Source of the DNA: Psammoneis japonica
Lineage: Eukaryota
Reading direction: 5' to 3'
DNA: 64,000 bases
NCBI GenBank assembly: GCA_008632985.1
Contig: QPGO01000105.1
Coordinates: 124,001 to 188,000, forward strand
Part shown: positions 1 through 64,000 of the stretch, piece after piece
How positions within the stretch are numbered: the first letter of the stretch is position 1
Layout: every line of letters starts with the position of its first letter
Position numbers and translations under genes: made by a program
Notes under the pieces: generated by a model
What the model was told of the DNA's origin: nothing
What the model saw: only the letters and a program-made list of their open reading frames with translations
Databases searched by the model: none

Positions 1-2535
1 CATCTCAATGACTTTGACACACTGCTGGACCCTCGGTGGTGGATGGCAGATGCTGGATGACAGCAGATGGCAGATGGGTGGCAAATCATGGCAGATGGCA
101 GGTGCATGGTGTGAGCTGAATTGCGGGGGTGCAGCTTTGCCATCAGAGGAGGGCCAAATCTGCATCAAAAGGCAGGAGGGGCAAAATCTCAATGCTTTCT
201 CAAAGTCATTTTGAATCCCATGACTTCTTCCTCCAGACCACACCAGAAGCTGTTGAAACAAAGAGCAGTGCGTGGTTGCTTTTTCTTGACAATTTGTTCT
301 GCCACACTCTGTGCCAGCCATGTGCCAGCAACAGGAGCTCACACCCATCTTTCACACAAATGGCATGACCATGCTTCATCCTCAAAAAGGGGGGTGATGC
401 TGTGCTCTGTTTCTTCAACCCCACATTGTTTGATGTCACAACTTTGAGAGCCAAGGTGAGACATCTTTCATGCAGCTTGGCCACTTGACTCTTTTCTTGT
501 TGTCGTCAGCGGGACAACTCACCTCCAACCATGAAATGGGCTGAGTTGGCAATTGTGTCCATCAGAGATCCAATGTTGACATCTGCAGACAATTTGGCTG
601 ATTTTGCACACATTGGACTCAACTTCATGGGGCTGGCAGGGGTGAAAGCAGGGTCATGTTTTTGATGAACAAGGGGTTTGAGATGGAGGGCAAAGTGCGA
701 AGCTGGGGTTTGCAAGCCAGCATTGGAAAGCAATGCACCCAAAAGCACTGAGAGCATGCTCCAGGATTTTTTGCATCTCAGCCCATCTCTGTGACTGCAA
801 AGCATGCTTGCTTGTTGGCTGTTGCCCCAAGCAAAACCAAATTGTTGACATTTCACATTTTGGCTCAACTGCAGCAACCAGAGTCGCGCGACTCTCTGGC
901 ATCAATTTGTTCAAATCCAAGCATCTGCACTTGATTGTTGCAACCTGAGTTCACACTCAGGTGCATTTCAAAGAATTCTTTGAAGCATTTGCATTTGAGG
1001 CTTTCATGCAGTGTGTTGCACACATCTGGTTGCCAGGGCAATTCAAAGAGTGAGAAGTTCACAAATCCACTTGGTCTGCTGTGTAAAGTGACTTGTGTGT
1101 TGCACTGTTCTTTTGACGCGTTCCAGGTCCAGGTGGGACCTCGCACTGCTGAACTGTGACATTGACAGTTTTTTGAATCACGTCGCATGTCATGCATGTA
1201 GATTTCTACGTGATTTTTTTGACATTTTGTGTCATTTTGCAGTGCACTTGTTGAGCGATCCATCCAACAACTTTTGACATTTTTTGTTGCAGCGCGATTC
1301 TACAGTGTCTTGAGAATTGTGCAGGGCAGGCGCATTTGCAAAAACGTTGAGCAGCAAGAGGCTCAATTGCACCACAAACTTGGCTGTTTGTTTGATGTTG
1401 AAGACAAACACATCCATCAATGAAGCTCTCGTGCTGCGGAGCTCGCACGTAGAATTCCATGGGCCCAATGTCACACGGAGTCCCACCCAGGACTGGAGCC
1501 CACCTTTTCATGCTGCGGTGCTCCTGATCAAATTTCTCAGGAACTTTTGTGAGCAGTCTTTCTTTTTGGGGCTGCAACAACGCCGTTGCCAGCTGCTTTG
1601 GGCAAGCCTCAAAACCAACCCTTGTTACTGCCGATCAAACACGTCGCCATGGAAGTTTCTGTTTGTGTTCCTTGGCAATTGCCCCTTCAACAAATGTGTT
1701 GTCTCACCTGTCAACCTCACAGCATGTTGGCAAAGACAAAGAAATGGCTGCAGGATGGTGTGCCAAAGCCAAACACCAGCCCATCACCAAGCTCTGCATT
1801 GTCTTTGCTTGGCTTGTCCTTTTGCCACCCTCCTTGCTGGCACATCATCTGCATGAAACTCCTGGTTGCTGCTGCATTCCATGACAACCCAAACTGCAAT
1901 CTGCATGAACAGCTTGTGAGCAATGGGCACACTCTGCCAAGCTGCTCTTCTGACACGCCGCTGAGGCACAAGCAGCTCACAACACTCAAAGAGCCAAAGA
2001 GTGTGGCCTCAAACAGCAAAACACCCTTGAACAAAAAGGGTCTGTGCCCCATCAAGTCTTGTGAGCATCAACGACAGTGTCATGTGGACACAGGCTCGCA
2101 ATGGTCTGAAAGAACAAGCTTCAGGAAGGACTTTCCCACCCAGCTCTGCTGCAATCATGAGGCTGCCCAAAAGCTGCACAACTTTCTTGTGACGTGCCTG
2201 TGTTGTTTGCAGTGGTGCCCAAGCACTTCAGTCTTGAGAGCCAAACAAATGATGATGCAGCAATGCTCCCACAACCACCAAAACTTGTTTTGCTCCAACT
2301 GAGTGTCATTCCAACAGCATCGACAAAAGCGGACCGCTGGCCATGCTCCTCAGACGCGCAATGACTGCGCAACTTTGTCTCGTGTCTCGTGTTCGCCAGT
2401 TGCAAGACGTTGAATTTTGGCGAAGCGGCGTTGCTGACGAAGCATCGAGCATCGCCATTGCAACGCCCCCTGTGGTGCATGCAACCCTCCGGACTGTTGA
2501 AAGTTGAACGAGTCCAAAAGATCAACAACATTGTG
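1..2535. mobile_element. Decayed repeat/transposon-like block, family not assignable
   Basis: Near-absence of TpA, excess TG/CA, only fragmentary Tyr-poor Cys/His-rich ORFs, and short TGGCAGA-like tandem units at about 40-110. Same composition as the identifiable LINE downstream. Confidence 0.55.
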
Positions 2536-2557
2536 ATAGCAAGAACTTGCGAGAACG

Positions 2558-5327
2558 ATGTTTTCGTTACCGCCCGATTACTTTGAGGAACTCCGACGAA
2601 ACGCCTTGAACATCACGCGTGTAAACAATGTGGATGTAGTAACAACTACACAGAGCGACACTTACGCATACTGTCACGTGCCGTATGTCTATGCATTCTC
2701 TTTCTTCAACAGCCCGGGTGAACCGCGGAAGCCGTATGCAGTTCAGGGCCCTTTGAGGGGGCAGCAGCGATTCATCTGGCCATGATGAATTTGAACAATG
2801 GTGATGGAAGTATCGTGCCTGAAGTGGAGGGACTGAACGAAACTTGTAACCTTCGCTTCACTTTTGAAATAGCGGATACGGAGAACTACGAAACCACCGC
2901 TGTTCACAAAGCGATTGGAATTTTAGACCGTGAACCGGGCCAGCCATTGCCACTTCCTTGTGCCTTTTTAGGAGCGACTAGTTCGGGGGTGACTATGCCA
3001 ATGGCAATTTTCACCGGTGTGAAGGATTATCCACAGATGTCTGGGATATCCACGTCAAGCCGATTGGACGATCGTAGCCAGTACAGACTCTTCAGCCGTC
3101 TCGTGCCCTCTGATGACGGTACCGCCATCGCGGTCATCCTGTACCTGAGAGGCGTCATCAAGACTGATTATCTGGCTGTTGTACATACAAACGAGGCTTA
3201 TTCGAACACATTTCTGGCTTCTCTCCAGAAAGCTGCCACACAGTATGCTCCCATGATGAAGATCCAATCGATTGACCTTCCTGTCAACATCATCACTGAT
3301 CAGGATGTTCAAACTGCTATCACTTTCCTTAAAAGCACACAGTTTCGTTATATATTTGCAATTATTGATGGACCGAAAGCATACGAAAGGTTGCTGACCG
3401 AAGCCTACCACCAAGGAATAGCTGGAGAGGATTATGTTTGGATCTTTTCCGATAGTCTATATGCCAAAACCATCACCGACCGAGAGTACGATAATCCTGA
3501 TTCTCCATTGGCCGTTGCAGCTAGAGGAAGTTCCATGCTCTTTGTGCAACCGGGTCTGTTAGGGACCCCATCGTACGACACGTTTGTTTCGAATCTCAAG
3601 GAGTTGGAGAATCACCCTGACCACATTGAGTTTCTGCAGTCCAAACACCCAGTATACGAGGGAGAGCGTGATTATGAACCACTTCAAGTGGGGCAAATTT
3701 TGCAATCGCTGGAAAGCCCTGGAATGAATGCCGTGTTTCTTTATGATTCCACAATTGCCATGGGATTGGCTGCTTGTGCGGCGGCAGACCCCATCAAGTA
3801 CTTTGACGGCGTGACTCACTACGAACAGATTATCAATACAAGCTTTTTTGGCGTGTCGGGCCCAACGGTTATTGATCCGAGTACTGGTTCACGTGATCCT
3901 TCTTCCGCATATTTCCAGCTTCTCAACTTTGTCGAACGAAGAGACCCATCTACGGGAAAAGTCACTTTTGAGACGGTGCAGACAGACCTCTTCCGCGACG
4001 GTGCATGGGAGAGTTTAGTACCGTACACTTATGGGGATGGGACATCCAACATACCTCCACCTCTACCAGTGACTCATGTGGACTTCAACTACATTAACGG
4101 AGTACTCCGTGGCATTGGATTTGCCATGTCAGCCTTAACGATATTCCTTTCGATTGGGTTTGGGGTTTGGACAATCCGCAACAAAAAGTGCAAGATTGTC
4201 GCAGCATCTCAACCCATCTTTCTGCTCTTTATATGTGGTGGCGTTTTGCTGATGGGGTAAGTTTTCATTTTATTCCGTTCCGTTTGTGTCTTCATTGTTT
4301 TATTGGACATACACTGAACACTATTATTTGTGTTTACCGGGCTAGGTCCTCCATTATTCCGTTGAGCATTGACGATAAGATTACGAATATAAGAGGATGT
4401 GACATTGCCTGTCAAAGTACACCATGGTTGGCCGTTCTTGGCTTCGCTCTCACATTTGCAGCGCTGTTTAGCAAAACATGGAGGATCAATAGAATATTTC
4501 ACAACCCTTCCTTGAAACGCATCAAAGTAACAGCTGTTGATGTTATGGCCCCGTTGGTTTGCCTGTTGGTGGTGAATGTGTTGATTCTCTCTCTTTGGAC
4601 TGGTTTGGACCCGTTGTTGTGGGAGCGCCGAATCTCTCGCGTAGATGTGTTTGGGCAAACTTTGGAAACAGAAGGACGATGCGAGTCTGGCTCCTTTGCA
4701 GCTTTTGTGTCTGCGCTTGCGGCCGTCAATATGGGAGCTTTGGTCGTAGCTACATTCCAAGCATACCAAGCACGTAACATTGCTGTTGAATTTTCTGAGA
4801 GTACGTATGTAGGACGAGCCATTGGATTGTTTTTGCTGGCTTGTCTCTATGGGATTCCCGTTCTGGCCATCACATGGGATGATTCTAGTGCGCGGTACTT
4901 TGTGCTGATGATTCTCGCCTTTGTGTGCAGCAACTCGGTGCTTTTGCTCGTCTTCATTCCGAAGGTGATCTTTCATCGCCAAGGTGGTTTCAAGAAGGCG
5001 AGTCGCATTGTCAACCGCCACGTACGTTCTTCTGAAGAGAGGAACACAACATCAAGCACTGATGGGTCTGGGCCGGTCATCAGCGGGCTGTCTCAACATA
5101 ATACAGCATCCGCCGTCGTTTCTGAAGACTTTGGAATTAAAGTAATAGATCATATCGGCGCCCACAATCTACTGAAAAATAAAAACCAAGAGCTACGCAG
5201 GGAACAGAAGATGCTGAAGGAACGTCTGAAACTGGCGGAAGAGCTTGAGACACTGCATGCACAAGATCCGGACGCCGACTGTGAAGACGAGATTGAGGCA
5301 GAGCACACGCCAGAGTCCACTCCATAG
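2558..5327 (+). CDS. Class C (GABA-B-like) G protein-coupled receptor, copy 1: Venus-flytrap domain, 7TM and C-terminal coiled coil; one 1-nt frameshift
   Basis: ATG 2558; intron 4257-4345 (GTAAG...CTAG); stop 5325-5327. Motifs ASQPIFL, LFSKTWRINRIF and EFSES. Colinear with the copy at 19115-21888 but has CCC at 2749-2751 where copy 2 has CCCC, which splits ORFs 2558..2785 and 2782..4260. Confidence 0.85.
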
Positions 5328-5519
5328 CAAATTCCCAATAGAGTTTTCATACCCTCTGGGCTGGGGGCTAAAATCTTTTCTCTTCAAAACAGCTGTGTCG
5401 GTCTCTCTAGGCGACAGGGCATTGCCGACATCGTTCAGTGTTGGATTGTTGTCAGAGGGCACACACAACTGACTTTTATGGGAATTTTGATGCTTTGTAA
5501 GTCATTGCTCATTACCACA

Positions 5520-8500
5520 TAAGGGCAAGAGTCACCTTTTGCAAGGAGCAGCACCAGAGAGCAATTGTTCTACGGGCAAAATTGGAATCCTCCTTCTTTT
5601 TGTCACTGCAAGGAAACCACAATTCTGCGTGCATTCGCATTGACACCACCTGCATGTTTTCAATGCCAGGTTCCCCGCAGAACAGCCAACCACCATGGCG
5701 TCCCCTTCTGTCACTGACGGCAGCCATGCCCCGCCTCGTGACACCGACTCCACTGTGGCTGACGATGTCACTGTTGATCAATCATCCATCAAGCTTTCTT
5801 CCAAGCCAAAGAGCATCAGCTTGAAGAGATTGCCATCCGCTTTGACATCCGTGGCCAACAGTCATCGTGCAAGCCCATGACCCCAGTCACAGCCCATCCA
5901 CAAGTCCTGCAACAGATTCCATTCACGCACTGCAAGGACAAAAAAATCCTTGACAACCACAACAACCAGATTGCAAATGTCAATGTGGCTGCTGACTGGA
6001 TCTCTTCCTCCAACATGAACGGCACTTTGTTGTTTCGACGAATCGAAATGGAGAAAACCACCAGGTGGCTCACAGTCTGTGTTGCTGCATCCTTGCAAAC
6101 ATCCCACTTTGTGAAATTTGGTCTCACCCTCACATCCAGAGCATTTTGGATAACACGGGTGTGAAACGCCACTTCTGGAATGAATCAGATGTTGAAACGG
6201 TGACTCCGGCATGTCACATTGCCGCTGCTGCAAAGCGCACTCCGGTCGATGAAGCAGCAAAATTGTTTGTCAGCAATCTTGGGAATTTCAGGTCTAAAAT
6301 GCCACAGTTCTGATTGGTGCCCACTTCTGTTTGAGCCAACAAAATGACGGTCTTGCCACCCCTCTCAGCACAGTGACACTCATCATTGAAGTGTTGCGTG
6401 CTGAACATCGCGCTGCTGGCAAGGCCTTGCTGCATGCATTGAACAAGCTGCCAACACATGCTGTGATGGCACAAACCCATTGCATGTCTCCTCTTGCCTT
6501 TTGCAATGTGGTTAAAACCCAAGCCCAATGCAACGACCATGCCTTTGTTGTTCCTCTGCTCAACACCACCCCTGATGTGATGTTTTGCTTCAAGAATCAG
6601 CTTGAAGCTCTGAAAAGAGCAAAGGAAATTTTCCAATCCAAGATTGTTGATGGATGGAACAACATCCTTGTTGATCGTTGGGATTTCAAGAATGTTTGAG
6701 CTGCAATGTCCACTTGCGTCATGAACTTGGTTCCATCCATTTCAAAAGAGTCTTGCCCTTCTCCCCTTTTTCAGGGCCTCCTCAGGTTTCTGGAGTGCTT
6801 GAAGAAATGCAAGATGCAAGCAAATCAATTGTGTCAGCCAGCATCCAAAGCCTTGAATCTCTCACCTTCTTGGGTGTTTCTCCCCTGACTGACAATCAAG
6901 CCTCTGGTGCTCAGGCAGAGGTCACCCTGGACGTGGCACCACCCAAGGATCCGCTGTTCCACCCCATGATGTTTTCACTCACTTGTCCCAGCATTCACCG
7001 CCTGCATTCAGACTGCCAGGATGCCATGTTGTGTCACCTTCTTTGCATTCTCTAGCACAAGCTGCTCAGTCAACCTCCAGCTTGTTCATCACTTCCACGC
7101 AACAGGTCGAAAAGTGCAACAGTCTGTGGCCCAGATGCAAGAGAAAAACGAAAAGGCTGTGGCATGGCCACACACCCAACATTTGTGTGACATGGAGCAT
7201 TGAACTCCACCTTCACTGAACAGCACACACAAGACATGGAAGCTTTGCAGTCGCAGTGCTCTCAACAACTGTTGGGTGTGCAAGAACAGATGAACCAGAT
7301 TGTTCAGTTGCTTCAAGCCAGTCAACCGTCACAGAGCTCAGCTTGTAAATGTCCCAACAACATGGAAACTCCGGATCGGTCTGGGGACCACAGAGACAAG
7401 GAAAAGGATTTTCAGTGCGGGGTTGGACTTCACTGCCTCCAACCCCTCAGACAATTGGGCATCCTCCTGACATTTCAAGACTCGATGAATTTCTCACCCT
7501 TGCACACCAGTTTTGCTGCACTTCTTGGCACAAGAAATTCTCTTTTCATGCTGCATCAGGTCCATTGAATTGTCACAAGCCCCAGTCTGCTCTTTGGAGG
7601 AGCGTGGCTCAAACATGAGCAGTGAGTGTTCATCTACGTCCATCTCCTGGCAACACATCTTAGATGGCAGACGGTGCACTCCTCTGGCAGAACATTGAAT
7701 TGATTTTTCCTGTCTCAAGACAAATGAACTGATTGGTCATGAAGCACAACCAAAGCTCTCACATCATGTGTGACTTTGTGCCTCAATGCAAGTGGGTGCA
7801 AATTTGACAAGCGCTGCAGAGATGTTGACGTCTGTTGTCAGATTGCCAATGAAATTCAGGTGGATGTCATCGGCAACTCGAAAGTTTGTTTGGACACAAC
7901 CCAGTTTGAGATGCTGTCAGTGTGCAGGTCAACCGTGGCAAAGTCTCTTCTCCACGGTTGAGGGATGTTCTCCAGCAGCTCTGCCCCCTTTTCAATGCAG
8001 TGCAAACCAGGTGGTGCCGCAATTGTGTCGTGCAACTCCGTCTCGGCTCGACACCGATCCCAGGATTTTGATCCTCTGGGCTGCTGGTCCATTCAAGTTT
8101 TTGATGGTTGCAACGGATGTCAAGTCATGTTTGTCTCCTGTTGCAGAGTCTGTGTGAAGAATCAAAGACAACCGGGCAAAACCACAGCATGTGCACAGCA
8201 ATTGCATCTGTTGCAACAACAAGGCCATGACTCCATTGACCCATGCGGGCGAACCTTCAGTGCCGCATCTGCACATTCTCCTGGATTCTCTCAATGATGC
8301 AAAACCGTCTTGACCACGTTGCCCAAATGCAACAGACACACTCGAAGCTCGCCGGATCATTTTCCATTCTGTCAACCTTTGAAGAATGCCAAGCAGAGTC
8401 ACAAAAGGCACAAGCTGAGTGCAAGGCAGTGGCAAAGGAGAGCATTGTACAACGTGAACACAAATTGGCAGAGAAGATTGCCAAACTTGACCTCGAAGGA

Positions 8501-11500
8501 ACAGCAGCCACCCACAAATCAGCTTCCATGGTCAGGAACATTTGCAAGTCAGAAGAGACAGCTGAGCTTTTTCGGAAGACAAGTGCATGCAAAGCAAAGC
8601 AGGACACAGGTGTCAACAGTGTCCAGGTGCCTTGCAACCCAGCAACACATCCAAAAGAGTGCGAGGATTGGATTGCCATTGATGCACCAGCAGATGTTTC
8701 CGCTGCTCTCTGCTCTTGAAATCAGAAACATTTTGGACAAGCTCATGGCACTCCACCGACCCCCCCCTTTCCACGGACTTGGGATGCAAAGGTGACACGG
8801 TGATGGCTGACCTCATCCCAGATGGAGAATGCAACACTTCTTCTCTCAATCGGGCAACCGCTCCATTTGTTCAACACCTGCAACAATGGTCCCCTGCATC
8901 TGTGGCTGAGTTCCTGACTGAATTGGATCTTCAAGGCAAACTCAAGTCATGGAAAGAAACGACAACTGCATCTGCATGCTCGAGTCTGTGCTTGGGTCAT
9001 TGGAAGGCAATGCATGCATCCCATTCCCAATCTGAGTCCAAAACGGTGGAAGGGGATCCAACACCCGAGTGCCCATGCATGAATGACGTGCAATGCAAGC
9101 TGATCTGCATCCGTCTGAACCTCCTTAGCTGTGCCCTGCGGTGGGGGTGCTCTTGCGATTGGTGGAAAGACATTGTCAATGTTGTGACTTTCAAAGAGCC
9201 TGGCAATGACAAGATGCATCAACTCCGAGTGACACACATCTGTGAGGCAGACTTCCAACTGATTTTGAGCATGAAATGGAGAGCTCCAGCGCAGAACGTG
9301 GAACACTGCCGCTTGTGCAATCCTGGGATCTGTGGCACACACCCCTTCCTGAATGCACATGCACCAGTGCACCTCAAATGGCTGATGTTGGAGATCAGTT
9401 GAGTGTGCAGGAAGACTGCCATTCACAGCGATGGCAACTGCACCTCATGATGTGACAGAAACATCCCGGCTCTCATGGCATTAGAAAGCCGCAGCACCGG
9501 AATGCCCAAGGCGGCAACAAAAATGGCAAACGCCACTCTACATGGTGCTTGACATTGGTTGAAGACAGCGCTTGGCCTTTCCTCATTGTCGCACTCACAT
9601 TCGGATGAGTTCTCCATTTGCGGCACCGGACAAGGTGGTGGGAATTCTACATTTTACTGGAATCAGATTTGCAACAGTTTGTTTTGGCTGTTCGACAGCC
9701 AAGCTCATGGGGCTCATTTCGAAACTCCTGATCATTTGGTTTCTCTGTGGATGTTCGCTGGAGGGTGTGTTGATGACACATCCAATCAAGTCAACGATTT
9801 CTGTGCTGATCCTCAACCAGAAGCAATGGAGCCAGTCCTTTGAATGCAAGAGGACAACCAGTTGTGGTGCGATTTACTTGACGCAGCTGGACATGAGCTC
9901 AAGCTCCCCAAATGCTCCTTTCATGTGATTGAATGGCTTTTCACAGCCAACGGTGAGCCTCACCTGCGTGCCTGCAATGAAGAGATTGATCTCAAAATGC
10001 ACTCAGCCAACAGATCCACCAAACAATCCAGCACCCAACTGTCTGTGTGCTCCTCTCACAAGACTTTGGGCCATTGCAAATCACCAGCAGGCACTCAGCA
10101 GACTCTGCACAAAGCAATGAAAATGAAGAGCAATGACATTTCTTTGTTTCTTTGGTCTTGCCCTTTGGACTGACATGAGGCATGGACCCACTGCTTTGCT
10201 TGCTGTCTGTCCTCCATGATGCATGTTCTTCCAAACACCCACTTCCTGCCTAAAGAGTTGCTTGAGATTCAATGCAAAGCTGTGGCTGCAATCAAAATGC
10301 CAAATGAGATGCACTTTACGGGCCATGCACCTTGAGCGGAGGAGGGTTTTGGTTGCTCGATGTCAAGCAGGGTGCAGCACAATGCTTGCAGTTCCTCTGA
10401 CATTGGCAAGGCACAGGTCAACCTCACACATTGTCCCGGATCACGGCGGCATGGATGCAATTTCAGATTGGCATGGGTGATGGCTTTCTGTTGGATGTCC
10501 ATGCCACACTCCCTCATCATGAGTCTAAATGGTTTGTGTCAATGCAATCCTTCCTTGCCAGAGTGGACTCGCACTTTGAGCTGGATTTCACTGGAGTCCT
10601 CCAACACAACGTGACAATGACCAGTGCATCATGGACGTGGTCTTGGAATCAAACATTTTCTTGGCTGAAGAAATCCGGTGGGTCAATTGTTGCCAGTTGC
10701 ATCTTTGTGTGCTCGCTGTTTCAGATGTCACCCTTCCCAATGGCAGACACTCAGATGCATTTGTGTTGCAAGGACAAACCTCCCTGTTGAGCTGCTCCTC
10801 ATCATTGAATCCCATGAAACAAGCATGTCCGTCTGCACGGGCCTGGAAACAGTGGTGCCAAGCAGTGGCTCTTTTGTGCATTGAAAGTGCTGCAACCTCA
10901 AGACATCCTTTGGGCCAGTGGACAGCTCCCACTTCTGAGATGCAAATGCTTTGCCCCGCCTGCTGTGAGCCTGAGGAAGAGTTTCTCTGCATCTGATCTG
11001 GAGCCGGATTTCAAGTTTTTCCTGTCCAGGATGATTGCGCCACATCTCTGCAGCACCTCAAAAATTGTCCCCAACATTTCCCCATTGGCATCTCCCACAC
11101 TGGTGAACATGTCTCTGGATGGGAGATGGATGCTTCGGCTGTCGTTTTCCATGGTGGCGGTCCCACCAACCATTCCCGTCTGCAGCGATTTTTCCGAATG
11201 GCTGAAATCCTTGCCAAAATGGGAGTCTACCTTGTTCTGCGAGCTCACTTTGCACGTTTCAACATTTGAAATTGCTGCATCCTTTGAGAATTTTTGTGCT
11301 GCTGTGGGTGGCGATGGGTCTGTCTTGCACTTTCACGGCACCTTTGGGTGGACACTGACAGTCAATGGAGCGTGGATTTTTGTCAGTTCTTCAGTTCCTC
11401 ATTCGAGTGTTGGAATTCTGCAATGGCACTCTGTCACAAACAGCAGATGTCTTCTGTGACAACTCCTCCCTGTCATTGCAAATTTCAAGTCTCTCCCGCC

Positions 11501-12400
11501 TCATCCAGTGGATGTGGAGGAAGTCAACAAACAGCATGACTGTCATTGCCAACATCACATTGCTGACACACTGGCTCTTGACTGGGATGCAGTGCAAGAG
11601 ATTTTTGTTTCTTTGCAGAGGTTGGAGACTCAATCCCAAGTGAATCCTCCTGACACCATGGTTGACATGCAGTGGGTCAAAGGCCATGAAACGACAACAG
11701 CCCACATGAGCCCCTGTCCCTTCCAGCAAAACTGAGTGTCTGTGCTGACAAGTTGGCAAGTTCTTTCCAAGGCAGGCACACTGGCACAACACTTTGCTCA
11801 CTCCCCGCATGCCCCGCTGTTCTGCAATGTTGACAGTTCAACAGTCATTGGTGACTTCCAAGTTCAAATCGGTTCTCTGACACAAAGCCTCCAGTCCAGC
11901 CCTCATGACATGCATGAAGGAGAAGTGCGGGTGGTCTGATGAGGTGCACACTCAATTGACTGGTGGGTTCCTTCCAAGCTGATGTCTCCCAACATCCGAC
12001 GTAAGGTGAGCACTGTGAAACTTGTCCAAGATTTGCTGCCAACAAACAAAATTGTCCACCGGTGCAATCCTGCACACCCTGACTGCTGCGTGCATTGTCA
12101 ACATCCCCTTGAAGACAGGGACCACATTTTGCATTGCAACCACAATGAATCATGGCAGCGCACATTCCACCAAGGCTTGCAGAAGAAATGTGACGACATC
12201 AACACCTCTCCTTTGACATGGGATCTGTTGTCACATGCCTTGGAGGGTTGGCTTCATGAAGACATGCACAGCTCACGAGACCACCAGGAATGCAACAAGT
12301 TTGCTGGCACAAAAAATCTGCAGCGCCATTTCTGGTCACCGTTGACATGTCCGAGAGTGCACGCGCACTCCCGATGTCTCCTGTAATCATTGCTGGTGGC
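5520..12400 (+). mobile_element. Decayed non-LTR retrotransposon (LINE): ORF1 and ORF2 with AP endonuclease, reverse transcriptase, RNase H and C-terminal zinc knuckle
   Basis: Ordered motifs across broken frames: APE-like CKPGG, DPLGCWS, SCCRVC, TACAQQ (7990-8220); RT LGHWKA, KEPGNDKMHQLRVTHICEADFQL, GTGQGGGNS, GCVDDT, LKLPKC, HKTLGHCK (8990-10090); RNase H GGDGSV..GTFGW, FCDNSS, QWVKGH (11300-11690); CCVHCQHPLEDRDHILHC (about 12085-12140). Ends are approximate. Confidence 0.9.
5695..7420 (+). pseudogene. LINE ORF1 remnant
   Basis: Chain of same-strand ORF fragments (5695, 5877, 6065, 6331, 7200) upstream of the endonuclease motifs, ending in a coiled-coil-like stretch (QDMEALQSQCSQQLLGVQEQMNQIVQLLQ). 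Confidence 0.6.
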
Positions 12401-15400
12401 AAAAAGTTGTTGCGGCCATAAAAAACTGCTTGCTGGCACCCGTCACTGGTGCGATTCTCATTGCTGGCTCCCATTCCCCCCTTGTTCATTGCTGGTCTCA
12501 GGGTGATGACTTTTCATGCATTTCAGTTCACTCCCGTCATGCCTTGCCACCAGCAACAAATGTCATGACATCACATGCCCAAAATGCTGTTGCTGGTTTG
12601 TGCCTGCAATGAATGTGCACATGATGGCAATTTGCACTTGAATTGAGATGTGGCCATTGATGTGCACCATGGTCGCATTGCCCCCCCCTTTTGCTGCTAG
12701 AATGTGCCAAGACAACAGTGCAATGCAACTGCAACAATTGCTGATTGGCTCTGTGACATCACACACATGTGCTGGTGCCCCTTGCGGCATTTGCTGGAAG
12801 TCAAATCAACAGGAACAATGGCTTCAAAAAGACTGGGGTTTTTGGCCCTGTGCAGAGCAAGCTGTGCAGCCCTCCAGAGCACTTCACCAACTTGAGCATG
12901 CACTTGTGACAAGTGGAGACAATCTTGCAGATGTTTCTCATTACAAACAGTGTCCCTTGCAGTCTTTTCTGGGGGTCCAAAGCAACAGGAACGACAGGTT
13001 CAGAGAGAAATTCTCGCAGCCTTTTTGGCCCGGCACAGAGCAAGCCACAGTCCTTGAGAGCACTCAACCAACTCAAGCATGCACTCACTGCAACCAGAGA
13101 AGACAATCTTGTGGATGGCTCTTGTTGGGAAGTGTGGCAGCACTTAAAAATTGGACTTTGGGTTTTGTTTTGTCACTGCAAGGAAACCAGCAAACTTTGG
13201 CAGTCGTCAAGCGTTTCCGATTTGCAATTCATTCCCGTTGTGCAACCATCTGATGACTGATGCTGCCAACTCTCAGTCAGCAGCGCGGCAAAATTCACAG
13301 TGACACTTTTCAATTCATTCTCTTCCTCTAAATTCTGATCTGTTCTGCTTGCTGTCTTTTCTCAACCTTGTCAAACTGATCTCACCAAAACAATCCGCCA
13401 AATCACTGTTCCTCTAAACTCATTTCTCTTCTTCTGTCTTCTGCTTCACGTTGCTCCTCTCTGTGAGATCAACATTGGTCCCAATTCTAACTTGTCAGAC
13501 TGACATTTTGTGACACCACTTTTGATCTTGGTTGGAACTCAATCAAATGTTCAGTTGAGTGCTGATCAAATTTGCACAAGTGTGTCTTTTGGGCTGGCAC
13601 ATGTGTGCTGTGCACGAGTGGCTCTTCTCCTCCTCTGACCTGCAGCGGCCAATGGGGAAGCATGTGCTGTGTCCTCCTCATGTCTTTTGCCTTGGTTGTT
13701 GTGTCAGATGTGGGGAGCTGTGGGCAGTTTGTGAGACACCTGTGCAGCACCACTGCCTTGTTGCTGAGGTTGCTTCCCAGCTCCATTGCTTGCTCAACAA
13801 AACTGTGCAGTCTGAACAAGGAGGCTTCACATTTCCTTCTCTCCATGGCATCCTGCCAAGCATGGCTGTGGCTGATTTCTGATTTTTTCTTATGAGCAAT
13901 TTTGGGCTCAGCTGACTCACATCACACTTGTTTTGATGTGCAGCTTTTGCACTCAAGGTCCTGCTGCTTTGACCATTTGTGCTGTGTTTGCTCTCTGGAA
14001 GTCATTGCTGGCCACACTTGACTGCAGCAGCAGCAGCGGCAAATGCTTCATTTCATGGGCTCAGCCAAAGTCATGTCACAAAGGCAGAAGATGGCAACAT
14101 GCACAAAATGCAGAGAATCTGTGACCAGCATTGTGCTGCACATCTCTGCCAACAGAAAAATGGCAAGTTCATGGCCAGCGTGGCCTTCTCATTGTGCAGA
14201 CAGAGCCAGGTCTCACAGCTGCAGCTGGTGTGACCCAGAAGTCTCTTTAAAATCTGCAGCAAGTGCTGCCTGTTTTCTGCAAACAAGACATGGCAAGCCC
14301 ATCACTGCCAGAGCAACCCAGCCACATGGCACAAAAAAGAAAAAGCAGCCACAAGCATCAGGAGACATTTTCCTGCAGGTTTTTTGCCTTCATTGCCAGG
14401 TCCCCCAAAGGTCTAAAATGTGCCACAGACTGTGCACATGTGCAGCTGGGTTCTTGCAAAGTGCCCTTGTCTCTCAGCAGCTGTGCTCCCCAGCCTGCTG
14501 TGCTGCTGGATTGCTGGTGAGCTTGAACCCTTTGTGCACAAAGATGTGTCATTGCAAAAAAGCAAGAACAGCAACAAAGAACAAAAGCTTTTGCTGTCTT
14601 TGAATTTTTGCATTGGACTTGAGGAAGCAGAAAGAGCAGACATGCAATCTCAGCTCTGGGGCTCTGCATGTGACCTTGCTGCACCAAAGCTGCTGCACAA
14701 ACTTGTTTTTTGACCATGTGCTGCACGTCACATGTGTGCGCCTCCACATGCATCTTTTTGCAACATTGTTTCATGGGCCTGCCCCCTGTTTTGTCAAGCC
14801 ATCAGAGTTTCATTTTCAAGGTTTGTGTGAGAACAAGGGCACAGGCCAGGCACACATTCTTTCAATGTCTGCTGCTGCTGCTGCTGCTGATGATGATGAT
14901 GATGACAGCAACCTTTTTTGCTGCAGAGTTGCTGACAGAAACTGCAAGGCCAGCACTGAGACAAATGTGAAAAGCGGCATGTCGGCCCACCCACACCTGT
15001 GATTTTTAACTTTGCAAAAATGGACTTGACTGTTGTCTGATCAGGTGCACTTTTCTTCAACACACTTGCAAAGTGTTCCCAACCTGACAACAGAGCCAAG
15101 CAGTGCAGAAGCACATGGGCTCTGTGGATCTTCCTTCAGCAACTTGGTGGAGGCATTTTGCACCGCATGACATTTTTGAAAAATTCCCAACCATCTTTGT
15201 CTCTCACCCCACCCCTGACCAGACTGGAGATAGATGGGCAAGATGACAGTCAGGGTTGGCTTCCTGCTCCAGCTCCATGAGGTGCAAAGTTGCTTTTGGT
15301 TTGGGACATTGACAAAATTTGAAAAAAGGACACACTGCACTGAGTGCGTGTGTGCTCACCAAAATTTTTTCAGCGCGATGGGTCAAACAACTTTGTCCAT

Positions 15401-17399
15401 TTGTGGGACACACAGAACATTTTGCCCAGCGATGTGGGCAGGGTCACAGCCCCACCAGTCTAATGCCACTTGTTGGCATCTCCCAGAAAGTCATGGCTTG
15501 TCTCCTGCAACAAGGCCAACTTCAGCTAAAAATTGGCAGTTTGCCCACCTCGAAACTGGGCAATGGCTGACAAGTGGCATTTGAAGCATCAAACGTGCAG
15601 CTCTTGCAGTGGTCTGCATGCCAAAATGATGCAGTGAAGTGTGAGAAATGCAAGCTGTTTTAAATTGCACCACAGCAGCGTGCAGATCCATCCTCAAATG
15701 ATGAGCGCAATTGGGCATTGTGCTTTTTCTGTGCCATCCATTTTCAAACTGGAAGCCATGCACAAACAACTCAACCCCCTTGACTCCACACCTGACAAGG
15801 GCAGTCACACAATGCAAGCCCAGACTTTTGCTGTGTTGTGAAAAACAACACCCCCAACAACGACAATCTTTGCTGGCATCTTGCTCAGTTGTTTGCAGCA
15901 GGTGCCTGAGAGCCCTCCTGCATGCCTGAAATGGCCAAGGAACTCACTCAATGCCAACAACATGCCCTTCATTTTCTTGCCATTGAGATTCTTCCCAAGA
16001 CAAAGCCTGTCTTTCTTGCTGCAACTCTGGACAGAAACACACAGACCCAGCCATCTCTGCCACCAAAGTTGTTGACAACACCAGGCTCTCAGCTGTCCTC
16101 CCCTGGAGCCTCCTGGAGCTCATGCACAGCTTTGTTGTGCCATTGCACAAAGCTGGCAACTTGGTCCTCTGCATTCTCTGACTGGTTCTTAGAGCTCTGT
16201 TGTCAATGATGGTTCTTGGAGCTCTCTTGTCAATGAAACCCATGACAGGAAAAGGAAAGTTGACAGCGTGCATCATCTCTCTCTCCTTGGAGCCACACAA
16301 CAGACAGACTTTCTCCTGCCTGCTGTGTTGCATGTCTCTCAGGACAGCAGACTAAAGTTGTGAAATCCAGGCTGACCTCACCCAACAACCACCAACCCTT
16401 GTTGACTCCAAATGATCCAAACAAGCACCTTTCTTCAGCCCAACTCCCTCGAGAAAGCCAGTGGCAGTGGCCTTCATTTTCTCTGCATCATCCTTGCCAA
16501 TGTTTGTTGTCAGAGGGTGTCATTTTGTTCGCTCTCTGACCAACACACCAGAAAATTTGTGGGCAGCAAGCACCGCCGTCAAGTTGGTCAGAGAGGTGCA
16601 CGATGAAGATGGCACCAGCAAGATGATGGTCAGATGCTTTGCAATGCTTGCACGGGGTGTGCAACTGCTGGGCTTGAGCCCCCTGGTTTGCAGGTGATGA
16701 ACACCCAAACGAGGCCCAAGAATGCTGCAGATGTCTTTCTCTCTGAGATTGACAAGCGCAGTGGCACCCATCATCTGAGCTTCAAATGGCTTGCCCAGCC
16801 TGTTCCAGCTCCAGGTGATCCACTTTTCATCACGCGAGAGGCCGACTTTCTTCTGTTTTGATCATTTCGAAAATCAAAAGGTGAGTGCACACCCAAAAAC
16901 ACACGCAAAGTGCGCGCTTGCCATGAAGACACGGCAGGGCCCAGCTGCCCAGCAAAGTGCCCAGTCAAGAGCACAGCACCCAGGCAAGCCACTGGAGGCC
17001 ACACGCTGCACGCAGCACAAGCAAGCTTGTGTGCTCACAACATCACTGCTCATCTGCTGGCGAACCTGGCAACTTTGTGCCCCCGTCGCTGCGCTGCTCT
17101 GTAAGCAGATTTTGCTGGCCCTTGCCCACAGTCGTTGCTGTGCATCGACCCAGACATTGGAGACAGCTGCCATGCTCTCCTTGTTGTCTCCCAAACTTGT
17201 GATGATGTCGCCCTTCTCACTTTGAATGATCAGCCAAAGCAGAGCTGGACGGCACTGAGGCCAACATGCACACAAAGAACGCGTGCAAAAGAGACAGAAG
17301 ATGGCACCACCCTTGCGGCACTGCCGGCCACCGCGCATTTTGGCTGGCAGCAGGAAAAAAATGCTGTTTCGATGCGGCCAACGCCATCTGCCCGCGCGT
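12400..17399. mobile_element. Decayed repeat block, probably several nested relics, unclassified
   Basis: Continuous TpA/CpG depletion and Tyr-free ORF fragments. Protein-like plus-strand pieces near 16540-17300 but no diagnostic motif. Confidence 0.5.
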
Positions 17400-17965
17400 N
17401 NNNNNNNNNNNNNNNNNNNNNNNNNNNNNNNNNNNNNNNNNNNNNNNNNNNNNNNNNNNNNNNNNNNNNNNNNNNNNNNNNNNNNNNNNNNNNNNNNNNN
17501 NNNNNNNNNNNNNNNNNNNNNNNNNNNNNNNNNNNNNNNNNNNNNNNNNNNNNNNNNNNNNNNNNNNNNNNNNNNNNNNNNNNNNNNNNNNNNNNNNNNN
17601 NNNNNNNNNNNNNNNNNNNNNNNNNNNNNNNNNNNNNNNNNNNNNNNNNNNNNNNNNNNNNNNNNNNNNNNNNNNNNNNNNNNNNNNNNNNNNNNNNNNN
17701 NNNNNNNNNNNNNNNNNNNNNNNNNNNNNNNNNNNNNNNNNNNNNNNNNNNNNNNNNNNNNNNNNNNNNNNNNNNNNNNNNNNNNNNNNNNNNNNNNNNN
17801 NNNNNNNNNNNNNNNNNNNNNNNNNNNNNNNNNNNNNNNNNNNNNNNNNNNNNNNNNNNNNNNNNNNNNNNNNNNNNNNNNNNNNNNNNNNNNNNNNNNN
17901 NNNNNNNNNNNNNNNNNNNNNNNNNNNNNNNNNNNNNNNNNNNNNNNNNNNNNNNNNNNNNNNNN
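17400..17965. other. Assembly gap (566 N)
   Basis: Run of N. Confidence 1.
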
Positions 17966-18224
17966 TCTCAACATCCCTTGGGCCGATTTTCGCGATTCTT
18001 GTTTCATTATTAATGGAAATTGTACAAGGAATCCAAGAGGCTTGGTTTTGTTGTGCAAATTCCATTCTGTGCAGATGGATTTATTGGATGCCGTGCGCAC
18101 AGAAATGATGCTTCAATTGGAAGGGGCGCTCCAGCGATGTTGTGGATTGAACAAGGAAGAATGAAGCCCTAGACACGCACTACATGTAACAAGAATATTA
18201 AATATGAATGTTAAACATGGCACG

Positions 18225-18535
18225 GGGTTTTTTACGTCAGTTGATCGTGTCGGGTTGCCTTGATTTGACAGAACATTCCACGGCACCAACCGGTTTGACA
18301 TGTAGCTGGAAATCGGCTTCCTCCGTGTTCCAACCATTTGACCTTGCTTGCATGGCAAGCTGTTGTCGCCTGGTTCGGGCGTTCCATACGCCTTTAGACC
18401 CATCCACCACGACATCGTTGGGGGTTGTTTGAATGGCCTCTGGTTGGTGAAGTCTTGTTCACATTGACAAGTCACCCCGCCAAGAAATAACGTGAGTGCT
18501 ATCAAGGTTGGCTTGTAATACTTTTTAGACGGCAT
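18225..18535 (-). mobile_element. N-terminal fragment of a putative Crypton-like (tyrosine recombinase) DNA transposon ORF
   Basis: The translation YKPTLIALTLFLGG...WWMGLKAYGTPEPGD...KPISSYMSNRLVPWNVLSNQGNPTRSTDVKN resembles, from memory, stramenopile repeat proteins with a KAISxFMPN...GNPTRS motif. It is truncated after GNPTRS and no catalytic residues are visible. Confidence 0.45.
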
Positions 18536-19114
18536 GGTCTCGGTTGTATTGTTGCATAAATCTATCAAAAACGCGACGTACCATGCAACAACCCGGTTGT
18601 TTCGATACGGGAAAAATTCCCGTGCTTCCTCCACAAGAACACGGAAGATACGGTCGCTGAAGTGGGGTAACGGTCAGTACAATGTGTAGAATTCAACGGA
18701 GAAATACTACGGAATACAACATGGGTTGTATTCCCGGGATAATGTACCGGTACCGGTAGGGCCTACAGTGCTACTATAGGTCTAGGAGTGTGTGGGATCG
18801 CTTTTTCCAACAACACCCGCCGAAATAATGTTTTCTCATGACTGCAGTGTTTTTAAATAATGAAGTTCGGACTCTATTTGCCATTTGGCCCTGCCTTTGG
18901 CGAGAAGGAGTTAGACTATGAACGAAGGTCACTTACTGTACCGGTACTTCTTGAAGCGAAGCTCGCGCCTTCAACGAAAAGCACCTCTGCTACTGGAGCT
19001 AGAGTAGAGGGCCTACAGCACTGTGTTAGTATACCACTCTTATTTCGAACAATCCACTTTGATTTGACTGAGTCTAAAAGCGCTACCTGGTAGGGCTACT
19101 GTATAGCAAGAACG

Positions 19115-21888
19115 ATGTTTTCGTTACCGCCCGATTACTTTGAGGAACTCCGACGAAACGCCTTGAACATCACGCGTGTGAACAATGTGGATGTAGTAAC
19201 AACTACACAGAGCGACACTTACGCATACTGTCACGTGCCGTATTTATATACATTCTCTTTCTTCAACAGCCCGGGTGGACCGCGGAAGCCGTATGCAGTT
19301 CAGGGCCCCTTTGAGGGGGCAGCAGCGATTCATCTGGCCATGATGAATTTGAATAATGGTGATGGAAGTATCGTGCCTGAAGTGGAGGGGCTGAACAAAA
19401 CTTGTAACCTTCGCTTCACTTTTGAAATATCTGATACAGAAGACTACGAAACCACCGCTGTTAACAATGTGATTGGAATTTTAGACCGTGAACCGGGCCA
19501 GCCATTACCACTTCCTTGTGCCTTTTTAGGAGCGAAAACTTCCGGAGTGACAATGCCAATGGCAATTTTCACCGGTGTGATGGACTATCCGCAAATGGCC
19601 GGGGTTTCCACGTCAAGCCGATTGGACGATCGTAGCCAGTATAAACTCTTCAGCCGTCTCGTGCCCTCGGATGACAGCACCGCCATCGCGGTCATCCTGT
19701 ACATGAGAGACGTCATCAAGACTGACTATCTGGCGGTGGTACATACAAACGCGGCTTATGCGAATGCGTTTCTATCTTCTCTCCAGAAAGCAGCCACACA
19801 GTATGCTCCCACGATGAACATCCAATCGATTGACCTTCCTGTCAACATCATCACTGATCAGGATGTTCAAACTGCTATCACTTTCCTTAAAAGCACACAG
19901 TTTCGCTACATATTTGCAGTTATTAATGGACCGAAAGCATACGAAAGATTGCTGACCGAAGCCTACCACCAAGGAATAGCTGGAGATGATTATGTTTGGA
20001 TCTTTTCCGATAGTCTATATGCCAAAACCATCACCGACCGAGAGTACGATAATCCTGATTCTCCATTGGCCGTTGCAGCTAGAGGAAGTTCCAGGCTCTT
20101 TGTGCAGCCGGGTCTGTCAGGGACCCCATCGTACGACACGTTTGTTTCGAATCTCAAGGAGCTGGAGAATCACCCAGACCATATTGAATTTCTGCAGTCC
20201 AAACACCCAGTATACGAGGGAGAGCCTGATTATGAACCACTTCAAGTGGAGCGAATTTTTCAATCACTGGAAAACCCTGGAATGAATGCTCTGTTTCTTT
20301 ATGATTCCACAATCGCCATGGGGTTGGCTGCTTGTGCGGCTGCAGACCCCATCACGTACTTTGACGGCATGACTCACTACGAACAGATTATCAACACAAG
20401 CTTTTTTGGGGTTTCGGGCCCAACGGTTTTTGATCCGAGTACTGGTTCGCGTGATCCTTCTTCCGCATATTTCCAGCTTCTCAACTTTGTCGAACGAAGA
20501 GACCCATCTACTGGAAAAGTCACTTTTGAGACGGTGCAGACAGACCTCTTTCGCGACGGTGCATGGGAGAGTTTAATACCGTACACTTATGGGGACGGGA
20601 CATCCAACACGCCTCCACCTCTGTCAGCGACTCGTGTAGACTTCAACTACATTAACGGAGTACTCCGTGGCATTGGACTTGCCTTGTCAGCCTTAACGAT
20701 AATCATTTCGATTGGGTTTGGGGTTTGTACAATCCGCAACAAAAAGTGCAAGATTGTTGCAGCATCTCAACCCATCTTTCTGCTCTTTATATGTGGTGGG
20801 GTTTTGCTGATGGGGTAAGTTTTCATTTATTCCGTTCCGTTTGTGTCTTCATCGTGTTATCGGATGAACTGAAGTTAACTTTTTTTGTTCACCGGCTTAG
20901 GTCCTCCATTATTCCTTTGAGTATCGACGATAAGATTACGAATATAAGAGGATGTGACATTGCCTGTCAAAGTACACCATGGTTGGCCGTTCTTGGCTTC
21001 GTTCTCATCTTTGCAGCGCTGTTTAGCAAAACATGGAAGGTCAATAAAGTATATCACAACCCTTCCTTGAAACTCATCAAAGTAACAGCCTTGGATGTTA
21101 TCGCCCCGTTGGTTTGCCTGTTGGTGGTGAATGTGTTGGTTCTCTCTCTTTGGACTGGTTTGGACCCGTTGTTGTGGGAGCGCCGAATCTCTCGCGTAGA
21201 TGTGTTTGGGCAAACTTTGGAAACAGAAGGACGTTGCGAGTCTGGCTCCTTTGCAGCTTTTGTGTCTGCGCTTGCGGCCGTCAACATGGGAGCTTTGGTC
21301 GTAGCTACATTCCACGCGTACCAAGCTCGTAACATTGCTGTTGAATTTTCTGAGAGCATGTATATAGGACGAGCCATTGGATTGTTTTTGCTGGCTTGTC
21401 TCTATGGGATTCCCGTTCTGGCCATCACATGGAATGATTCTAGTGCGCGGTACTTTGTGCTGATGATTCTCGCCTTTGTGTGCAGCAACTCAGTGCTGTT
21501 GCTCGTCTTCATTCCGAAGGTGATCTTTCATCACCAAGGTGGTTTCAAGAAGGCGAGTCGTATTGTCAACCGTCACGTACGTTCTTCTGAAGAGAGGAAC
21601 ACAACCTCAAGCACTGAAGGGTCTGGCCCGGTCATTAGCGGGTTGTCTCAGTCTCAACATAGCGCGACATCCGCCGTCGTTTCTGAAGGTTTTGGTATTA
21701 AAGTAATACATCATCCCGGCGCCCACGATCTACTAAAAGATGAACACCAAGAGCTACTCAGGGAACAAAAGATGCTTAAGGAACGTCTGAGACGGGTGGA
21801 AGAGCGTGAGGCACTGCATGCACAAGATTCGGACGCCGACAGTAAAGACGAGATTGAGGCAGAAAACACACTAGAGTCCACTCCATGA
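19115..21888 (+). CDS. Class C (GABA-B-like) G protein-coupled receptor, copy 2, intact
   Basis: Exon 1 19115-20814, intron 20815-20900 (GTAAG...TTAG), exon 2 20901-21888. Same architecture and motifs as copy 1. A further 5' exon cannot be excluded because no clear signal peptide is present. Confidence 0.9.
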
Positions 21889-22278
21889 TAACGATGCCCG
21901 ATAGAGTTGCCCTTCCCTATATGGGTTGAGAGCTTTTCTATAATGCTTTCGCTATAACCAGCTGTGCCGGCCTCTCTGGGCATGCTGGACAACCCAAAAA
22001 CTACTTGATGCTACCTGCTCACAGTCGATAGCGCGTGAAACTACTAAAACGCAACAAGATTCGGACGCCAACAGTGAAGACGAGATTGAGGCAGAACACA
22101 CACCAGAGTCCACTCCGCAACGATGCCCGATAGAGTTGTCCTACCCCCTGGGTTGAGAGCTTTCCTAAAATGCTTTCGCTTTAAACCAGCTGTGCCAGTC
22201 TCTCCGGTCGTGCTGGACAACCCAAAAACTACTTGACACTACCTGCTCACAGTCGAAAGCGCATGAAACAACTGAAAC
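21822..22278 (+). repeat. Diverged tandem duplication (about 230 bp) of the last codons and 3' UTR of GPCR copy 2
   Basis: 21822-22050 and 22054-22278 both read ACAAGATTCGGACGCC...GACGAGATTGAGGCAGAA...GCTGGACAACCCAAAAACTACTTGA...CTACCTGCTCACAGTCGA. Confidence 0.9.
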
Positions 22279-22439
22279 TCTTTTCTATCTCTTTCTTTTC
22301 GTACTATCTCTGTTTATATGAACTACTTCTACCCGGTTTTCTCTCAATCTTATTGTCACACTACAGCAATTTTGTCAGATCTTCTTCTTTCCAAATCACT
22401 TTTAAGTTTTTTTTCTAAATTAGGTCCTCCAGCTAGACC

Positions 22440-22594
22440 TGTCACTTCACTTCGGACAATTGACATTTTTCGTGCTGGTCTGCACAATTTCCATGCAATG
22501 ACTCTGTAGCACGCAATGATTCCTTTCGAAGCTGCTGGCGCATTTTGGCCCAAAAAGATTCACCCCACAGCTTTGGCCCGAAACCTGTGCCCGC

Positions 22595-22631
<37 letters not shown>

Positions 22632-25525
22632 GGGAGAAGGGACTCCTTGTGTCCTGCAGCTTTGGGCTGAAAAATGAAACCTGCAGAGTGCAGCATTGGG
22701 GAGAAACCTGCACCCTGGTGCCCACAACTTTGGCCTGAAGCCTGTGCCATTCACAGCTTTTCTTTGCTGAGGCACAATTTTCTGACCATCTGACCACCAG
22801 CGCACTGCTTTCTGCTTTGACACACCACACCTCCTCTTCTGTGACCTCTTTTGGCAGTGAGGGGTGCGCTGCTGGAATTTGGTGGCTGATTTTTTCTTCT
22901 CCTTGTGCAGGATTTGCTCGAATGCTGTGCCTGCAGATTTTGCAGCATGTCATGCATCAAAGCTGTGCTGCACCCCCCCCCCCCCCCCCCCCCCCAAGAA
23001 AAAAAGAGATGAGTGTGACAGAAAAAATGACAAAGGAAACCTGCTGTGACAATGCAGGCTTCACAAAGCGCAAGTGCATTGTCAACAAAACAACAACAAA
23101 AAAAAGCAGCAGAGGTCTGCATTCTGCCACAAGTTCCATTGTCACTGTGAGTGCCAAAAAAAAGACAGAAAAGAAAAGAAAAGAAGCAACACACAACAAA
23201 CACTCTCCAAGCACTTTGATGCTGTCACCCCACATGCACCCAACATCTGATGAAGCAGCCATGACCCATCAAAATTTTTAATTTCCAAAAAAATTCAATT
23301 TCCACAAATGATTGCATCACCTCTGGTGCAACCACCCACAAAAAACTGCACATGCACAGGTCAGCATCAACAACATGTGACCTCACCTCAAACTTCTGAA
23401 GCCAAAGCCCCAGCATGCAGGCTGTGGCTTTGCAGCACACACCCTCCAAAGAACCAGAAAGAAGTGGCAGGGCTGCCATGTGCAGAAAGCATGTGGAGAT
23501 GCACTGTGGTGCACAGATGCAACCCACAACACTCGAACACATGTGTGCATGCAGATGAATGAGGGCAGCCCCACAGAAGCCAAGCTGCAACAAAATTTGT
23601 GTGGCAGCAGCAGGATCTGCACAACAGAGCTGCATCAGCAGAGCATTGGCACAGGGCCTCCTCCTCAAGACAATGTCTGGTGCCACCTGCCATGTTGCAG
23701 TGCTTTCAGATGCATGCACAACTTGTTCTGGGGCCATTCTCAGGGTGGAAAAGGTGCACAACTGGGCTGGAACATGCAGTCAAAAGTGAGGTTTTGCTGC
23801 ATTTTCTGTCTGGTGTTCAGCCACAAAAACCATGGCTGTCTTTGTCTGCATCTCTTGGTGCTGCCCTGCCAGCAATGGAGAGCCCCCACCTTTGCACATC
23901 CTCTCCAAGAACACACCTTGCTGGCTTCTGGCTGGGTGCATTGGCTCTTGAAGTGAGCATGACACAAAGAAGGGAAAAAACTCTGTGCAAGAGTGCAAAA
24001 GGTTCCCAATGAAAAATGCCAAAACAACCTTCTCTGGAACCTTGAAACAAAAAACAGTGTCAGCATTTCTTTTGACAATTTCTTTCAGAGGAGCTGTGCT
24101 GCCAGAGCAGATCCAAACATTGCTTGCACCTGAAGACAACAGCTTCTTGTCATCAACTGAGGTCAAGCTCAGTGCCTTCCAAACTGGCCCAACCCTTGCT
24201 TGCCATCTCTTTTGACTCTCTGCACACCACATTGTTCCTGCCACAATTTCACCATTGCAAAGGGTCTCACCTTCAACAGCTGGAAAGCAAGTGGCTTGGC
24301 CCAGCTGCTGGGAACTGGAGCATTTTTTGCTTGCCCTGCCCTCTCACTGCCTCATTCTTGCAAACCTGCCATTGCCTGATGATCTGCACCAGCAAAAAGC
24401 AGGCAAAGGCTCTGTGTGTGAGCCTGCTTTTGATGCAAGTTTTGTTGTCATCTGCACACTGACAATGCTTGCCGGTGGAGGCACTGCCAGACTGTTGCTG
24501 CTGCTGTGCCATGTGCTGTGAGGTCTGTTTTTTGCTGATTTTCTCATTGGCGGCTCCTCCTGTTGCTTTGCTTTCACACTGTCACTCTGCCTCCTTTGCC
24601 AAAGAAAAAATGCTTGTGCATGACTTGCTTGTTTTGCATGGACCAACAACTGTGACGCATGCTCACACTCTCCTTTGATGACTTTGTTGAGCTGGTGGTG
24701 CACACACACAGCACAGCAGCACCAGCTTGAGCTCGCTCAGTTGCTGGAAACACCCAGAGGTTCATTTCAAAGCTGGCTTGTCAGCTCTTGAACTTGATGG
24801 AGCTGCTCCACTTTTAAGCTTGACAACTTGCACAGCTTCCCAAGGCACACACAAGAGCTGACTTGATCAACAAACTGGCGGGGCCAGCACAAGAGAAATC
24901 TCTGGTGTGACTTTGTGCTGAACCAGCATGCATGACAGACTGGAAGAAAGCAGCAACTCTGGAGCCACAAGCAATGCTGACATTCACATCCTCAGCAAGC
25001 ATTGTTGCCATCACCTCTCAGCTTGCTGTGTCATCTTTTGTTTCATCAACCGCGGAAGAGCTCTGCTGGCACAGCGGAGCCAGCACATGAGACCACACTG
25101 TCAACTGCTTTGACAGAAGCAGTTTTGCTGGGGAGATGCTTTTTGTTCTTGGTGGTGGTGCTGACTGCTCTTTAGAAAATGTGGCACATGTCAAGGTGGC
25201 ATCATGGGAAAAAGGGGTGCGCACTGCTTGCGCTTTTGCTGGGAGTTGTTCCTCTTGTTCGTTCTTGGTGTGGCAGCACTGGCTGGCTGCTGCTCTTTAG
25301 AAAATGCAGCACATGTGTCAAGGCAGCATCATGAGAGAAAGAGTTGCAAACTGACACCTCAAGATCATTGGACATTGCATTCAAAGCAACACAAGCCAGC
25401 TGCCACTTGTCCCTCGTTTTTTTTTTGCTGCTGTCAAAAAATGGCCGCACCACCCGGTGACCCACTTTGGCTCTTTGTCGGGAAGAAGCTTCCCCAACGG
25501 ACAACCCTGACAACAAGATCGTCAA
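22440..25525. mobile_element. Decayed repeat block with subterminal short repeats, possibly a DNA transposon relic
   Basis: TpA/CpG depletion; recurring CTTTGGCCYGAARCCTGTGCC-like units at 22545-22750; an imperfect direct repeat of about 90-110 bp at 25122-25212 and 25234-25340 sharing CTGCTCTTTAGAAAATG; poly-G and poly-C runs. Confidence 0.55.
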
Positions 25526-26086
25526 GTATGTATGTTATCAAAAAGCTTCCTTTGTCGCATGTACCACAATTCTGCGTAGAGTGACAGTACACTGACGCGC
25601 AAGCCAGCCATCAAACCCTTGCGACAAGAACACGTTCAACGTGTTGTGGTGTGTTTGCGTTGTTTGTTGTTGCGCCGCTGTATCCTTGTTGTGCAACACT
25701 TCGATTGTCGTTGTTCGTTATACACTTGTTGTCCTTGGTCTTGCCCATATCACTACATAGCACCCTTGACGAAAGAAAAAAGAAAACAAACAAACAAACA
25801 AACGAACGAAAAAATTGTTGCAGAGAAGAAACTTATCAGCATATCTCAAACGTGTGTGTGAGACGGCAATTTAATCTCAAGTTTCACAGGCGATCGCGGA
25901 TACTGTAGTACGAACGAGCACTTGCTGTACCTTTGTGTGTGTCGATACGCCTTGGTTGCTGTCCATACAGTACTGGTATCTATATATCTACACAACACAT
26001 TTTTGTATAAAAGCTAACGAGGGCTTGCAATAACAAAGAGTTGAGTAACAAAACAAAGCACGATACAACTCCAACATAAACAAACA

Positions 26087-27559
26087 ATGTCATCGCAACA
26101 ACGCCATAAAAAGAAGCCTCAAACAGAAAATGAGTCGGATGATGAAGAATGGACTCATCCCAACAAATTAAGTTTGGAGGCACTCAGTCAACAAATGACT
26201 CGTATGCAACAAATGCAAGATTGGCTCTTGCAACAAAAGGAACAAGAAATGCTCATGTTGCGTACCAAGGTCGAAGAACAACAACGCGAACTCATTCAAA
26301 AAGAAGTGGAAATGGCTTTATTGAAAGAAAAGTTGGTTCAACAAGAAGCTAGGATGCAACATGAATTGCAATTAATCAAAAAGGCAGCGTCGAAATCGAA
26401 AAAGAAAAAGAAACGGAGTTCGAGCAAGAACAAAGCGGCGTCCTCCAAGTCACCGACGCGACGTTTGGAAGACGTACAGGAAAGTATGCAACAGATGGAT
26501 ATGAACGGTGGTGCTGCTGCTGGTGTTGCCGTGGGCGCAGCAGCAACGGCGACAACAACAACACGTGCACGTCCAACCAAGGCGGATTCTGTCGGGGAGT
26601 TGCCTCTTGTATCGCAAGCACAGGATGAGTATGAAGAACAAGGAGACGAACAAGCAGATGAGCAACAACAGCAGCAGCAGCAGCACGATGAGTATGAAGA
26701 AGATCAAGCACGAACCGATCAGCGTGTGGTGGAACAAGAGGCACAGGCATATGAAGAGGAAGAGGAAGAGGAGGACGAAGATGAAGAGGAGGAGGCGGAA
26801 ATTATCAAGGAGGAGGAAAAGGATTATTTCGATTCCAATGCGGCACCGGCAACTGCCATGGACGATGCAGGCAATGCCTTTGGTGGGTTCAACAATCCCA
26901 TGGGTGATGGTGGTGGTGACGACTACACTCTTGGTCAGACAGTAGCGTCATCCACGTATGGAGAAGACCGTCACAAGGTTGTGAATCAAACCGTGTTGGA
27001 TCCCTACGGCGATTCGGGTCAATACACGGGCGTTGTGTTGTTGACAACGGGCATGCCACACGGTTTGGGCCGCATGTTGTATCAAGACGACGGCCGAACG
27101 TACGAAGGCGATTGGCGCCACGGTCGGTGGCACGGATACGGCCATGCCACGTTTGCCAATGGCGATTCGTACGAAGGCGAATACCGCTTTGATCAACGCC
27201 ACGGTCGCGGCTTGTACCAATGGCACGATGGACGACGGTACAATGGTGAATTTTATGAAGACAAGCGTCACGGCAAGGGCCAATTCACGTGGCCCGATGG
27301 AGCGACCTATGAGGGAGACTTTGTTCATGGTCAACGAGAGGGGCGTGGTAAATACAGTTTTGCCGACGGAGGACAGTATGTAGGAGAATGGGTCGATGGG
27401 CGTTATGAGGGTTATGGTGAATGTGAATGGGAAGATGGCCGATCGTATAAAGGAGAATGGAAACAAGGCATGGCGCATGGACGGGGTGTCGAGACGTTTG
27501 CTGATGGAACGGTTCGTCATGATGGATTGTGGGATCATGATGATCCAATTGATGAATAA
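26087..27559 (+). CDS. MORN-repeat protein, paralogue 1: N-terminal coiled coil, acidic linker and C-terminal MORN array
   Basis: 490-aa ORF with tandem YxGxW/FxxGxxHGxG units of about 23 aa. Confidence 0.92.
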   Translation: MSSQQRHKKKPQTENESDDEEWTHPNKLSLEALSQQMTRMQQMQDWLLQQKEQEMLMLRTKVEEQQRELIQKEVEMALLKEKLVQQEARMQHELQLIKKAASKSKKKKKRSSSKNKAASSKSPTRRLEDVQESMQQMDMNGGAAAGVAVGAAATATTTTRARPTKADSVGELPLVSQAQDEYEEQGDEQADEQQQQQQQHDEYEEDQARTDQRVVEQEAQAYEEEEEEEDEDEEEEAEIIKEEEKDYFDSNAAPATAMDDAGNAFGGFNNPMGDGGGDDYTLGQTVASSTYGEDRHKVVNQTVLDPYGDSGQYTGVVLLTTGMPHGLGRMLYQDDGRTYEGDWRHGRWHGYGHATFANGDSYEGEYRFDQRHGRGLYQWHDGRRYNGEFYEDKRHGKGQFTWPDGATYEGDFVHGQREGRGKYSFADGGQYVGEWVDGRYEGYGECEWEDGRSYKGEWKQGMAHGRGVETFADGTVRHDGLWDHDDPIDE

Positions 27560-28209
27560 GAAGAGAATGCATAGTTTATAGTTTTGGCTATATGGAGTGG
27601 ATGGAGGATTGGATTAGAGACCTCGCTGTTTTGCTGGAGGTTTTGTATGTTGGTGGTGAATTTTAACAATGGATATTATGATACAGAGAGAAGCATTGTA
27701 GTTGCGTTTTCTACTCTCTAGTAGTAGTATAAGTAGACCTACTTGGTTAGAATAGTTGTTGCTACTTCTATAAGCTACTCTCTTGAGAGTACCGTAGCCT
27801 TTTCTTGACAAGGGAAGTGGAAGAAACTTTGTGAGCGAGACGTGAGGGCCTCGTGACGTGGACCACATTGAAGTACTTCTACGAGCGGTGCAGTATCATA
27901 AAATTAGACGAAATGTATATATTTGTCGCCAAGGTCTACATACTCGAGTCCATCCGTTGAGAAAATGTTGGCGGGAGAAAATCACAACCCACGACCCAGA
28001 TTCGCGGATTGGTAGAAATTGGTACACTTTCTACGAGGGCTTATTCGTGCCTGCGCAGCAAGCACACACACAACCAGCGACGCACCTCTCGGCTGAAGCA
28101 TTCGCATCATGCATCGATTGTTCCGAGAGGGGAATGCAACAAAAAAAGCAACAGCACAAGAACAACAACAGCTACAGCAATACCACACATATCAGTCACT
28201 CACACAGAC

Positions 28210-30469
28210 ATGATGAAAGCAGATACAATCAGTACTAGTACTCCTAGTATGGATATGAAAATCATGGACGCCGACGATGACGACGGTTGGGTACAATCAC
28301 CGCAGAGCAACAATATCGTGATTGCCACGTTGGTGCAACAAATGGAAAAGATGCAACAGCAACAAACAAATTGGTTGCAACAATACGAGCATGAAACCAA
28401 AGAACTCCAGCAAAAGGTATCGGCCGAACTCACCAGAAAACAAAACGAACTCGATGCACTCCAAGTAAAATTGAAACAACAACAAGAACGCATCGAGAGC
28501 CTCACTACGAAATTAAATCAACCGCGCAAGTGTGCCAAGTGTCATGCTGATATTATTCTCAACAAATCAAAATCACAACACAACAACAAAAGAATAATCC
28601 AAAAATGAAATGGCGATGATGTTGGTGAAGACGAGATTGATGAATTGCGTCGCTTGGGATCGACACTCAAGGGAGTAGGTGGAGTCGTGGGGTACAGCAA
28701 TTGCAAGTCGAACAAGTCATGGAAAAGCACTCAAGGAAAAACACATGAAAGAAAAACAAATCAGTATGACCTGGAACCGGCATCCGATGTGGTACAAGCC
28801 TCCATGGAAGCAGCGAGTAACAACGACAACAACACAATGCAGCGAGTGCCGTCGGAAAATGTCGAAAAGCAAGTCAAACACGTGGAGGAATCGATTGAAA
28901 ATCAAAGCAAGAGTAGTCGTGAAGATGAGAACGAGGAAGAGGAGGAAAAGCAGCAGAAGCATGTTGCCAAACAAGAGAGTCAAGGTTTGATTCAAATTAA
29001 TAAACCAACGCATATGAGTCCCGTTCCCGATGCGAAAAAGACTCCACCCACCGAGGAGAGCGCCACCACGTCTGCAGCAGCGTCTGTCAAAGATGCTCCG
29101 GGCTACCACTCCCCGCAAGCATCACGTCATGGTCACGGCCCAAGACGATGAGGACGAGGAACAACAAGATGATGATGAAGAATACTCTGCCGCTGCGGCA
29201 TCGAAAAAGACGGCCAAGGCTTCCAACTCGAAAAAGAAAAAGGACAAGAACAAAAAGGCCAAGAAGAATAGAAAGAAACGAAATGATGATTCTTCCTCCA
29301 TGAGTAGTAGTAGCAGCAATCGAGTGGAAACACCCGTCACTTCCAACAAGACGGCTGCTACTGCTGCTGTGACTGCAGTTGGCACGGCTGCCGCGGTGGG
29401 TACAGCGGCGGCACTGTCGAGTAGTAGTAGTCCAACGGCGGCTATTCCTCCCGAAAGCGCACCTGTGCGCCGCAAACCAACACCACACCCAACCGCTTCT
29501 GCGGCTGCGGCTGAAAGCCCAACCACGGCGCATCTTCCAGTTTTGAATGAATTGGAGGAGGAACCAGAAGAAGAAGAAGACGAGCGTAAACCGGCAGCTC
29601 TAGAAGCAGTACAAGACGATGATCGAAAACCGGCGGCAGTACAACAAGAGGAAGAGACATTGTTACCAAAGAGCTTGATTGCACCCTCCAATGACGATGC
29701 CTTGCTTCCCAAGGGTCATTCTCTGGATGAACCACAATTTCTAACCAGCATGGTGGACGGCAAGCCACTCAACAACAACAACACGGAGCGCTTGTACATT
29801 CCAAACAACAGCAACCGCAGTAACGCCGACGACGCGACCATTACCAGCATTACCGTGGCGTCCTCCACCTATCATGAAGAACGACAGCAATTGGTCAATT
29901 CTCAAATTCTGGATCCACACGGAGAAAACGGTGTTTACACGGGGACCATTCTCAAGAGTACGGGCATGCCCCATGGTTTGGGTAAAATGGTCTATCAGGT
30001 CGATGAACGTACCTACGAGGGTGATTGGCGTCACGGCATGTGGCACGGCTTTGGCAAGGCTACCTTTGGCAATGGCGATTCCTACGAAGGCGAATACCGC
30101 TTTGATCAACGCCACGGCGGTGGCTTGTACCAATGGCAGGACGGACGCACGTACAATGGGGAGTTTGCCTTTGACAAGCGACACGGCAAGGGCGAATTTG
30201 CGTGGCCCGATGGGAGTCGGTATACCGGTGACTTTGTACACGGACAGCGAGAAGGTGAGGGCGAGTATCGATTTAGTAATGGTGGTTACTACAAGGGAGG
30301 ATGGAAGGATGGCTTTTACGATGGGTACGGGGAATGCTATTGGAGCGATGGACGTTGCTACAAGGGAGAATGGAAAGCGGGTGCCGCACACGGCAAGGGT
30401 GTCGAAGCACATCCCGATGGATCGATTCGACACGATGGAATGTGGGAAAATGACGAGCCTGTCATATGA
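28210..30469 (+). CDS. MORN-repeat protein, paralogue 2; interrupted by an in-frame TGA (28606-28608) and a frameshift near 29140
   Basis: N-terminal motif LVQQMEKMQQQQTNWLQQ matches paralogues 1 and 3. ORFs 28009..28608 and 28645..29151 share a frame. ORF 29030..30469 carries the TVASSTY..DPHG..GMPHGLG motif and the MORN array. Confidence 0.75.
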
Positions 30470-30716
30470 TGATTGTGTGTTGTGGGGGGAATATGAGGTT
30501 GGTAAACTTGATGTATTGAATTACGAAATGAATAGGTTAAAAACTCTTTCAAGGTGATGCTAGAAGTACTTTTGAAGAACCAAAACTCTTTGCCATGTCT
30601 AGCTCTCGTCTACGAAAGGTAATTGATAATGCCCCGTGCGCCCGTAAATTGCTCACATGAGACAATGAGTACCCAAACTGGCAAAGTCTTGTTTTTTGCT
30701 CTCTTTTTCCGCCTTC

Positions 30717-31229
30717 TTAGTCGTGTTCTTCTTCTTCCACCACAAAAGCCGTTTGGACGAATGTTCCCATACCGCATGGAGCTGAAGAAAGAGGATGCCA
30801 TGATCCGTTCTCCAACCGAATTTCAGCTTCACCCTTTTTCATTTCCTCATTGACAATTACGACTTTCTTCTTCCGCAAAAGCTTCTTGGTACATGTCTCC
30901 ACGAGTCCGGCCAAACCGTAGTATTCCGCATCGGCTTTCAATTTCAATAGCATCTCCACCGGAGGCGGATGCACAAGACGACACCCGTTGCGGAGATAGT
31001 CCAACACATGAGGAAAGGTATCTGGGTTACGATCGATAAAGACATGTCCTTCGTCATCCAACAAGGGATCCAAAGGGGCTGTCAGTGGCAAACTTTCGAG
31101 CAAGCATCGAGTGCTCACCGCGGTGAGTGTCGATCGCAACGTCATGAATCGCGTCCCACCCACCGAGATCTTGACGATTTCATCCTTCTCTTTCGGAATC
31201 ATGATGGTGACGGTGGCCATGGTGTTCAT
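30717..31229 (-). CDS. BTB/POZ (KCTD / K-channel tetramerisation-type) domain protein
   Basis: IVKISVGGTRFMTLRSTL...VFIDRNPDTFPHVLDYLRNG...LKADAEYYGL. Confidence 0.88.
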   Translation of the reverse strand: MNTMATVTIMIPKEKDEIVKISVGGTRFMTLRSTLTAVSTRCLLESLPLTAPLDPLLDDEGHVFIDRNPDTFPHVLDYLRNGCRLVHPPPVEMLLKLKADAEYYGLAGLVETCTKKLLRKKKVVIVNEEMKKGEAEIRLENGSWHPLSSAPCGMGTFVQTAFVVEEEEHD

Positions 31230-31606
31230 GTGCGTGGTGTTATTTTGCTTGTTGTGCTTTTGATCTCCAGATAGTATGAAAAGCTACTCTCTAGCTAGAG
31301 CATAGAGGGCAAGTAAAAGCTGCAATGCACGATTCGCATGTGATGAACGCACGAATCAAAATCAAGTCGAGCGACTCCTCGACCTACGCGGTTCTTTGTG
31401 TTTTTTGTAGACCTCGCGAGCGAGCGCTCGCATGATTGATGATTCACGCACGACTTGTACATCGCGGATTGTTGTGCGTGGCACGTAGAAAACATACCAA
31501 CGTGTACGTCTCATAATTCCTCTTTCTGGGAAAAAATCTTCAACACACAGAACAACACACTTCTCGTATTTCTTTTGCAAGAAACAACAACAACAATTAC
31601 TACAAA

Positions 31607-33588
31607 ATGACGTCTCACAATGACGACTTTACGTTCATGACGGACAATGCGGAGGTAGAACTGAATCCGGATGGTACCTGCGTGAAACATCCCACCGTCA
31701 AGTTGCGAGAAACGACCGACGACGGATATACCTATCAACGCGATTCGTGTCCTCAATGTGACGCCGATTTGGAAACCAAATTGGCCGAGATGAAACAAAA
31801 GCGTCAAGATTTAGATCAACAATTACAAGCACTTGATTTGGAAACAGAACAAGAGGATAATCGCAAGACGGCGCCGCCTGTCATGACGGATTCCTCCAAT
31901 AAGCCAGCGGCAGCCGCGACCACTACTACGGTTCCCATGCTAAACACTACGGCAGCGTCTCCGTTGACTCTCGAATTACTCGCGCAACAAATGGCTCAGA
32001 TGCAACAAACACAAGAATGGCTTTTGCAACAAAAGGAAAAGGAAATGGATTTGTTACGTAAAAAGGTGGAAGATCAACAAGAGCAATTGACCAAAAAAGA
32101 AGTCGAACTCGCCTCTTAAAGGAAAAACTATCGCAACAGGAATTGCGCATGCAACACGAACTCAAATTAATCAAAATGGCAGCCTATAATCGTAGACGAC
32201 GACGACAGCCCGAAGGAGGTAGTGAACGGGACTTGTCCGTGTCGTCCATGGATATTTCTGGACACGGTGGTGGTGTTGATTATCATCACAAGGATGAGGA
32301 AGGCGAGACCAACAAGAATCAAGCAGCGGCGGCTGCTGCTGCGGCTGGAGTGGCGGCAGCTGGAGCTGGTATTGCGACTGGAGCTGCGGTTGCGGCTGCT
32401 AGCAACAATCATGAGGAATACGTGGTTGTTCCCACCAAGGATCATTCCTCGGAAGAATCGTTTGAAGAAGTACAGCAACAAAAGGCAGCCGCAGCGGAAG
32501 CAGCCGTTCCAAAACCCACGCTGGAACGCAAGGCTACACCCGCCGTCCAGGCAACCACTGCTGCTGCTCCCATGTCTGCAGCAGCAAGTGTCAAGCCACC
32601 ATCCATAATTAGGGAAGAAGAAGAAGAAGAAGAAGTAGATTCTCAAGAGCCCCAATATCAAGACAGTCATGAGAATGAAGATTATGACGATGAAGAAGCC
32701 AAGGATGTGTTTGATGCACAGCAGCAATTGCCTCCTACGACACGTGCCCATTACAAGGGGATTCAATCGTCCAATCAAGATGAATTGTTGCAACGTGGCA
32801 ATGATTTGGGTGGTGATGTTCCCGTCAACATCGACACGTCTCTACCACAAGTGGCACTCAATGAACAAGTCACCATGGATACCGTGTTGGATCCTGGACG
32901 ATTTGAACACGCTCAAGCACACAATCCAGCCGATGCTTCCGGTGGCGGTGGCGATGACCTAACGTTGGGACAAACGGTAGCGTCCTCAACGTACGGAGAA
33001 GATCGTCACAAGGTGGTGGATCAGACCGTGTTGGATCCCTACGGCGATTCGGGTCAATACACGGGTGTCGTGTTGTTGACGACGGGCATGCCGCACGGTT
33101 TGGGACGAATGCTCTACCAAGACGACGGCAGGACCTACGAGGGCGATTGGCGCCACGGTCGGTGGCACGGGTACGGCAAGGCAACCTTTGCCAATGGTGA
33201 TTCCTACGAGGGAGAGTACCGCTTTGATCAACGCCACGGACGTGGATTGTATCAATGGAGTGATGGACGGCAGTACGATGGAGACTTTTTTGAAGACAAG
33301 CGTCATGGCAATGGTGTCTTTAAATGGCCAGATGGTGCGGTCTACGAGGGAGACTTTGCTCATGGACAGCGAGAAGGACATGGGCGGTATTCCTTTAGTG
33401 ATGGTGGACAATATGTTGGTGATTGGGTCGATGGGCGTTATGAAGGTTATGGAGAGTGCGAGTGGTCGGATGGACGGTCGTACAAGGGACAGTGGAAACA
33501 AGGCATGGCCCATGGACGGGGTGTTGAGGCGTTTCCTGATGGAACGGTTCGTCATGATGGAATGTGGGAGAATGATGAGCCTGTTTAG
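31607..33588 (+). CDS. MORN-repeat protein, paralogue 3; 1-nt frameshift near 32113
   Basis: Restoring one C in GCC(C)TCTTAAAGGAAAAA gives EVELALLKEKL, matching EVEMALLKEKL of paralogue 1. N-terminal CxKHP...CPQC motif and C-terminal MORN array. Confidence 0.85.
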
Positions 33589-33839
33589 AAATTCTTCGAG
33601 GAGATGAGTGTGACTTTTATCAGGGTCTACTTGATGTGAATGATGCATGGATGTGATGGGTTGACACGGCAGTTTCTTCCTTTTAGCAGTTTTATGGTGC
33701 AGAGACGTCCCCGCCATGATTTAGCTTCGTGTATTGCATGCGGTCGTTGTTACTATTTTTATTTTTATTTAGGTTTATTTTCAAGGTTAAAAAATAACGT
33801 GAAACGCCCACTATCGTATCTTTCGAACAATTCATGGGA

Positions 33840-36800
33840 CTAGGGAGCACCATGGGTTTTTGCTTGACGAGGGTGTCTCTGCTGCTGCCACTGCTAACTG
33901 CCACAAAATCACTTTTTGCACTAGAACAATGAAAGATGCTGACTCTCCATGGAAGAGAGCTGTTGAGACGCATCTTGAGAATTGCGATTCTTGAGAATCC
34001 TGCCATGTGCCTTTCCACAGGAACCCAAAGTTCGGCTGGTGACGAGGACTCTCAAATTCAATTGTTCATCGGGCATCAAGGGTGCACTGTTGGCCCACTT
34101 CCATTTTGGCTCTGTCTCTGTTCCCACATTTGTGCAGAGCACAGAGTGTCCCAAGAAGCCATCAATCCATGCAGCCTCAAGACAGAGAGAGCTGCCATTT
34201 TGCCTTGACGTCTGCCATTTTGCCTTGGTCAAGACTTGACACTGCAGCTGAGTTTTGCACATGGGCAAAACAGCAAAGCCAGTCTGCACTGGTTGGTCAT
34301 TTGGCTTCCATCTCATTCATTTTTGCAGATGTTTCAAGTGCCAATTGAGGGTCCAAATTTGATCTTTTTCTCTTCTGCCAATGTCTCTCAACAAACAGTG
34401 CTGACTTGAAAAAGTCAGAAAAATTTTCTGTCAAAACACCCACTTTTTTGCAAAGAGAGCAGCAAGGAGTGCAAAGCTGCCACACCGCCAATGTGCAAGC
34501 AACAAAGAAACAACCAAAGTGTGGTGAGCAAGCAAAATGCAACAAAAGTGGAGATGATGAACAAAGGGTTGGCATGACCATGAAAATGACGCACTTGGTT
34601 GGCGCTGACTCGCGCACAAGAGACAAACCAGAGCGAGGATCATTGACATGAGTGGATTTGCTGTGGCCCTGCAGAGTGCAAAATTTCACTCACAGCTGAG
34701 GTCGCTCCAGATGTGAGGAGAGCAGACCATTTTGGTGTGATGTGGCTGGAGTCATCGTGGTGATGCCAAAAAAGATGCCGCCATTTTTTTGGTTTCTGTG
34801 GCAAAAACCAACACAGCAAAAAACTTGTGAGCCAGAGCAGAAAAATCCCATGATCACATGCAGAATGTGCCAGCAGCAGGTCATGTGCTCTGATGTCAAC
34901 ATCACACTGTGCACGCCTGCACACATGCACCAGTGCGCACTTCTTCGCACAACAGCTGGTTTTGTTGGCATGCAACGTGTCATTTGAGAGACAATTGTCT
35001 GCATTGATGTGAGCAAATGGCAAGCAGAGCTGACTAAAATTTGCTTGAATTGCATCAAAAATGCTGTGCACAAAAAAAAAAGCACTCAAAAACCCACATG
35101 ACCTGCCAGTCTTTTGCCTGCCATGGCTCAAATCAGCCACTGTTGCTCAGCTGGCTCCCCCTTCTGTGGCAGGTTTTGTCAACATGGGACCGGACTTTTT
35201 CAAAAATGACAGAACCAGTGCTGACATGGTGGATCTTTCAATTTTGAGCGGCAACTCAGTCGCAATGTCATGTGGTGCCATGACGTCTCACTGATGTGTT
35301 TGCTTCATTCAGTTTGTGAACACGCCATTTGTTCGTCGTCGGGTTTTCTCGGACACACCACAACCCAGGCAGACTGTTTTGTCAGGGCCCCAGAGCAGCA
35401 GCTGAACACAGCGATTCAGTTCTATGACACGTAAAAGTGGCACCAGCTTCGAATCACTGACTAAAATCACAACAAACATTCTGGAGCTCGGTCGACCTCG
35501 AACATTTTTAAAATTCCTTGCTTTCATGCATGACAAGTTGTTTTGCGGAATCCCATTTAATGACACAGAGCTGCAAGTTTCAAGATGTCATTGCAACATC
35601 AAAACTGCCGTGGCATTTGGAGCACCTTCCACAGCCCTTTACTTTGCTCATTTGAGTGACTGTTTCTTAGATGTGCTCCAAATGGTGAGCTCATTTTGAC
35701 CACAAAGTAGCAGCTTCAAATTGGTGCTCCGTTTTCTGTGTGGAGTGCACACATTTTTCCAGCACATGACGTCACACAGAGAACACTCGATCACAAAATA
35801 ATGTGTCATGTGAGCTCAACTGCTGATTGACGATGATCGTCTTGTGCTTTCCACTTTCCACTGACTGTTTTTAAATGCTTCTGATGTGAACCAATCACCC
35901 ATGAGTTTTGCTGCAGTCCTGTGACTGAAGAAGATCTTCATGAAGTCGATTTGTGCAGCTCTCAGCTCTCAAACCAAGCGTGTTCTGACATCGCCATAGA
36001 CCGTCATGCACTCTTCCTGCTGCACCATGAACAAACTGTTGCATTGTCAACATGGCCATCCAATGACATTTTTGCCCAATGAAATCTTCTGTGTTTGCTC
36101 TAAATGTGAGCTGTCTGTGTGGCAGAAGACATCTAAATCCATGAGACAAACAAGCAGAGTCGGATGTTTTGTGACCACGGTGGCAGCGAGTGCAGCTTGC
36201 TTGTTCAAGTCGCCAACAGGAAAGATGGAAATCAGCGACTCATTTCATTCCTTTGGTGACACTTGAAAATGAATTGGAGTGTCGACACAACATGGCGGTC
36301 GGCGGTCACCGTGTTTGCTGATCTCTGTCCGATGCAACAACAGGTTTCTCCAAAAGCTTCATGGCCTCAGTGAACCGTGCCCTGGATGACAGGAGCATGG
36401 CATTTTTCAACAATGACACCTTGGCAAATCAAATGAAAGAGAAGCAAGGTGCTGTTCAGATGGGCGTTTGCAAGAAAAATGCGAGGTTAAAAAGCAACAA
36501 ACAACTGGTGTCTGCTTTGGATTTTACCTTGTGATGATGTTGTCGATTGTCGAGATTGTGGCTAAAGAAAATGTAATCTCAAAGGAACTTGTGAACAAAG
36601 AAGAGGGCAATGATGAACATGCTGTGGGTTTGATGACAATTGACGCTGTGTCAGTGGCGCAACAGCTACAAACCGACGAACGCCGCCCCACCCAGGCCAT
36701 CAATCCATGTTGACTCAAGGGAGAGCTGTCATCATGCCTTTGTCAAGAATTGGCTGTCAGCAGGATGAGTTTTTGCACAGGTGAAACCAAAGATGGTCTG

Positions 36801-38315
36801 AATTTTTCTCATCAACATGCGGGCTTCTGAGCTGGATTTTGTCTTGCATGTTCATGGTGCAAGCCTGAAAGCATGTCAGTTTCTCTTCCATTGGTGTTGA
36901 AGTGACAACCAACTTCCAAAAAGTGGCTTCCTTCTCATCAATTTGCACAGCACATCCATGTGTTGTCAATTGCAGGCCAGAATCCAATCTTTTTCTTCCA
37001 CTGGCATTGACCAACAGTTTGGAGTTTGGTTTCACATGGTGAGTGGGCTTCTGAAACAGCTGTCATCTTTCATGCAAGAGGATGCCAGCTTGAAAGCAAC
37101 ATCAATTTCTCTTCTGTTGGTGATGTTGAAGCAACAACCAACTTCTGAAGTGCCCCCCACCTTGTCAGTTTGGACATGTTCACATGCCAACTGTGGGGGC
37201 CCAAATTCAATCTTTCTCTTGTGCCAACCTGGACAAACAGTTTCAACTTGCTTTGAAGTTTGAGAATGTTCCACAAAACACATGCCAACTTTTTGCAGAT
37301 GGCAAATGCAAGCCCACAGCACATTTTTTCATGTGCAAAAAAGCAACAGTGCAGCAAGAGTGGCTGAAGTGCAATGTGAAAATGGTGAAAAGGATCAACT
37401 GATCATTGCTTGAGGCAGTGGTGCATGCTTGCACTCTGTGTGACTCACACGTGGCAGCAGAACAGAGAGCCAGTGAGAGCAGATTTTTGCTGCAGGCATG
37501 CAGAGAGCAGACTTGGTTCACAAGCACCGCTGCTCCAACTGCAGGGATGAGAACAGGCCATTGGGCATGATGTGGCACAGACATCATGGCAACACGGGCT
37601 CAGAAAAAGGTGCCATTGCTTGGCTTGTTTTTGACTTTTGTGTGGCGAGAACCAACTCAATCAGCACAGCTTGCAGAAGCGAGCAAAGTGATGGTGGCAC
37701 CAGCACCCATGGCCACCTCAATGAGCACCATGGAGACAAGGGAAAAGAAGAATGACAAGCAAGGCTTGTCATCATTGGTGTGCATGCTTTGTGCCTGGCA
37801 GACACAGCAGGGCCAGACATGTTTTTTCAGTGTCAGAGCTGGCGCTGGCGCCACGGCAGATCTTCAAAACAAGAGCCGCGCTCAAAGAATTGCAACATCA
37901 TCATGCCATGGTGGCAAAGTCTCTTGCATCACTTGTGGAGATGCTCAATGGCATGATTTGCACCAACGGGTTTGAGACGACTTCAATGTGTGGTGACACA
38001 AACTGCAAACAAACGGGAGCTTGGGGCTCGCATCCTCTGTTCGCACCATCCCACTTTTGCGGAGCATGGTGAGCTGCCAATTTTCACTTTTCACAACAGC
38101 TCTTTTGTGACATGTCTGCATTTTCGTCACCTGGTTTTAGGTGCATGGGACACTCTGTTGGCTTGCGTTGCTTGGCTTGATGTTTCAGCCGCGCGTTTGA
38201 CAGTCTCGTCGGATTTTACAGTGTTCACGCATCCATTGCCACGGAAATGCAAGATTCATTCCCGACACATCAAAAGGCAAGACCCCCTGAGAATGACTCA
38301 GGCATTCCTGACAAA
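33840..38315. mobile_element. Decayed repeat block, unclassified
   Basis: Abrupt onset and end of TpA depletion; Tyr-free ORF fragments on both strands. Confidence 0.5.
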
Positions 38316-38660
38316 TAAATAGGGGTCATTTTTCCCTTTCTATTTAAGATCAATTTAAGTAACCTTTGATATGAGACTTAACGACAAGACACGAAGTGCA
38401 GGCACTAGAACATTGAAAATTTTTTCCAATTTCGACTTGAATTCTTGTTCACAAATTTGCCCGTTCGACGAGCGGTTGAGGCAAAATGACGCACGAGTGG
38501 ATTGAGACGAAATCAAAAGAATGCAAATCGACATGAGAATAAAAGCCATTCTCTTTCTGGCTCTTGTCCTATGCACGGCCAATGGTATGTGGTATTTGAG
38601 GGAAAAGGAAAAAGAGAGAGAGAGAAACCGTGCATGATGCCGCGGTTTCAAATTCTTCCA

Positions 38661-40666
38661 ATGGTGCAAAACTCACGAGTTCTTTTTGGCATTGTTCGTC
38701 GTAGGGGCCGCCATTACTATCGATATCTCCGACGCTCAACGGGAGCTGGAAGATCAGGTGATCTCCTCAAATGTAAGCCTACCACATAGGTATCATGCAA
38801 TCCGATATGCGGGAAAAATCGTTTCTTTCGTTCTCACTGCTTCGCTTTTCTGCCACAACGCGCTTCGGCTGTTTCTTTTCTTGTGATTACTCTCGCACAG
38901 ACTAAACTTGAACTGGATTCTGACGCTGGTCAAACGGATCATAAACGGAAGCGTAAACCATTCGTAAGTGCGAGGTATGCAACATTGTGCATACGACAAT
39001 GGACAATACCCATATTAACCCATGCAAGTCCGCTCCCCCGTGTTATTCTTTCAATTGATCAGGAACCCGTTGGCGCTTGTTGTGATGCAGAGAGGGAAAA
39101 ATGCTCCATTGTAAAGGAGAAATTTTGTAACGGAGAATTCAAAGGACGGGGTACACGATGTAATCAAGAGACCTGCTCACGTCCTGGATTGGTCAAAGGC
39201 GCATGCTGTGACCTGGAGAATGAAAAATGCGAGGTGGTGAAAAAGAAGTGGTGCAAGGGAGATTACAAAGGACCCAATACAAAATGTAACGAAGAAACCT
39301 GCCCGCTTCGCTTGATCCGGGCGCGTGGTGCATGCTGCGACCTGGAGAAGGGGTGCGTCATGATTGACGTACTGTTTGTCCTTTCGCTTGTGTTGTTCAT
39401 ATTCTCACTCTCATAACCATTCTAATCTCACCTTCAACCTACAGGAGTTGCAGTGTTGTTAAGAGGAAGTTTTGTGACGGAGATTTTAAAGGCCCTTATA
39501 CGAAATGTGACAAAAAGACTTGCCCGCGTAAGGGCGCGTGCTGCTTCCCATCTAGATGCAAACCGGTAAAGAAAAGCTCTTGTGCCATGAATGGAGGAGC
39601 ATTTATGGGATTTGGCTCTCGATGTGGGGGCGGCATTTGCTCTTCGATGCGATCCTTTCGGCCCTCGCCAGCTAGCCCGACGGTAGCTCCTACTCCGTAC
39701 CCAGCTACGCGTGAACCGTCATCAACAGAAGCGGTTTGCAAAGTGGGTTCCCTTGATGGACCAGCTTGTCTCCCCGTTGGAGGAGGCATTAGTGAATTTT
39801 CTGTTGTAGGTTTGACCGAGCCCGGAACTTACACCTGGGAAATTACTCGTGGTGCTCAGAAAGTCAAGCCCGTCGGTAAGCAAGGATCGAGTACTAGTAG
39901 CTTGAAAATAAAGGCAGTGGCGGTCAGCGACGAGGCTGACGACATCACGATCAAGGTTACATACACGGCCAAGAAGACAGGAAAGACTTGCTCTCACACA
40001 ATTGAAACCACGGCCATTAAAGCAGAACTTGCCTTCAGAGCCGACGGGAAGTTTAGCCCTGAAAACGATCAAGCTATACGTAGTCCAGGTTATCCTGATC
40101 TGGGCCCCATTGAATTTCGTGGTGCTGCCTTGTTCAATAACGTCGAGATCGAAGCCACAATTAAACCATGTGGAAAGTCGCTAGGAAAGTGTTTCTTCGA
40201 ATTTAATCGATTTCGGCAAGGATATGTTGGAGAAACCTTTAGAAATAATTTCAGGGACTTCGGTTCCGTCAAGCCGCCCTCGTGGACTTCCGACGACCCC
40301 TTTCCAACACACCAAGACATGAAAACAGAAGTAAAAGAAGGCTGCAAGGTTTTCGTATCTCACAGCCCAGGTTTTTCGGTGCCGTTTAATGCGGTGTGTG
40401 ACGCGGCAACAGTCGGCGCGGTTCGTTTATACCAGATGAACTTCAGAGAATGGCTAGAAGTGGACCAAAGAGAATTCACCTCTGGTTTGCGCTGGCGTTC
40501 CAGCACACGTGTCATTTGTAAGGAAGTTCGTCGAAAAAATGGTTCAAAAGAAATCATATACAAATGGGTCGCCGATGATCCGTACAAGACGAGCAACCAA
40601 GTTGGGACGGGTTTCTTCTCAGACTACGACGTCCCCCCGGGAGAGAGGGACGTTCTCCCTGTTTAG
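38661..40666 (+). CDS. Putative secreted protein with four GACC-type cysteine-rich repeats and an unknown C-terminal domain; 4 exons
   Basis: Exons 38661-38772, 38901-38963, 39063-39352 and 39445-40666 with GT-AG introns in consistent phase. Repeats read GACC-x(3-6)-C-x6-C-xG(E/D)(F/Y)xG-x3-C-x4-C. The signal-like MVQNSRVLLALFVVGAAITIDISDA requires removing one T from the T5 run at 38683-38687. Confidence 0.8.
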
Positions 40667-40870
40667 GGGCAACAGCTTTGGCATCAAAAGCTATTAGACA
40701 TTACTTGACGGCTTTTCAATGTTATCAGCGTGATGTGGCGAGCATACTAGTACGATTTTTTTTTTTAAAGATAGAACTTTGGTTTTGTTCTTTTATCATG
40801 TAGCACAGGACCTGCTCGTTGAGTTGATCTAAAAATTTTTGACTCTATAGAACGTCTTTCTAAACAGGCA

Positions 40871-41440
40871 TCAGCATGATCGCCTTCTCATTTTGCAAGG
40901 CTTAGCTGTTTGAATTTGATTTTCCACACTATTTTCTTTGAAGGTAGTTAGCCTTTCGTTGCTCGGAACGTAGATGCTTGTTTTTCGCAATGACTTCATT
41001 TTGGCTCGCACGTCAGTCAAAGAGGATGCCTCGTCTGAATCGGTCATTCGACTCAAGATATGGTTTTCCAAATGATCCGTTTGGCTTGAATTAGTTGTGG
41101 ATGGCACGGAAAAACGGCGGTGTTGCTTCCTTGAAGATGACGGTTGGTTCCTTGTTTGAGTAATCGGTCGTCGAGGAGCTTTCATTTGAATACAGTATGC
41201 AACGTCAGAATCGGGTGAGGGTTTGCTCAATTGCGGCGGTGGTGTTTTCCTTACTGATCGATCAGGAACCTTGCGAATAGGATTGTAGTTTTCCTTGATG
41301 AAGACATGAACCGTCGGCGGCGAAAAGGTCACAACCTTCTTTCTGCTTCTTCGTTCATTGCTTTCCATGGCACTCATGATGATGCCACTGACAGGCATCA
41401 TACTGATAGATTGGTAATCGGGGGTAAGGAGCATAGTCAT
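40871..41440 (-). CDS. Hypothetical Ser/Arg/Pro-rich protein (about 189 aa)
   Basis: Open frame in normal-composition DNA with a KKVVTFS motif. The start is placed at MTMLLTPDY, although the ORF extends to 41638. Confidence 0.5.
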   Translation of the reverse strand: MTMLLTPDYQSISMMPVSGIIMSAMESNERRSRKKVVTFSPPTVHVFIKENYNPIRKVPDRSVRKTPPPQLSKPSPDSDVAYCIQMKAPRRPITQTRNQPSSSRKQHRRFSVPSTTNSSQTDHLENHILSRMTDSDEASSLTDVRAKMKSLRKTSIYVPSNERLTTFKENSVENQIQTAKPCKMRRRSC

Positions 41441-41706
41441 GATAGATGGATTCGTGAAATAATGATGTGTATTTTGTGGTTGGGGAGAACTAATGTGTTT
41501 TAGTCGGAGTTTTTGACGAACAAGTTCGTGAAACCGCGGTATTGACGATGGCGACATTTCTGGCGTAATCCCGTGGTGGTATTGACATTTCTTATTTATA
41601 AAGAGGAATGTTGTCATAACAATGGGCATTGAAGTCATTTGTCGGACTAAAAGATGAGATATTCTACAAGCTAATCATTTTTTACGTCTATGTCTAACCA
41701 ACGAAT

Positions 41707-41913
41707 TGGGGGAAGTCTCCAGCCAGCTGCTGGCTAAAAAAAGTCTGCTCGTCAGTGCGTTTGGGGTTTTGCCAGTAGAATTTTTACATGCGCAAATGAC
41801 GACGAGTCTGTCCAGCGTTCACCAAAACCCCCTAACGCACAGATTGACAGACTCTTTCAGTATAAATTCTACACAAGATTCTTCAGCCAGCAGCTGGCTG
41901 GAGACTTCCCCCA
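41707..41913. mobile_element. MITE, 207 bp, with perfect 29-bp terminal inverted repeats and a 4-bp target-site duplication
   Basis: TGGGGGAAGTCTCCAGCCAGCTGCTGGCT at 41707-41735 and its exact reverse complement at 41885-41913. GAAT flanks both sides (41703-41706 and 41914-41917). Confidence 0.92.
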
Positions 41914-42606
41914 GAATACGATTGGAAGAATGACTTTTCTTTATTTATTTGTCATAGACAAAAGACCTCACCAAAAACCAATGTCTCTTTCTGCTGTACA
42001 GTAAAAGCATTGGTATGAAATGCCCAAATTAAGTGGGCGTACCACAGTTCTCGGCCCGTTCATTTTCTACGTGGCCTGGTACAACCCAAATCTGTGTAGA
42101 TTCAGTACATTTTGCCCTGTAGAACAGTTTTTGGGAGTGTTTTCTGGCTCGCGACGCAAAATAACACGCAAAATAACACAGACAATGGCGTTTCGCCGAT
42201 TTCAAAAATGCGGTTGTTTCTGAGGCACTTTGCAGTGTACTCTCAACGGAATGTCTTACGTCACAGCATAAGGCATGTGATGAGCTCGAGAGTGCACAGG
42301 TTCACATGGGCAGCTGATGGTGAAAATTCTCACTGAAGGTTCGCATTGACAGCGTCGCTTCTGTTGCATCACGGCCGACCTCATGTGTCACCATTCGTTG
42401 AGGCTTTGTACATTGACGCCCGTTTGACTTGCATATGTTGTCTCTTTCTACATTGTTCTTTTGTTCTGCAGGGTCTCCATCGTCGCAAGGTGTCCCAGAA
42501 ACACTTTTCCTCGTCAAGAATGTCAGTTCTGCAATGCGATGGCCACGGCAATTCCAAAACGAGGCAAAGTCACAGACACAGCATCAGGCTGACTTCACAA
42601 CAAATA

Positions 42607-42957
42607 TCTGAGGACCAAGGAAAGTAAATGCTTGAAATGAAGAGATGACAAACTTGCTTTCCTGAATGACGTGAGTCTAAAACAACTGCATCTTGCGCTT
42701 GCATGGTCCAGGAAGATGCAGAAACAAGATCCACGTGACGAAGCAGAGTGATGCTGACATCTTGGCATTTCATCCACTTGATGCGAGTCACACACAACAT
42801 GCCAACAGATGCTGCACAACCAAAAATGAGGACCACAACAAAACAATGACACGAACGCTCGGAGAAACTCCAATTTCCAACACCATCCAAAATGTCATCA
42901 CCTGACATCGATTCTCCCGATTGCTTCCCTCCTCCCAACTTGTTAAAAGCAATCCCC
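42607..42957 (-). pseudogene. Hypermutated fragment of an ABCG transporter 3' end and 3' UTR
   Basis: Aligns to 46161-46525 in the same orientation: ILDGVGNWSFSERSCHCFVVVLIFGCAASVGML versus ILDGVGNWSFSERWWYCFVVVLIFGCAASVGML. The stop TAA has become CAA, and there is an indel of about 15 bp. Confidence 0.92.
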
Positions 42958-43239
42958 ACAAATCAATGCCACTGCTTGTGCCACATTTGTTGTGCATTGC
43001 TCAACAATGTCTTGGGCCCTGTTGACTCTCTTTTTCTGCATCTCTGCAGTTGCTCATCAGCTTGCCATGTTGCTTGCCTTTGATCTGTTCCTGTTGCCTT
43101 TGCCACTCCACTGTCAGTTGATCTGCACACCAGTTGTTTTGCACCTTGGTTGCACAACCAAGGGGAGGCAACAGATGTCAACAGGGCCAAGGACCATGAC
43201 AACAGCATGGTGTGACAAGTGCTTCCCTCTCTGGATTGC

Positions 43240-44770
43240 TGCTTGACTGTTAGACTGTGGCATCATGGCAGCATCCACATTTGTGACAATGGCATTTGCC
43301 TGATCTGTTGTCCCATCACAATCCTTCACATTTTTTTTTACTCTTTTGTGGACACTCCAAGGGACTGAAGAAGCGTGTGCATGTCTGCTCGCTTCTGCAG
43401 GCAACCATGCATGGTTGGTTTTGCTTTTCGAAAACCAATCCAATGCAGACTCTCATCCACAAACAAGGCATTCTGTGTGCACGGATCGCCATGGACAATG
43501 CCATTCTCTTGAAGTCCTGCCAGAGACAGGATCAGGTCTTTGCAGTGATTGTTTGAAACGGCCGCGCCAACCTTGCATGGAAGCAAAGCACCGCCCAAGT
43601 CATCAAAAGAAGCAAAGCCATCTTCTGCAATGTCCATCACAGATTCTGGACACAAAACTTTTGCCTGCTGCACACAAATCTTTTTGCACTCCAGATTGCC
43701 AACATTGTCGACACCATTTTTGCACAACACGAGCTTGAGAGCCATGGTTTTTTTTTTCACCGCTTTGACACGCCCTGAACACGAATTCAAATGCGCCATC
43801 CCCCAAAACGCATCGGGCAGCACGTGGACACAGAGTTTTTTGCAGGCGCATTTTAAAATTTCAATCAACTGGTCTCTCAAATGGAACTCACAAAGAAGAC
43901 ACCTTGAACCTGGCATTGTCCAATTGCACATCGTGACCCCTGATGCATTGCCTGACATGCACTCAACAAGCCAAAATTGAGAAATGTCAAACAAAATCAG
44001 CCGCGTGTGGAGAGTGGCCACCGTCAAAACAAATGTGAGCTCCGCAGTTGATGACCTCACCAAAGCCTTGGTTGTCAATTTTCACTTTCGCTTCAAAGGT
44101 CGCACTGATGGAAGCCTGGAGTCTCCAAGTGGTGAAAATGCCAAACTTGTCTGTGCTTCTTCGCATCTCTTTCAAATCGGTCTTCTGATTGAATGTTGTG
44201 TCTGCACTTGTTCACGGATGCTCCTCTGAGTTGACAATTGATTGTCCACCCATTCCTTTGAATGCTCCCTCCAAATGCAGCATCAAAAAAGTGGCTGTCC
44301 GGTGTTCTGTCTGCATTTCACTGAGTTTTTTGGCCACAGGTTCTTTGTGTGCAGAAGGCTGCCCTTCAACTCCTTCAAATTTCTTGAACAAATTTGCGTT
44401 TGTCAACCGGTTTCTCTCTTTGGAGCCCAGGCTTGCAGGAGTTGCATTGGGAGCAGCCTTTGCATCTTTCATCAAGTGGGCCTCCTCCAACACATCTGTC
44501 AAGTCAGTGAGACCGGTGGGCACAGAGGCAGCCGTCCAAAAAGCGCTGTTCCTGTGGATTTGTCCAGGAAGCTGGAGCCAGGGGCGGTCGACCCGTTTTC
44601 AGCTTGTGCAAGCATGTGGCACCATCTTCAGAGCTCTCAAAGCCACAAATGGAGCAGCCCTTCTGATCAATCAAACAGCACGCATCAAAGCCATCAAGCA
44701 CATTCTCAAATTCTTCCTGATTGCTGGGAACAACATTTTCCGTTTTGTCGTCCGCAATGAACAGTGTCAT
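43240..44770 (-). pseudogene. Crinkler (CRN)-like gene relic: short N-terminal header, restriction-endonuclease-like domain and kinase domain
   Basis: In order across frames: GFESSEDGATC (header); IVNSEEHP; FGIFTTWRL..TFEAKVKIDNQGFGEVINCGAHI; TRLILFDISQFWLVE; MALKLV; LQENGIVHGDPCTQNALFVDESLHWIGF (HGDPR-type catalytic loop). The family call is from motif recall, not a search. Confidence 0.65.
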
Positions 44771-45830
44771 TGTCTTCAAAGTTGTTCTTAAAGTTGCGTG
44801 CTGATGTGCAGAAACAACATGTTGATGTGATGCCATTTCCCATTTTGTCAATGTTCAAGTGTTCAAGTGCTGGGGCACCCGCCCGCCCACCCCAGTCCAC
44901 CGCAGTCTGTCCATCTAACCGACCAAGACACACAGAAAGCAGAAAGTCCCTCTCACTGCTTGAAATGGGGCAGTCACAGCACCTCACCCTGACCCTCTCC
45001 CCTGCCAGGGGACAGGGGACAAACTTGTTCCCCTTTTGTGTTTCACAAGAAAGGTGGAGCTGCAGACCACATGAGGGAGTGGGGGCACAGCAGCGCTGCA
45101 GCAAAAAAAGCTCCCATCTGGCAGAACATGCTGCGATTGTGGGAAACAGCAAGATTGCTGCCAGATGAGACCATCCAATGCCTTTTGCATCTTGCAGTCA
45201 ACATGCTCCTTGAGCACAACTTTGATTTCAGCCTTTTGATGAGTCAGCTCATGAGTGTCTCGCCATGTGGTGCTGTTGAGTGCTGCTTTGGCGATGTGAG
45301 TGTTGCGCGGCACCTGAGAAATCTTGGAATGGAGAAGCTGTGCTCGCAAGGCCAGTTGATGGAGCTCATGCTCAAAGCCATTTAACGTGCAACGGAAAAT
45401 GTTGCATTGCTTTTTGCCAGGTTGGAGTCCCAAGGCAGGTGGGAAAGCAGAGTTCTGCAATGTTGCTGGCTGCAGTTGGCACAGATTGAATGTGTCAATG
45501 ACTGATGAGTTGTTGCTTTTGACAATTTCAGAGGAATGACTGCCAAACCCTTGCCATCACAGTTGCCACAATCAAGACATGTGCTGGCATCTGCCATGTG
45601 GTGTCGTCAGGGTCCACTTTGCAGAGTCGATCCAGAAGAGAGTCACTCCAAGTTCAAAGTGTTGAAGTCACATGCCAGGCTTTTTTGTTTGTGGGGTTAA
45701 AGCCACAACAACAAAATGTGACAGATGAAGCATTCGAAAAGATGGTCTTTTTTGTCATCTGATTGGATGAATGACTTTTCTGTGGTGGAGAGACAAACCA
45801 AAACGACCTCATCCCAACCATTTTGTCGGT
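44770..45830. other. TpA-depleted decayed sequence, unclassified
   Basis: Same mutational composition as the neighbouring pseudogenes; no recognisable motif. Confidence 0.4.
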
Positions 45831-46313
45831 CTCTACACTACAGTAGGCGCAAGGGCTGCCGCACGCACAGCGCAGTGCGATCCATCGTGCAGCAATGACA
45901 TCGAGTGGGCATCAAGACAAGAATCGGCCGCGGCGACAAAAAACGACGGACGAAGCTGAAAGACGCGTTTGTTTCGTGGTGAATAGATATCACGCAAGGA
46001 GGAAACAGGTGGTTGAAGAACTTTGCTGGTGTCATCAAACCGGTAGAAAGTGGGCCTGCCGAGTGAAAGGGAACGCACGGCGGTTTCTGGATATCCTTTT
46101 GTCTCCGTTCTCTTGTTCAATGTCTATCCTTTTGAAGATTCCTTTTTTCTCTCGAGTGCATCCGAGGACCAAGGAGAGTAAACGCTCGAAATGAAGGGAT
46201 GTTAAATTCGCTTTCCTAAATAACATGAGTCTAACAACTGCATCTTGCGTTTACATGGTCAAGGAAAATACAGAAACAAGATCCACGTAACGAAGTAGAG
46301 TGATACGGACCTC

Positions 46314-49300
46314 TTAACGTTTCACCCAGTTGATACGAGTCGCACGTAACATACCAACAGATGCTGCACAACCAAAGATGAGGACCACAACAAAACAATA
46401 CCACCAACGTTCGGAGAAACTCCAATTTCCAACACCATCCAAAATTTCATCGCCTGATATGAAGTCGCCCGTTACTTCATCTAGAAACTGCTTCCCTCCT
46501 CCCAACTCGTTGGCAGCGAGACCCTGCAAGATGTACCGAAGAGGGTTGATGTAATAAAGCCATATCCACCATCCCGGAATATTGTCCGGAGCAATCAGGA
46601 AACCCATGGTGAGGATAAAGGCGATCAGCATGAGACCTCCAACAACCGCAGCGATTCCAATGTTTGGAGAAATGAATGATGTGAGTTGCCCAAATAAGGG
46701 CAACACCCAGTACGCTGCGAGTGTCATTATTAAATTGTAGAGAACGCGACCGATGTCCGAATCGAGACCGACGATCCAATAAAAGATTACCCAGGACACA
46801 ATTGCCATGAAGAAGTTGAACGGAATCTCAGCGATCTCGACGGCCATTGCGTAAACATACTTGCGGTAGGTACCGGATGAGATCTCCCTGTAGTAGACAG
46901 CTCGTTCCGAAATAAGCGGAACGGCTGCGGACGTGAGTGGAACAGTAGCCAGATTCACGAAATTGAAGATAGCTCCAATAATGTTGAAAGCGCCATCTGC
47001 TGTATTTTCGTAATCCATAAAGACTAGGCTCACGAGAAGAGACGCCGAAAGTGTCCACCAAAAGCGCACAGCCATGTAAGTTGGGGTGCGCCAATGACTT
47101 AGCAATTGTCTCTGCAAAACGCTGCGGAGCTCGGCGTACCGGCTGCGTGTCTCCTCCTCCACACTAATGCCGGCAGCTTTGGCCGAACAGTCATTGACGG
47201 TCGCATTGACACCTGATGCCATGTCAGACTGCTTGTACAGCTTTCCCCAGTCCTCGCTCTCGCCTCCGGGGCCACAGAAAATGTCCAACGCATGATCTGC
47301 AGGGTTGGTGCCTTCCTTGAGAGCGAAATCGTCGTTTCCAGATATGGATGTCATGTAGTTGCTGATCTCAGGGATGGGACCATTGTAGACACACACTCCT
47401 CCCTTGCGGAGCAAGAGAAGATTATCAAACGTTTCAAATACTTCCCTCGAGGGCTGATGAATGGTGCATACAACGGTGACACCTCGAGTCTGCGCCGCTC
47501 GCTGCAGTGACGAAACGACGAGCGACGCAGAGAGCGACGCCAAACCGGACGTCGGTTCGTCGGCAAACAGAATACTCGGATTGGCCACCAATTCGACACC
47601 AAGCGTGAGGCGCTTCCTAGCATGCTTTGGTAGTCCTTCTCCTGCAGCTTCGTCTCCCACAAGGATATCAGCGTACTCTTCCAGCTCGAGAAGTTTCATA
47701 TTGTCCTCACAGAACGCTGTCCTCGCCTCCTCGGTGAGCGAAAAGGGGCGAAGACGCATGCGTGCCGCGAACAAGAGGGATTCCCGGACTGTCATTGCAG
47801 GATTGTGCAAATCGGTCTGCTCGCAGTATCCTGCAATGACTTTCCACGTATCCTCAGTCTTGGGCACTCCGTTGATGGCAATGTCTCCCGTAATGTGTCC
47901 GCCAGTTTTGTACCCTGCAAGAACGTCGAGGCTGCGGAGTAGCACAGCAGGAAGAAGCTTTCGGTGTTAGACGCATGAAGAACAAACGAATGGTGTAGTT
48001 TGGGAAGGAAAAAAATACATTGTTTCACTCACAGTGTCGTCTTGCCCGCACCACTGCTACCCATGAGCGCCGTCATGGTGCCAGGTGAAAACGTTGCCGT
48101 GATACCGCTGAGAAGACGAAGTCTCCCAGGTTCCGGCGGTTCCAGATCTTCAGCAACACCGGCTTCAGCAGCATCCATGGCATCCTCTACACGAATCGAC
48201 TTTGCAGAGTCCGCCAATACGGTTCGGGATGACAGCGCCTCAACTCCAACGGTACGTCGCAATACCCACTCTTGCGCGGCTCCCTTGCGGGCCTGACCAT
48301 ACTCGCGTGCCGTAATGGGTACTCGTTCGTCCGACTCGAACGAAGAGTCCCTGCGTTCCGTGACGCTTCTTTCTTCTCCCTCAACGTCATCCGCTTCTTC
48401 CTTCTTGTCGTCGCCTTCCTTTTTGTCTTCAGGAGTTATGTCGACGTCCACCTCGTAGACCATGTTACGAGCCGTCAAGTGTGCCGCGGGAGCTGGCGGT
48501 ACGGACGAGTTGTCCTTGGTGGTAGTTGACTCGGCCCAATCTTCATTATCCACTTTTTTCTTGTTGTCCATGAATTTCAGAAACTTCAATTTCTTGTTGC
48601 TATTGTCCGCCGTCAAACTCATGCCCGACGTGACTTGGTACCGCTTGGTGGTGGGTCCAAACCAATTTTGACTCTTGTGCAACAAGATGCATCCCAGAAA
48701 TTCGTACAAAATGGTAAAGGATACAATCATGTAAATGTCAAAAAACATGACACTAATGGGCGTTTGCATACCCGGCTTGGCATCGTCGTAGGGGATGCGG
48801 GGAATGCTAAAGACCGTTTCTCCAAATTCCGACCCAGGAATCCCATCAACAGTACGCTCGTGTAGTTCATTAATGAGAATGCCCTCAAACGCATACGCAC
48901 AGGGAGACAACCACGAGAGCCATCGTAACCATGCGGGCAACTCGGGATATTGCGGAGCAAAGCCCGCCGTGAGGTTGAACACCATGAGAAAGGCCGGTCC
49001 GAGTGCCGCCGCGACATCGTTCGATGGCAATCCATACGACAATACTCGCGAAATGGACGATCCACAAGACGTCAAGCACAGCGCCATGAGCCAAAAGTAC
49101 AAAAATCCCGGTCCCCCGTAGGTTTCCATTCCCACCAAGAAAAAGGTTGTCAGACACATGACGGTTGTTTCGCAAAAGATGACGGGCCAATTGCAAAGCA
49201 CATTGGTGATGTAGTACACCTTGGTGCTGTAAAAGTTGGACCGACGATGAGTATAAAAGGTACCGCGGTCGGAAAAATTGGCATCTTGCGGAGCATTGGC

Positions 49301-50782
49301 GGACGTGGAGAAGAGGAGTGCCAACATGGTGTAGGCGTATCCACTTCGAGTCTGGGTTCCCGCAGCGTCATCCGGCGTGTTGAGAAAGAGCGTTCCAACA
49401 AAGAATCCAAAGATAATGGAAAAGAAAATTCGAAAAATGGTTCCCGGATTTCGTAGCACCAACTTTTTGCTCCGCCCACACAAGAGTTTGAATTGTTGCC
49501 AAAAGGTACGGGCATACAAGGGAACGGCGGTGGGTGCCTTTTCTGCCTTGGTGGATTCGGCCACGTCGAGTTCTTGGCGGAGCGCCTCACCGGCCGCCGA
49601 GTCATCAAACTTGCTTGCCAAGGCAGACGAATCCAGTTTCTCATTATTGCTGTCTTCTCCGGAAGCATAATAATCTTGTGGACGACAAGCACAACGAAGC
49701 AAGAATTCGGGTTCGTCCATTTCGGGTGGTTTCTCGAGTCCCAAGTCGACAAGATGCTGCAAAGCATTCTCGCGTGGTCCCGAATACACCATTTCACCGT
49801 ACTGATTCAACACGAGAATGCGTTGGAATTGCTTGTACATGTCAATGGAGGGTTGCAACAAACTGATGATACCGGTAATTCCTGTTTTAGAAATGGCCAC
49901 AACAAAATTCTTGCAACTCGCCAGAGCCGATGCGGAATCGAGTCCATTGGTAATCTCATCCATCAACAACACCCGGAGATCTTGTCCCACGGCTTGTTCC
50001 ATGACTTTCACGCGACGCTTTTGTCCTCCCGAAACACCACGAATTTCGGCATTTCCCACCACGGTACCGGCCACATGATCGAGACCGGCCAATTTGAGAT
50101 AGGATTGCAATTCTTCTTCCGTGGCTTCTCCGGCACAGGCTTGTGCAAACTCAATCGTTTCCTGTACCGTCAGTACGGGCGTCAAGGTCAAATCACCCTG
50201 ATCACAAAAGGCGGCACAACGACGAAAGCAACCCTCGTATTCCTTGGCGGATGGATCACAACCACCAATCAAGAGAGATCCCTGACTGTTTTGAAACGCA
50301 GCACCGGTTTCGCCCTGACTCTTGCTGGCAATGGCTCGTAGTAGGGTGGATTTGCCACTGGAACTCGGAGCGATAATTAACGTGGTTTCACCCGGATTGA
50401 GGACTATAGAAATGTTGGTAATGACATTGGGATTGCTCTTGGTATGAACACTCTCATCTTGTTCATCTAATTCTTGAGGACGCGGAGACGCACATCCCAA
50501 TTTTCCAGCAAGCCACGAACCCATAATGGCCGTGACGAAATTCGGTGCACCAGGAAGTGCATCATCCTTTTCACAAGACGTTGTGGCATCCTTGGGTATC
50601 GATAATTGGCGAATCGCAATGGGAGCCGTCTTATCCCACGTATCACCAACCTGTTCAAACACTTGACTGCGAAAGGCGTCTTCGGTGATTTCCAATTCTT
50701 CTTCTTCTGCTTCTGGAGTTGCTTCTGGGGTTTCTTCTGGAGGAGACGAGTGATGATCGTCGTCCTTATCCGACGACGACAT
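46314..50782 (-). CDS. Full-size ABCG (PDR-type) transporter, NBD-TMD-NBD-TMD
   Basis: Exons 50782-48033 and 47931-46314, intron 48032-47932 (GTGAGT...GCAG). NBD1 has APSSSGKST, VSGGQKRRV and MDEITNGLDS; NBD2 has GSSGAGKTTL, GYCEQ, DEPTSGL and CTIHQPS; two multi-TM blocks. Confidence 0.95.
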
Positions 50783-51169
50783 GATCACCTGCAGAGTAAG
50801 AACCTTATCACAGGATACAAACAACAACAACAACTACTACAGCAAGTTTTAATAGACTGTAGATCGTATCTTTAAAGGATTGGTGGTTGTCTGAAGCAAT
50901 GCAAAAATGACACATGACGAAACGAGAAAGAACGCGTTCCTGCTTCGGCCAAAAAGTGCGCTTGCTGGACAAAACTTCAAGAAGAACCTGGATTTTGTTT
51001 GATATGTTTTTCAACAGTCATTGATGATTTTGATTAGAAAATATAAAATATTCAACTATGGTCGTTGTTCAATTATCAAAAGCAAGACGACTCATGCCGT
51101 TCGGCATCAACGCGCATCGCCAAAAAACAAAAGGGCCAGAACGACGGACGTGCCGGAACCGGGAATAAA

Positions 51170-54100
51170 CGTTGCTGGCATGACAATTGCTCACAATTTT
51201 TGCAGTGCAGGACCTGCTGCACACTTGTCTGTGGGCTTTGTTGTCACATTGCACCCTCAAATCTGAGTGACATCATTCTTTCGTCATTCACAAAAATGTG
51301 ACCCAAAGTGCAAATGGCACATCAGCACAAAAAACAAACCACCACTGGCACGCCACAATGACACACACACTCTGCTCTTCTTTTTTGTGTCTGGTGCCTG
51401 TCAGAGTGCACCACCTGGTGTGTGCTTTGCAGCCAGATTGCACTTGGATGGCAGCTCAGCCCTCTGCCTCTTCTTGCTCTTTCTTGCTGGTGCATGTGTT
51501 GCGACCATTGTTTGGGTGTGTGGAAAGGAGGTTTCTTGTGGCATTCTTTGTTCACTTGGCTGTTGTCACCACCAACAAATTGTGGCCTTGCACTGTGCCC
51601 CACATTCTTCTGCACTGCAAGTGATCCCATGATTTCAGTTGTTTGGTTTGTGATCTGATCAAGCCTGCCACCTCAAGTTTCTGCTCTCCTGCAAGTGTTT
51701 TTTCTTGCTTCAAACCATGACATGCTTTGGGGCTGAAGGACGGTGTTGGGGAACAACTTTTTGTGCACCTCTGCCACAGCCACTCCATCAGAAAGGAAAA
51801 TGGCATCAACTGCTGATGGCCTTGTTGAGATCAAAGCTTCTTTCCAGATGTGTGCTCCCATCAACCAGAAGCCATGAAGCACCTGGCCAACCTTTGTAGC
51901 ACCTCAATTCTCACACTGAGTCAGTTCTTTGTCACAAAAAAAACACTCAAGCAAGGGATGGTGTTCAAAAGCTGTTGCACAGAACTTGCATCCTTCAAAA
52001 GCACATCCTGTCCAACACAATGGACCCCTCTGATGTCTCCTCCATTGCACTGCTTTTTAAAAAAGCCCCCCTCAATGGGGGGATCCAATGAGTGATGACA
52101 AGATGCCTTGCTTTTGTTTTGACAGACGTTGGGCCTCACAAGGAATGCCCAACTTGCTCTCAAGGCTTGCCAAATGAAAGCAACCATTGAGACACTGGTG
52201 GACTGCACTTCACAGCACTTTTTGACCCCCCTGACATGCACACTGCAGCCATCGCCCCCTGACATGCAATGCAGCCATCAAGGCTGGAATGAGTTCTCTG
52301 GGTCACAAAGCTTTGTTTCACAAGCTGAGAGTGTGTGCCATGATGATTTGCCACATGGCATTTGCCAGTGGTGTTTCTCAACAACTTCCAACAGCATGCA
52401 CAATGCACAGCCAACTGGGCAGCTCTTTGTGCTGTGCGCCCCCCACTGCGGCACTTCCTTTGCAACCACGGTGGTGACTGGGGGGTTTGCCATCAGATGT
52501 GACCCACCAGATGACCTGCTGCAATGAACACACCACTTCCATTGCCTTGAGTTGCCATGTGCAATTCACAAGCTCCTGTCATGCTCCAACATGTTCCCCC
52601 AAAACAGTGCCAAGTTGACAGAGATGAGCATTGTGAAGGGTCCTGCTGTGCAATCTGGGGAAGAGAAAAAGAGGCACAAAAAAATGCTGTGTGTGGAAAA
52701 GCTGGACAAAAGGCCCTGCAAGCAGAAAAAGTGAACACTCCAAAACCCCCCACTGTGTCAATTGAGGTCTTGTTTGCCTGTCTCACTGTGCTCTTGTCTT
52801 CTGACAATCCAAGCGGTGTCACTGGTTTGTGGGCATGTTTTGAGGAGTGCCTCACATGCACATTCCAAGAAGAAGCAATGAGAGAGTCATTTTCTTAAAA
52901 CAAAAAACAAACACTCATCACAACAATGAAAACAACTGCTGCACATGGCAAGAGCACATCTGCTTTTTCTGCCTCTCATGACAACAAATGACAACGCCCC
53001 TGGAGCTGGCACACTTTGCTCACTTTGCATGTGTTGTTTCTCTTTTTCATGGCACAGTGGCTGCAGCAGACTTTCAAGTGAGAAGTTTCTGCATCCTCTT
53101 CTCATTGCAGGCTGTTTTGCTTCCCCTGCTCTGAAAGTGCTCAGTGTGCAAACAACATCTTTCAATCTGCCACATCTGAGCCAGCCCACCACGGTTCACC
53201 ATGCATCACACAGACCTGTTTTTGGCATTTTTGTGCATCAAGTTTCTGTCATGCACCAAAGACATGCAAACTCTTTTGAATGCTGCAGGTCTGATTTGGT
53301 GAGAAATGCACTGCAATTCTCACCTTCCGTCCATGTGTCCACTTTGCATTTTGTCAATTGTTGCCACTTCCACACTTGCAGAAAATTGAGGAAGTTGTCA
53401 AAAGCAACCACACACCACACAATGGAAACTTGCTCAAAAAACATGTGTCATCCAATGCATTTTGCACTTGCAGCAGCATGTAAAATTCCTTTCACATGTG
53501 TCTTCCAGGGTGAGCATTTTCATTGCTGGTTCTTGGAAAGCACTCTCTTTCTTGTGTGAGGCAAAAACATGCCACCATCATCAGATTTGTCACGCTGCAC
53601 ATTCCTGACGGAAAATGTTTTCACAGCTGGAAGTTTTTGTGAATTTGTTTGCTCTTAAGAACAGACAAAGCTTTGCTCTCAAGATCAATGACCACTCGTG
53701 TTGCAACACAACTCAAGCAGTGAAAATGGGAAACAAAGAGCAGCAGCTTGTTTGGGTGCACTGTGCAACAGGTCTTGTCAGTGTTCCAAAACATGCACGC
53801 GCAAACAAAAAAGACATTGTTTTGGTTTTACAGGTTGACTGCAAAATTGGTTGTTGCACACAATCTGTTGCTGTGGGGAATGGTGAAACATCTGTTGTTT
53901 TTTGCTGGTGAACAAGTGCCTGCAAATGGGTGAGTTTTGATGTGAGACACACCAATTTTTTCATTTTGGAGCCTGATCACCTTGCACTGACAATGTGGAA
54001 AACCCCATTGCTTGTTTGTCCAAAAAGGTTTCTCACATTGGACAAAAACATGCCAGGCCCAGGTTCTCTCAGAAGACTCAGTCAAAATGCACATGAGACA

Positions 54101-54960
54101 TGCCCACCACTCCATTGGCTGAACTTGATTGAACCTCAGTGCAGCTTGTTTTTCTTTGGAGGTTTCTTCTCTCTCCCTCTGCCATGGTGCAAACATCATG
54201 ATGGTTTGAAGCAGGGCCAATGATGACAACTGATGGGAGCTGCCAACACAAGAGCCACACAAAAAGAAAACACCTCTTTTTGCCTTGTTGATGCCTTCTG
54301 CACTGACCATGCATTGACAGCAACAACAGCTTCAATGATTTGTTGTGGCAGAAGGTGCACACACCTTGTGAAACTTCATGGCATGGGCCCAGCCTCAAAA
54401 CCAACCTTCCTTATTGCACACTGTGCTGACAAGCAGATCTCATGACAACAAGTCATTTTGCTCAGTGACATCAAACACAAGAAATGCAAGCTGTGCCTTG
54501 ACCCTTTTGCAAGCAAGCCTCAGAGTTGTTCTGCTAAACAACCATGTTGTGATTGTTGAAAGGCGATTGCCACTCTTTCTTCTAAAAACTGGCGGTGCAA
54601 GCTGGGCTTCAACAACAGCTGTGTGTTGCACTTTGCTGCTGTGGCAACTCACAAGAACAGCCAATGCAGTCACATGGTGAGAGCTGTGGCCCAAAACAAA
54701 AAACAACTGAGCTCACCATTGTTCCCTGAGCCAGCAGGCCACAGTGCTGGCAACACCAGCAGCCAAGTTTGTTGTTTGGAGCTGTCATTGCTGTCATGTT
54801 CCATGCTTTGTCATGTGTGTTGATTGCCATCCAACAATGATGAAGTCACCACCGCATCTGACAATCACTGACAACAACATCTCTTGTTGGGCTGGAAGCC
54901 AAGGATTGGTTCCACCACCTCATGGGAAAGGTTTTCAAGGGTCTCAGTCCCAAGGATTGC
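51170..54960. mobile_element. Decayed repeat block, unclassified
   Basis: Very strong loss of TpA and CpG; Tyr-free ORF fragments. Confidence 0.5.
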
Positions 54961-55140
54961 AAGGCAAGATGGATTGACCTGGATGATGAATCTTGTCTGT
55001 ACGATGGCCAGCCTTTTCCTAAACTTGCAGATCAAGATCCCATTTCCAACACTGCAGGTACAGCAGCACCATCCGGCAACCCCTGCTAGACGGCGGTGCA
55101 CAGTTTCAGGTGTGTAGGTCGGTAACAAATCTTCATACTG

Positions 55141-55262
55141 TAGTAAACAATTCAATGGCAGTGGTTGCTCCATCGACATACGGCTCTGTTTTAGGTGCAG
55201 ACCTCGGTAAGAAATGTAAATAGTAAACAGTTCAATGGCAATGGTTGCTCCATTGATATACG
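55141..55262. repeat. 42-bp imperfect direct repeat with an 80-bp period
   Basis: TAGTAAACAATTCAATGGCAGTGGTTGCTCCATCGACATACG (55141-55182) and TAGTAAACAGTTCAATGGCAATGGTTGCTCCATTGATATACG (55221-55262). Confidence 0.85.
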
Positions 55263-55375
55263 CATTTCCCTGTTGGTGGACGGGAATAGCGAAACTCAAG
55301 TTGAAATTCAAAAGAAAAGAGAAGAAGTCGCAAAGCGACGACTATCATTTTATTCAAACGTGCTTACTCGTCCAT

Positions 55376-57531
55376 TCACCACGCGAAGGACTCCACGTTC
55401 AGGTTAACATTGTACTCCATCGAGATGCTCTTCAGCTCTCGCTTGACCGGTTTGCTCCCACCACAGTATAAGATACCCCATGTCGACAAGACAACGTCCC
55501 GGTCCAGAGCCCGTACATATGGATGAGCCGCTTCATGCTCTTGACAGGGATCAAACGAGCATGTCAAAACGGCGTTGGACGCATCCGGTATGTCGTCTGA
55601 GAGATGTTTTTTCAGTCGACGGACTCGTCTCTTTGCGTGTTTGGATGCCGATCGGCTCAAGAGATCCGAACGATTAGGCTTGCCGTGCATCTCTTCCATT
55701 TTGCGTTGACTTGTCATTTGGCCAAAGTCACGGATTCCTTGCAGCATGGCGCTTTCCCGTCGTGTTGATAGTGGGCTCTCCTGTTTGCCCCCGTTTGATG
55801 CTTTAGACCGAGTTGTCTCATTGGATCCGTGGTCATCACCAAGCTCACAGTCTTGAAGAAAACGGACGCTCTTCGATCTGTGTGTTTCTTGTTCCATATC
55901 GTCAACGAGCTCGGTAAAGAGGAATCCTTGGTTTTGAGCAAAGGTTTTGAGTTCCAGCAACTTTTCTCTGTTTGTCATATCCAATTCATCAAGCTCTTCC
56001 ATTTTTTGAATGAGCAGTCTCTTGACGTTTGCAATTTCACAAGAAGTGTAAATCTCGGGTCTACCAACTCCGCTCTCAATGCCATAGATAATGTTTGGTA
56101 GCACCCGTTGGAAATCCGGTCGACCCTTAACAACACGAACGTTTGTGTTTAAATCTTGTAGCGCCGGCGGCAGAGGCTTCTTCCCTGTATAAAAAATTAA
56201 GTTCCATCCATCATGGTCAAGATAGAGGTGTTCAAGAAAGAACTCAAGCATGGCGGAATCACGGACAACCCATACAAGGTTGATGCGCCTCGAGTCTTTC
56301 TGAGAGCGAATTACTGACAGCGCGGGTGTAATGCCAATGCCCGAGGCGACAAGAATTTGGTTATCGTAGGCTTCGGCGTTGCTATACGGACTTTCAAACG
56401 GCCCTTGAATCCAGACTGGACGGTGAGTGTCTCTCTGCAGCGCGGCGTGAACAGATTGAGTCCAGTCGCCTACATTAAGCATGAAGACCTGTCTCTGGGT
56501 CGGTGCTTGTGGGTTCTCAAAGAGTGAAAATGGATGCCACTGGTTTCGGTCTACCCATGGCAAGCAAACATAAGCGAAACCTCCTGATTCACCTTGCTTC
56601 TGGAACCTTTCGGAGACCTTCAGAGTCATTTGAACTCCAGTTGGTAGCACATGGAAGGTGGTCGTCTCAATCTTTTCACTCATGAAAAGGCAAACGTACG
56701 CTGCGTCCAACGCATAAAGGCCAATGGAGAAGCCCATTGCAATTGAAATTAAGCCTCCATGCGGGAGCGCTGACGTGGGAACATAAAGCAAAGAATGATT
56801 GCAAACACGTAGAATAGATAGTGGAGGCACTTTCGAATCTCGTAGGATATCGATGTCTTGGCGTACATCATGGGAAAGCAAATCAAAGGAGTGGCAACCA
56901 CCACAATGAGGCCAGTCAGTCCCGCTCGACTTGTCCATAGGAGGGAGATATTTTCTTGATCGATCCAACGTAGTAGATGGAAGATCGTATGTATCCATAC
57001 GACAAAAGCAATGTACTTTCCGGCGTAGCGATGTAGATCGTGGCTGTCGTGGATTGTATACATGGACAGGGGAGTCTTGTTGAAAAAGCTCATGGTCGCC
57101 TTACATTTTGTCAAAAATACAAGAATCATGACTGGGTACAGAGAAAAGGCCGATGCACGGGAAATGGCTAGCGATACTAATTGGAATGTACCTTCTGCCA
57201 CGATCGGGCGCTCGTCTCCGTTGATCATGACAATGCCATTCTCGGTGTTTTCGTGGCTATTGACGTCAATGATATTTCCCGTGGATGAGTCCACGACACC
57301 AATCTTTGGATGAAATGCCATAATCATGCTATAAATAACGCAGATGAGCTGGGTCAGTTTGACTGGCCAGAAAATGGCAAGCTTCTTGAGTCGAATACGG
57401 GCCTTGACGCTGAGGGTTTCTCGCTTTCGATTGACGACCCGTTCTCTCGGAATGCCATCCAAAATGGCAGTTCCAGTCTCCGGATCGATATTGACTTTCA
57501 TGTTACTTCGTATACCAGGAAGTAGCGACAT
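55376..57531 (-). CDS. Ferric reductase / NADPH oxidase family flavocytochrome, copy A; 1-nt frameshift near 56785
   Basis: Heme-His helices HDLHRYAG..HTIFH and HYLFYVF..CF(H); QWHPFS (FAD); LVASGIGITP (NADPH); LYCGG; ESFAW. Restoring one C gives CFHVP as in copy B. The start is uncertain. Confidence 0.85.
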
Positions 57532-58008
57532 GGTATCCCACAGACCCTTACGCTTGAAGGTTTAAATGCTTTTATGAGGGCCAAATGAAAGGAAGGCAAA
57601 GCAATACTGTAGTCTGCCATCAGTAAGGAGAATTGAGAAGCGAATCACGATTCAGTGAGTCGCGGCAAGACAAGGTCGCGGATCAACGGAAGGTAATGTT
57701 ACATAGATATTTAAAAAAAGGATGACCGTGATGACATTTTTATTTAAGAGGGGCTGATGTTCCCATTGATTTTACAGTTTATACTGTACCCGTCTTCGAC
57801 AAAAAAGCGCGGCATGAAACGCAATGCCTCACATTTTTGCTCTGACTTGACCCAAGATCGCGGCTACGAGTAGCAGCACTGTTCGCGTCCCTTACGAGCC
57901 CCCCTTCTACAATACAGGAGTGATGGACGACCATCGACCATCGTCTCCTTCTTTGGTCCCGAGATCGCGGATGGTATAGCTGTTGAACTACTTTTACGAC
58001 ACTACCTT

Positions 58009-60344
58009 TTACCATGCAAACGACTCCACATTCAGCGTGATCTTGTAGTCCACCGAAATGCTCTTCAAATCTTTCTCAACCGGCTTTGATCCACCACAGT
58101 AAAGGATACCCCAAGTCGAAAGTACGGAGTCCTTATCCAAAGCCTTGACGTAAGCTTTCTCGCGTTCACCAATGTCATTCAGATCGAAGTCGGTTTGAGG
58201 AACCCGGACACGGGGCTGTGTCAAGAGTTCGTGCTTTCCTTTACGAGCCACTCCATGAAGACTGTTTCCACTGCCCCGACAATGGCTTTGTAAATCGGGG
58301 ATGGTGGCACCGAAATCCCGAATCCGTTGAAGAATGGAATGGGAGTTTTGGCTCAGTTGACCGGAAATGTCCGTGTTGTCGTCATCGGCCATAGCTCCAA
58401 GGTCATAGTCCGAAGAACCGTCTTGACACAATATTTCATTTCCGAGCGATGGAAATAACTCTTGCTCCATTTCGTTGACGAGCTCACTGAAAAGATAGCC
58501 ATGCTGACAAGCAAAAGCGGTGAGCTCGAGGATCTTCTCACGACTCGTCAGATCCATTTCATCTAGCTCCCTCATTCTCTTGATCACAAGCTCTTTGATG
58601 CCTGCCATTTCATTTGGTGTAAACGTCTCGGGCTTTCCCACACCACTCTCAATGCCGTATATGATGTTTGGTACGACAGTTTTTAAGTCTGGACGACCAT
58701 TGTAGACGCGAACGTTGGTGTTCAATTCTTCGAGAGCAGGGTTGAGCGCCTTCTTTCCAGTGTAGTAAATTAAGTTCCACCCATCATGCTCCAGGTACAT
58801 GTGTTCGAGAAAGAATTCAAGCATTGCCGGATCACGAACCGCCCAAATCAAATTGACTCGCTCGAATCCTTGTGAGAATGAATAACAGATAATGCCGGAG
58901 TGATTCCAATGCCCGAGGCGACAAGAATCTCATTGTCGTATGCCTCTGCATTGCTGTATGGACTTGCAAAAGGTCCCTGCACCCAGACGGGACGGCAAGA
59001 ATCTCGTTGAAGAGCCGAGTGTACCGCCTTTGTCCAATCTCCTGCATTCAGCATAAAAACTTGTCGCTGGCTTGGATCGATTGGACTCTCAAACAGCGAG
59101 AAGGCGTGCCACTGGTTCCTATCTACCCAAGGGAGACATACGTAGGCAAATCCACCCTTTTCACCTCTGTCTTGGAAACGCTGAGAAACATTCATTGTCA
59201 TCTGAACTCCCGTTGGAAGGACATGGAAGGTGGTCGTATCAATCTTCTCGCTCATAAATAGGAAAACGTAGAGGGTATCCAAGGTGTATAGACAAATGCA
59301 GAAACCCATGACATACGCAATGAAACCTCCATTGGGGATAGCAGAAGGGGGTACGTGGAAGCAGAGGACAACCGCAAAAACGTAGAAGAGGTAGTGCAAA
59401 CCCTTTCGTATCTCATAGCTGATGACTTGTTTCCAATACATCATGGAAAAGCAGATTAAGGGGATTACAGCAACCACAATCAAACCTGAAAGTCCGGCTC
59501 TACTCTCCCACAGCAATGAAATATTCTTTTGATTAACCCAGCGTAGAATGTGAAAGACTGTATGGATCAAAACATCATACGCGATGTACTTTCCTGCATA
59601 TCGATGTAGTTCGTGACTATCTTGAATCGTGTACATGCTGATGGGCGTCCTATTGAAAAAGCTCATGGTCGCCTTACACTTTGTCAAGAAGACAAGAATC
59701 ATGACGGGATAGAGCGAGAAGGCCGAAGCACGTGATATCATCAAACAAACCAACTGGTACGTGCTTCGAGCAACAATAGGACGATAATCCCCATTGATGT
59801 ATACGACACCATTTTCCGTGTTTTGCCAATGATGGATGTCAATGATTCCCTCTCTGGAGAGCAGAGTGGACGACATAATGAAGACATAGATAACACATAA
59901 AAGCTGAGCAACCTTGACGGGCCAGAAAATAAGCCACTTCTTGAGACGGATGCGAATCTTAGTGCCCAACGTTGTCTCTCCTCTGCTGGGTAGTTTTGGC
60001 GGAACCACTCTCCTAGCTTTCATTGCAGAGATGATCGCAGACGGTCTTTTTAAACCCGTCTTCTTTTCTGGCGTAGCTTGGGGTGTCTTTATCGGCAACA
60101 TGCTTTCGTTTTCGTCGTCTTGGCCAGAAGGAGTTTGCAGCTGCTTGTACAGACCCATTTTCTCCTTTTCGTTGGCATCTTCAATCAAAATATCGTGCAT
60201 GATCTCATGATATAGATCGTTTGAAGATAAAGCCGACTGTTGAGGCAGTGCAGGAAAGAAAAATCGTTAAGTGCGAGAAGGATTCTAGGCAGATGCACGT
60301 GTGGGTTGGGTTCAATGTCTTGCTACCGTGCTTCTTCTCACCAT
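58009..60344 (-). CDS. Ferric reductase / NADPH oxidase family flavocytochrome, copy B; 1-nt frameshift near 58861
   Basis: Same motifs as copy A. Restoring one G gives KDSRRVNLIW (copy A: KDSRRINLVW). The tentative start is ATG 60344-60342 followed by intron 60341-60237; the alternative start is 60200. Confidence 0.85.
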
Positions 60345-60671
60345 TGGACCTTAGTAATGGCGATTGTTGATCGAGGGTACCCAATATACCTAGTATCCGT
60401 AGCTTTGGTTTAAGTTTATAAATCTGTTGTTGGTCTCGAGAAACAACTCTACACCGATAGTCTCACACGCTGTCGATCATTTCTCGCCTCTTCGAAAAAT
60501 ACCCAAAAATTTGTGAGGTCATTTCCAAGGTATGAGATCAATGACTCCCCCTAAATGTTGAACTATGACTGCGTACATTTCTACAGGGTAAATAAGTAAT
60601 TTCGGAGGATCAAGGACATTGTCGGGTCATCTCGCTCCGTTTGCCTGCCGCGGCAAAGCTCTATCTACTAG

Positions 60672-60711
60672 AGCTACTCTCTAGCTAGTAGTAGTAGGGC
60701 CCTAGAGAGTA
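60672..60711. promoter_or_regulatory. Recurrent TpA-rich intergenic motif AGCTACTCTCTAGCTAG with a local inverted repeat
   Basis: 17/17 identical to 31282-31298, with partial copies at 27711-27721 and 27773-27783. TACTCTCTAG (60675-60684) pairs with CTAGAGAGTA (60702-60711). Function is unproven. Confidence 0.35.
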
Positions 60712-61013
60712 TCTTTGATTACTCCTCGTACTGTAGGCTAGAGTTTTGTGCATTCTTCCATTTACTAAGTGCCGTATAGTTGCGGTTACGAACATGGAGT
60801 TGATCCAGCATGAAATCGCTGCCTCACACTTGCAGGCACAATAATATTAGGAATTTTGTTTGAGTTAGTTTTTAATTAATTGGTTGGATTAGACAATTTT
60901 CCTGCAGCTCAAAAAGTTGTAATTGGAATGCGCTCTTCCTACAATTCTACTGTAGATGGATAAAAAGCATGAATGGCACATCGTACACGGTAAACCTTGA
61001 TCAAAAATTCTCC

Positions 61014-62132
61014 TCAAGCAGTTTCGGTGTTCGTTTCGTAGTCATCTTTCATGAAGGCTTTGTTTTGGTAGATCTTTCTGGCGACACCAAGATCATCCCA
61101 GAATGGCTTCTTCTTAATAGGTAAAACCTGCAGCACGACAATGCAAGATGAACCAAGAAAAGTAAGAAATTGGTCAAAGGATGAACTAGCCATTGTCACA
61201 TATAAGGGACTCACCTCTTTGATGCGGAACATGAGTACAGACGCAAACCAAATCAAGACAATGTTCGCAACAGTGAGCAGGAGGGAAATGAGTCCAGCCT
61301 CTCTGTATTCGTCCCTATCCGCCCCGTCGTGATTGTCAACATATGCATAGGCAATCCATACGACACCCGCATTGACAGCAGGTGGAAGCAACGAAGCGCT
61401 AATTGCAACCCCTACTAGGGAGTTCGCCTGGTCATCCAAGAGAGAAACTGCAACACCGAGGCCACTAAAGAAAGCGACAGGGAGCGCAACGTAAAAGTTT
61501 TGCCATTGACCCCGAATAGCCATTTCCTCGGTTGGCCAGTCGTCCGCGAGATCCGTCTTGCCGGTGATCGCTGCAATAATGACACCAATAACTACGCAAA
61601 AGATGAGACTGATACTTTCCGTCACCAATCCCACACGAATCATGCGTTTGTCGAAAATAGTCGTTCCATATGCCATTGCAACAACAGGCCCCATGATGGG
61701 TGAAACAAGCATGGAGGCGATGATTGTGGTTGAATTGTTCGATACCAACCCCAGAGCTGCCAACACGGAGGCAACAAGAAGCAGAACGTTAAAGTTGAAA
61801 CTGAACCTCCCTCCCTCCAAAATATTATCACGCATCATACGAACCCGTTCGATCTGCTCAATACTGACATGCGCAAACCTTCCGGACATCTGGACCACCT
61901 TGGCCCAATCGCTCAAGCGGGGAGCAGTGGAAGAGTTTGGGTTTCCGCCTTGATCGGTTGTTGCGTTCTCGTCCTCGCTCTCAAGAACTGAAGTAGATAC
62001 GAGCTTTGAAGATTTTCCAAGTGACATTTCTCCCTGTTCTTTCGAGCTGACGTTTGAGCCCTCCAGAACTGGGGGTTCCACAGGACCAGTTGATGCCGGT
62101 ATCTGCTCTTCTTGTTTGGCCTCGTTATTCAT
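61014..62132 (-). CDS. DUF389 (TIGR00341-like) membrane protein
   Basis: IIASMLVSPIMGP and LVGVAISASLLPPAVNAG motifs, multiple TM segments, and an in-frame 87-nt intron at 61214-61128 (GTGAGT...GCAG). Confidence 0.88.
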   Translation of the reverse strand: MNNEAKQEEQIPASTGPVEPPVLEGSNVSSKEQGEMSLGKSSKLVSTSVLESEDENATTDQGGNPNSSTAPRLSDWAKVVQMSGRFAHVSIEQIERVRMMRDNILEGGRFSFNFNVLLLVASVLAALGLVSNNSTTIIASMLVSPIMGPVVAMAYGTTIFDKRMIRVGLVTESISLIFCVVIGVIIAAITGKTDLADDWPTEEMAIRGQWQNFYVALPVAFFSGLGVAVSLLDDQANSLVGVAISASLLPPAVNAGVVWIAYAYVDNHDGADRDEYREAGLISLLLTVANIVLIWFASVLMFRIKEVSPLYVTMASSSFDQFLTFLGSSCIVVLQVLPIKKKPFWDDLGVARKIYQNKAFMKDDYETNTETA

Positions 62133-62574
62133 GTTCGTCGAGCTGTCGAGCTGCAGTCAGCCACTTACAATACACGCTATGACGTTCGATGATATTTAGC
62201 GAATGCGACTCCCTTCGACGTTCGAATAGTCGGGAAAGGTGTGAATATATACGGTCGGATGAGAACACTCAGAGAATAGAAGGCAGGTGCGGTGCGTGCG
62301 TGTCAGCTGCATGTCGATAAAGAATGAAGACGACTGCGCGATTGACGGAGAGATGATGCCCATCACTCACTCATTCGGCAAAGGCAGTGAGTCGTGCGAT
62401 TCGTTCTGTCGAATCCTACGCAACGGAGATGTGTTGTCGTACACTTTCACGCCTGCATCGCCTCCAAATTTTCAATTCGAAAATTTGGAACGGGCCAACG
62501 CTCTCACGAGGAGGTTCAGGATCCTTTGGATCATGCTGTTGTATTCACGTTGTTTGCCTGCCACTTTTTACACG

Positions 62575-64000
62575 TGTCATTCTGAAGGACTTCATCCATG
62601 CCGCAGTTGCAACAACAACGAAATGACATGTTGCAAACAAGCAGCGCAACTGTGCGGTCACAGTTGAGTCGTCGCAGTGCCGTCCACACGTCGCACGGCA
62701 CACAGGCTCAGAGCAAACCGGAGCAAGCGTGGTGGGACACTCAATGTGGCACACAAAATGGGAGACATTTCATGTTTCACGGATGCAGCTTCCGGGTCTC
62801 AACATTCCCCTTTCGATTTTCTGTGCCGTTTTTGTGTTGTCACGGTGGAAGTGCAATGACCATGATGGTCGATTTTCACATCAATGTGAGTGGGGCCCAA
62901 ATGCACTGACCATTGGAACCTCATCAAATCGATGGTGCAGAACACTGTCATGTCACCAGCGCATCTGGGCCCCACTTGCATTGCCATGAAAATCGCGACG
63001 GCATTCTCTCACTCTCATGGCTGATTTCTTTCTGCAGGCGCACCCAGAAAAGTGCTGCGCACCGATGCTGTGCAAGCGCCTGTGCTGATGAGGGGTCACG
63101 GGCTTGATTTCTAGTTTCCTTGGTGCAAAAGAGCACAGCCCTTGGCCTTGAACACCTCGTGCTCCAAAGGATGACGGCCAGCTCGGAGCTCACATGCAAA
63201 GCACACTGCCGTTGTTGGTTTCACAGTGCCGCACAGTTTTTCAGCTTGATCAGTGCAGGCTTGGTGCATTTCCATGTGAAGGAAACAATCCACCTGGCAC
63301 GCAAGCAGTGCAGCAATCGCCCAGCTCACAGACTTCCATTTGTCTGCACCGGTGCTGTTCTTGATTTCGTCTGCGCACCCGCTTGGCGGATTAAATCACT
63401 TTCTCAATGGGAAGCGAGTTGCTTTTGTCTCAGATTTTTTGAATTTTTGATTTCAAAACTTTGCACATGTGCTTCCATTGGTTCTGTTCTGTGTCCCCGC
63501 ATGTCTTGTGTCCTTGTCAGCACTGGGCTGAATCGCGCGCTTCTGCTGAATGAAATGTTGCACCAAGATCCACACAATGCCGACCGACCAACCAACCGAC
63601 GCACCACACGGCATGTGACTGACTCAAGGTGGTCATTGCGCTGTTCACATGTTCATGTCCTTTGAACAATTCAAGTGCAATGTTGTTCAATGCACAAAAG
63701 AATTTTTGCAATCAAGCATGCTGGATCAATGAAAGTTCTAATTTTTGAGTTTCGGCATCGGAGCCACCACACACAAACAAATCACACAAACAACAAAGAC
63801 CAGACTCACACTCAACACTCACAACAGCAAGCTCTCTCTCTCTCTCTCTCTCTTGTTGTGGCTTTCATGTTGCAAGAGTTCTCTTTGTGTGCAATGTTGT
63901 TTCACCCACCATGAAGCGACTCACTGAAATCAACACACAAGCCATTCTCTCCTTTGTGGAGGAGCGCATTCACAATGGAAAATTCCCAAACATTGTGACA
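62575..64000. mobile_element. Decayed repeat block running off the window end, unclassified
   Basis: TpA nearly absent from about 62575 onward; Tyr-free ORF fragments. Confidence 0.45.

Follow-up and report, generated by a model that had tools for sequence, protein, structure and literature searches.

What has removed almost every TpA dinucleotide from long blocks of a diatom genome while the genes lying between these blocks keep theirs? This question is raised by a window of 64,000 nt in Psammoneis japonica, the whole stretch of DNA analyzed here (assembly GCA_008632985.1, contig QPGO01000105.1, positions 124,001-188,000, forward strand; all coordinates below count from its first letter). 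A preceding sequence-only reading had described blocks with hardly any TpA and an excess of TpG and CpA, and had attributed them to a repeat-directed hypermutation that erases TpA as well as CpG.

Seven blocks almost devoid of TpA

Dinucleotide counts for the seven TpA-poor blocks (30,237 nt) and for the inter-block sequence (33,197 nt) confirm that description, the limits first proposed being correct within tens of bases (Table 1). The pooled blocks contain 92 TpA, an observed/expected ratio (o/e) of 0.05, together with CpG at 0.32, TpG at 1.83 and CpA at 1.73, whereas the inter-block DNA contains 1324 TpA (o/e 0.58), with CpG at 0.99 and TpG/CpA at 1.18; the genes between the blocks do have, as had been claimed, normal TpA. 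The G+C content is ~0.48 inside the blocks and between them alike. From the inter-block rate, 1206 TpA would be expected in the blocks (Fisher p = 7e-261), and mononucleotide shuffles of the blocks (n = 200) yielded 1991 +/- 36, never fewer than 1893. The longest run devoid of TpA reaches 1536 bp in the blocks, compared with 204 bp outside.

The missing dinucleotides can be traced by mass balance. Deficits of TA (-1061) and CG (-1192) in the blocks are matched by surpluses of TG (+1165) and CA (+1094, sum +2259), and no dinucleotides other than TA and CG are needed to close the balance. There is no shortage of ApA (o/e 1.27 in the blocks, 1.14 outside), and neither ApG nor other A/T-containing steps show a depletion comparable to that of TpA. 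All seven blocks are saturated, with TA o/e between 0.02 and 0.06 across CpG o/e values from 0.11 to 0.65, and the window shows no intermediate states. Since, in addition, TA and CG depletion within blocks are not significantly correlated (57 windows; rho 0.23, p 0.09), a slow clock is indistinguishable from a burst.

Table 1. Blocks, genes and reference sequences in the 64,000-nt window (TA, CG, TG and CA values are o/e ratios).
Feature	Position	Strand	Remarks
TpA-free block	1-2536		TA 0.04, CG 0.36, TG 1.77, CA 1.81; truncated by left window end
Family-C GPCR gene segment (control), normal TpA	2549-5412	+	Duplicated at 19106-21981
Largest TpA-free block, composite, ~11.8 kb	5572-17399		TA 0.05, CG 0.32, TG 1.83, CA 1.70
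Non-LTR (LINE-type) retrotransposon ORF, near full-length, colinear, hypermutated	7779-12254	+	Within block 5572-17399
N gap (566 N)	17400-17965		Terminates largest block
TpA-free block	22508-25526		TA 0.02, CG 0.14
TpA-free block	33923-38137		TA 0.06, CG 0.37
TpA-free block	42606-45980		TA 0.06, CG 0.45
ABC-transporter gene 3'-end fragment (last 68 codons and downstream), hypermutated	42606-42956	-	Left edge of block 42606-45980
Unmutated paralogue, 3' end of intact ABCG gene	46160-46511	-	Polarizing reference
TpA-free block	51167-54999		TA 0.03, CG 0.11, TG 2.01, CA 1.82; strongest CpG loss of all
TpA-free block	62570-64000		TA 0.03, CG 0.65; weakest CpG loss of all; truncated by right window end

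The transition from block to gene is as abrupt as had been suggested, TpA density flipping at most block borders within one or two 20-bp bins (~20-40 bp). Such sharpness (~20 bp) is no less compatible with the ends of insertions than with chromatin domains. A search for target-site duplications or terminal inverted repeats at five blocks retrieved only a 7-mer and a 10-mer, a chance-level result; a tandem-repeat search was uninformative, and no LTR-like internal repeats were found. Pfam searches with 139 stop-to-stop ORFs (>=95 aa) from all blocks gave one weak zf-RVT match (E 0.003) and two chance-level ones, and nothing was detected in the three forward read-through frames of block 22508-25526. 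Long ORFs in the blocks are expected by chance because TGA is the only stop codon left. The blocks are probably old transposon-derived DNA: one of them contains a LINE, described below, and a similar origin is presumed for the other six.

Direction of change in a retrotransposon and a gene fragment

The LINE-type ORF of the largest block has 1928 relatives at E <= 0.001 and aligns colinearly with residues 38-1759 of the best one, P0121 (E 1e-110, 42% identity); an AP-endonuclease domain and an RT are present in relatives. None of 16 conserved Tyr residues is kept in the block copy: nine are replaced by Cys, five by His (that is, Cys or His in 14 of the 16), one by Trp and one by Asn, and none by Phe, Ser or Asp. 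Over the 366 conserved columns, Arg is retained at 9 of 26 positions, with Gln, His, Cys, Trp or stop as replacements, Trp at 16 of 18, His at 10 of 12, Cys at 7 of 8 and Lys at 11 of 14. Among 79 sequences (the block copy and 78 aligned relatives), no other lacks all 9 conserved Tyr as the block copy does; relatives have Tyr where it has Cys or His, which goes against an equally TpA-free state in the family. The lack of Tyr and abundance of Cys and His ascribed to block ORFs thus hold for the LINE, the sole ORF that could be identified, with frequencies of 0.001 for Tyr, 0.065 for Cys and 0.057 for His whereas the medians for 150 relatives are 0.036, 0.019 and 0.041. When sister copies of this ORF were sought by word matching, 15 hits were obtained, none of them close (best 37% identity), and the read-through translation of the region had no Pfam match.

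A second comparison is provided by the ABC-transporter gene fragment located at one block edge and its unmutated paralogue, which lies 3.5 kb away and shares 82% identity with it up to the block border, where the homology stops. The 15 aligned TpA of the normal copy correspond to 10 TG, 4 CA and a single TA in the block copy, and 9 of its 18 aligned CpG are now TG or CA; by contrast, the block copy keeps 13 of the 14 TG and 28 of the 32 CA of the normal one. Loss in this pair amounts to ~2.7 per TpA and ~0.94 per CpG, against 8% difference at other sites. When the products of 20 neighboring genes were compared with the blocks, only the C-terminal 68 residues of this ABC transporter matched, indicating that the blocks did not arise by hypermutation of copies of neighboring genes.

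The ABC pair and the Tyr columns of the LINE bear out the A:T>G:C derivation that had been postulated at TpA, and the A>G/T>C excess in these polarized comparisons is specific to TpA. As judged from the aligned sequences, TpA in the blocks has been converted almost completely into TpG or CpA by transition, and the present composition is the derived state. About two thirds of the block CpG have become TpG or CpA as well. The conversion extends to a fragment of a non-transposon gene within a block and spares the intact paralogue nearby.

The window also shows that duplication alone is not the trigger of TpA erasure, at variance with the 'repeat-directed' part of the initial proposal. The two copies of the GPCR gene segment, 92% identical over 2880 bp, both have normal TpA; of the two ABC copies, only the one within a block is mutated; the blocks are dissimilar to one another and most of their sequence is at single-copy read depth. 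Not every repeat is affected, since a very high-depth repeat at 18.1-18.6 kb adjoins a block and has normal TpA (its ORF has no Pfam match and no relatives).

Probable in-place mutagenesis and its alternatives

Two further properties of the conversions bear on their mechanism. The first is that both strands are affected equally. The sense strand of the LINE carries 486 TG and 487 CA, TG and CA outcomes are unclustered along the sequence (runs z near 0 in six of the seven blocks), and no strand-coordinated clusters were detected apart from a single block with a weak signal (z -2.45). The second is a dependence on the 3' neighboring base, erasure being almost complete before T or C, less so before G and least before A. 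Per-strand survival of TpA is 0.012 for TAT, 0.044 for TAC, 0.108 for TAG and 0.179 for TAA, and among tetranucleotides in the blocks ATAT (0/93), ATAC (0/215) and GTAC (1/136) contrast with TTAA (20/69) and CTAA (28/83). On the product side, TGC is enriched 2.0-fold, TGT 1.5-fold and TGG/TGA 1.3-fold.

The probable explanation, in our opinion, is an in-place, enzyme-like mutagenesis of TpA in silenced transposon DNA, accompanied by ordinary methyl-CpG decay. The mutation of the ABC fragment and the equal treatment of both strands lend an origin in place some indirect backing. The conversions would take place on DNA inside a marked chromatin domain, silenced and probably CpG-methylated, in which an enzyme-like activity would attack TpA. 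The simplest route would be the deamination of adenine to hypoxanthine, a base read as G; another would be a modification of thymine that makes it mispair with G. The first strand attacked, whichever it be, would abolish the TpA site. The loss of CpG would reflect the ordinary decay of methylated cytosines in the same domains. The end state would be a permanent inactivation, with Tyr codons gone and Arg codons turned into Gln, His, Cys, Trp or stop.

A rather unlikely alternative is that editing preceded integration, namely that retroelement RNA and/or first-strand cDNA was hypermutated by single-strand deaminases (ADAR-, APOBEC- or ADAT-like) and the copies arrived already TpA-free; the sharp borders would then mark the ends of insertions, and the ABC fragment would have been transduced as part of that RNA. 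This would suit the ~20-bp sharpness of the borders, the fact that the sole identified element is a LINE, the location of the ABC fragment exactly at the block edge, with homology ending at the border, and the mostly single-copy depth of the block sequence. Nevertheless, RNA editing alone predicts A>G confined to the sense strand, and the balanced sense strand of the LINE and the unclustered outcomes do not conform to it; neither the LINE nor the blocks display the sense-only A>G in clustered tracts typical of RNA-level A-to-I editing. Furthermore, the composite 11.8-kb block is evenly depleted far beyond the 4.5-kb LINE, no target-site duplications were found at the borders, and CpG loss differs among blocks, as would be expected from decay in place. 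In the chlorarachniophyte Bigelowiella natans, DNA that is already integrated acquires the same signature in place, as described in a recent preprint (Mettrop et al., bioRxiv 10.64898/2026.01.13.699255).

We regard as quite improbable a passive regional bias, in which deficient repair in heterochromatin or error-prone patch repair at deaminated methylcytosines (polymerase-eta-like synthesis) would slowly erode TpA in all places where CpG is methylated, without a dedicated enzyme. TpA and CpG losses do have common borders, and the A>G errors of polymerase eta favor TA/AA (WA) motifs. However, many polymerase eta errors are transversions, whereas the TpA changes are almost pure transitions and ApA is undepleted in the blocks, which consequently lack the signature of this polymerase (TA and AA together, with transversions). 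The loss of TpA also exceeds that of CpG, reaching saturation in the block where CpG o/e is still 0.65, it follows a strong 3'-base rule, and in the ABC pair the rates per TpA and per CpG stand far above the difference at other sites, all of which speaks against passive erosion.

It is very improbable that the blocks are an artefact of sequencing or assembly, modified bases of heterochromatin (e.g., 6mA, 5hmU, or 5mC) having been misread while TA and CG are truly there. In favor of this idea, all of the read support derives from a single sample, which may be the very one used for the assembly, and the sequencing platform of the run is not on record. Against it, contigs of read set X1 (1.0-5.4 kb), at the same word depth as the flanking genes (56-65, ~60x), traverse the borders at 22508, 25526, and 33923 with 0-2 differing letters within the blocks: records 1 and 2 run across the two borders of block 22508-25526, and records 6 and 7 agree save for 0-2 letters with block 33923-38137, part of which (~35.3-36.7 kb) is multi-copy (depth 252-666 in bins 35343-36676, versus ~60 elsewhere). 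These contigs read the letters of the assembly, not TA, and their reproduction of the blocks at ~60x makes an assembly artefact unlikely. If a palindromic step modified on both strands were misread, every site should yield strand-discordant TG and CA words, and the contigs should be fragmented and of half depth. The 566-N gap is typical of short-read scaffolding, and a misread modification would presumably not be heritable through replication unless it became a real mutation. A second read set from the same sample (X2) covers genes very unevenly and leaves most block bins uncovered, and a third (X3) gives no cover; missing cover is not taken as proof of transcriptional silence.

Finally, that the blocks are foreign (e.g., viral) DNA always poor in TA and CG and unmutated here, as their mutual dissimilarity and general lack of identifiable genes might suggest, is extremely improbable given that the 78 aligned LINE relatives keep Tyr where the copy has Cys or His, the normal ABC paralogue keeps TA, and the TA+CG deficit equals the TG+CA surplus.

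Relation to known mutational systems

Fungal RIP changes C to T mostly at CpA, which creates TpA and lowers G+C, and it mutates both or all copies of any duplicate. The diatom blocks resemble its products in their dense, dinucleotide-biased transitions, their fairly sharp limits and the permanent inactivation of selfish DNA. The direction is nonetheless opposite, as the sequence-only reading had anticipated: TpA is destroyed, CpA is overrepresented and G+C stays the same. Unlike in RIP, moreover, the 92%-identical 2.9-kb duplicate is intact and one ABC copy is mutated.

Diatom transposons are subject to CpG methylation. CpG>TpG/CpA changes confined to the blocks (9/18 in the ABC pair, pooled o/e 0.32, Arg losses in the LINE) are shared with methyl-CpG decay and substantiate the claim that CpG decay accompanies the loss of TpA, but they account for half of the TG+CA surplus and for none of the TpA loss. 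As for deaminases, ADAR and tRNA adenosine deaminases prefer U/T 5' of the edited A. The substrates of ADAR and APOBEC are single strands or dsRNA, in which the edits form clustered tracts that differ between strands, and ADARs favor a 3' G. The blocks have in common with their activity the deaminase-type pure transitions; by contrast, the diatom outcomes are strand-symmetric and unclustered, with a 3' preference for T/C rather than G.

To our knowledge, there is hardly any precedent in nature for targeted A:T>G:C mutagenesis of DNA. The initial statement that no named pathway has this signature is now out of date in view of the TpA-restricted A:T>G:C hypermutation of silent integrated viral DNA reported in B. 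natans, the only TpA-erasing signature that we found in the literature (bioRxiv 10.64898/2026.01.13.699255). According to that preprint, the changes are almost solely A>G/T>C at TpA, the strand determining whether TpG or CpA results, and they target single-copy DNA and are thus repeat-independent; they were seen live in mutation-accumulation lines, in giant-virus and virophage inserts whose depletion is no more than mild (TpA rho 0.45), and a putative ADAT2-like enzyme was proposed (bioRxiv 10.64898/2026.01.13.699255). By analogy, the diatom blocks are best read as the outcome of the same kind of process: their changes are likewise almost all A>G/T>C transitions (14 of 15 TpA in the ABC pair, 14 of 16 Tyr in the LINE), restricted to TpA (deficit 1061) and independent of copy number (duplicates spared, mostly single-copy depth). 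They differ in belonging to an unrelated lineage, in showing a saturated end state (o/e 0.05) in LINE/transposon-type DNA, in the CpG decay that occurs alongside, which the main text of the preprint does not mention for B. natans, and in having a flanking-base rule, for which that text gives no counterpart.

The saturated diatom footprint suggests a process that occurs widely in major marine algae and has operated for long enough to strip TpA from whole transposon graveyards. Compared with the account of B. natans, the 3'-base rule (TAT/TAC much more than TAG, TAA) is new and constrains any candidate enzyme; also new are the finding that the TpA process operates in the same domains as CpG decay, yet faster and more completely, and the demonstration that duplication is not the trigger. 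TpA-erased DNA evades homology-based transposon annotation, and estimates of repeat content in such genomes are probably too low. Should the enzyme behind the process act on DNA, it would be of interest for base editing.

More tentatively, and with the odds somewhat against it, diatoms and chlorarachniophytes, and perhaps the SAR supergroup at large, may share an enzymatic DNA-editing defense that converts A:T to G:C at TpA of marked foreign or transposon chromatin with a T-A-pyrimidine preference. tRNA adenosine deaminases edit A34 after the invariant U33, a context that may be likened to this preference in the blocks. Such a defense would constitute a natural DNA adenine deaminase pathway beside CpG methylation, a repeat-independent transition counterpart of RIP.

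TpA-free blocks between ordinary genes

Seven blocks almost devoid of TpA and rich in TG/CA are separated by genes along the window, as the sequence-only reading had observed. Its block coordinates proved correct to within tens of bases when we called the blocks from a 500-bp sliding profile, a list of TpA-free gaps and pooled dinucleotide counts. Taken together, the blocks (30,237 nt) contain 92 TpA, that is, an observed/expected ratio (o/e) of 0.05, with o/e values of 0.32 for CpG, 1.83 for TpG and 1.73 for CpA, whereas the inter-block sequence (33,197 nt) contains 1324 TpA (o/e 0.58), with CpG at 0.99 and TpG/CpA at 1.18. The inter-block rate predicts 1206 TpA for the blocks (Fisher p = 7e-261), and 200 mononucleotide shuffles of the blocks yield 1991 +/- 36; G+C content is the same in both compartments (~0.48). 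The longest run without TpA reaches 1536 bp in blocks vs 204 bp outside, and at most borders the switch occupies one or two 20-bp bins. All blocks have a TpA o/e of 0.02-0.06 irrespective of CpG loss (CpG o/e 0.11-0.65), and no significant correlation between the two depletions was detected inside blocks. At inter-block o/e values, the blocks would have 1061 more TA and 1192 more CG, with 1165 fewer TG and 1094 fewer CA, the summed TA+CG deficit (2253) being equal to the TG+CA surplus (2259). The most enriched trinucleotides are GCA, TGC and CTG, and the blocks show the GpC excess and ApT shortage that GTA->GCA, TAC->TGC and ATA->ACA/ATG conversions produce.

Coordinates of the TpA-free blocks and of the duplicated genes that separate them
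Feature	Coordinates	Remark
TpA-free block	1-2536
TpA-free block	5572-17399
TpA-free block	22508-25526
TpA-free block	33923-38137
TpA-free block	42606-45980
TpA-free block	51167-54999
TpA-free block	62570-64000
Family-C GPCR genes (two)	2549-5412 / 19106-21981	92% DNA identity
MORN-repeat genes (three)	26087-33588
ABCG transporter ORFs (two; fragment at 42606-42956)	46314-50833
Ferric reductase genes (two)	55376-60200

The inter-block genes are ordinary and also include one for a DUF389 protein, whose best named relatives are from diatoms (46-52% identity). Every gene family of the window shows local duplication, the genes forming islands among degraded blocks. A 228-bp unit (2.0 copies, 87% matches) occurs in tandem at 21822-22278, directly downstream of the second GPCR gene, with normal TpA, and 5261-5407 contains a related piece of 150 bp. 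Since TAA and TAG stops are precluded inside the blocks, overlapping ORFs are present there in all frames. A Pfam search of 139 such ORFs returned a single weak match, to zf-RVT, besides two at chance level, and comparison of the blocks with one another revealed no similarity. An origin of the blocks as copies of neighbouring genes was rejected, the sole match being one 68-codon fragment.

Direction and context of TpA loss

Two independent polarised comparisons agree on the direction of change. One pairs an ABCG gene 3'-end copy of 340 bp, located at the left border of block 42606-45980 (42606-42956), with its intact paralogue in normal sequence (46160-46511), both on the minus strand. The 15 aligned TpA of the normal copy correspond to 10 TG, 4 CA and 1 TA in the block copy, and its 18 CpG to 7 retained CG, 5 TG, 4 CA and 2 CT; the block copy retains 13/14 TG and 28/32 CA. 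Losses amount to ~2.7 natural-log units per TpA and ~0.94 per CpG, with ~8% difference at other sites. TpA has been erased faster and more completely than CpG.

The other concerns a LINE in block 5572-17399. Translated through TGA codons, 8683-11001 (+) had 1928 relatives at E<=0.001 among 1.84 billion representative proteins (top match E 1e-110, 42% identity), the long ones carrying an AP-endonuclease domain and a reverse transcriptase (RT). Positions 7779-12254 are colinear with residues 38-1759 of a 1934-aa relative, which identifies, by homology, a non-LTR retrotransposon of almost full length, in which point mutation is massive and frameshifts are few. Against 11-105 relatives aligned per segment (366 columns at >=60% conservation), none of 16 conserved Tyr is kept (9 Cys, 5 His, 1 Trp, 1 Asn) and 9 of 26 Arg remain (8 replaced by Gln, 2 by stop, 2 by His, 1 by Cys, 1 by Trp, others), with Trp kept in 16/18 columns, His in 10/12, Cys in 7/8 and Lys in 11/14. 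In a first alignment of 79 sequences, the window copy alone keeps 0/9 conserved Tyr, the others 2-9. Single TA>TG/CA or CG>TG/CA steps account for 46 of the 132 changed conserved columns, the remainder being 19 other transitions, 27 transversions and 40 multi-step changes; this copy is also old, or far from its relatives. Both comparisons imply that the TpA-free, Cys/His-rich state is derived and not a family trait, and support the core proposal of the sequence-only reading, a targeted A:T>G:C change at TpA in degraded selfish DNA. The public protein P0221 (359 aa), a LINE RT fragment with 31% identity to the window LINE, is nearly devoid of Tyr (0.006) and Cys/His-rich, and hallmark RT positions that are Tyr in its relatives are Cys in P0221. 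It resembles a second hypermutated element, whether of the same organism or of a different one.

TpA changes are almost purely transitions in both comparisons. Their outcomes are symmetric between strands and unclustered: runs tests of TG vs CA give z near 0 in 6/7 blocks, with less overdispersion in blocks than in genes, and the LINE sense strand contains 486 TG and 487 CA. Survival of TpA depends on the flanking bases (strand-symmetrised counts, block/control), from ATAT 0/93, ATAC 0/215 and GTAC 1/136, through ATAG 3/128, ATAA 5/187, CTAC 14/216 and CTAG 3/46, to GTAA 18/151, TTAA 20/69 and CTAA 28/83. Per strand it is 0.012 for TAT, 0.044 for TAC, 0.108 for TAG and 0.179 for TAA, and product enrichment parallels this rule (TGC x2.0, TGT x1.5, TGG and TGA x1.3). 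CpG survival in blocks is also context-dependent (GCGC 58/70, 0.83, vs ACGA 58/358, 0.16, strand-symmetrised), which could reflect methyltransferase or repair preferences. Duplication does not trigger the process, and the "repeat-directed" mode first suggested is not supported: TpA is normal in either copy of the 2.88-kb, 92%-identity GPCR duplicate, and just one of the two ABC fragment copies is mutated.

Alternative explanations and read evidence

Editing of RNA or cDNA before integration remains as an alternative that fits the sharp borders, but neither the perfect strand balance nor the uniform depletion across the 11.8-kb composite block. A sequencing or assembly artefact is unlikely. The public read set X1, of which the platform is not on record and which is possibly the assembly's own source, so that its agreement is not independent confirmation, has 91% of the words sampled from one gene-block-gene stretch. 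Its contigs on 18001-38000 (1.0-5.4 kb) traverse blocks at word depth 56-65, as in the flanking genes, and span borders 22508, 25526 and 33923 with 0-2 differing letters inside blocks; in the second X1 record all 8 differences lie at 25983-26015, outside the block. With these contigs, the blocks cannot stem from consensus building, polishing or scaffolding, and the artefact reading is further disfavoured because a misread symmetric modified step would give words discordant between strands and contigs that are shattered and at half depth, neither of which is seen. Passive erosion of TpA by error-prone repair is contradicted by the persistence of ApA, by the restriction to transitions and by the strength of the context rule, and an intrinsic composition of the blocks is refuted by the paralogue pair, the LINE vs its relatives and the mass balance.

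Read depth (252-666) marks 35343-36676, part of one block, as multi-copy. A TA that survives in the window at 35640 (TTAC) contrasts with C in 11/11 related contigs, and CA at 35650 with CG in 12 contigs; therefore, some surviving TpA may be new C>T mutations, not escapees. Beside an N gap, 18001-18667 (to ~19300) has a summed read-set depth of ~2290 vs ~60 for single-copy sequence, with normal TpA and CpG. Its 173-aa ORF (18113-18634, minus strand) had no Pfam match and no relatives were found; this high-copy element, untouched by the TpA process, may be young or exempt. X2, a read set from the same sample labelled 'DNA?', covers genes on 18001-38000 at uneven depth (15-408) and leaves most block bins without cover. 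This pattern is transcriptome-like and, if X2 is RNA, it gives no sign of transcription in the blocks, although missing contig cover proves nothing.

Putative mechanism and precedent in Bigelowiella natans

We propose that putatively marked foreign or transposon DNA undergoes in-place, TpA-specific, enzyme-like A:T>G:C mutagenesis, which in the blocks would come on top of ordinary methyl-CpG decay. The chemistry might be adenine deamination or a thymine modification leading to mispairing, two routes that sequence alone cannot tell apart because their outcome is identical at a palindromic step. The position edited by tRNA adenosine deaminases, A34, follows the invariant U33, and UACG is the context in which bacterial TadA acts; these contexts would fit the T-A-pyrimidine preference, but only as a lead.

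As the sequence-only reading stated, the direction is opposite to that of fungal repeat-induced point mutation (RIP). That reading knew of no named pathway; our full-text literature search found no report of the signature for diatoms and one preprint with the same signature, in B. natans (Mettrop et al., bioRxiv 10.64898/2026.01.13.699255). According to this preprint, two integrated viral regions, one of them a 186-kb, single-copy, transcriptionally silent giant-virus insert, take 231/302 nuclear point mutations in mutation-accumulation lines; nearly all those in viral regions are A>G/T>C, these all on TpA, at ~6e-7 per site per generation, and its authors propose an ADAT2-like adenosine deaminase. 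Its main text mentions neither diatoms, CpG nor flanking bases, and its supplementary mutation table may or may not show a 3'-base rule such as that of the diatom blocks, which resemble the saturated outcome of a process of this kind. One recent precedent for the signature exists, in a different algal lineage; the diatom adds information on its dependence on context, on its saturation and on its occurrence together with CpG decay.

Follow-up and report, generated by a model that had tools for sequence, protein, structure and literature searches.

RIP, known from Neurospora and other fungi, degrades duplicated DNA by dinucleotide-specific transitions, and the resulting compositional scar sets genomic compartments apart. 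It makes TpA from CpA, needs a duplication, and mutates both copies, yielding a TpA versus CpA/TpG contrast between them. Deamination of 5-methylcytosine drives the decay of CpG in methylated repeats and intergenic DNA. The adenosine deaminases TadA/ADAT2-3 and ADAR are known mainly as RNA enzymes. Diatoms share their membership of the SAR supergroup with Bigelowiella natans. In mutation-accumulation lines of that species, a hypermutation consisting of A>G/T>C changes at TpA only has been measured; according to the preprint, it is limited to insertions of viral DNA, an ADAT2-like candidate is named for it, and its authors propose adenine deamination as the cause (10.64898/2026.01.13.699255). 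The same preprint gives a 5' U/T preference for TadA/ADAT2-3 and ADAR (10.64898/2026.01.13.699255). Our literature search turned up no comparable process in diatoms, and this single 2026 preprint, which concerns a different SAR lineage and viral insertions only, is the closest precedent found.

We analyzed a stretch of 64,000 nucleotides from Psammoneis japonica (contig QPGO01000105.1, positions 124,001 to 188,000), hereafter called the window. A>G/T>C changes, the conversion of TpA into TpG/CpA, and regional confinement, as expected for the B. natans type, were all found here. As described for B. natans, the changes at TpA are near-exclusively of this kind, affect both strands, and leave TpA-depleted, CpA- and TpG-enriched clusters in certain nuclear regions. 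The differences from that description are considerable. In the window, 47% of the DNA is affected and TpA falls to 0.32% of dinucleotides; CpG decays in the same blocks, whereas the accessible text describes no such decay for B. natans; and a fragment of a host gene is hit. No viral or transposon domain was detectable in the 219 scanned open reading frames (ORFs) of the depleted blocks; thus, a foreign-DNA target of the B. natans type is not shown here. Moreover, the B. natans rates were measured de novo, whereas ours are inferred from the sequence. With RIP, the window shares a dinucleotide-specific transition process that degrades non-genic DNA and leaves a compartment scar. The conversion of CpG into TpG/CpA and the CpG deficit of the blocks resemble 5-methylcytosine decay in a putatively methylated region, but this process covers only half of the mass balance, and the TpA half has no classical counterpart. 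As with TadA/ADAT2-3 and ADAR, the edited A would follow a T and be read as G. We consider it probable that the differences in the host-gene fragment are a local record of two targeted, context-specific transition processes operating in intergenic blocks.

Spectrum and polarity of the changes in a dead ABCG fragment

The comparison is based on the following features:
46314..50782, minus strand: intact full-size ABCG (PDR-type) transporter gene, from reading frames, splice sites, and Pfam domains
46160..46524, minus strand: tail of this gene that matches the fragment, comprising the end of the coding sequence (46314-46524, stop codon at 46314-46316) and 3'UTR-like sequence (46160-46313)
42606..42957, minus strand: dead copy of part of the ABCG gene tail, from alignment, tblastn, and outgroups

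The coding sequence of the intact gene consists of two exons (50782-48033 and 47931-46314) and an intron (48032-47932) with GT..AG ends. According to Pfam, the exon-1 product contains ABC_tran and ABC2_membrane, and the exon-2 product contains the remainder of ABC_tran plus ABC2_membrane. The two-repeat layout of full-size ABCG/PDR transporters, a nucleotide-binding domain followed by an ABC-2 membrane domain, is present, and the same Pfam families were found in homologues. The best named relatives are diatoms, with 50-62% identity. The fragment covers approximately the last 68 codons and ~150 nt of the 3'UTR. It matches residues 482-549 of the exon-2 frame in tblastn (70.6% identity, E 1e-23), while a Pfam scan of its 66 amino acids gave no family. 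Local alignment of 42606-42957 with 46160-46524 yielded 350 columns with 85% identity and 52 mismatches, 38 of them transitions and 14 transversions; in addition, the fragment carries an insertion of 2 bases and a deletion of 15. When the letters were recoded as purines and pyrimidines, identity rose to 95.4% over 328 columns. We read the fragment as a dead, incomplete duplicate of the neighboring ABCG gene's 3' end, lying within a long intergenic block. Its homology stops at 42606, where a repeated element starts, and no A run is visible alongside; no intron position falls inside the fragment, which limits the intron-absence test for retro-copying.

The preliminary description had derived the fate of each target dinucleotide by hand alignment, and our alignment gave the same counts: of the 16 TpA sites in the intact copy, the fragment shows TG at 10 and CA at 4, with 2 kept; the 17 CpG sites in 46161-46471 became TG/CA in 8 and CT in 2 cases, with 7 kept. 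The three sequence changes quoted there as examples were likewise all seen. The longer alignment contains 19 CpG sites (5 TG, 5 CA, 2 CT, 7 kept). Transitions affected 14 of the 32 TpA positions, as against 7 of 159 A/T positions elsewhere (Fisher p=4.5e-8), an excess beyond chance. A>G accounted for 10 of these 14 changes at TpA, and T>C for the other 4. At CpG, 10 of 38 positions carried a transition; among the C/G positions outside CpG, the count was 7 of 121 (p=0.001). The corresponding odds ratios are 17-fold for TpA and 6-fold for CpG, and the context specificity of the changes is real. Both strands were affected, as had been claimed, with a TG:CA ratio of 10:4 that is compatible with 1:1 (p=0.18). 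The further claim that TpA is lost more completely than CpG did not reach significance in the fragment alone (14/16 versus 12/19, p=0.14), but it did hold across the window.

The polarity of these changes had been read from the intact frame. Of 11 homologues, 8 cover the C-terminus, and all 8 carry RWWYC like the intact gene and share with it the stop position after ...W-x-(K/Q/M)-R. The fragment instead reads RSCHC...KWMKC and continues past the stop position: TAA at 46314-46316 (minus strand) corresponds to CAA, and conserved W, W, and Y residues are altered. Since residues and stop common to the 8 homologues are absent from the fragment, its coding-site TG/CA states are derived and would be impossible in a working paralogue. 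The homologues thereby uphold the earlier polarity at coding sites, to which the outgroup comparison is limited; 8 of the TpA changes lie in the 3'UTR part, beyond the reach of the outgroups.

We weighed two other readings of the fragment against this result. The differences might be ordinary divergence, with the fragment stemming from a different ABCG paralogue in which the TG/CA states were already present. Indeed, 26 of 280 non-target positions differ, 14 by transversion, and two indels are present, indicating that the fragment is either old or from a diverged paralogue. A paralogue origin of the TG/CA states is nevertheless very improbable, given that the fragment's coding states destroy residues common to 8/8 homologues and remove the shared stop, that the bias is 17-fold and 6-fold, that the fragment's composition agrees with that of its host block, and that reads at a likeness of at least 90 show a single other letter on the fragment, at 42764. 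The close-paralogue caveat of the preliminary description is weakened, though not fully removed. Alternatively, RIP-like C>T changes at CpA/TpG could have made the TpA of the intact gene, and a TAA facing CAA at the stop would be a classic RIP outcome. Such a reversed polarity is barely conceivable: the intact states are ancestral by the outgroups, the compartment of the degraded copy is nearly devoid of TpA instead of enriched, and duplicated genes are unaffected.

We also considered that modified bases in heterochromatin had been miscalled as G or C in sequencing or assembly. The read platform is not on record, and the reads may stem from the assembly's own sample, so that they do not count as independent support. 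They nevertheless allowed a separate build: a 3578-nt contig spanning 42864-46440 forms a clean path at single-copy depth (64.5) and differs from the window by 2 letters and 1 gap. By read depth, the block holding the fragment is therefore single-copy DNA. Transversions and indels also occur in the fragment, and miscalls at symmetric sites would conflict between strands rather than give clean TG or CA, making an artefact hard to credit. Within the single-copy block, all three differences between window and reads fall on target dinucleotides, including 42764 inside the fragment, which is at most a hint of a raised de novo rate. Among the 18 variant letters that the reads gave, 16 interchange TA or CG with TG/CA.

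The DNA next to the fragment comprises:
41706..42605, no strand assigned: repeated elements adjoining the fragment, defined by summed read depth and ending exactly at 42605
41706-41914, no strand assigned: 208-bp element with terminal inverted repeats (35 bp, 94%)

Summed read depth over 41706-42605 reaches 11,124, as compared to ~64 in the flanks, and loose read ends occur at 41705/41706, 41913, and 42605.

A TpA- and CpG-depleted mosaic that spares duplicated genes

Seven blocks, none with a strand assignment, account for the affected part of the window:
1..2500: TpA/CpG-depleted block
5600..17399: TpA/CpG-depleted block that runs up to an assembly gap (Ns at 17400-17965)
22600..25400: TpA/CpG-depleted block in which CpG is lowest (observed/expected ratio, O/E, 0.04-0.08)
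34000..38200: TpA/CpG-depleted block whose internal repeats are old and visible only by purine/pyrimidine recoding
42270..45830: TpA/CpG-depleted block holding the fragment, with 16 TpA in ~3.6 kb
51200..54900: TpA/CpG-depleted block, beginning upstream of the ABCG start codon at a distance of ~420 bp
62600..64000: TpA/CpG-depleted block, continuing beyond the window end

The depleted blocks (29,985 nt) contain 97 TpA and 551 CpG, and the gene blocks (32,156 nt) 1305 and 1788, respectively. This corresponds to 0.32% versus 4.06% of dinucleotides for TpA and 1.84% versus 5.56% for CpG; the TpA O/E is ~0.0-0.1 in the seven blocks and 0.5-0.9 in the gene blocks. From gene to depleted blocks, the share of TpA drops by 3.74 points, that of CpG drops by 3.72, and TG/CA gains 7.65, so that across the window the losses nearly equal the gain. 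The outcome is symmetric between the strands (TG 3273, CA 3416) and shows no clustering per 500 bp (chi2 60.7, 57 segments, p=0.34). An equilibrium estimate puts the rate of TpA loss at no less than 35 times the background, and the 23 times given by the fragment agrees with it. CpG decay depends on the flanks; the count ratio of depleted to gene blocks is highest, and decay slowest, in GC-rich context (GCGC 0.77), with the fastest decay next to A/T (ACGA 0.12). An A-tract effect was noted on surviving TpA; to our knowledge, this is not a described property of adenosine deaminases.

The Pfam scan covered 219 of the 247 listed block ORFs, namely 69 of at least 120 amino acids and 150 of the 178 with 70-119 amino acids, and revealed no credible family in them. 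The host-gene fragment is the sole recognizable piece in the blocks, and very old foreign DNA may still have been their source. TAA and TAG together number 71 in 30 kb of depleted blocks and 560 in 32 kb of gene blocks. Their erasure leaves long spurious ORFs in all frames of the blocks, which will mislead gene finders.

The depleted blocks start 200-750 bp from ORF ends, indicating that the mosaic tracks gene density. This spacing would also fit a genome-wide, untargeted TpA>TpG/CpA bias, with selection keeping TpA in the gene blocks. We regard that explanation as improbable on account of three observations. Within gene blocks, the DNA outside ORFs (7,612 nt of spacers, flanks, and one intron) keeps a TpA O/E of 0.70 and a CpG O/E of 0.97. 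In a 2.9-kb gene duplication with 92.8% identity, lying in the gene blocks, 97 of 124 TpA are kept; their loss roughly matches the overall rate and is symmetric between the two copies (8 TG and 8 CA versus 6 and 7). Finally, a repeated element 0-600 bp from a gene retains TpA (29 in 596 nt), whereas many other read copies of it have TG/CA at these sites. The pattern points to targeting by position, and not by repetition or coding status.

RIP itself was rejected as a candidate. C>T at CpA is ruled out by the opposite direction in the outgroup comparison and by the near absence of TpA from the degraded compartment; a trigger by duplication is ruled out by the TpA kept in the 2.9-kb duplicate and by the single-copy state of the affected block.

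Possible chemistry and wider meaning

In the reading that we favor, two processes run far above background in the blocks: TpA is converted into TpG or CpA (A:T to G:C, on either strand) at ~20-35 times the rate of other transitions, and CpG into TpG or CpA at ~6 times that rate. Genes, introns, and a few hundred flanking bases are spared, and DNA farther away is driven to near-zero TpA. Observation bears out the spectrum, the coding-site polarity, the confinement to blocks, the symmetry between strands, and the sparing of gene duplicates; the chemistry behind them is a proposal. The TpA process would stem from an enzyme that deaminates adenine to inosine where the double-stranded DNA of silent chromatin contains TpA, with an ADAT2/TadA-like or other deaminase as the candidate, in line with the B. 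natans proposal. The CpG process would be the usual deamination of 5-methylcytosine, acting in the same, putatively methylated, compartment. We consider this pair of reactions the most likely cause.

Thymine could equally be the starting base of the A:T to G:C change. 5-Hydroxymethyluracil favors TpA in dinoflagellates, and a TpA thymine oxidized to 5-hydroxymethyluracil or further would mispair with G; alternatively, symmetric adenine methylation at TpA would raise deamination, in parallel to 5-methylcytosine at CpG. Both variants of the same regional process fit a mark on a self-complementary duplex step, as suggested by the strand-symmetric, unclustered outcomes and by the joint decay of TpA and CpG, both self-complementary, in the same blocks. 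The sequence, on the other hand, leaves A>G indistinguishable from T>C on the complementary strand, and the sole measured precedent was read by its authors as adenine deamination, itself a proposal. We therefore rate a different chemistry as the less probable, though serious, option.

The fragment and its intact parent provide a direct, polarized readout of a regime that erases TpA from about half of this stretch, and a near-complete removal of TpA is very unusual in eukaryotes. The regime is wider than its precedent, being pervasive, coupled to CpG decay, and dependent on position rather than on foreignness or repetition, and this wider reach bears on the targeting mechanism and the age of the system. 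A TpA term specific to the compartment is needed in substitution models and for dating, and a scan of TpA O/E would chart silent chromatin from sequence alone. Tentatively, we propose that this diatom lineage has a position-targeted TpA to TpG/CpA editing of all DNA outside active transcription units, homologous to the Bigelowiella process and, through this homology, possibly ancestral to SAR, with a duplex-DNA adenine editor as the enzyme. If so, single-copy sequence and stray host-gene pieces would be edited as well, and the system would mirror RIP with the chemistry reversed, guided by chromatin and independent of repeats. An enzyme behind the process, if there is one, may be a natural adenine editor that acts on duplex DNA.

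The ABCG fragment and its intact neighbour

To read the mutation spectrum, the fragment, a dead partial copy of an ABCG gene tail, was aligned locally with the corresponding tail of the neighbouring intact gene.

46314-50782 (-): full-size ABCG (PDR-type) transporter gene, CDS 50782-48033 and 47931-46314, 101-nt GT..AG intron
46160-46524: tail of the intact copy matched by the fragment
42606-42957 (-): fragment, about the last 68 codons plus about 150 nt past the stop
41706-41914: repeated element, 208 bp, terminal inverted repeats about 28-35 bp long

Each half of the intact transporter carries a nucleotide-binding domain and an ABC-2 membrane domain, and the best named relatives of its product are from Attheya (62%), Skeletonema and Thalassiosira (both 59-61%). 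The product of the fragment shares 70.6% amino-acid identity with the ABCG tail (tblastn, E 1e-23). At the nucleotide level, the alignment covers 350 columns at 85.1% identity. The 52 mismatches comprise 38 transitions and 14 transversions, and the fragment further differs from the intact copy by two indels, an insertion of 2 bases and a deletion of 15.

The preliminary description had counted, by hand, 16 TpA sites in the intact copy, and the alignment reproduced that tally exactly: ten are TG in the fragment, four are CA, and two are kept. Its CpG tally was likewise recovered by a per-site list within the same span (17 sites: eight TG/CA, two CT, seven kept); the full alignment holds 19 CpG sites, with five TG, five CA, two CT, and seven kept. 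Transitions occurred at 14/32 TpA positions versus 7/159 other A/T positions (p=4.5e-8), and at 10/38 CpG positions versus 7/121 other C/G positions (p=0.001). The more complete loss of TpA than of CpG claimed there was not significant in the fragment alone (14/16 vs 12/19, p=0.14) but held across the window. As for change on both strands, the TG:CA ratio of 10:4 does not depart significantly from 1:1 (p=0.18).

Polarity had been read from the intact frame. Eight of the 11 aligned homologues cover the C-terminus, and all eight share the RWWYC motif and the end position of the intact gene. In the fragment the corresponding sequence is RSCHC...KWMKC, and CAA replaces the stop, so that the frame runs on. 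Thus, at coding sites, to which this polarity applies, the fragment is the derived copy; eight of the TpA changes lie in the UTR part, which has no outgroup. The preliminary description had also considered an origin from a close paralogue. Judged from the sequence, the coding-site states could not be those of a working paralogue. Moreover, reads matching the fragment at a likeness of at least 90 contained a single other letter, at 42764, which counts against a closer paralogue, though not against a more diverged one. The proposed interpretation of the spectrum is thus supported, for one fragment of 350 columns.

No further ABCG homology was found upstream of the fragment, and the idea that it remains from a whole tandem copy of the gene that has decayed is therefore not supported. 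When the products of 23 gene-block ORFs were searched by tblastn, the matches were confined to the ABCG tail and one boundary overlap; the window thus holds no second internal control. On the other side, the 3'UTR end, the homology reaches 42606 and directly abuts the end of a family of repeated elements at 42605. The terminal inverted repeats of the 208-bp element, together with a summed contig depth of up to 11,124 versus about 64 in the flanks (sequencing run X1, compared with the window; depth is not copy number), make it resemble a MITE-like repeat family. Repeated sequence continues to 42605, with contig ends at 41913, 42385/42398, and 42605.

Loss of TpA and CpG across the window

Per-kilobase dinucleotide ratios and a simple segmentation divided the window into gene blocks and seven TpA/CpG-poor intergenic blocks, here called depleted blocks.

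1-2500: depleted block
5600-17399: depleted block, the longest
22600-25400: depleted block
34000-38200: depleted block
42270-45830: depleted block holding the fragment
51200-54900: depleted block
62600-64000: depleted block

An assembly gap (17400-17965, 566 N) falls inside the longest block or at its end, and a short, very CpG-dense stretch (45800-46000) lies directly at the edge of the block holding the fragment, a little downstream of where the ABCG gene ends. Observed/expected (O/E) ratios in depleted blocks are about 0.0-0.1 for TpA, 0.04-0.56 for CpG, and about 1.5-2.4 for TG/CA; in gene blocks they are about 0.4-0.9 for TpA and 0.8-1.3 for CpG.

Composition of depleted blocks and gene blocks
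Length: depleted 29,985 nt; gene 32,156 nt
TpA count: depleted 97; gene 1305
CpG count: depleted 551; gene 1788
TpA, % of dinucleotides: depleted 0.32; gene 4.06
CpG, % of dinucleotides: depleted 1.84; gene 5.56
TG+CA, % of dinucleotides: depleted 22.31; gene 14.66

The loss of TpA and CpG (3.74 and 3.72 points) approximately equals the gain of TG/CA (7.65 points), and the remaining strand-symmetric dinucleotide classes shift by at most about 2.1 points. The depleted composition is therefore that of the gene blocks after precisely those two conversions that the fragment shows. An equilibrium estimate puts TpA loss at 35-fold or more over background G:C>A:T transitions, and the fragment's own ratio, 23-fold, is of the same order. 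Between blocks, CpG depletion differs while TpA depletion is uniformly near-complete, which suggests two processes of different speeds.

The outcomes in depleted blocks are strand-symmetric (TG 3273 vs CA 3416), and strand-coordinated runs, as expected of a processive single-strand deaminase, were not detected in 57 windows of 500 bp (chi2 60.7, p=0.34). Surviving TpA shows strong enrichment beside A-tracts: it lies within TAAA/TTTA in 51/97 cases in depleted blocks versus 190/1305 in gene blocks (p=9e-17). The TpA contexts ATAC and GTAT are absent from depleted blocks and occur 115 and 99 times, respectively, in gene blocks. Both TpA sites kept in the fragment (42625 and 42678) are TAAA in its own sequence; an A-tract comparison within the fragment gave 1/4 versus 1/12 kept (p=0.45). 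CpG survival is highest in GC-rich flanks (depleted/gene-block count ratio 0.77 for GCGC) and lowest in A/T flanks (0.12 for ACGA).

Variant letters between window and reads follow the target dinucleotides: 16 of 18 interchange TA or CG with TG/CA, in a comparison where X1 may be the window's source sample or another haplotype, so that reads and assembly are possibly not independent. In the single-copy block holding the fragment, the only single-letter differences from the X1 contigs (42764, 43771, and 44023) all fall at such dinucleotides. The first is TG in the window and TA in the reads, that is, the TpA of the fragment's old stop codon; the other two are CG in the window and TG/CA in the reads. 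The process thus looks recent or ongoing.

Position and make-up of the depleted blocks

Two context-specific transition processes are confined to the long intergenic blocks. Both are strand-symmetric and independent of duplication, and transcription units and their near flanks are spared; 200-750 bp separate ORF ends from the starts of depleted blocks. Non-ORF DNA within gene blocks (7,612 nt of short spacers, flanks, and intron) has an O/E of 0.70 for TpA and 0.97 for CpG, which rules out a plain coding-versus-non-coding split. The gene blocks contain the following further genes.

2549-5412 and 19106-21981: class-C receptor gene duplication (ANF_receptor + 7tm_3), 2.9 kb, 92.8% identity
26045-27559, 29018-30469, and 32062-33588 (+): three MORN-repeat paralogues in one gene block
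30717-31283 (-): BTB-domain gene among the MORN-repeat paralogues
55376-57561 and 58009-60266 (-): tandem ferric-reductase-like paralogues, about 72% identical across 1.3 kb
61014-62156: DUF389 gene, best named relatives Cyclotella, Phaeodactylum, Fistulifera, and Nitzschia (46-52%)

Together with the ABCG relatives, these matches make the window look like nuclear DNA from a diatom or near relative. No database protein of more than 77% identity is on record. Both receptor copies lie in normal blocks with frames still open. The receptor duplication retains 97/124 TpA, and its changes are symmetric (8 TG and 8 CA in one direction, 6 and 7 in the other), which rules out a repeat-induced process. 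The MORN and ferric-reductase paralogues are likewise located in normal blocks, and in the reads the fragment's block is single-copy (one 3578-nt contig at depth 64.5, vs 60-62 over the ABCG gene). The repeated element at 41706-42270, which adjoins a gene, retains 29 TpA in 596 nt; at six of these, many other copies in the reads have G or C. A repeat that keeps its TpA beside a gene, with other copies changed, fits position-dependent targeting.

A Pfam scan of depleted-block ORFs (69 of at least 120 aa and 150/178 of 70-119 aa) revealed no credible family; five matches (Rep_fac_C, zf-RVT, PRS7_OB, CBP_BcsO, and TIR_3; E 0.003-0.008) fell under the curated cut-offs and were taken as chance. Rfam gave no match anywhere in the window. 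Hidden repeats were sought in a purine/pyrimidine alphabet, in which transitions are invisible, against reversed decoys (maximum score 55). Just two old repeat pairs exceeded the decoys, both inside 34000-38200 (scores 108 and 93).

37013-37316 / 36792-37092: old repeat pair, 83% identity in the purine/pyrimidine alphabet
37131-37692 / 34286-34846: old repeat pair, 77% identity in the same alphabet

An origin of the blocks from one recognisable repeat family was rejected; they have the appearance of intergenic DNA that is old, unique, and in mutational equilibrium. TAA and TAG are nearly erased there (52 + 19, or 71 in 30 kb, vs 287 + 273, or 560 in 32 kb, in gene blocks), so the abundant long open frames, which occur on either strand, are composition artefacts. 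These ORFs, 120-250 aa long and spread over several frames, for example 43338-44081 (-) and 8683-9402 (+), would be false gene calls.

Possible mechanism and precedent

We infer that the TpA process is enzymatic. The favoured step would be deamination of adenine to inosine at TpA in the duplex DNA of silent chromatin, because the edited A follows T, as it does in the substrates of TadA/ADAT and ADAR. The CpG process is most simply accounted for by 5-methylcytosine deamination in the same compartment. Alternatively, thymine or a symmetric TpA mark may be the starting point, with an outcome indistinguishable in sequence. Adenine deamination is favoured also because de novo measurements gave the same signature in Bigelowiella natans, and their authors name an ADAT2-like candidate (bioRxiv 10.64898/2026.01.13.699255, 2026).

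A full-text literature search returned this preprint, on TpA-only hypermutation of viral insertions, as the sole close precedent, and nothing on the depletion or hypermutation of TpA in diatoms. Compared with B. natans, as far as the accessible part of that source goes, the present case extends much further (47% of the window), TpA is scarcer in the depleted blocks (0.32% of dinucleotides) than in the B. natans NCLDV region (3.3%), CpG decay is coupled to TpA loss, a host-gene fragment is affected, and no aim at viral or transposon DNA is visible. In contrast to RIP, the chemical direction is reversed and duplication is not needed.

Among the best 11 of 80 metagenome loci (L001-L011, 36-62% identity, with short flanks), no 1-kb window had a TpA O/E below 0.41, which weakly suggests that the trait is lineage-specific. 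Metagenome loci with windows below 0.2 differ in pattern, having 64-70% G+C and a CpG O/E above 1.2.

The original observation is confirmed, and it concerns a kind of process only very recently described elsewhere. The larger finding is the erasure of TpA across a whole compartment, for which the fragment provides a polarised internal control.
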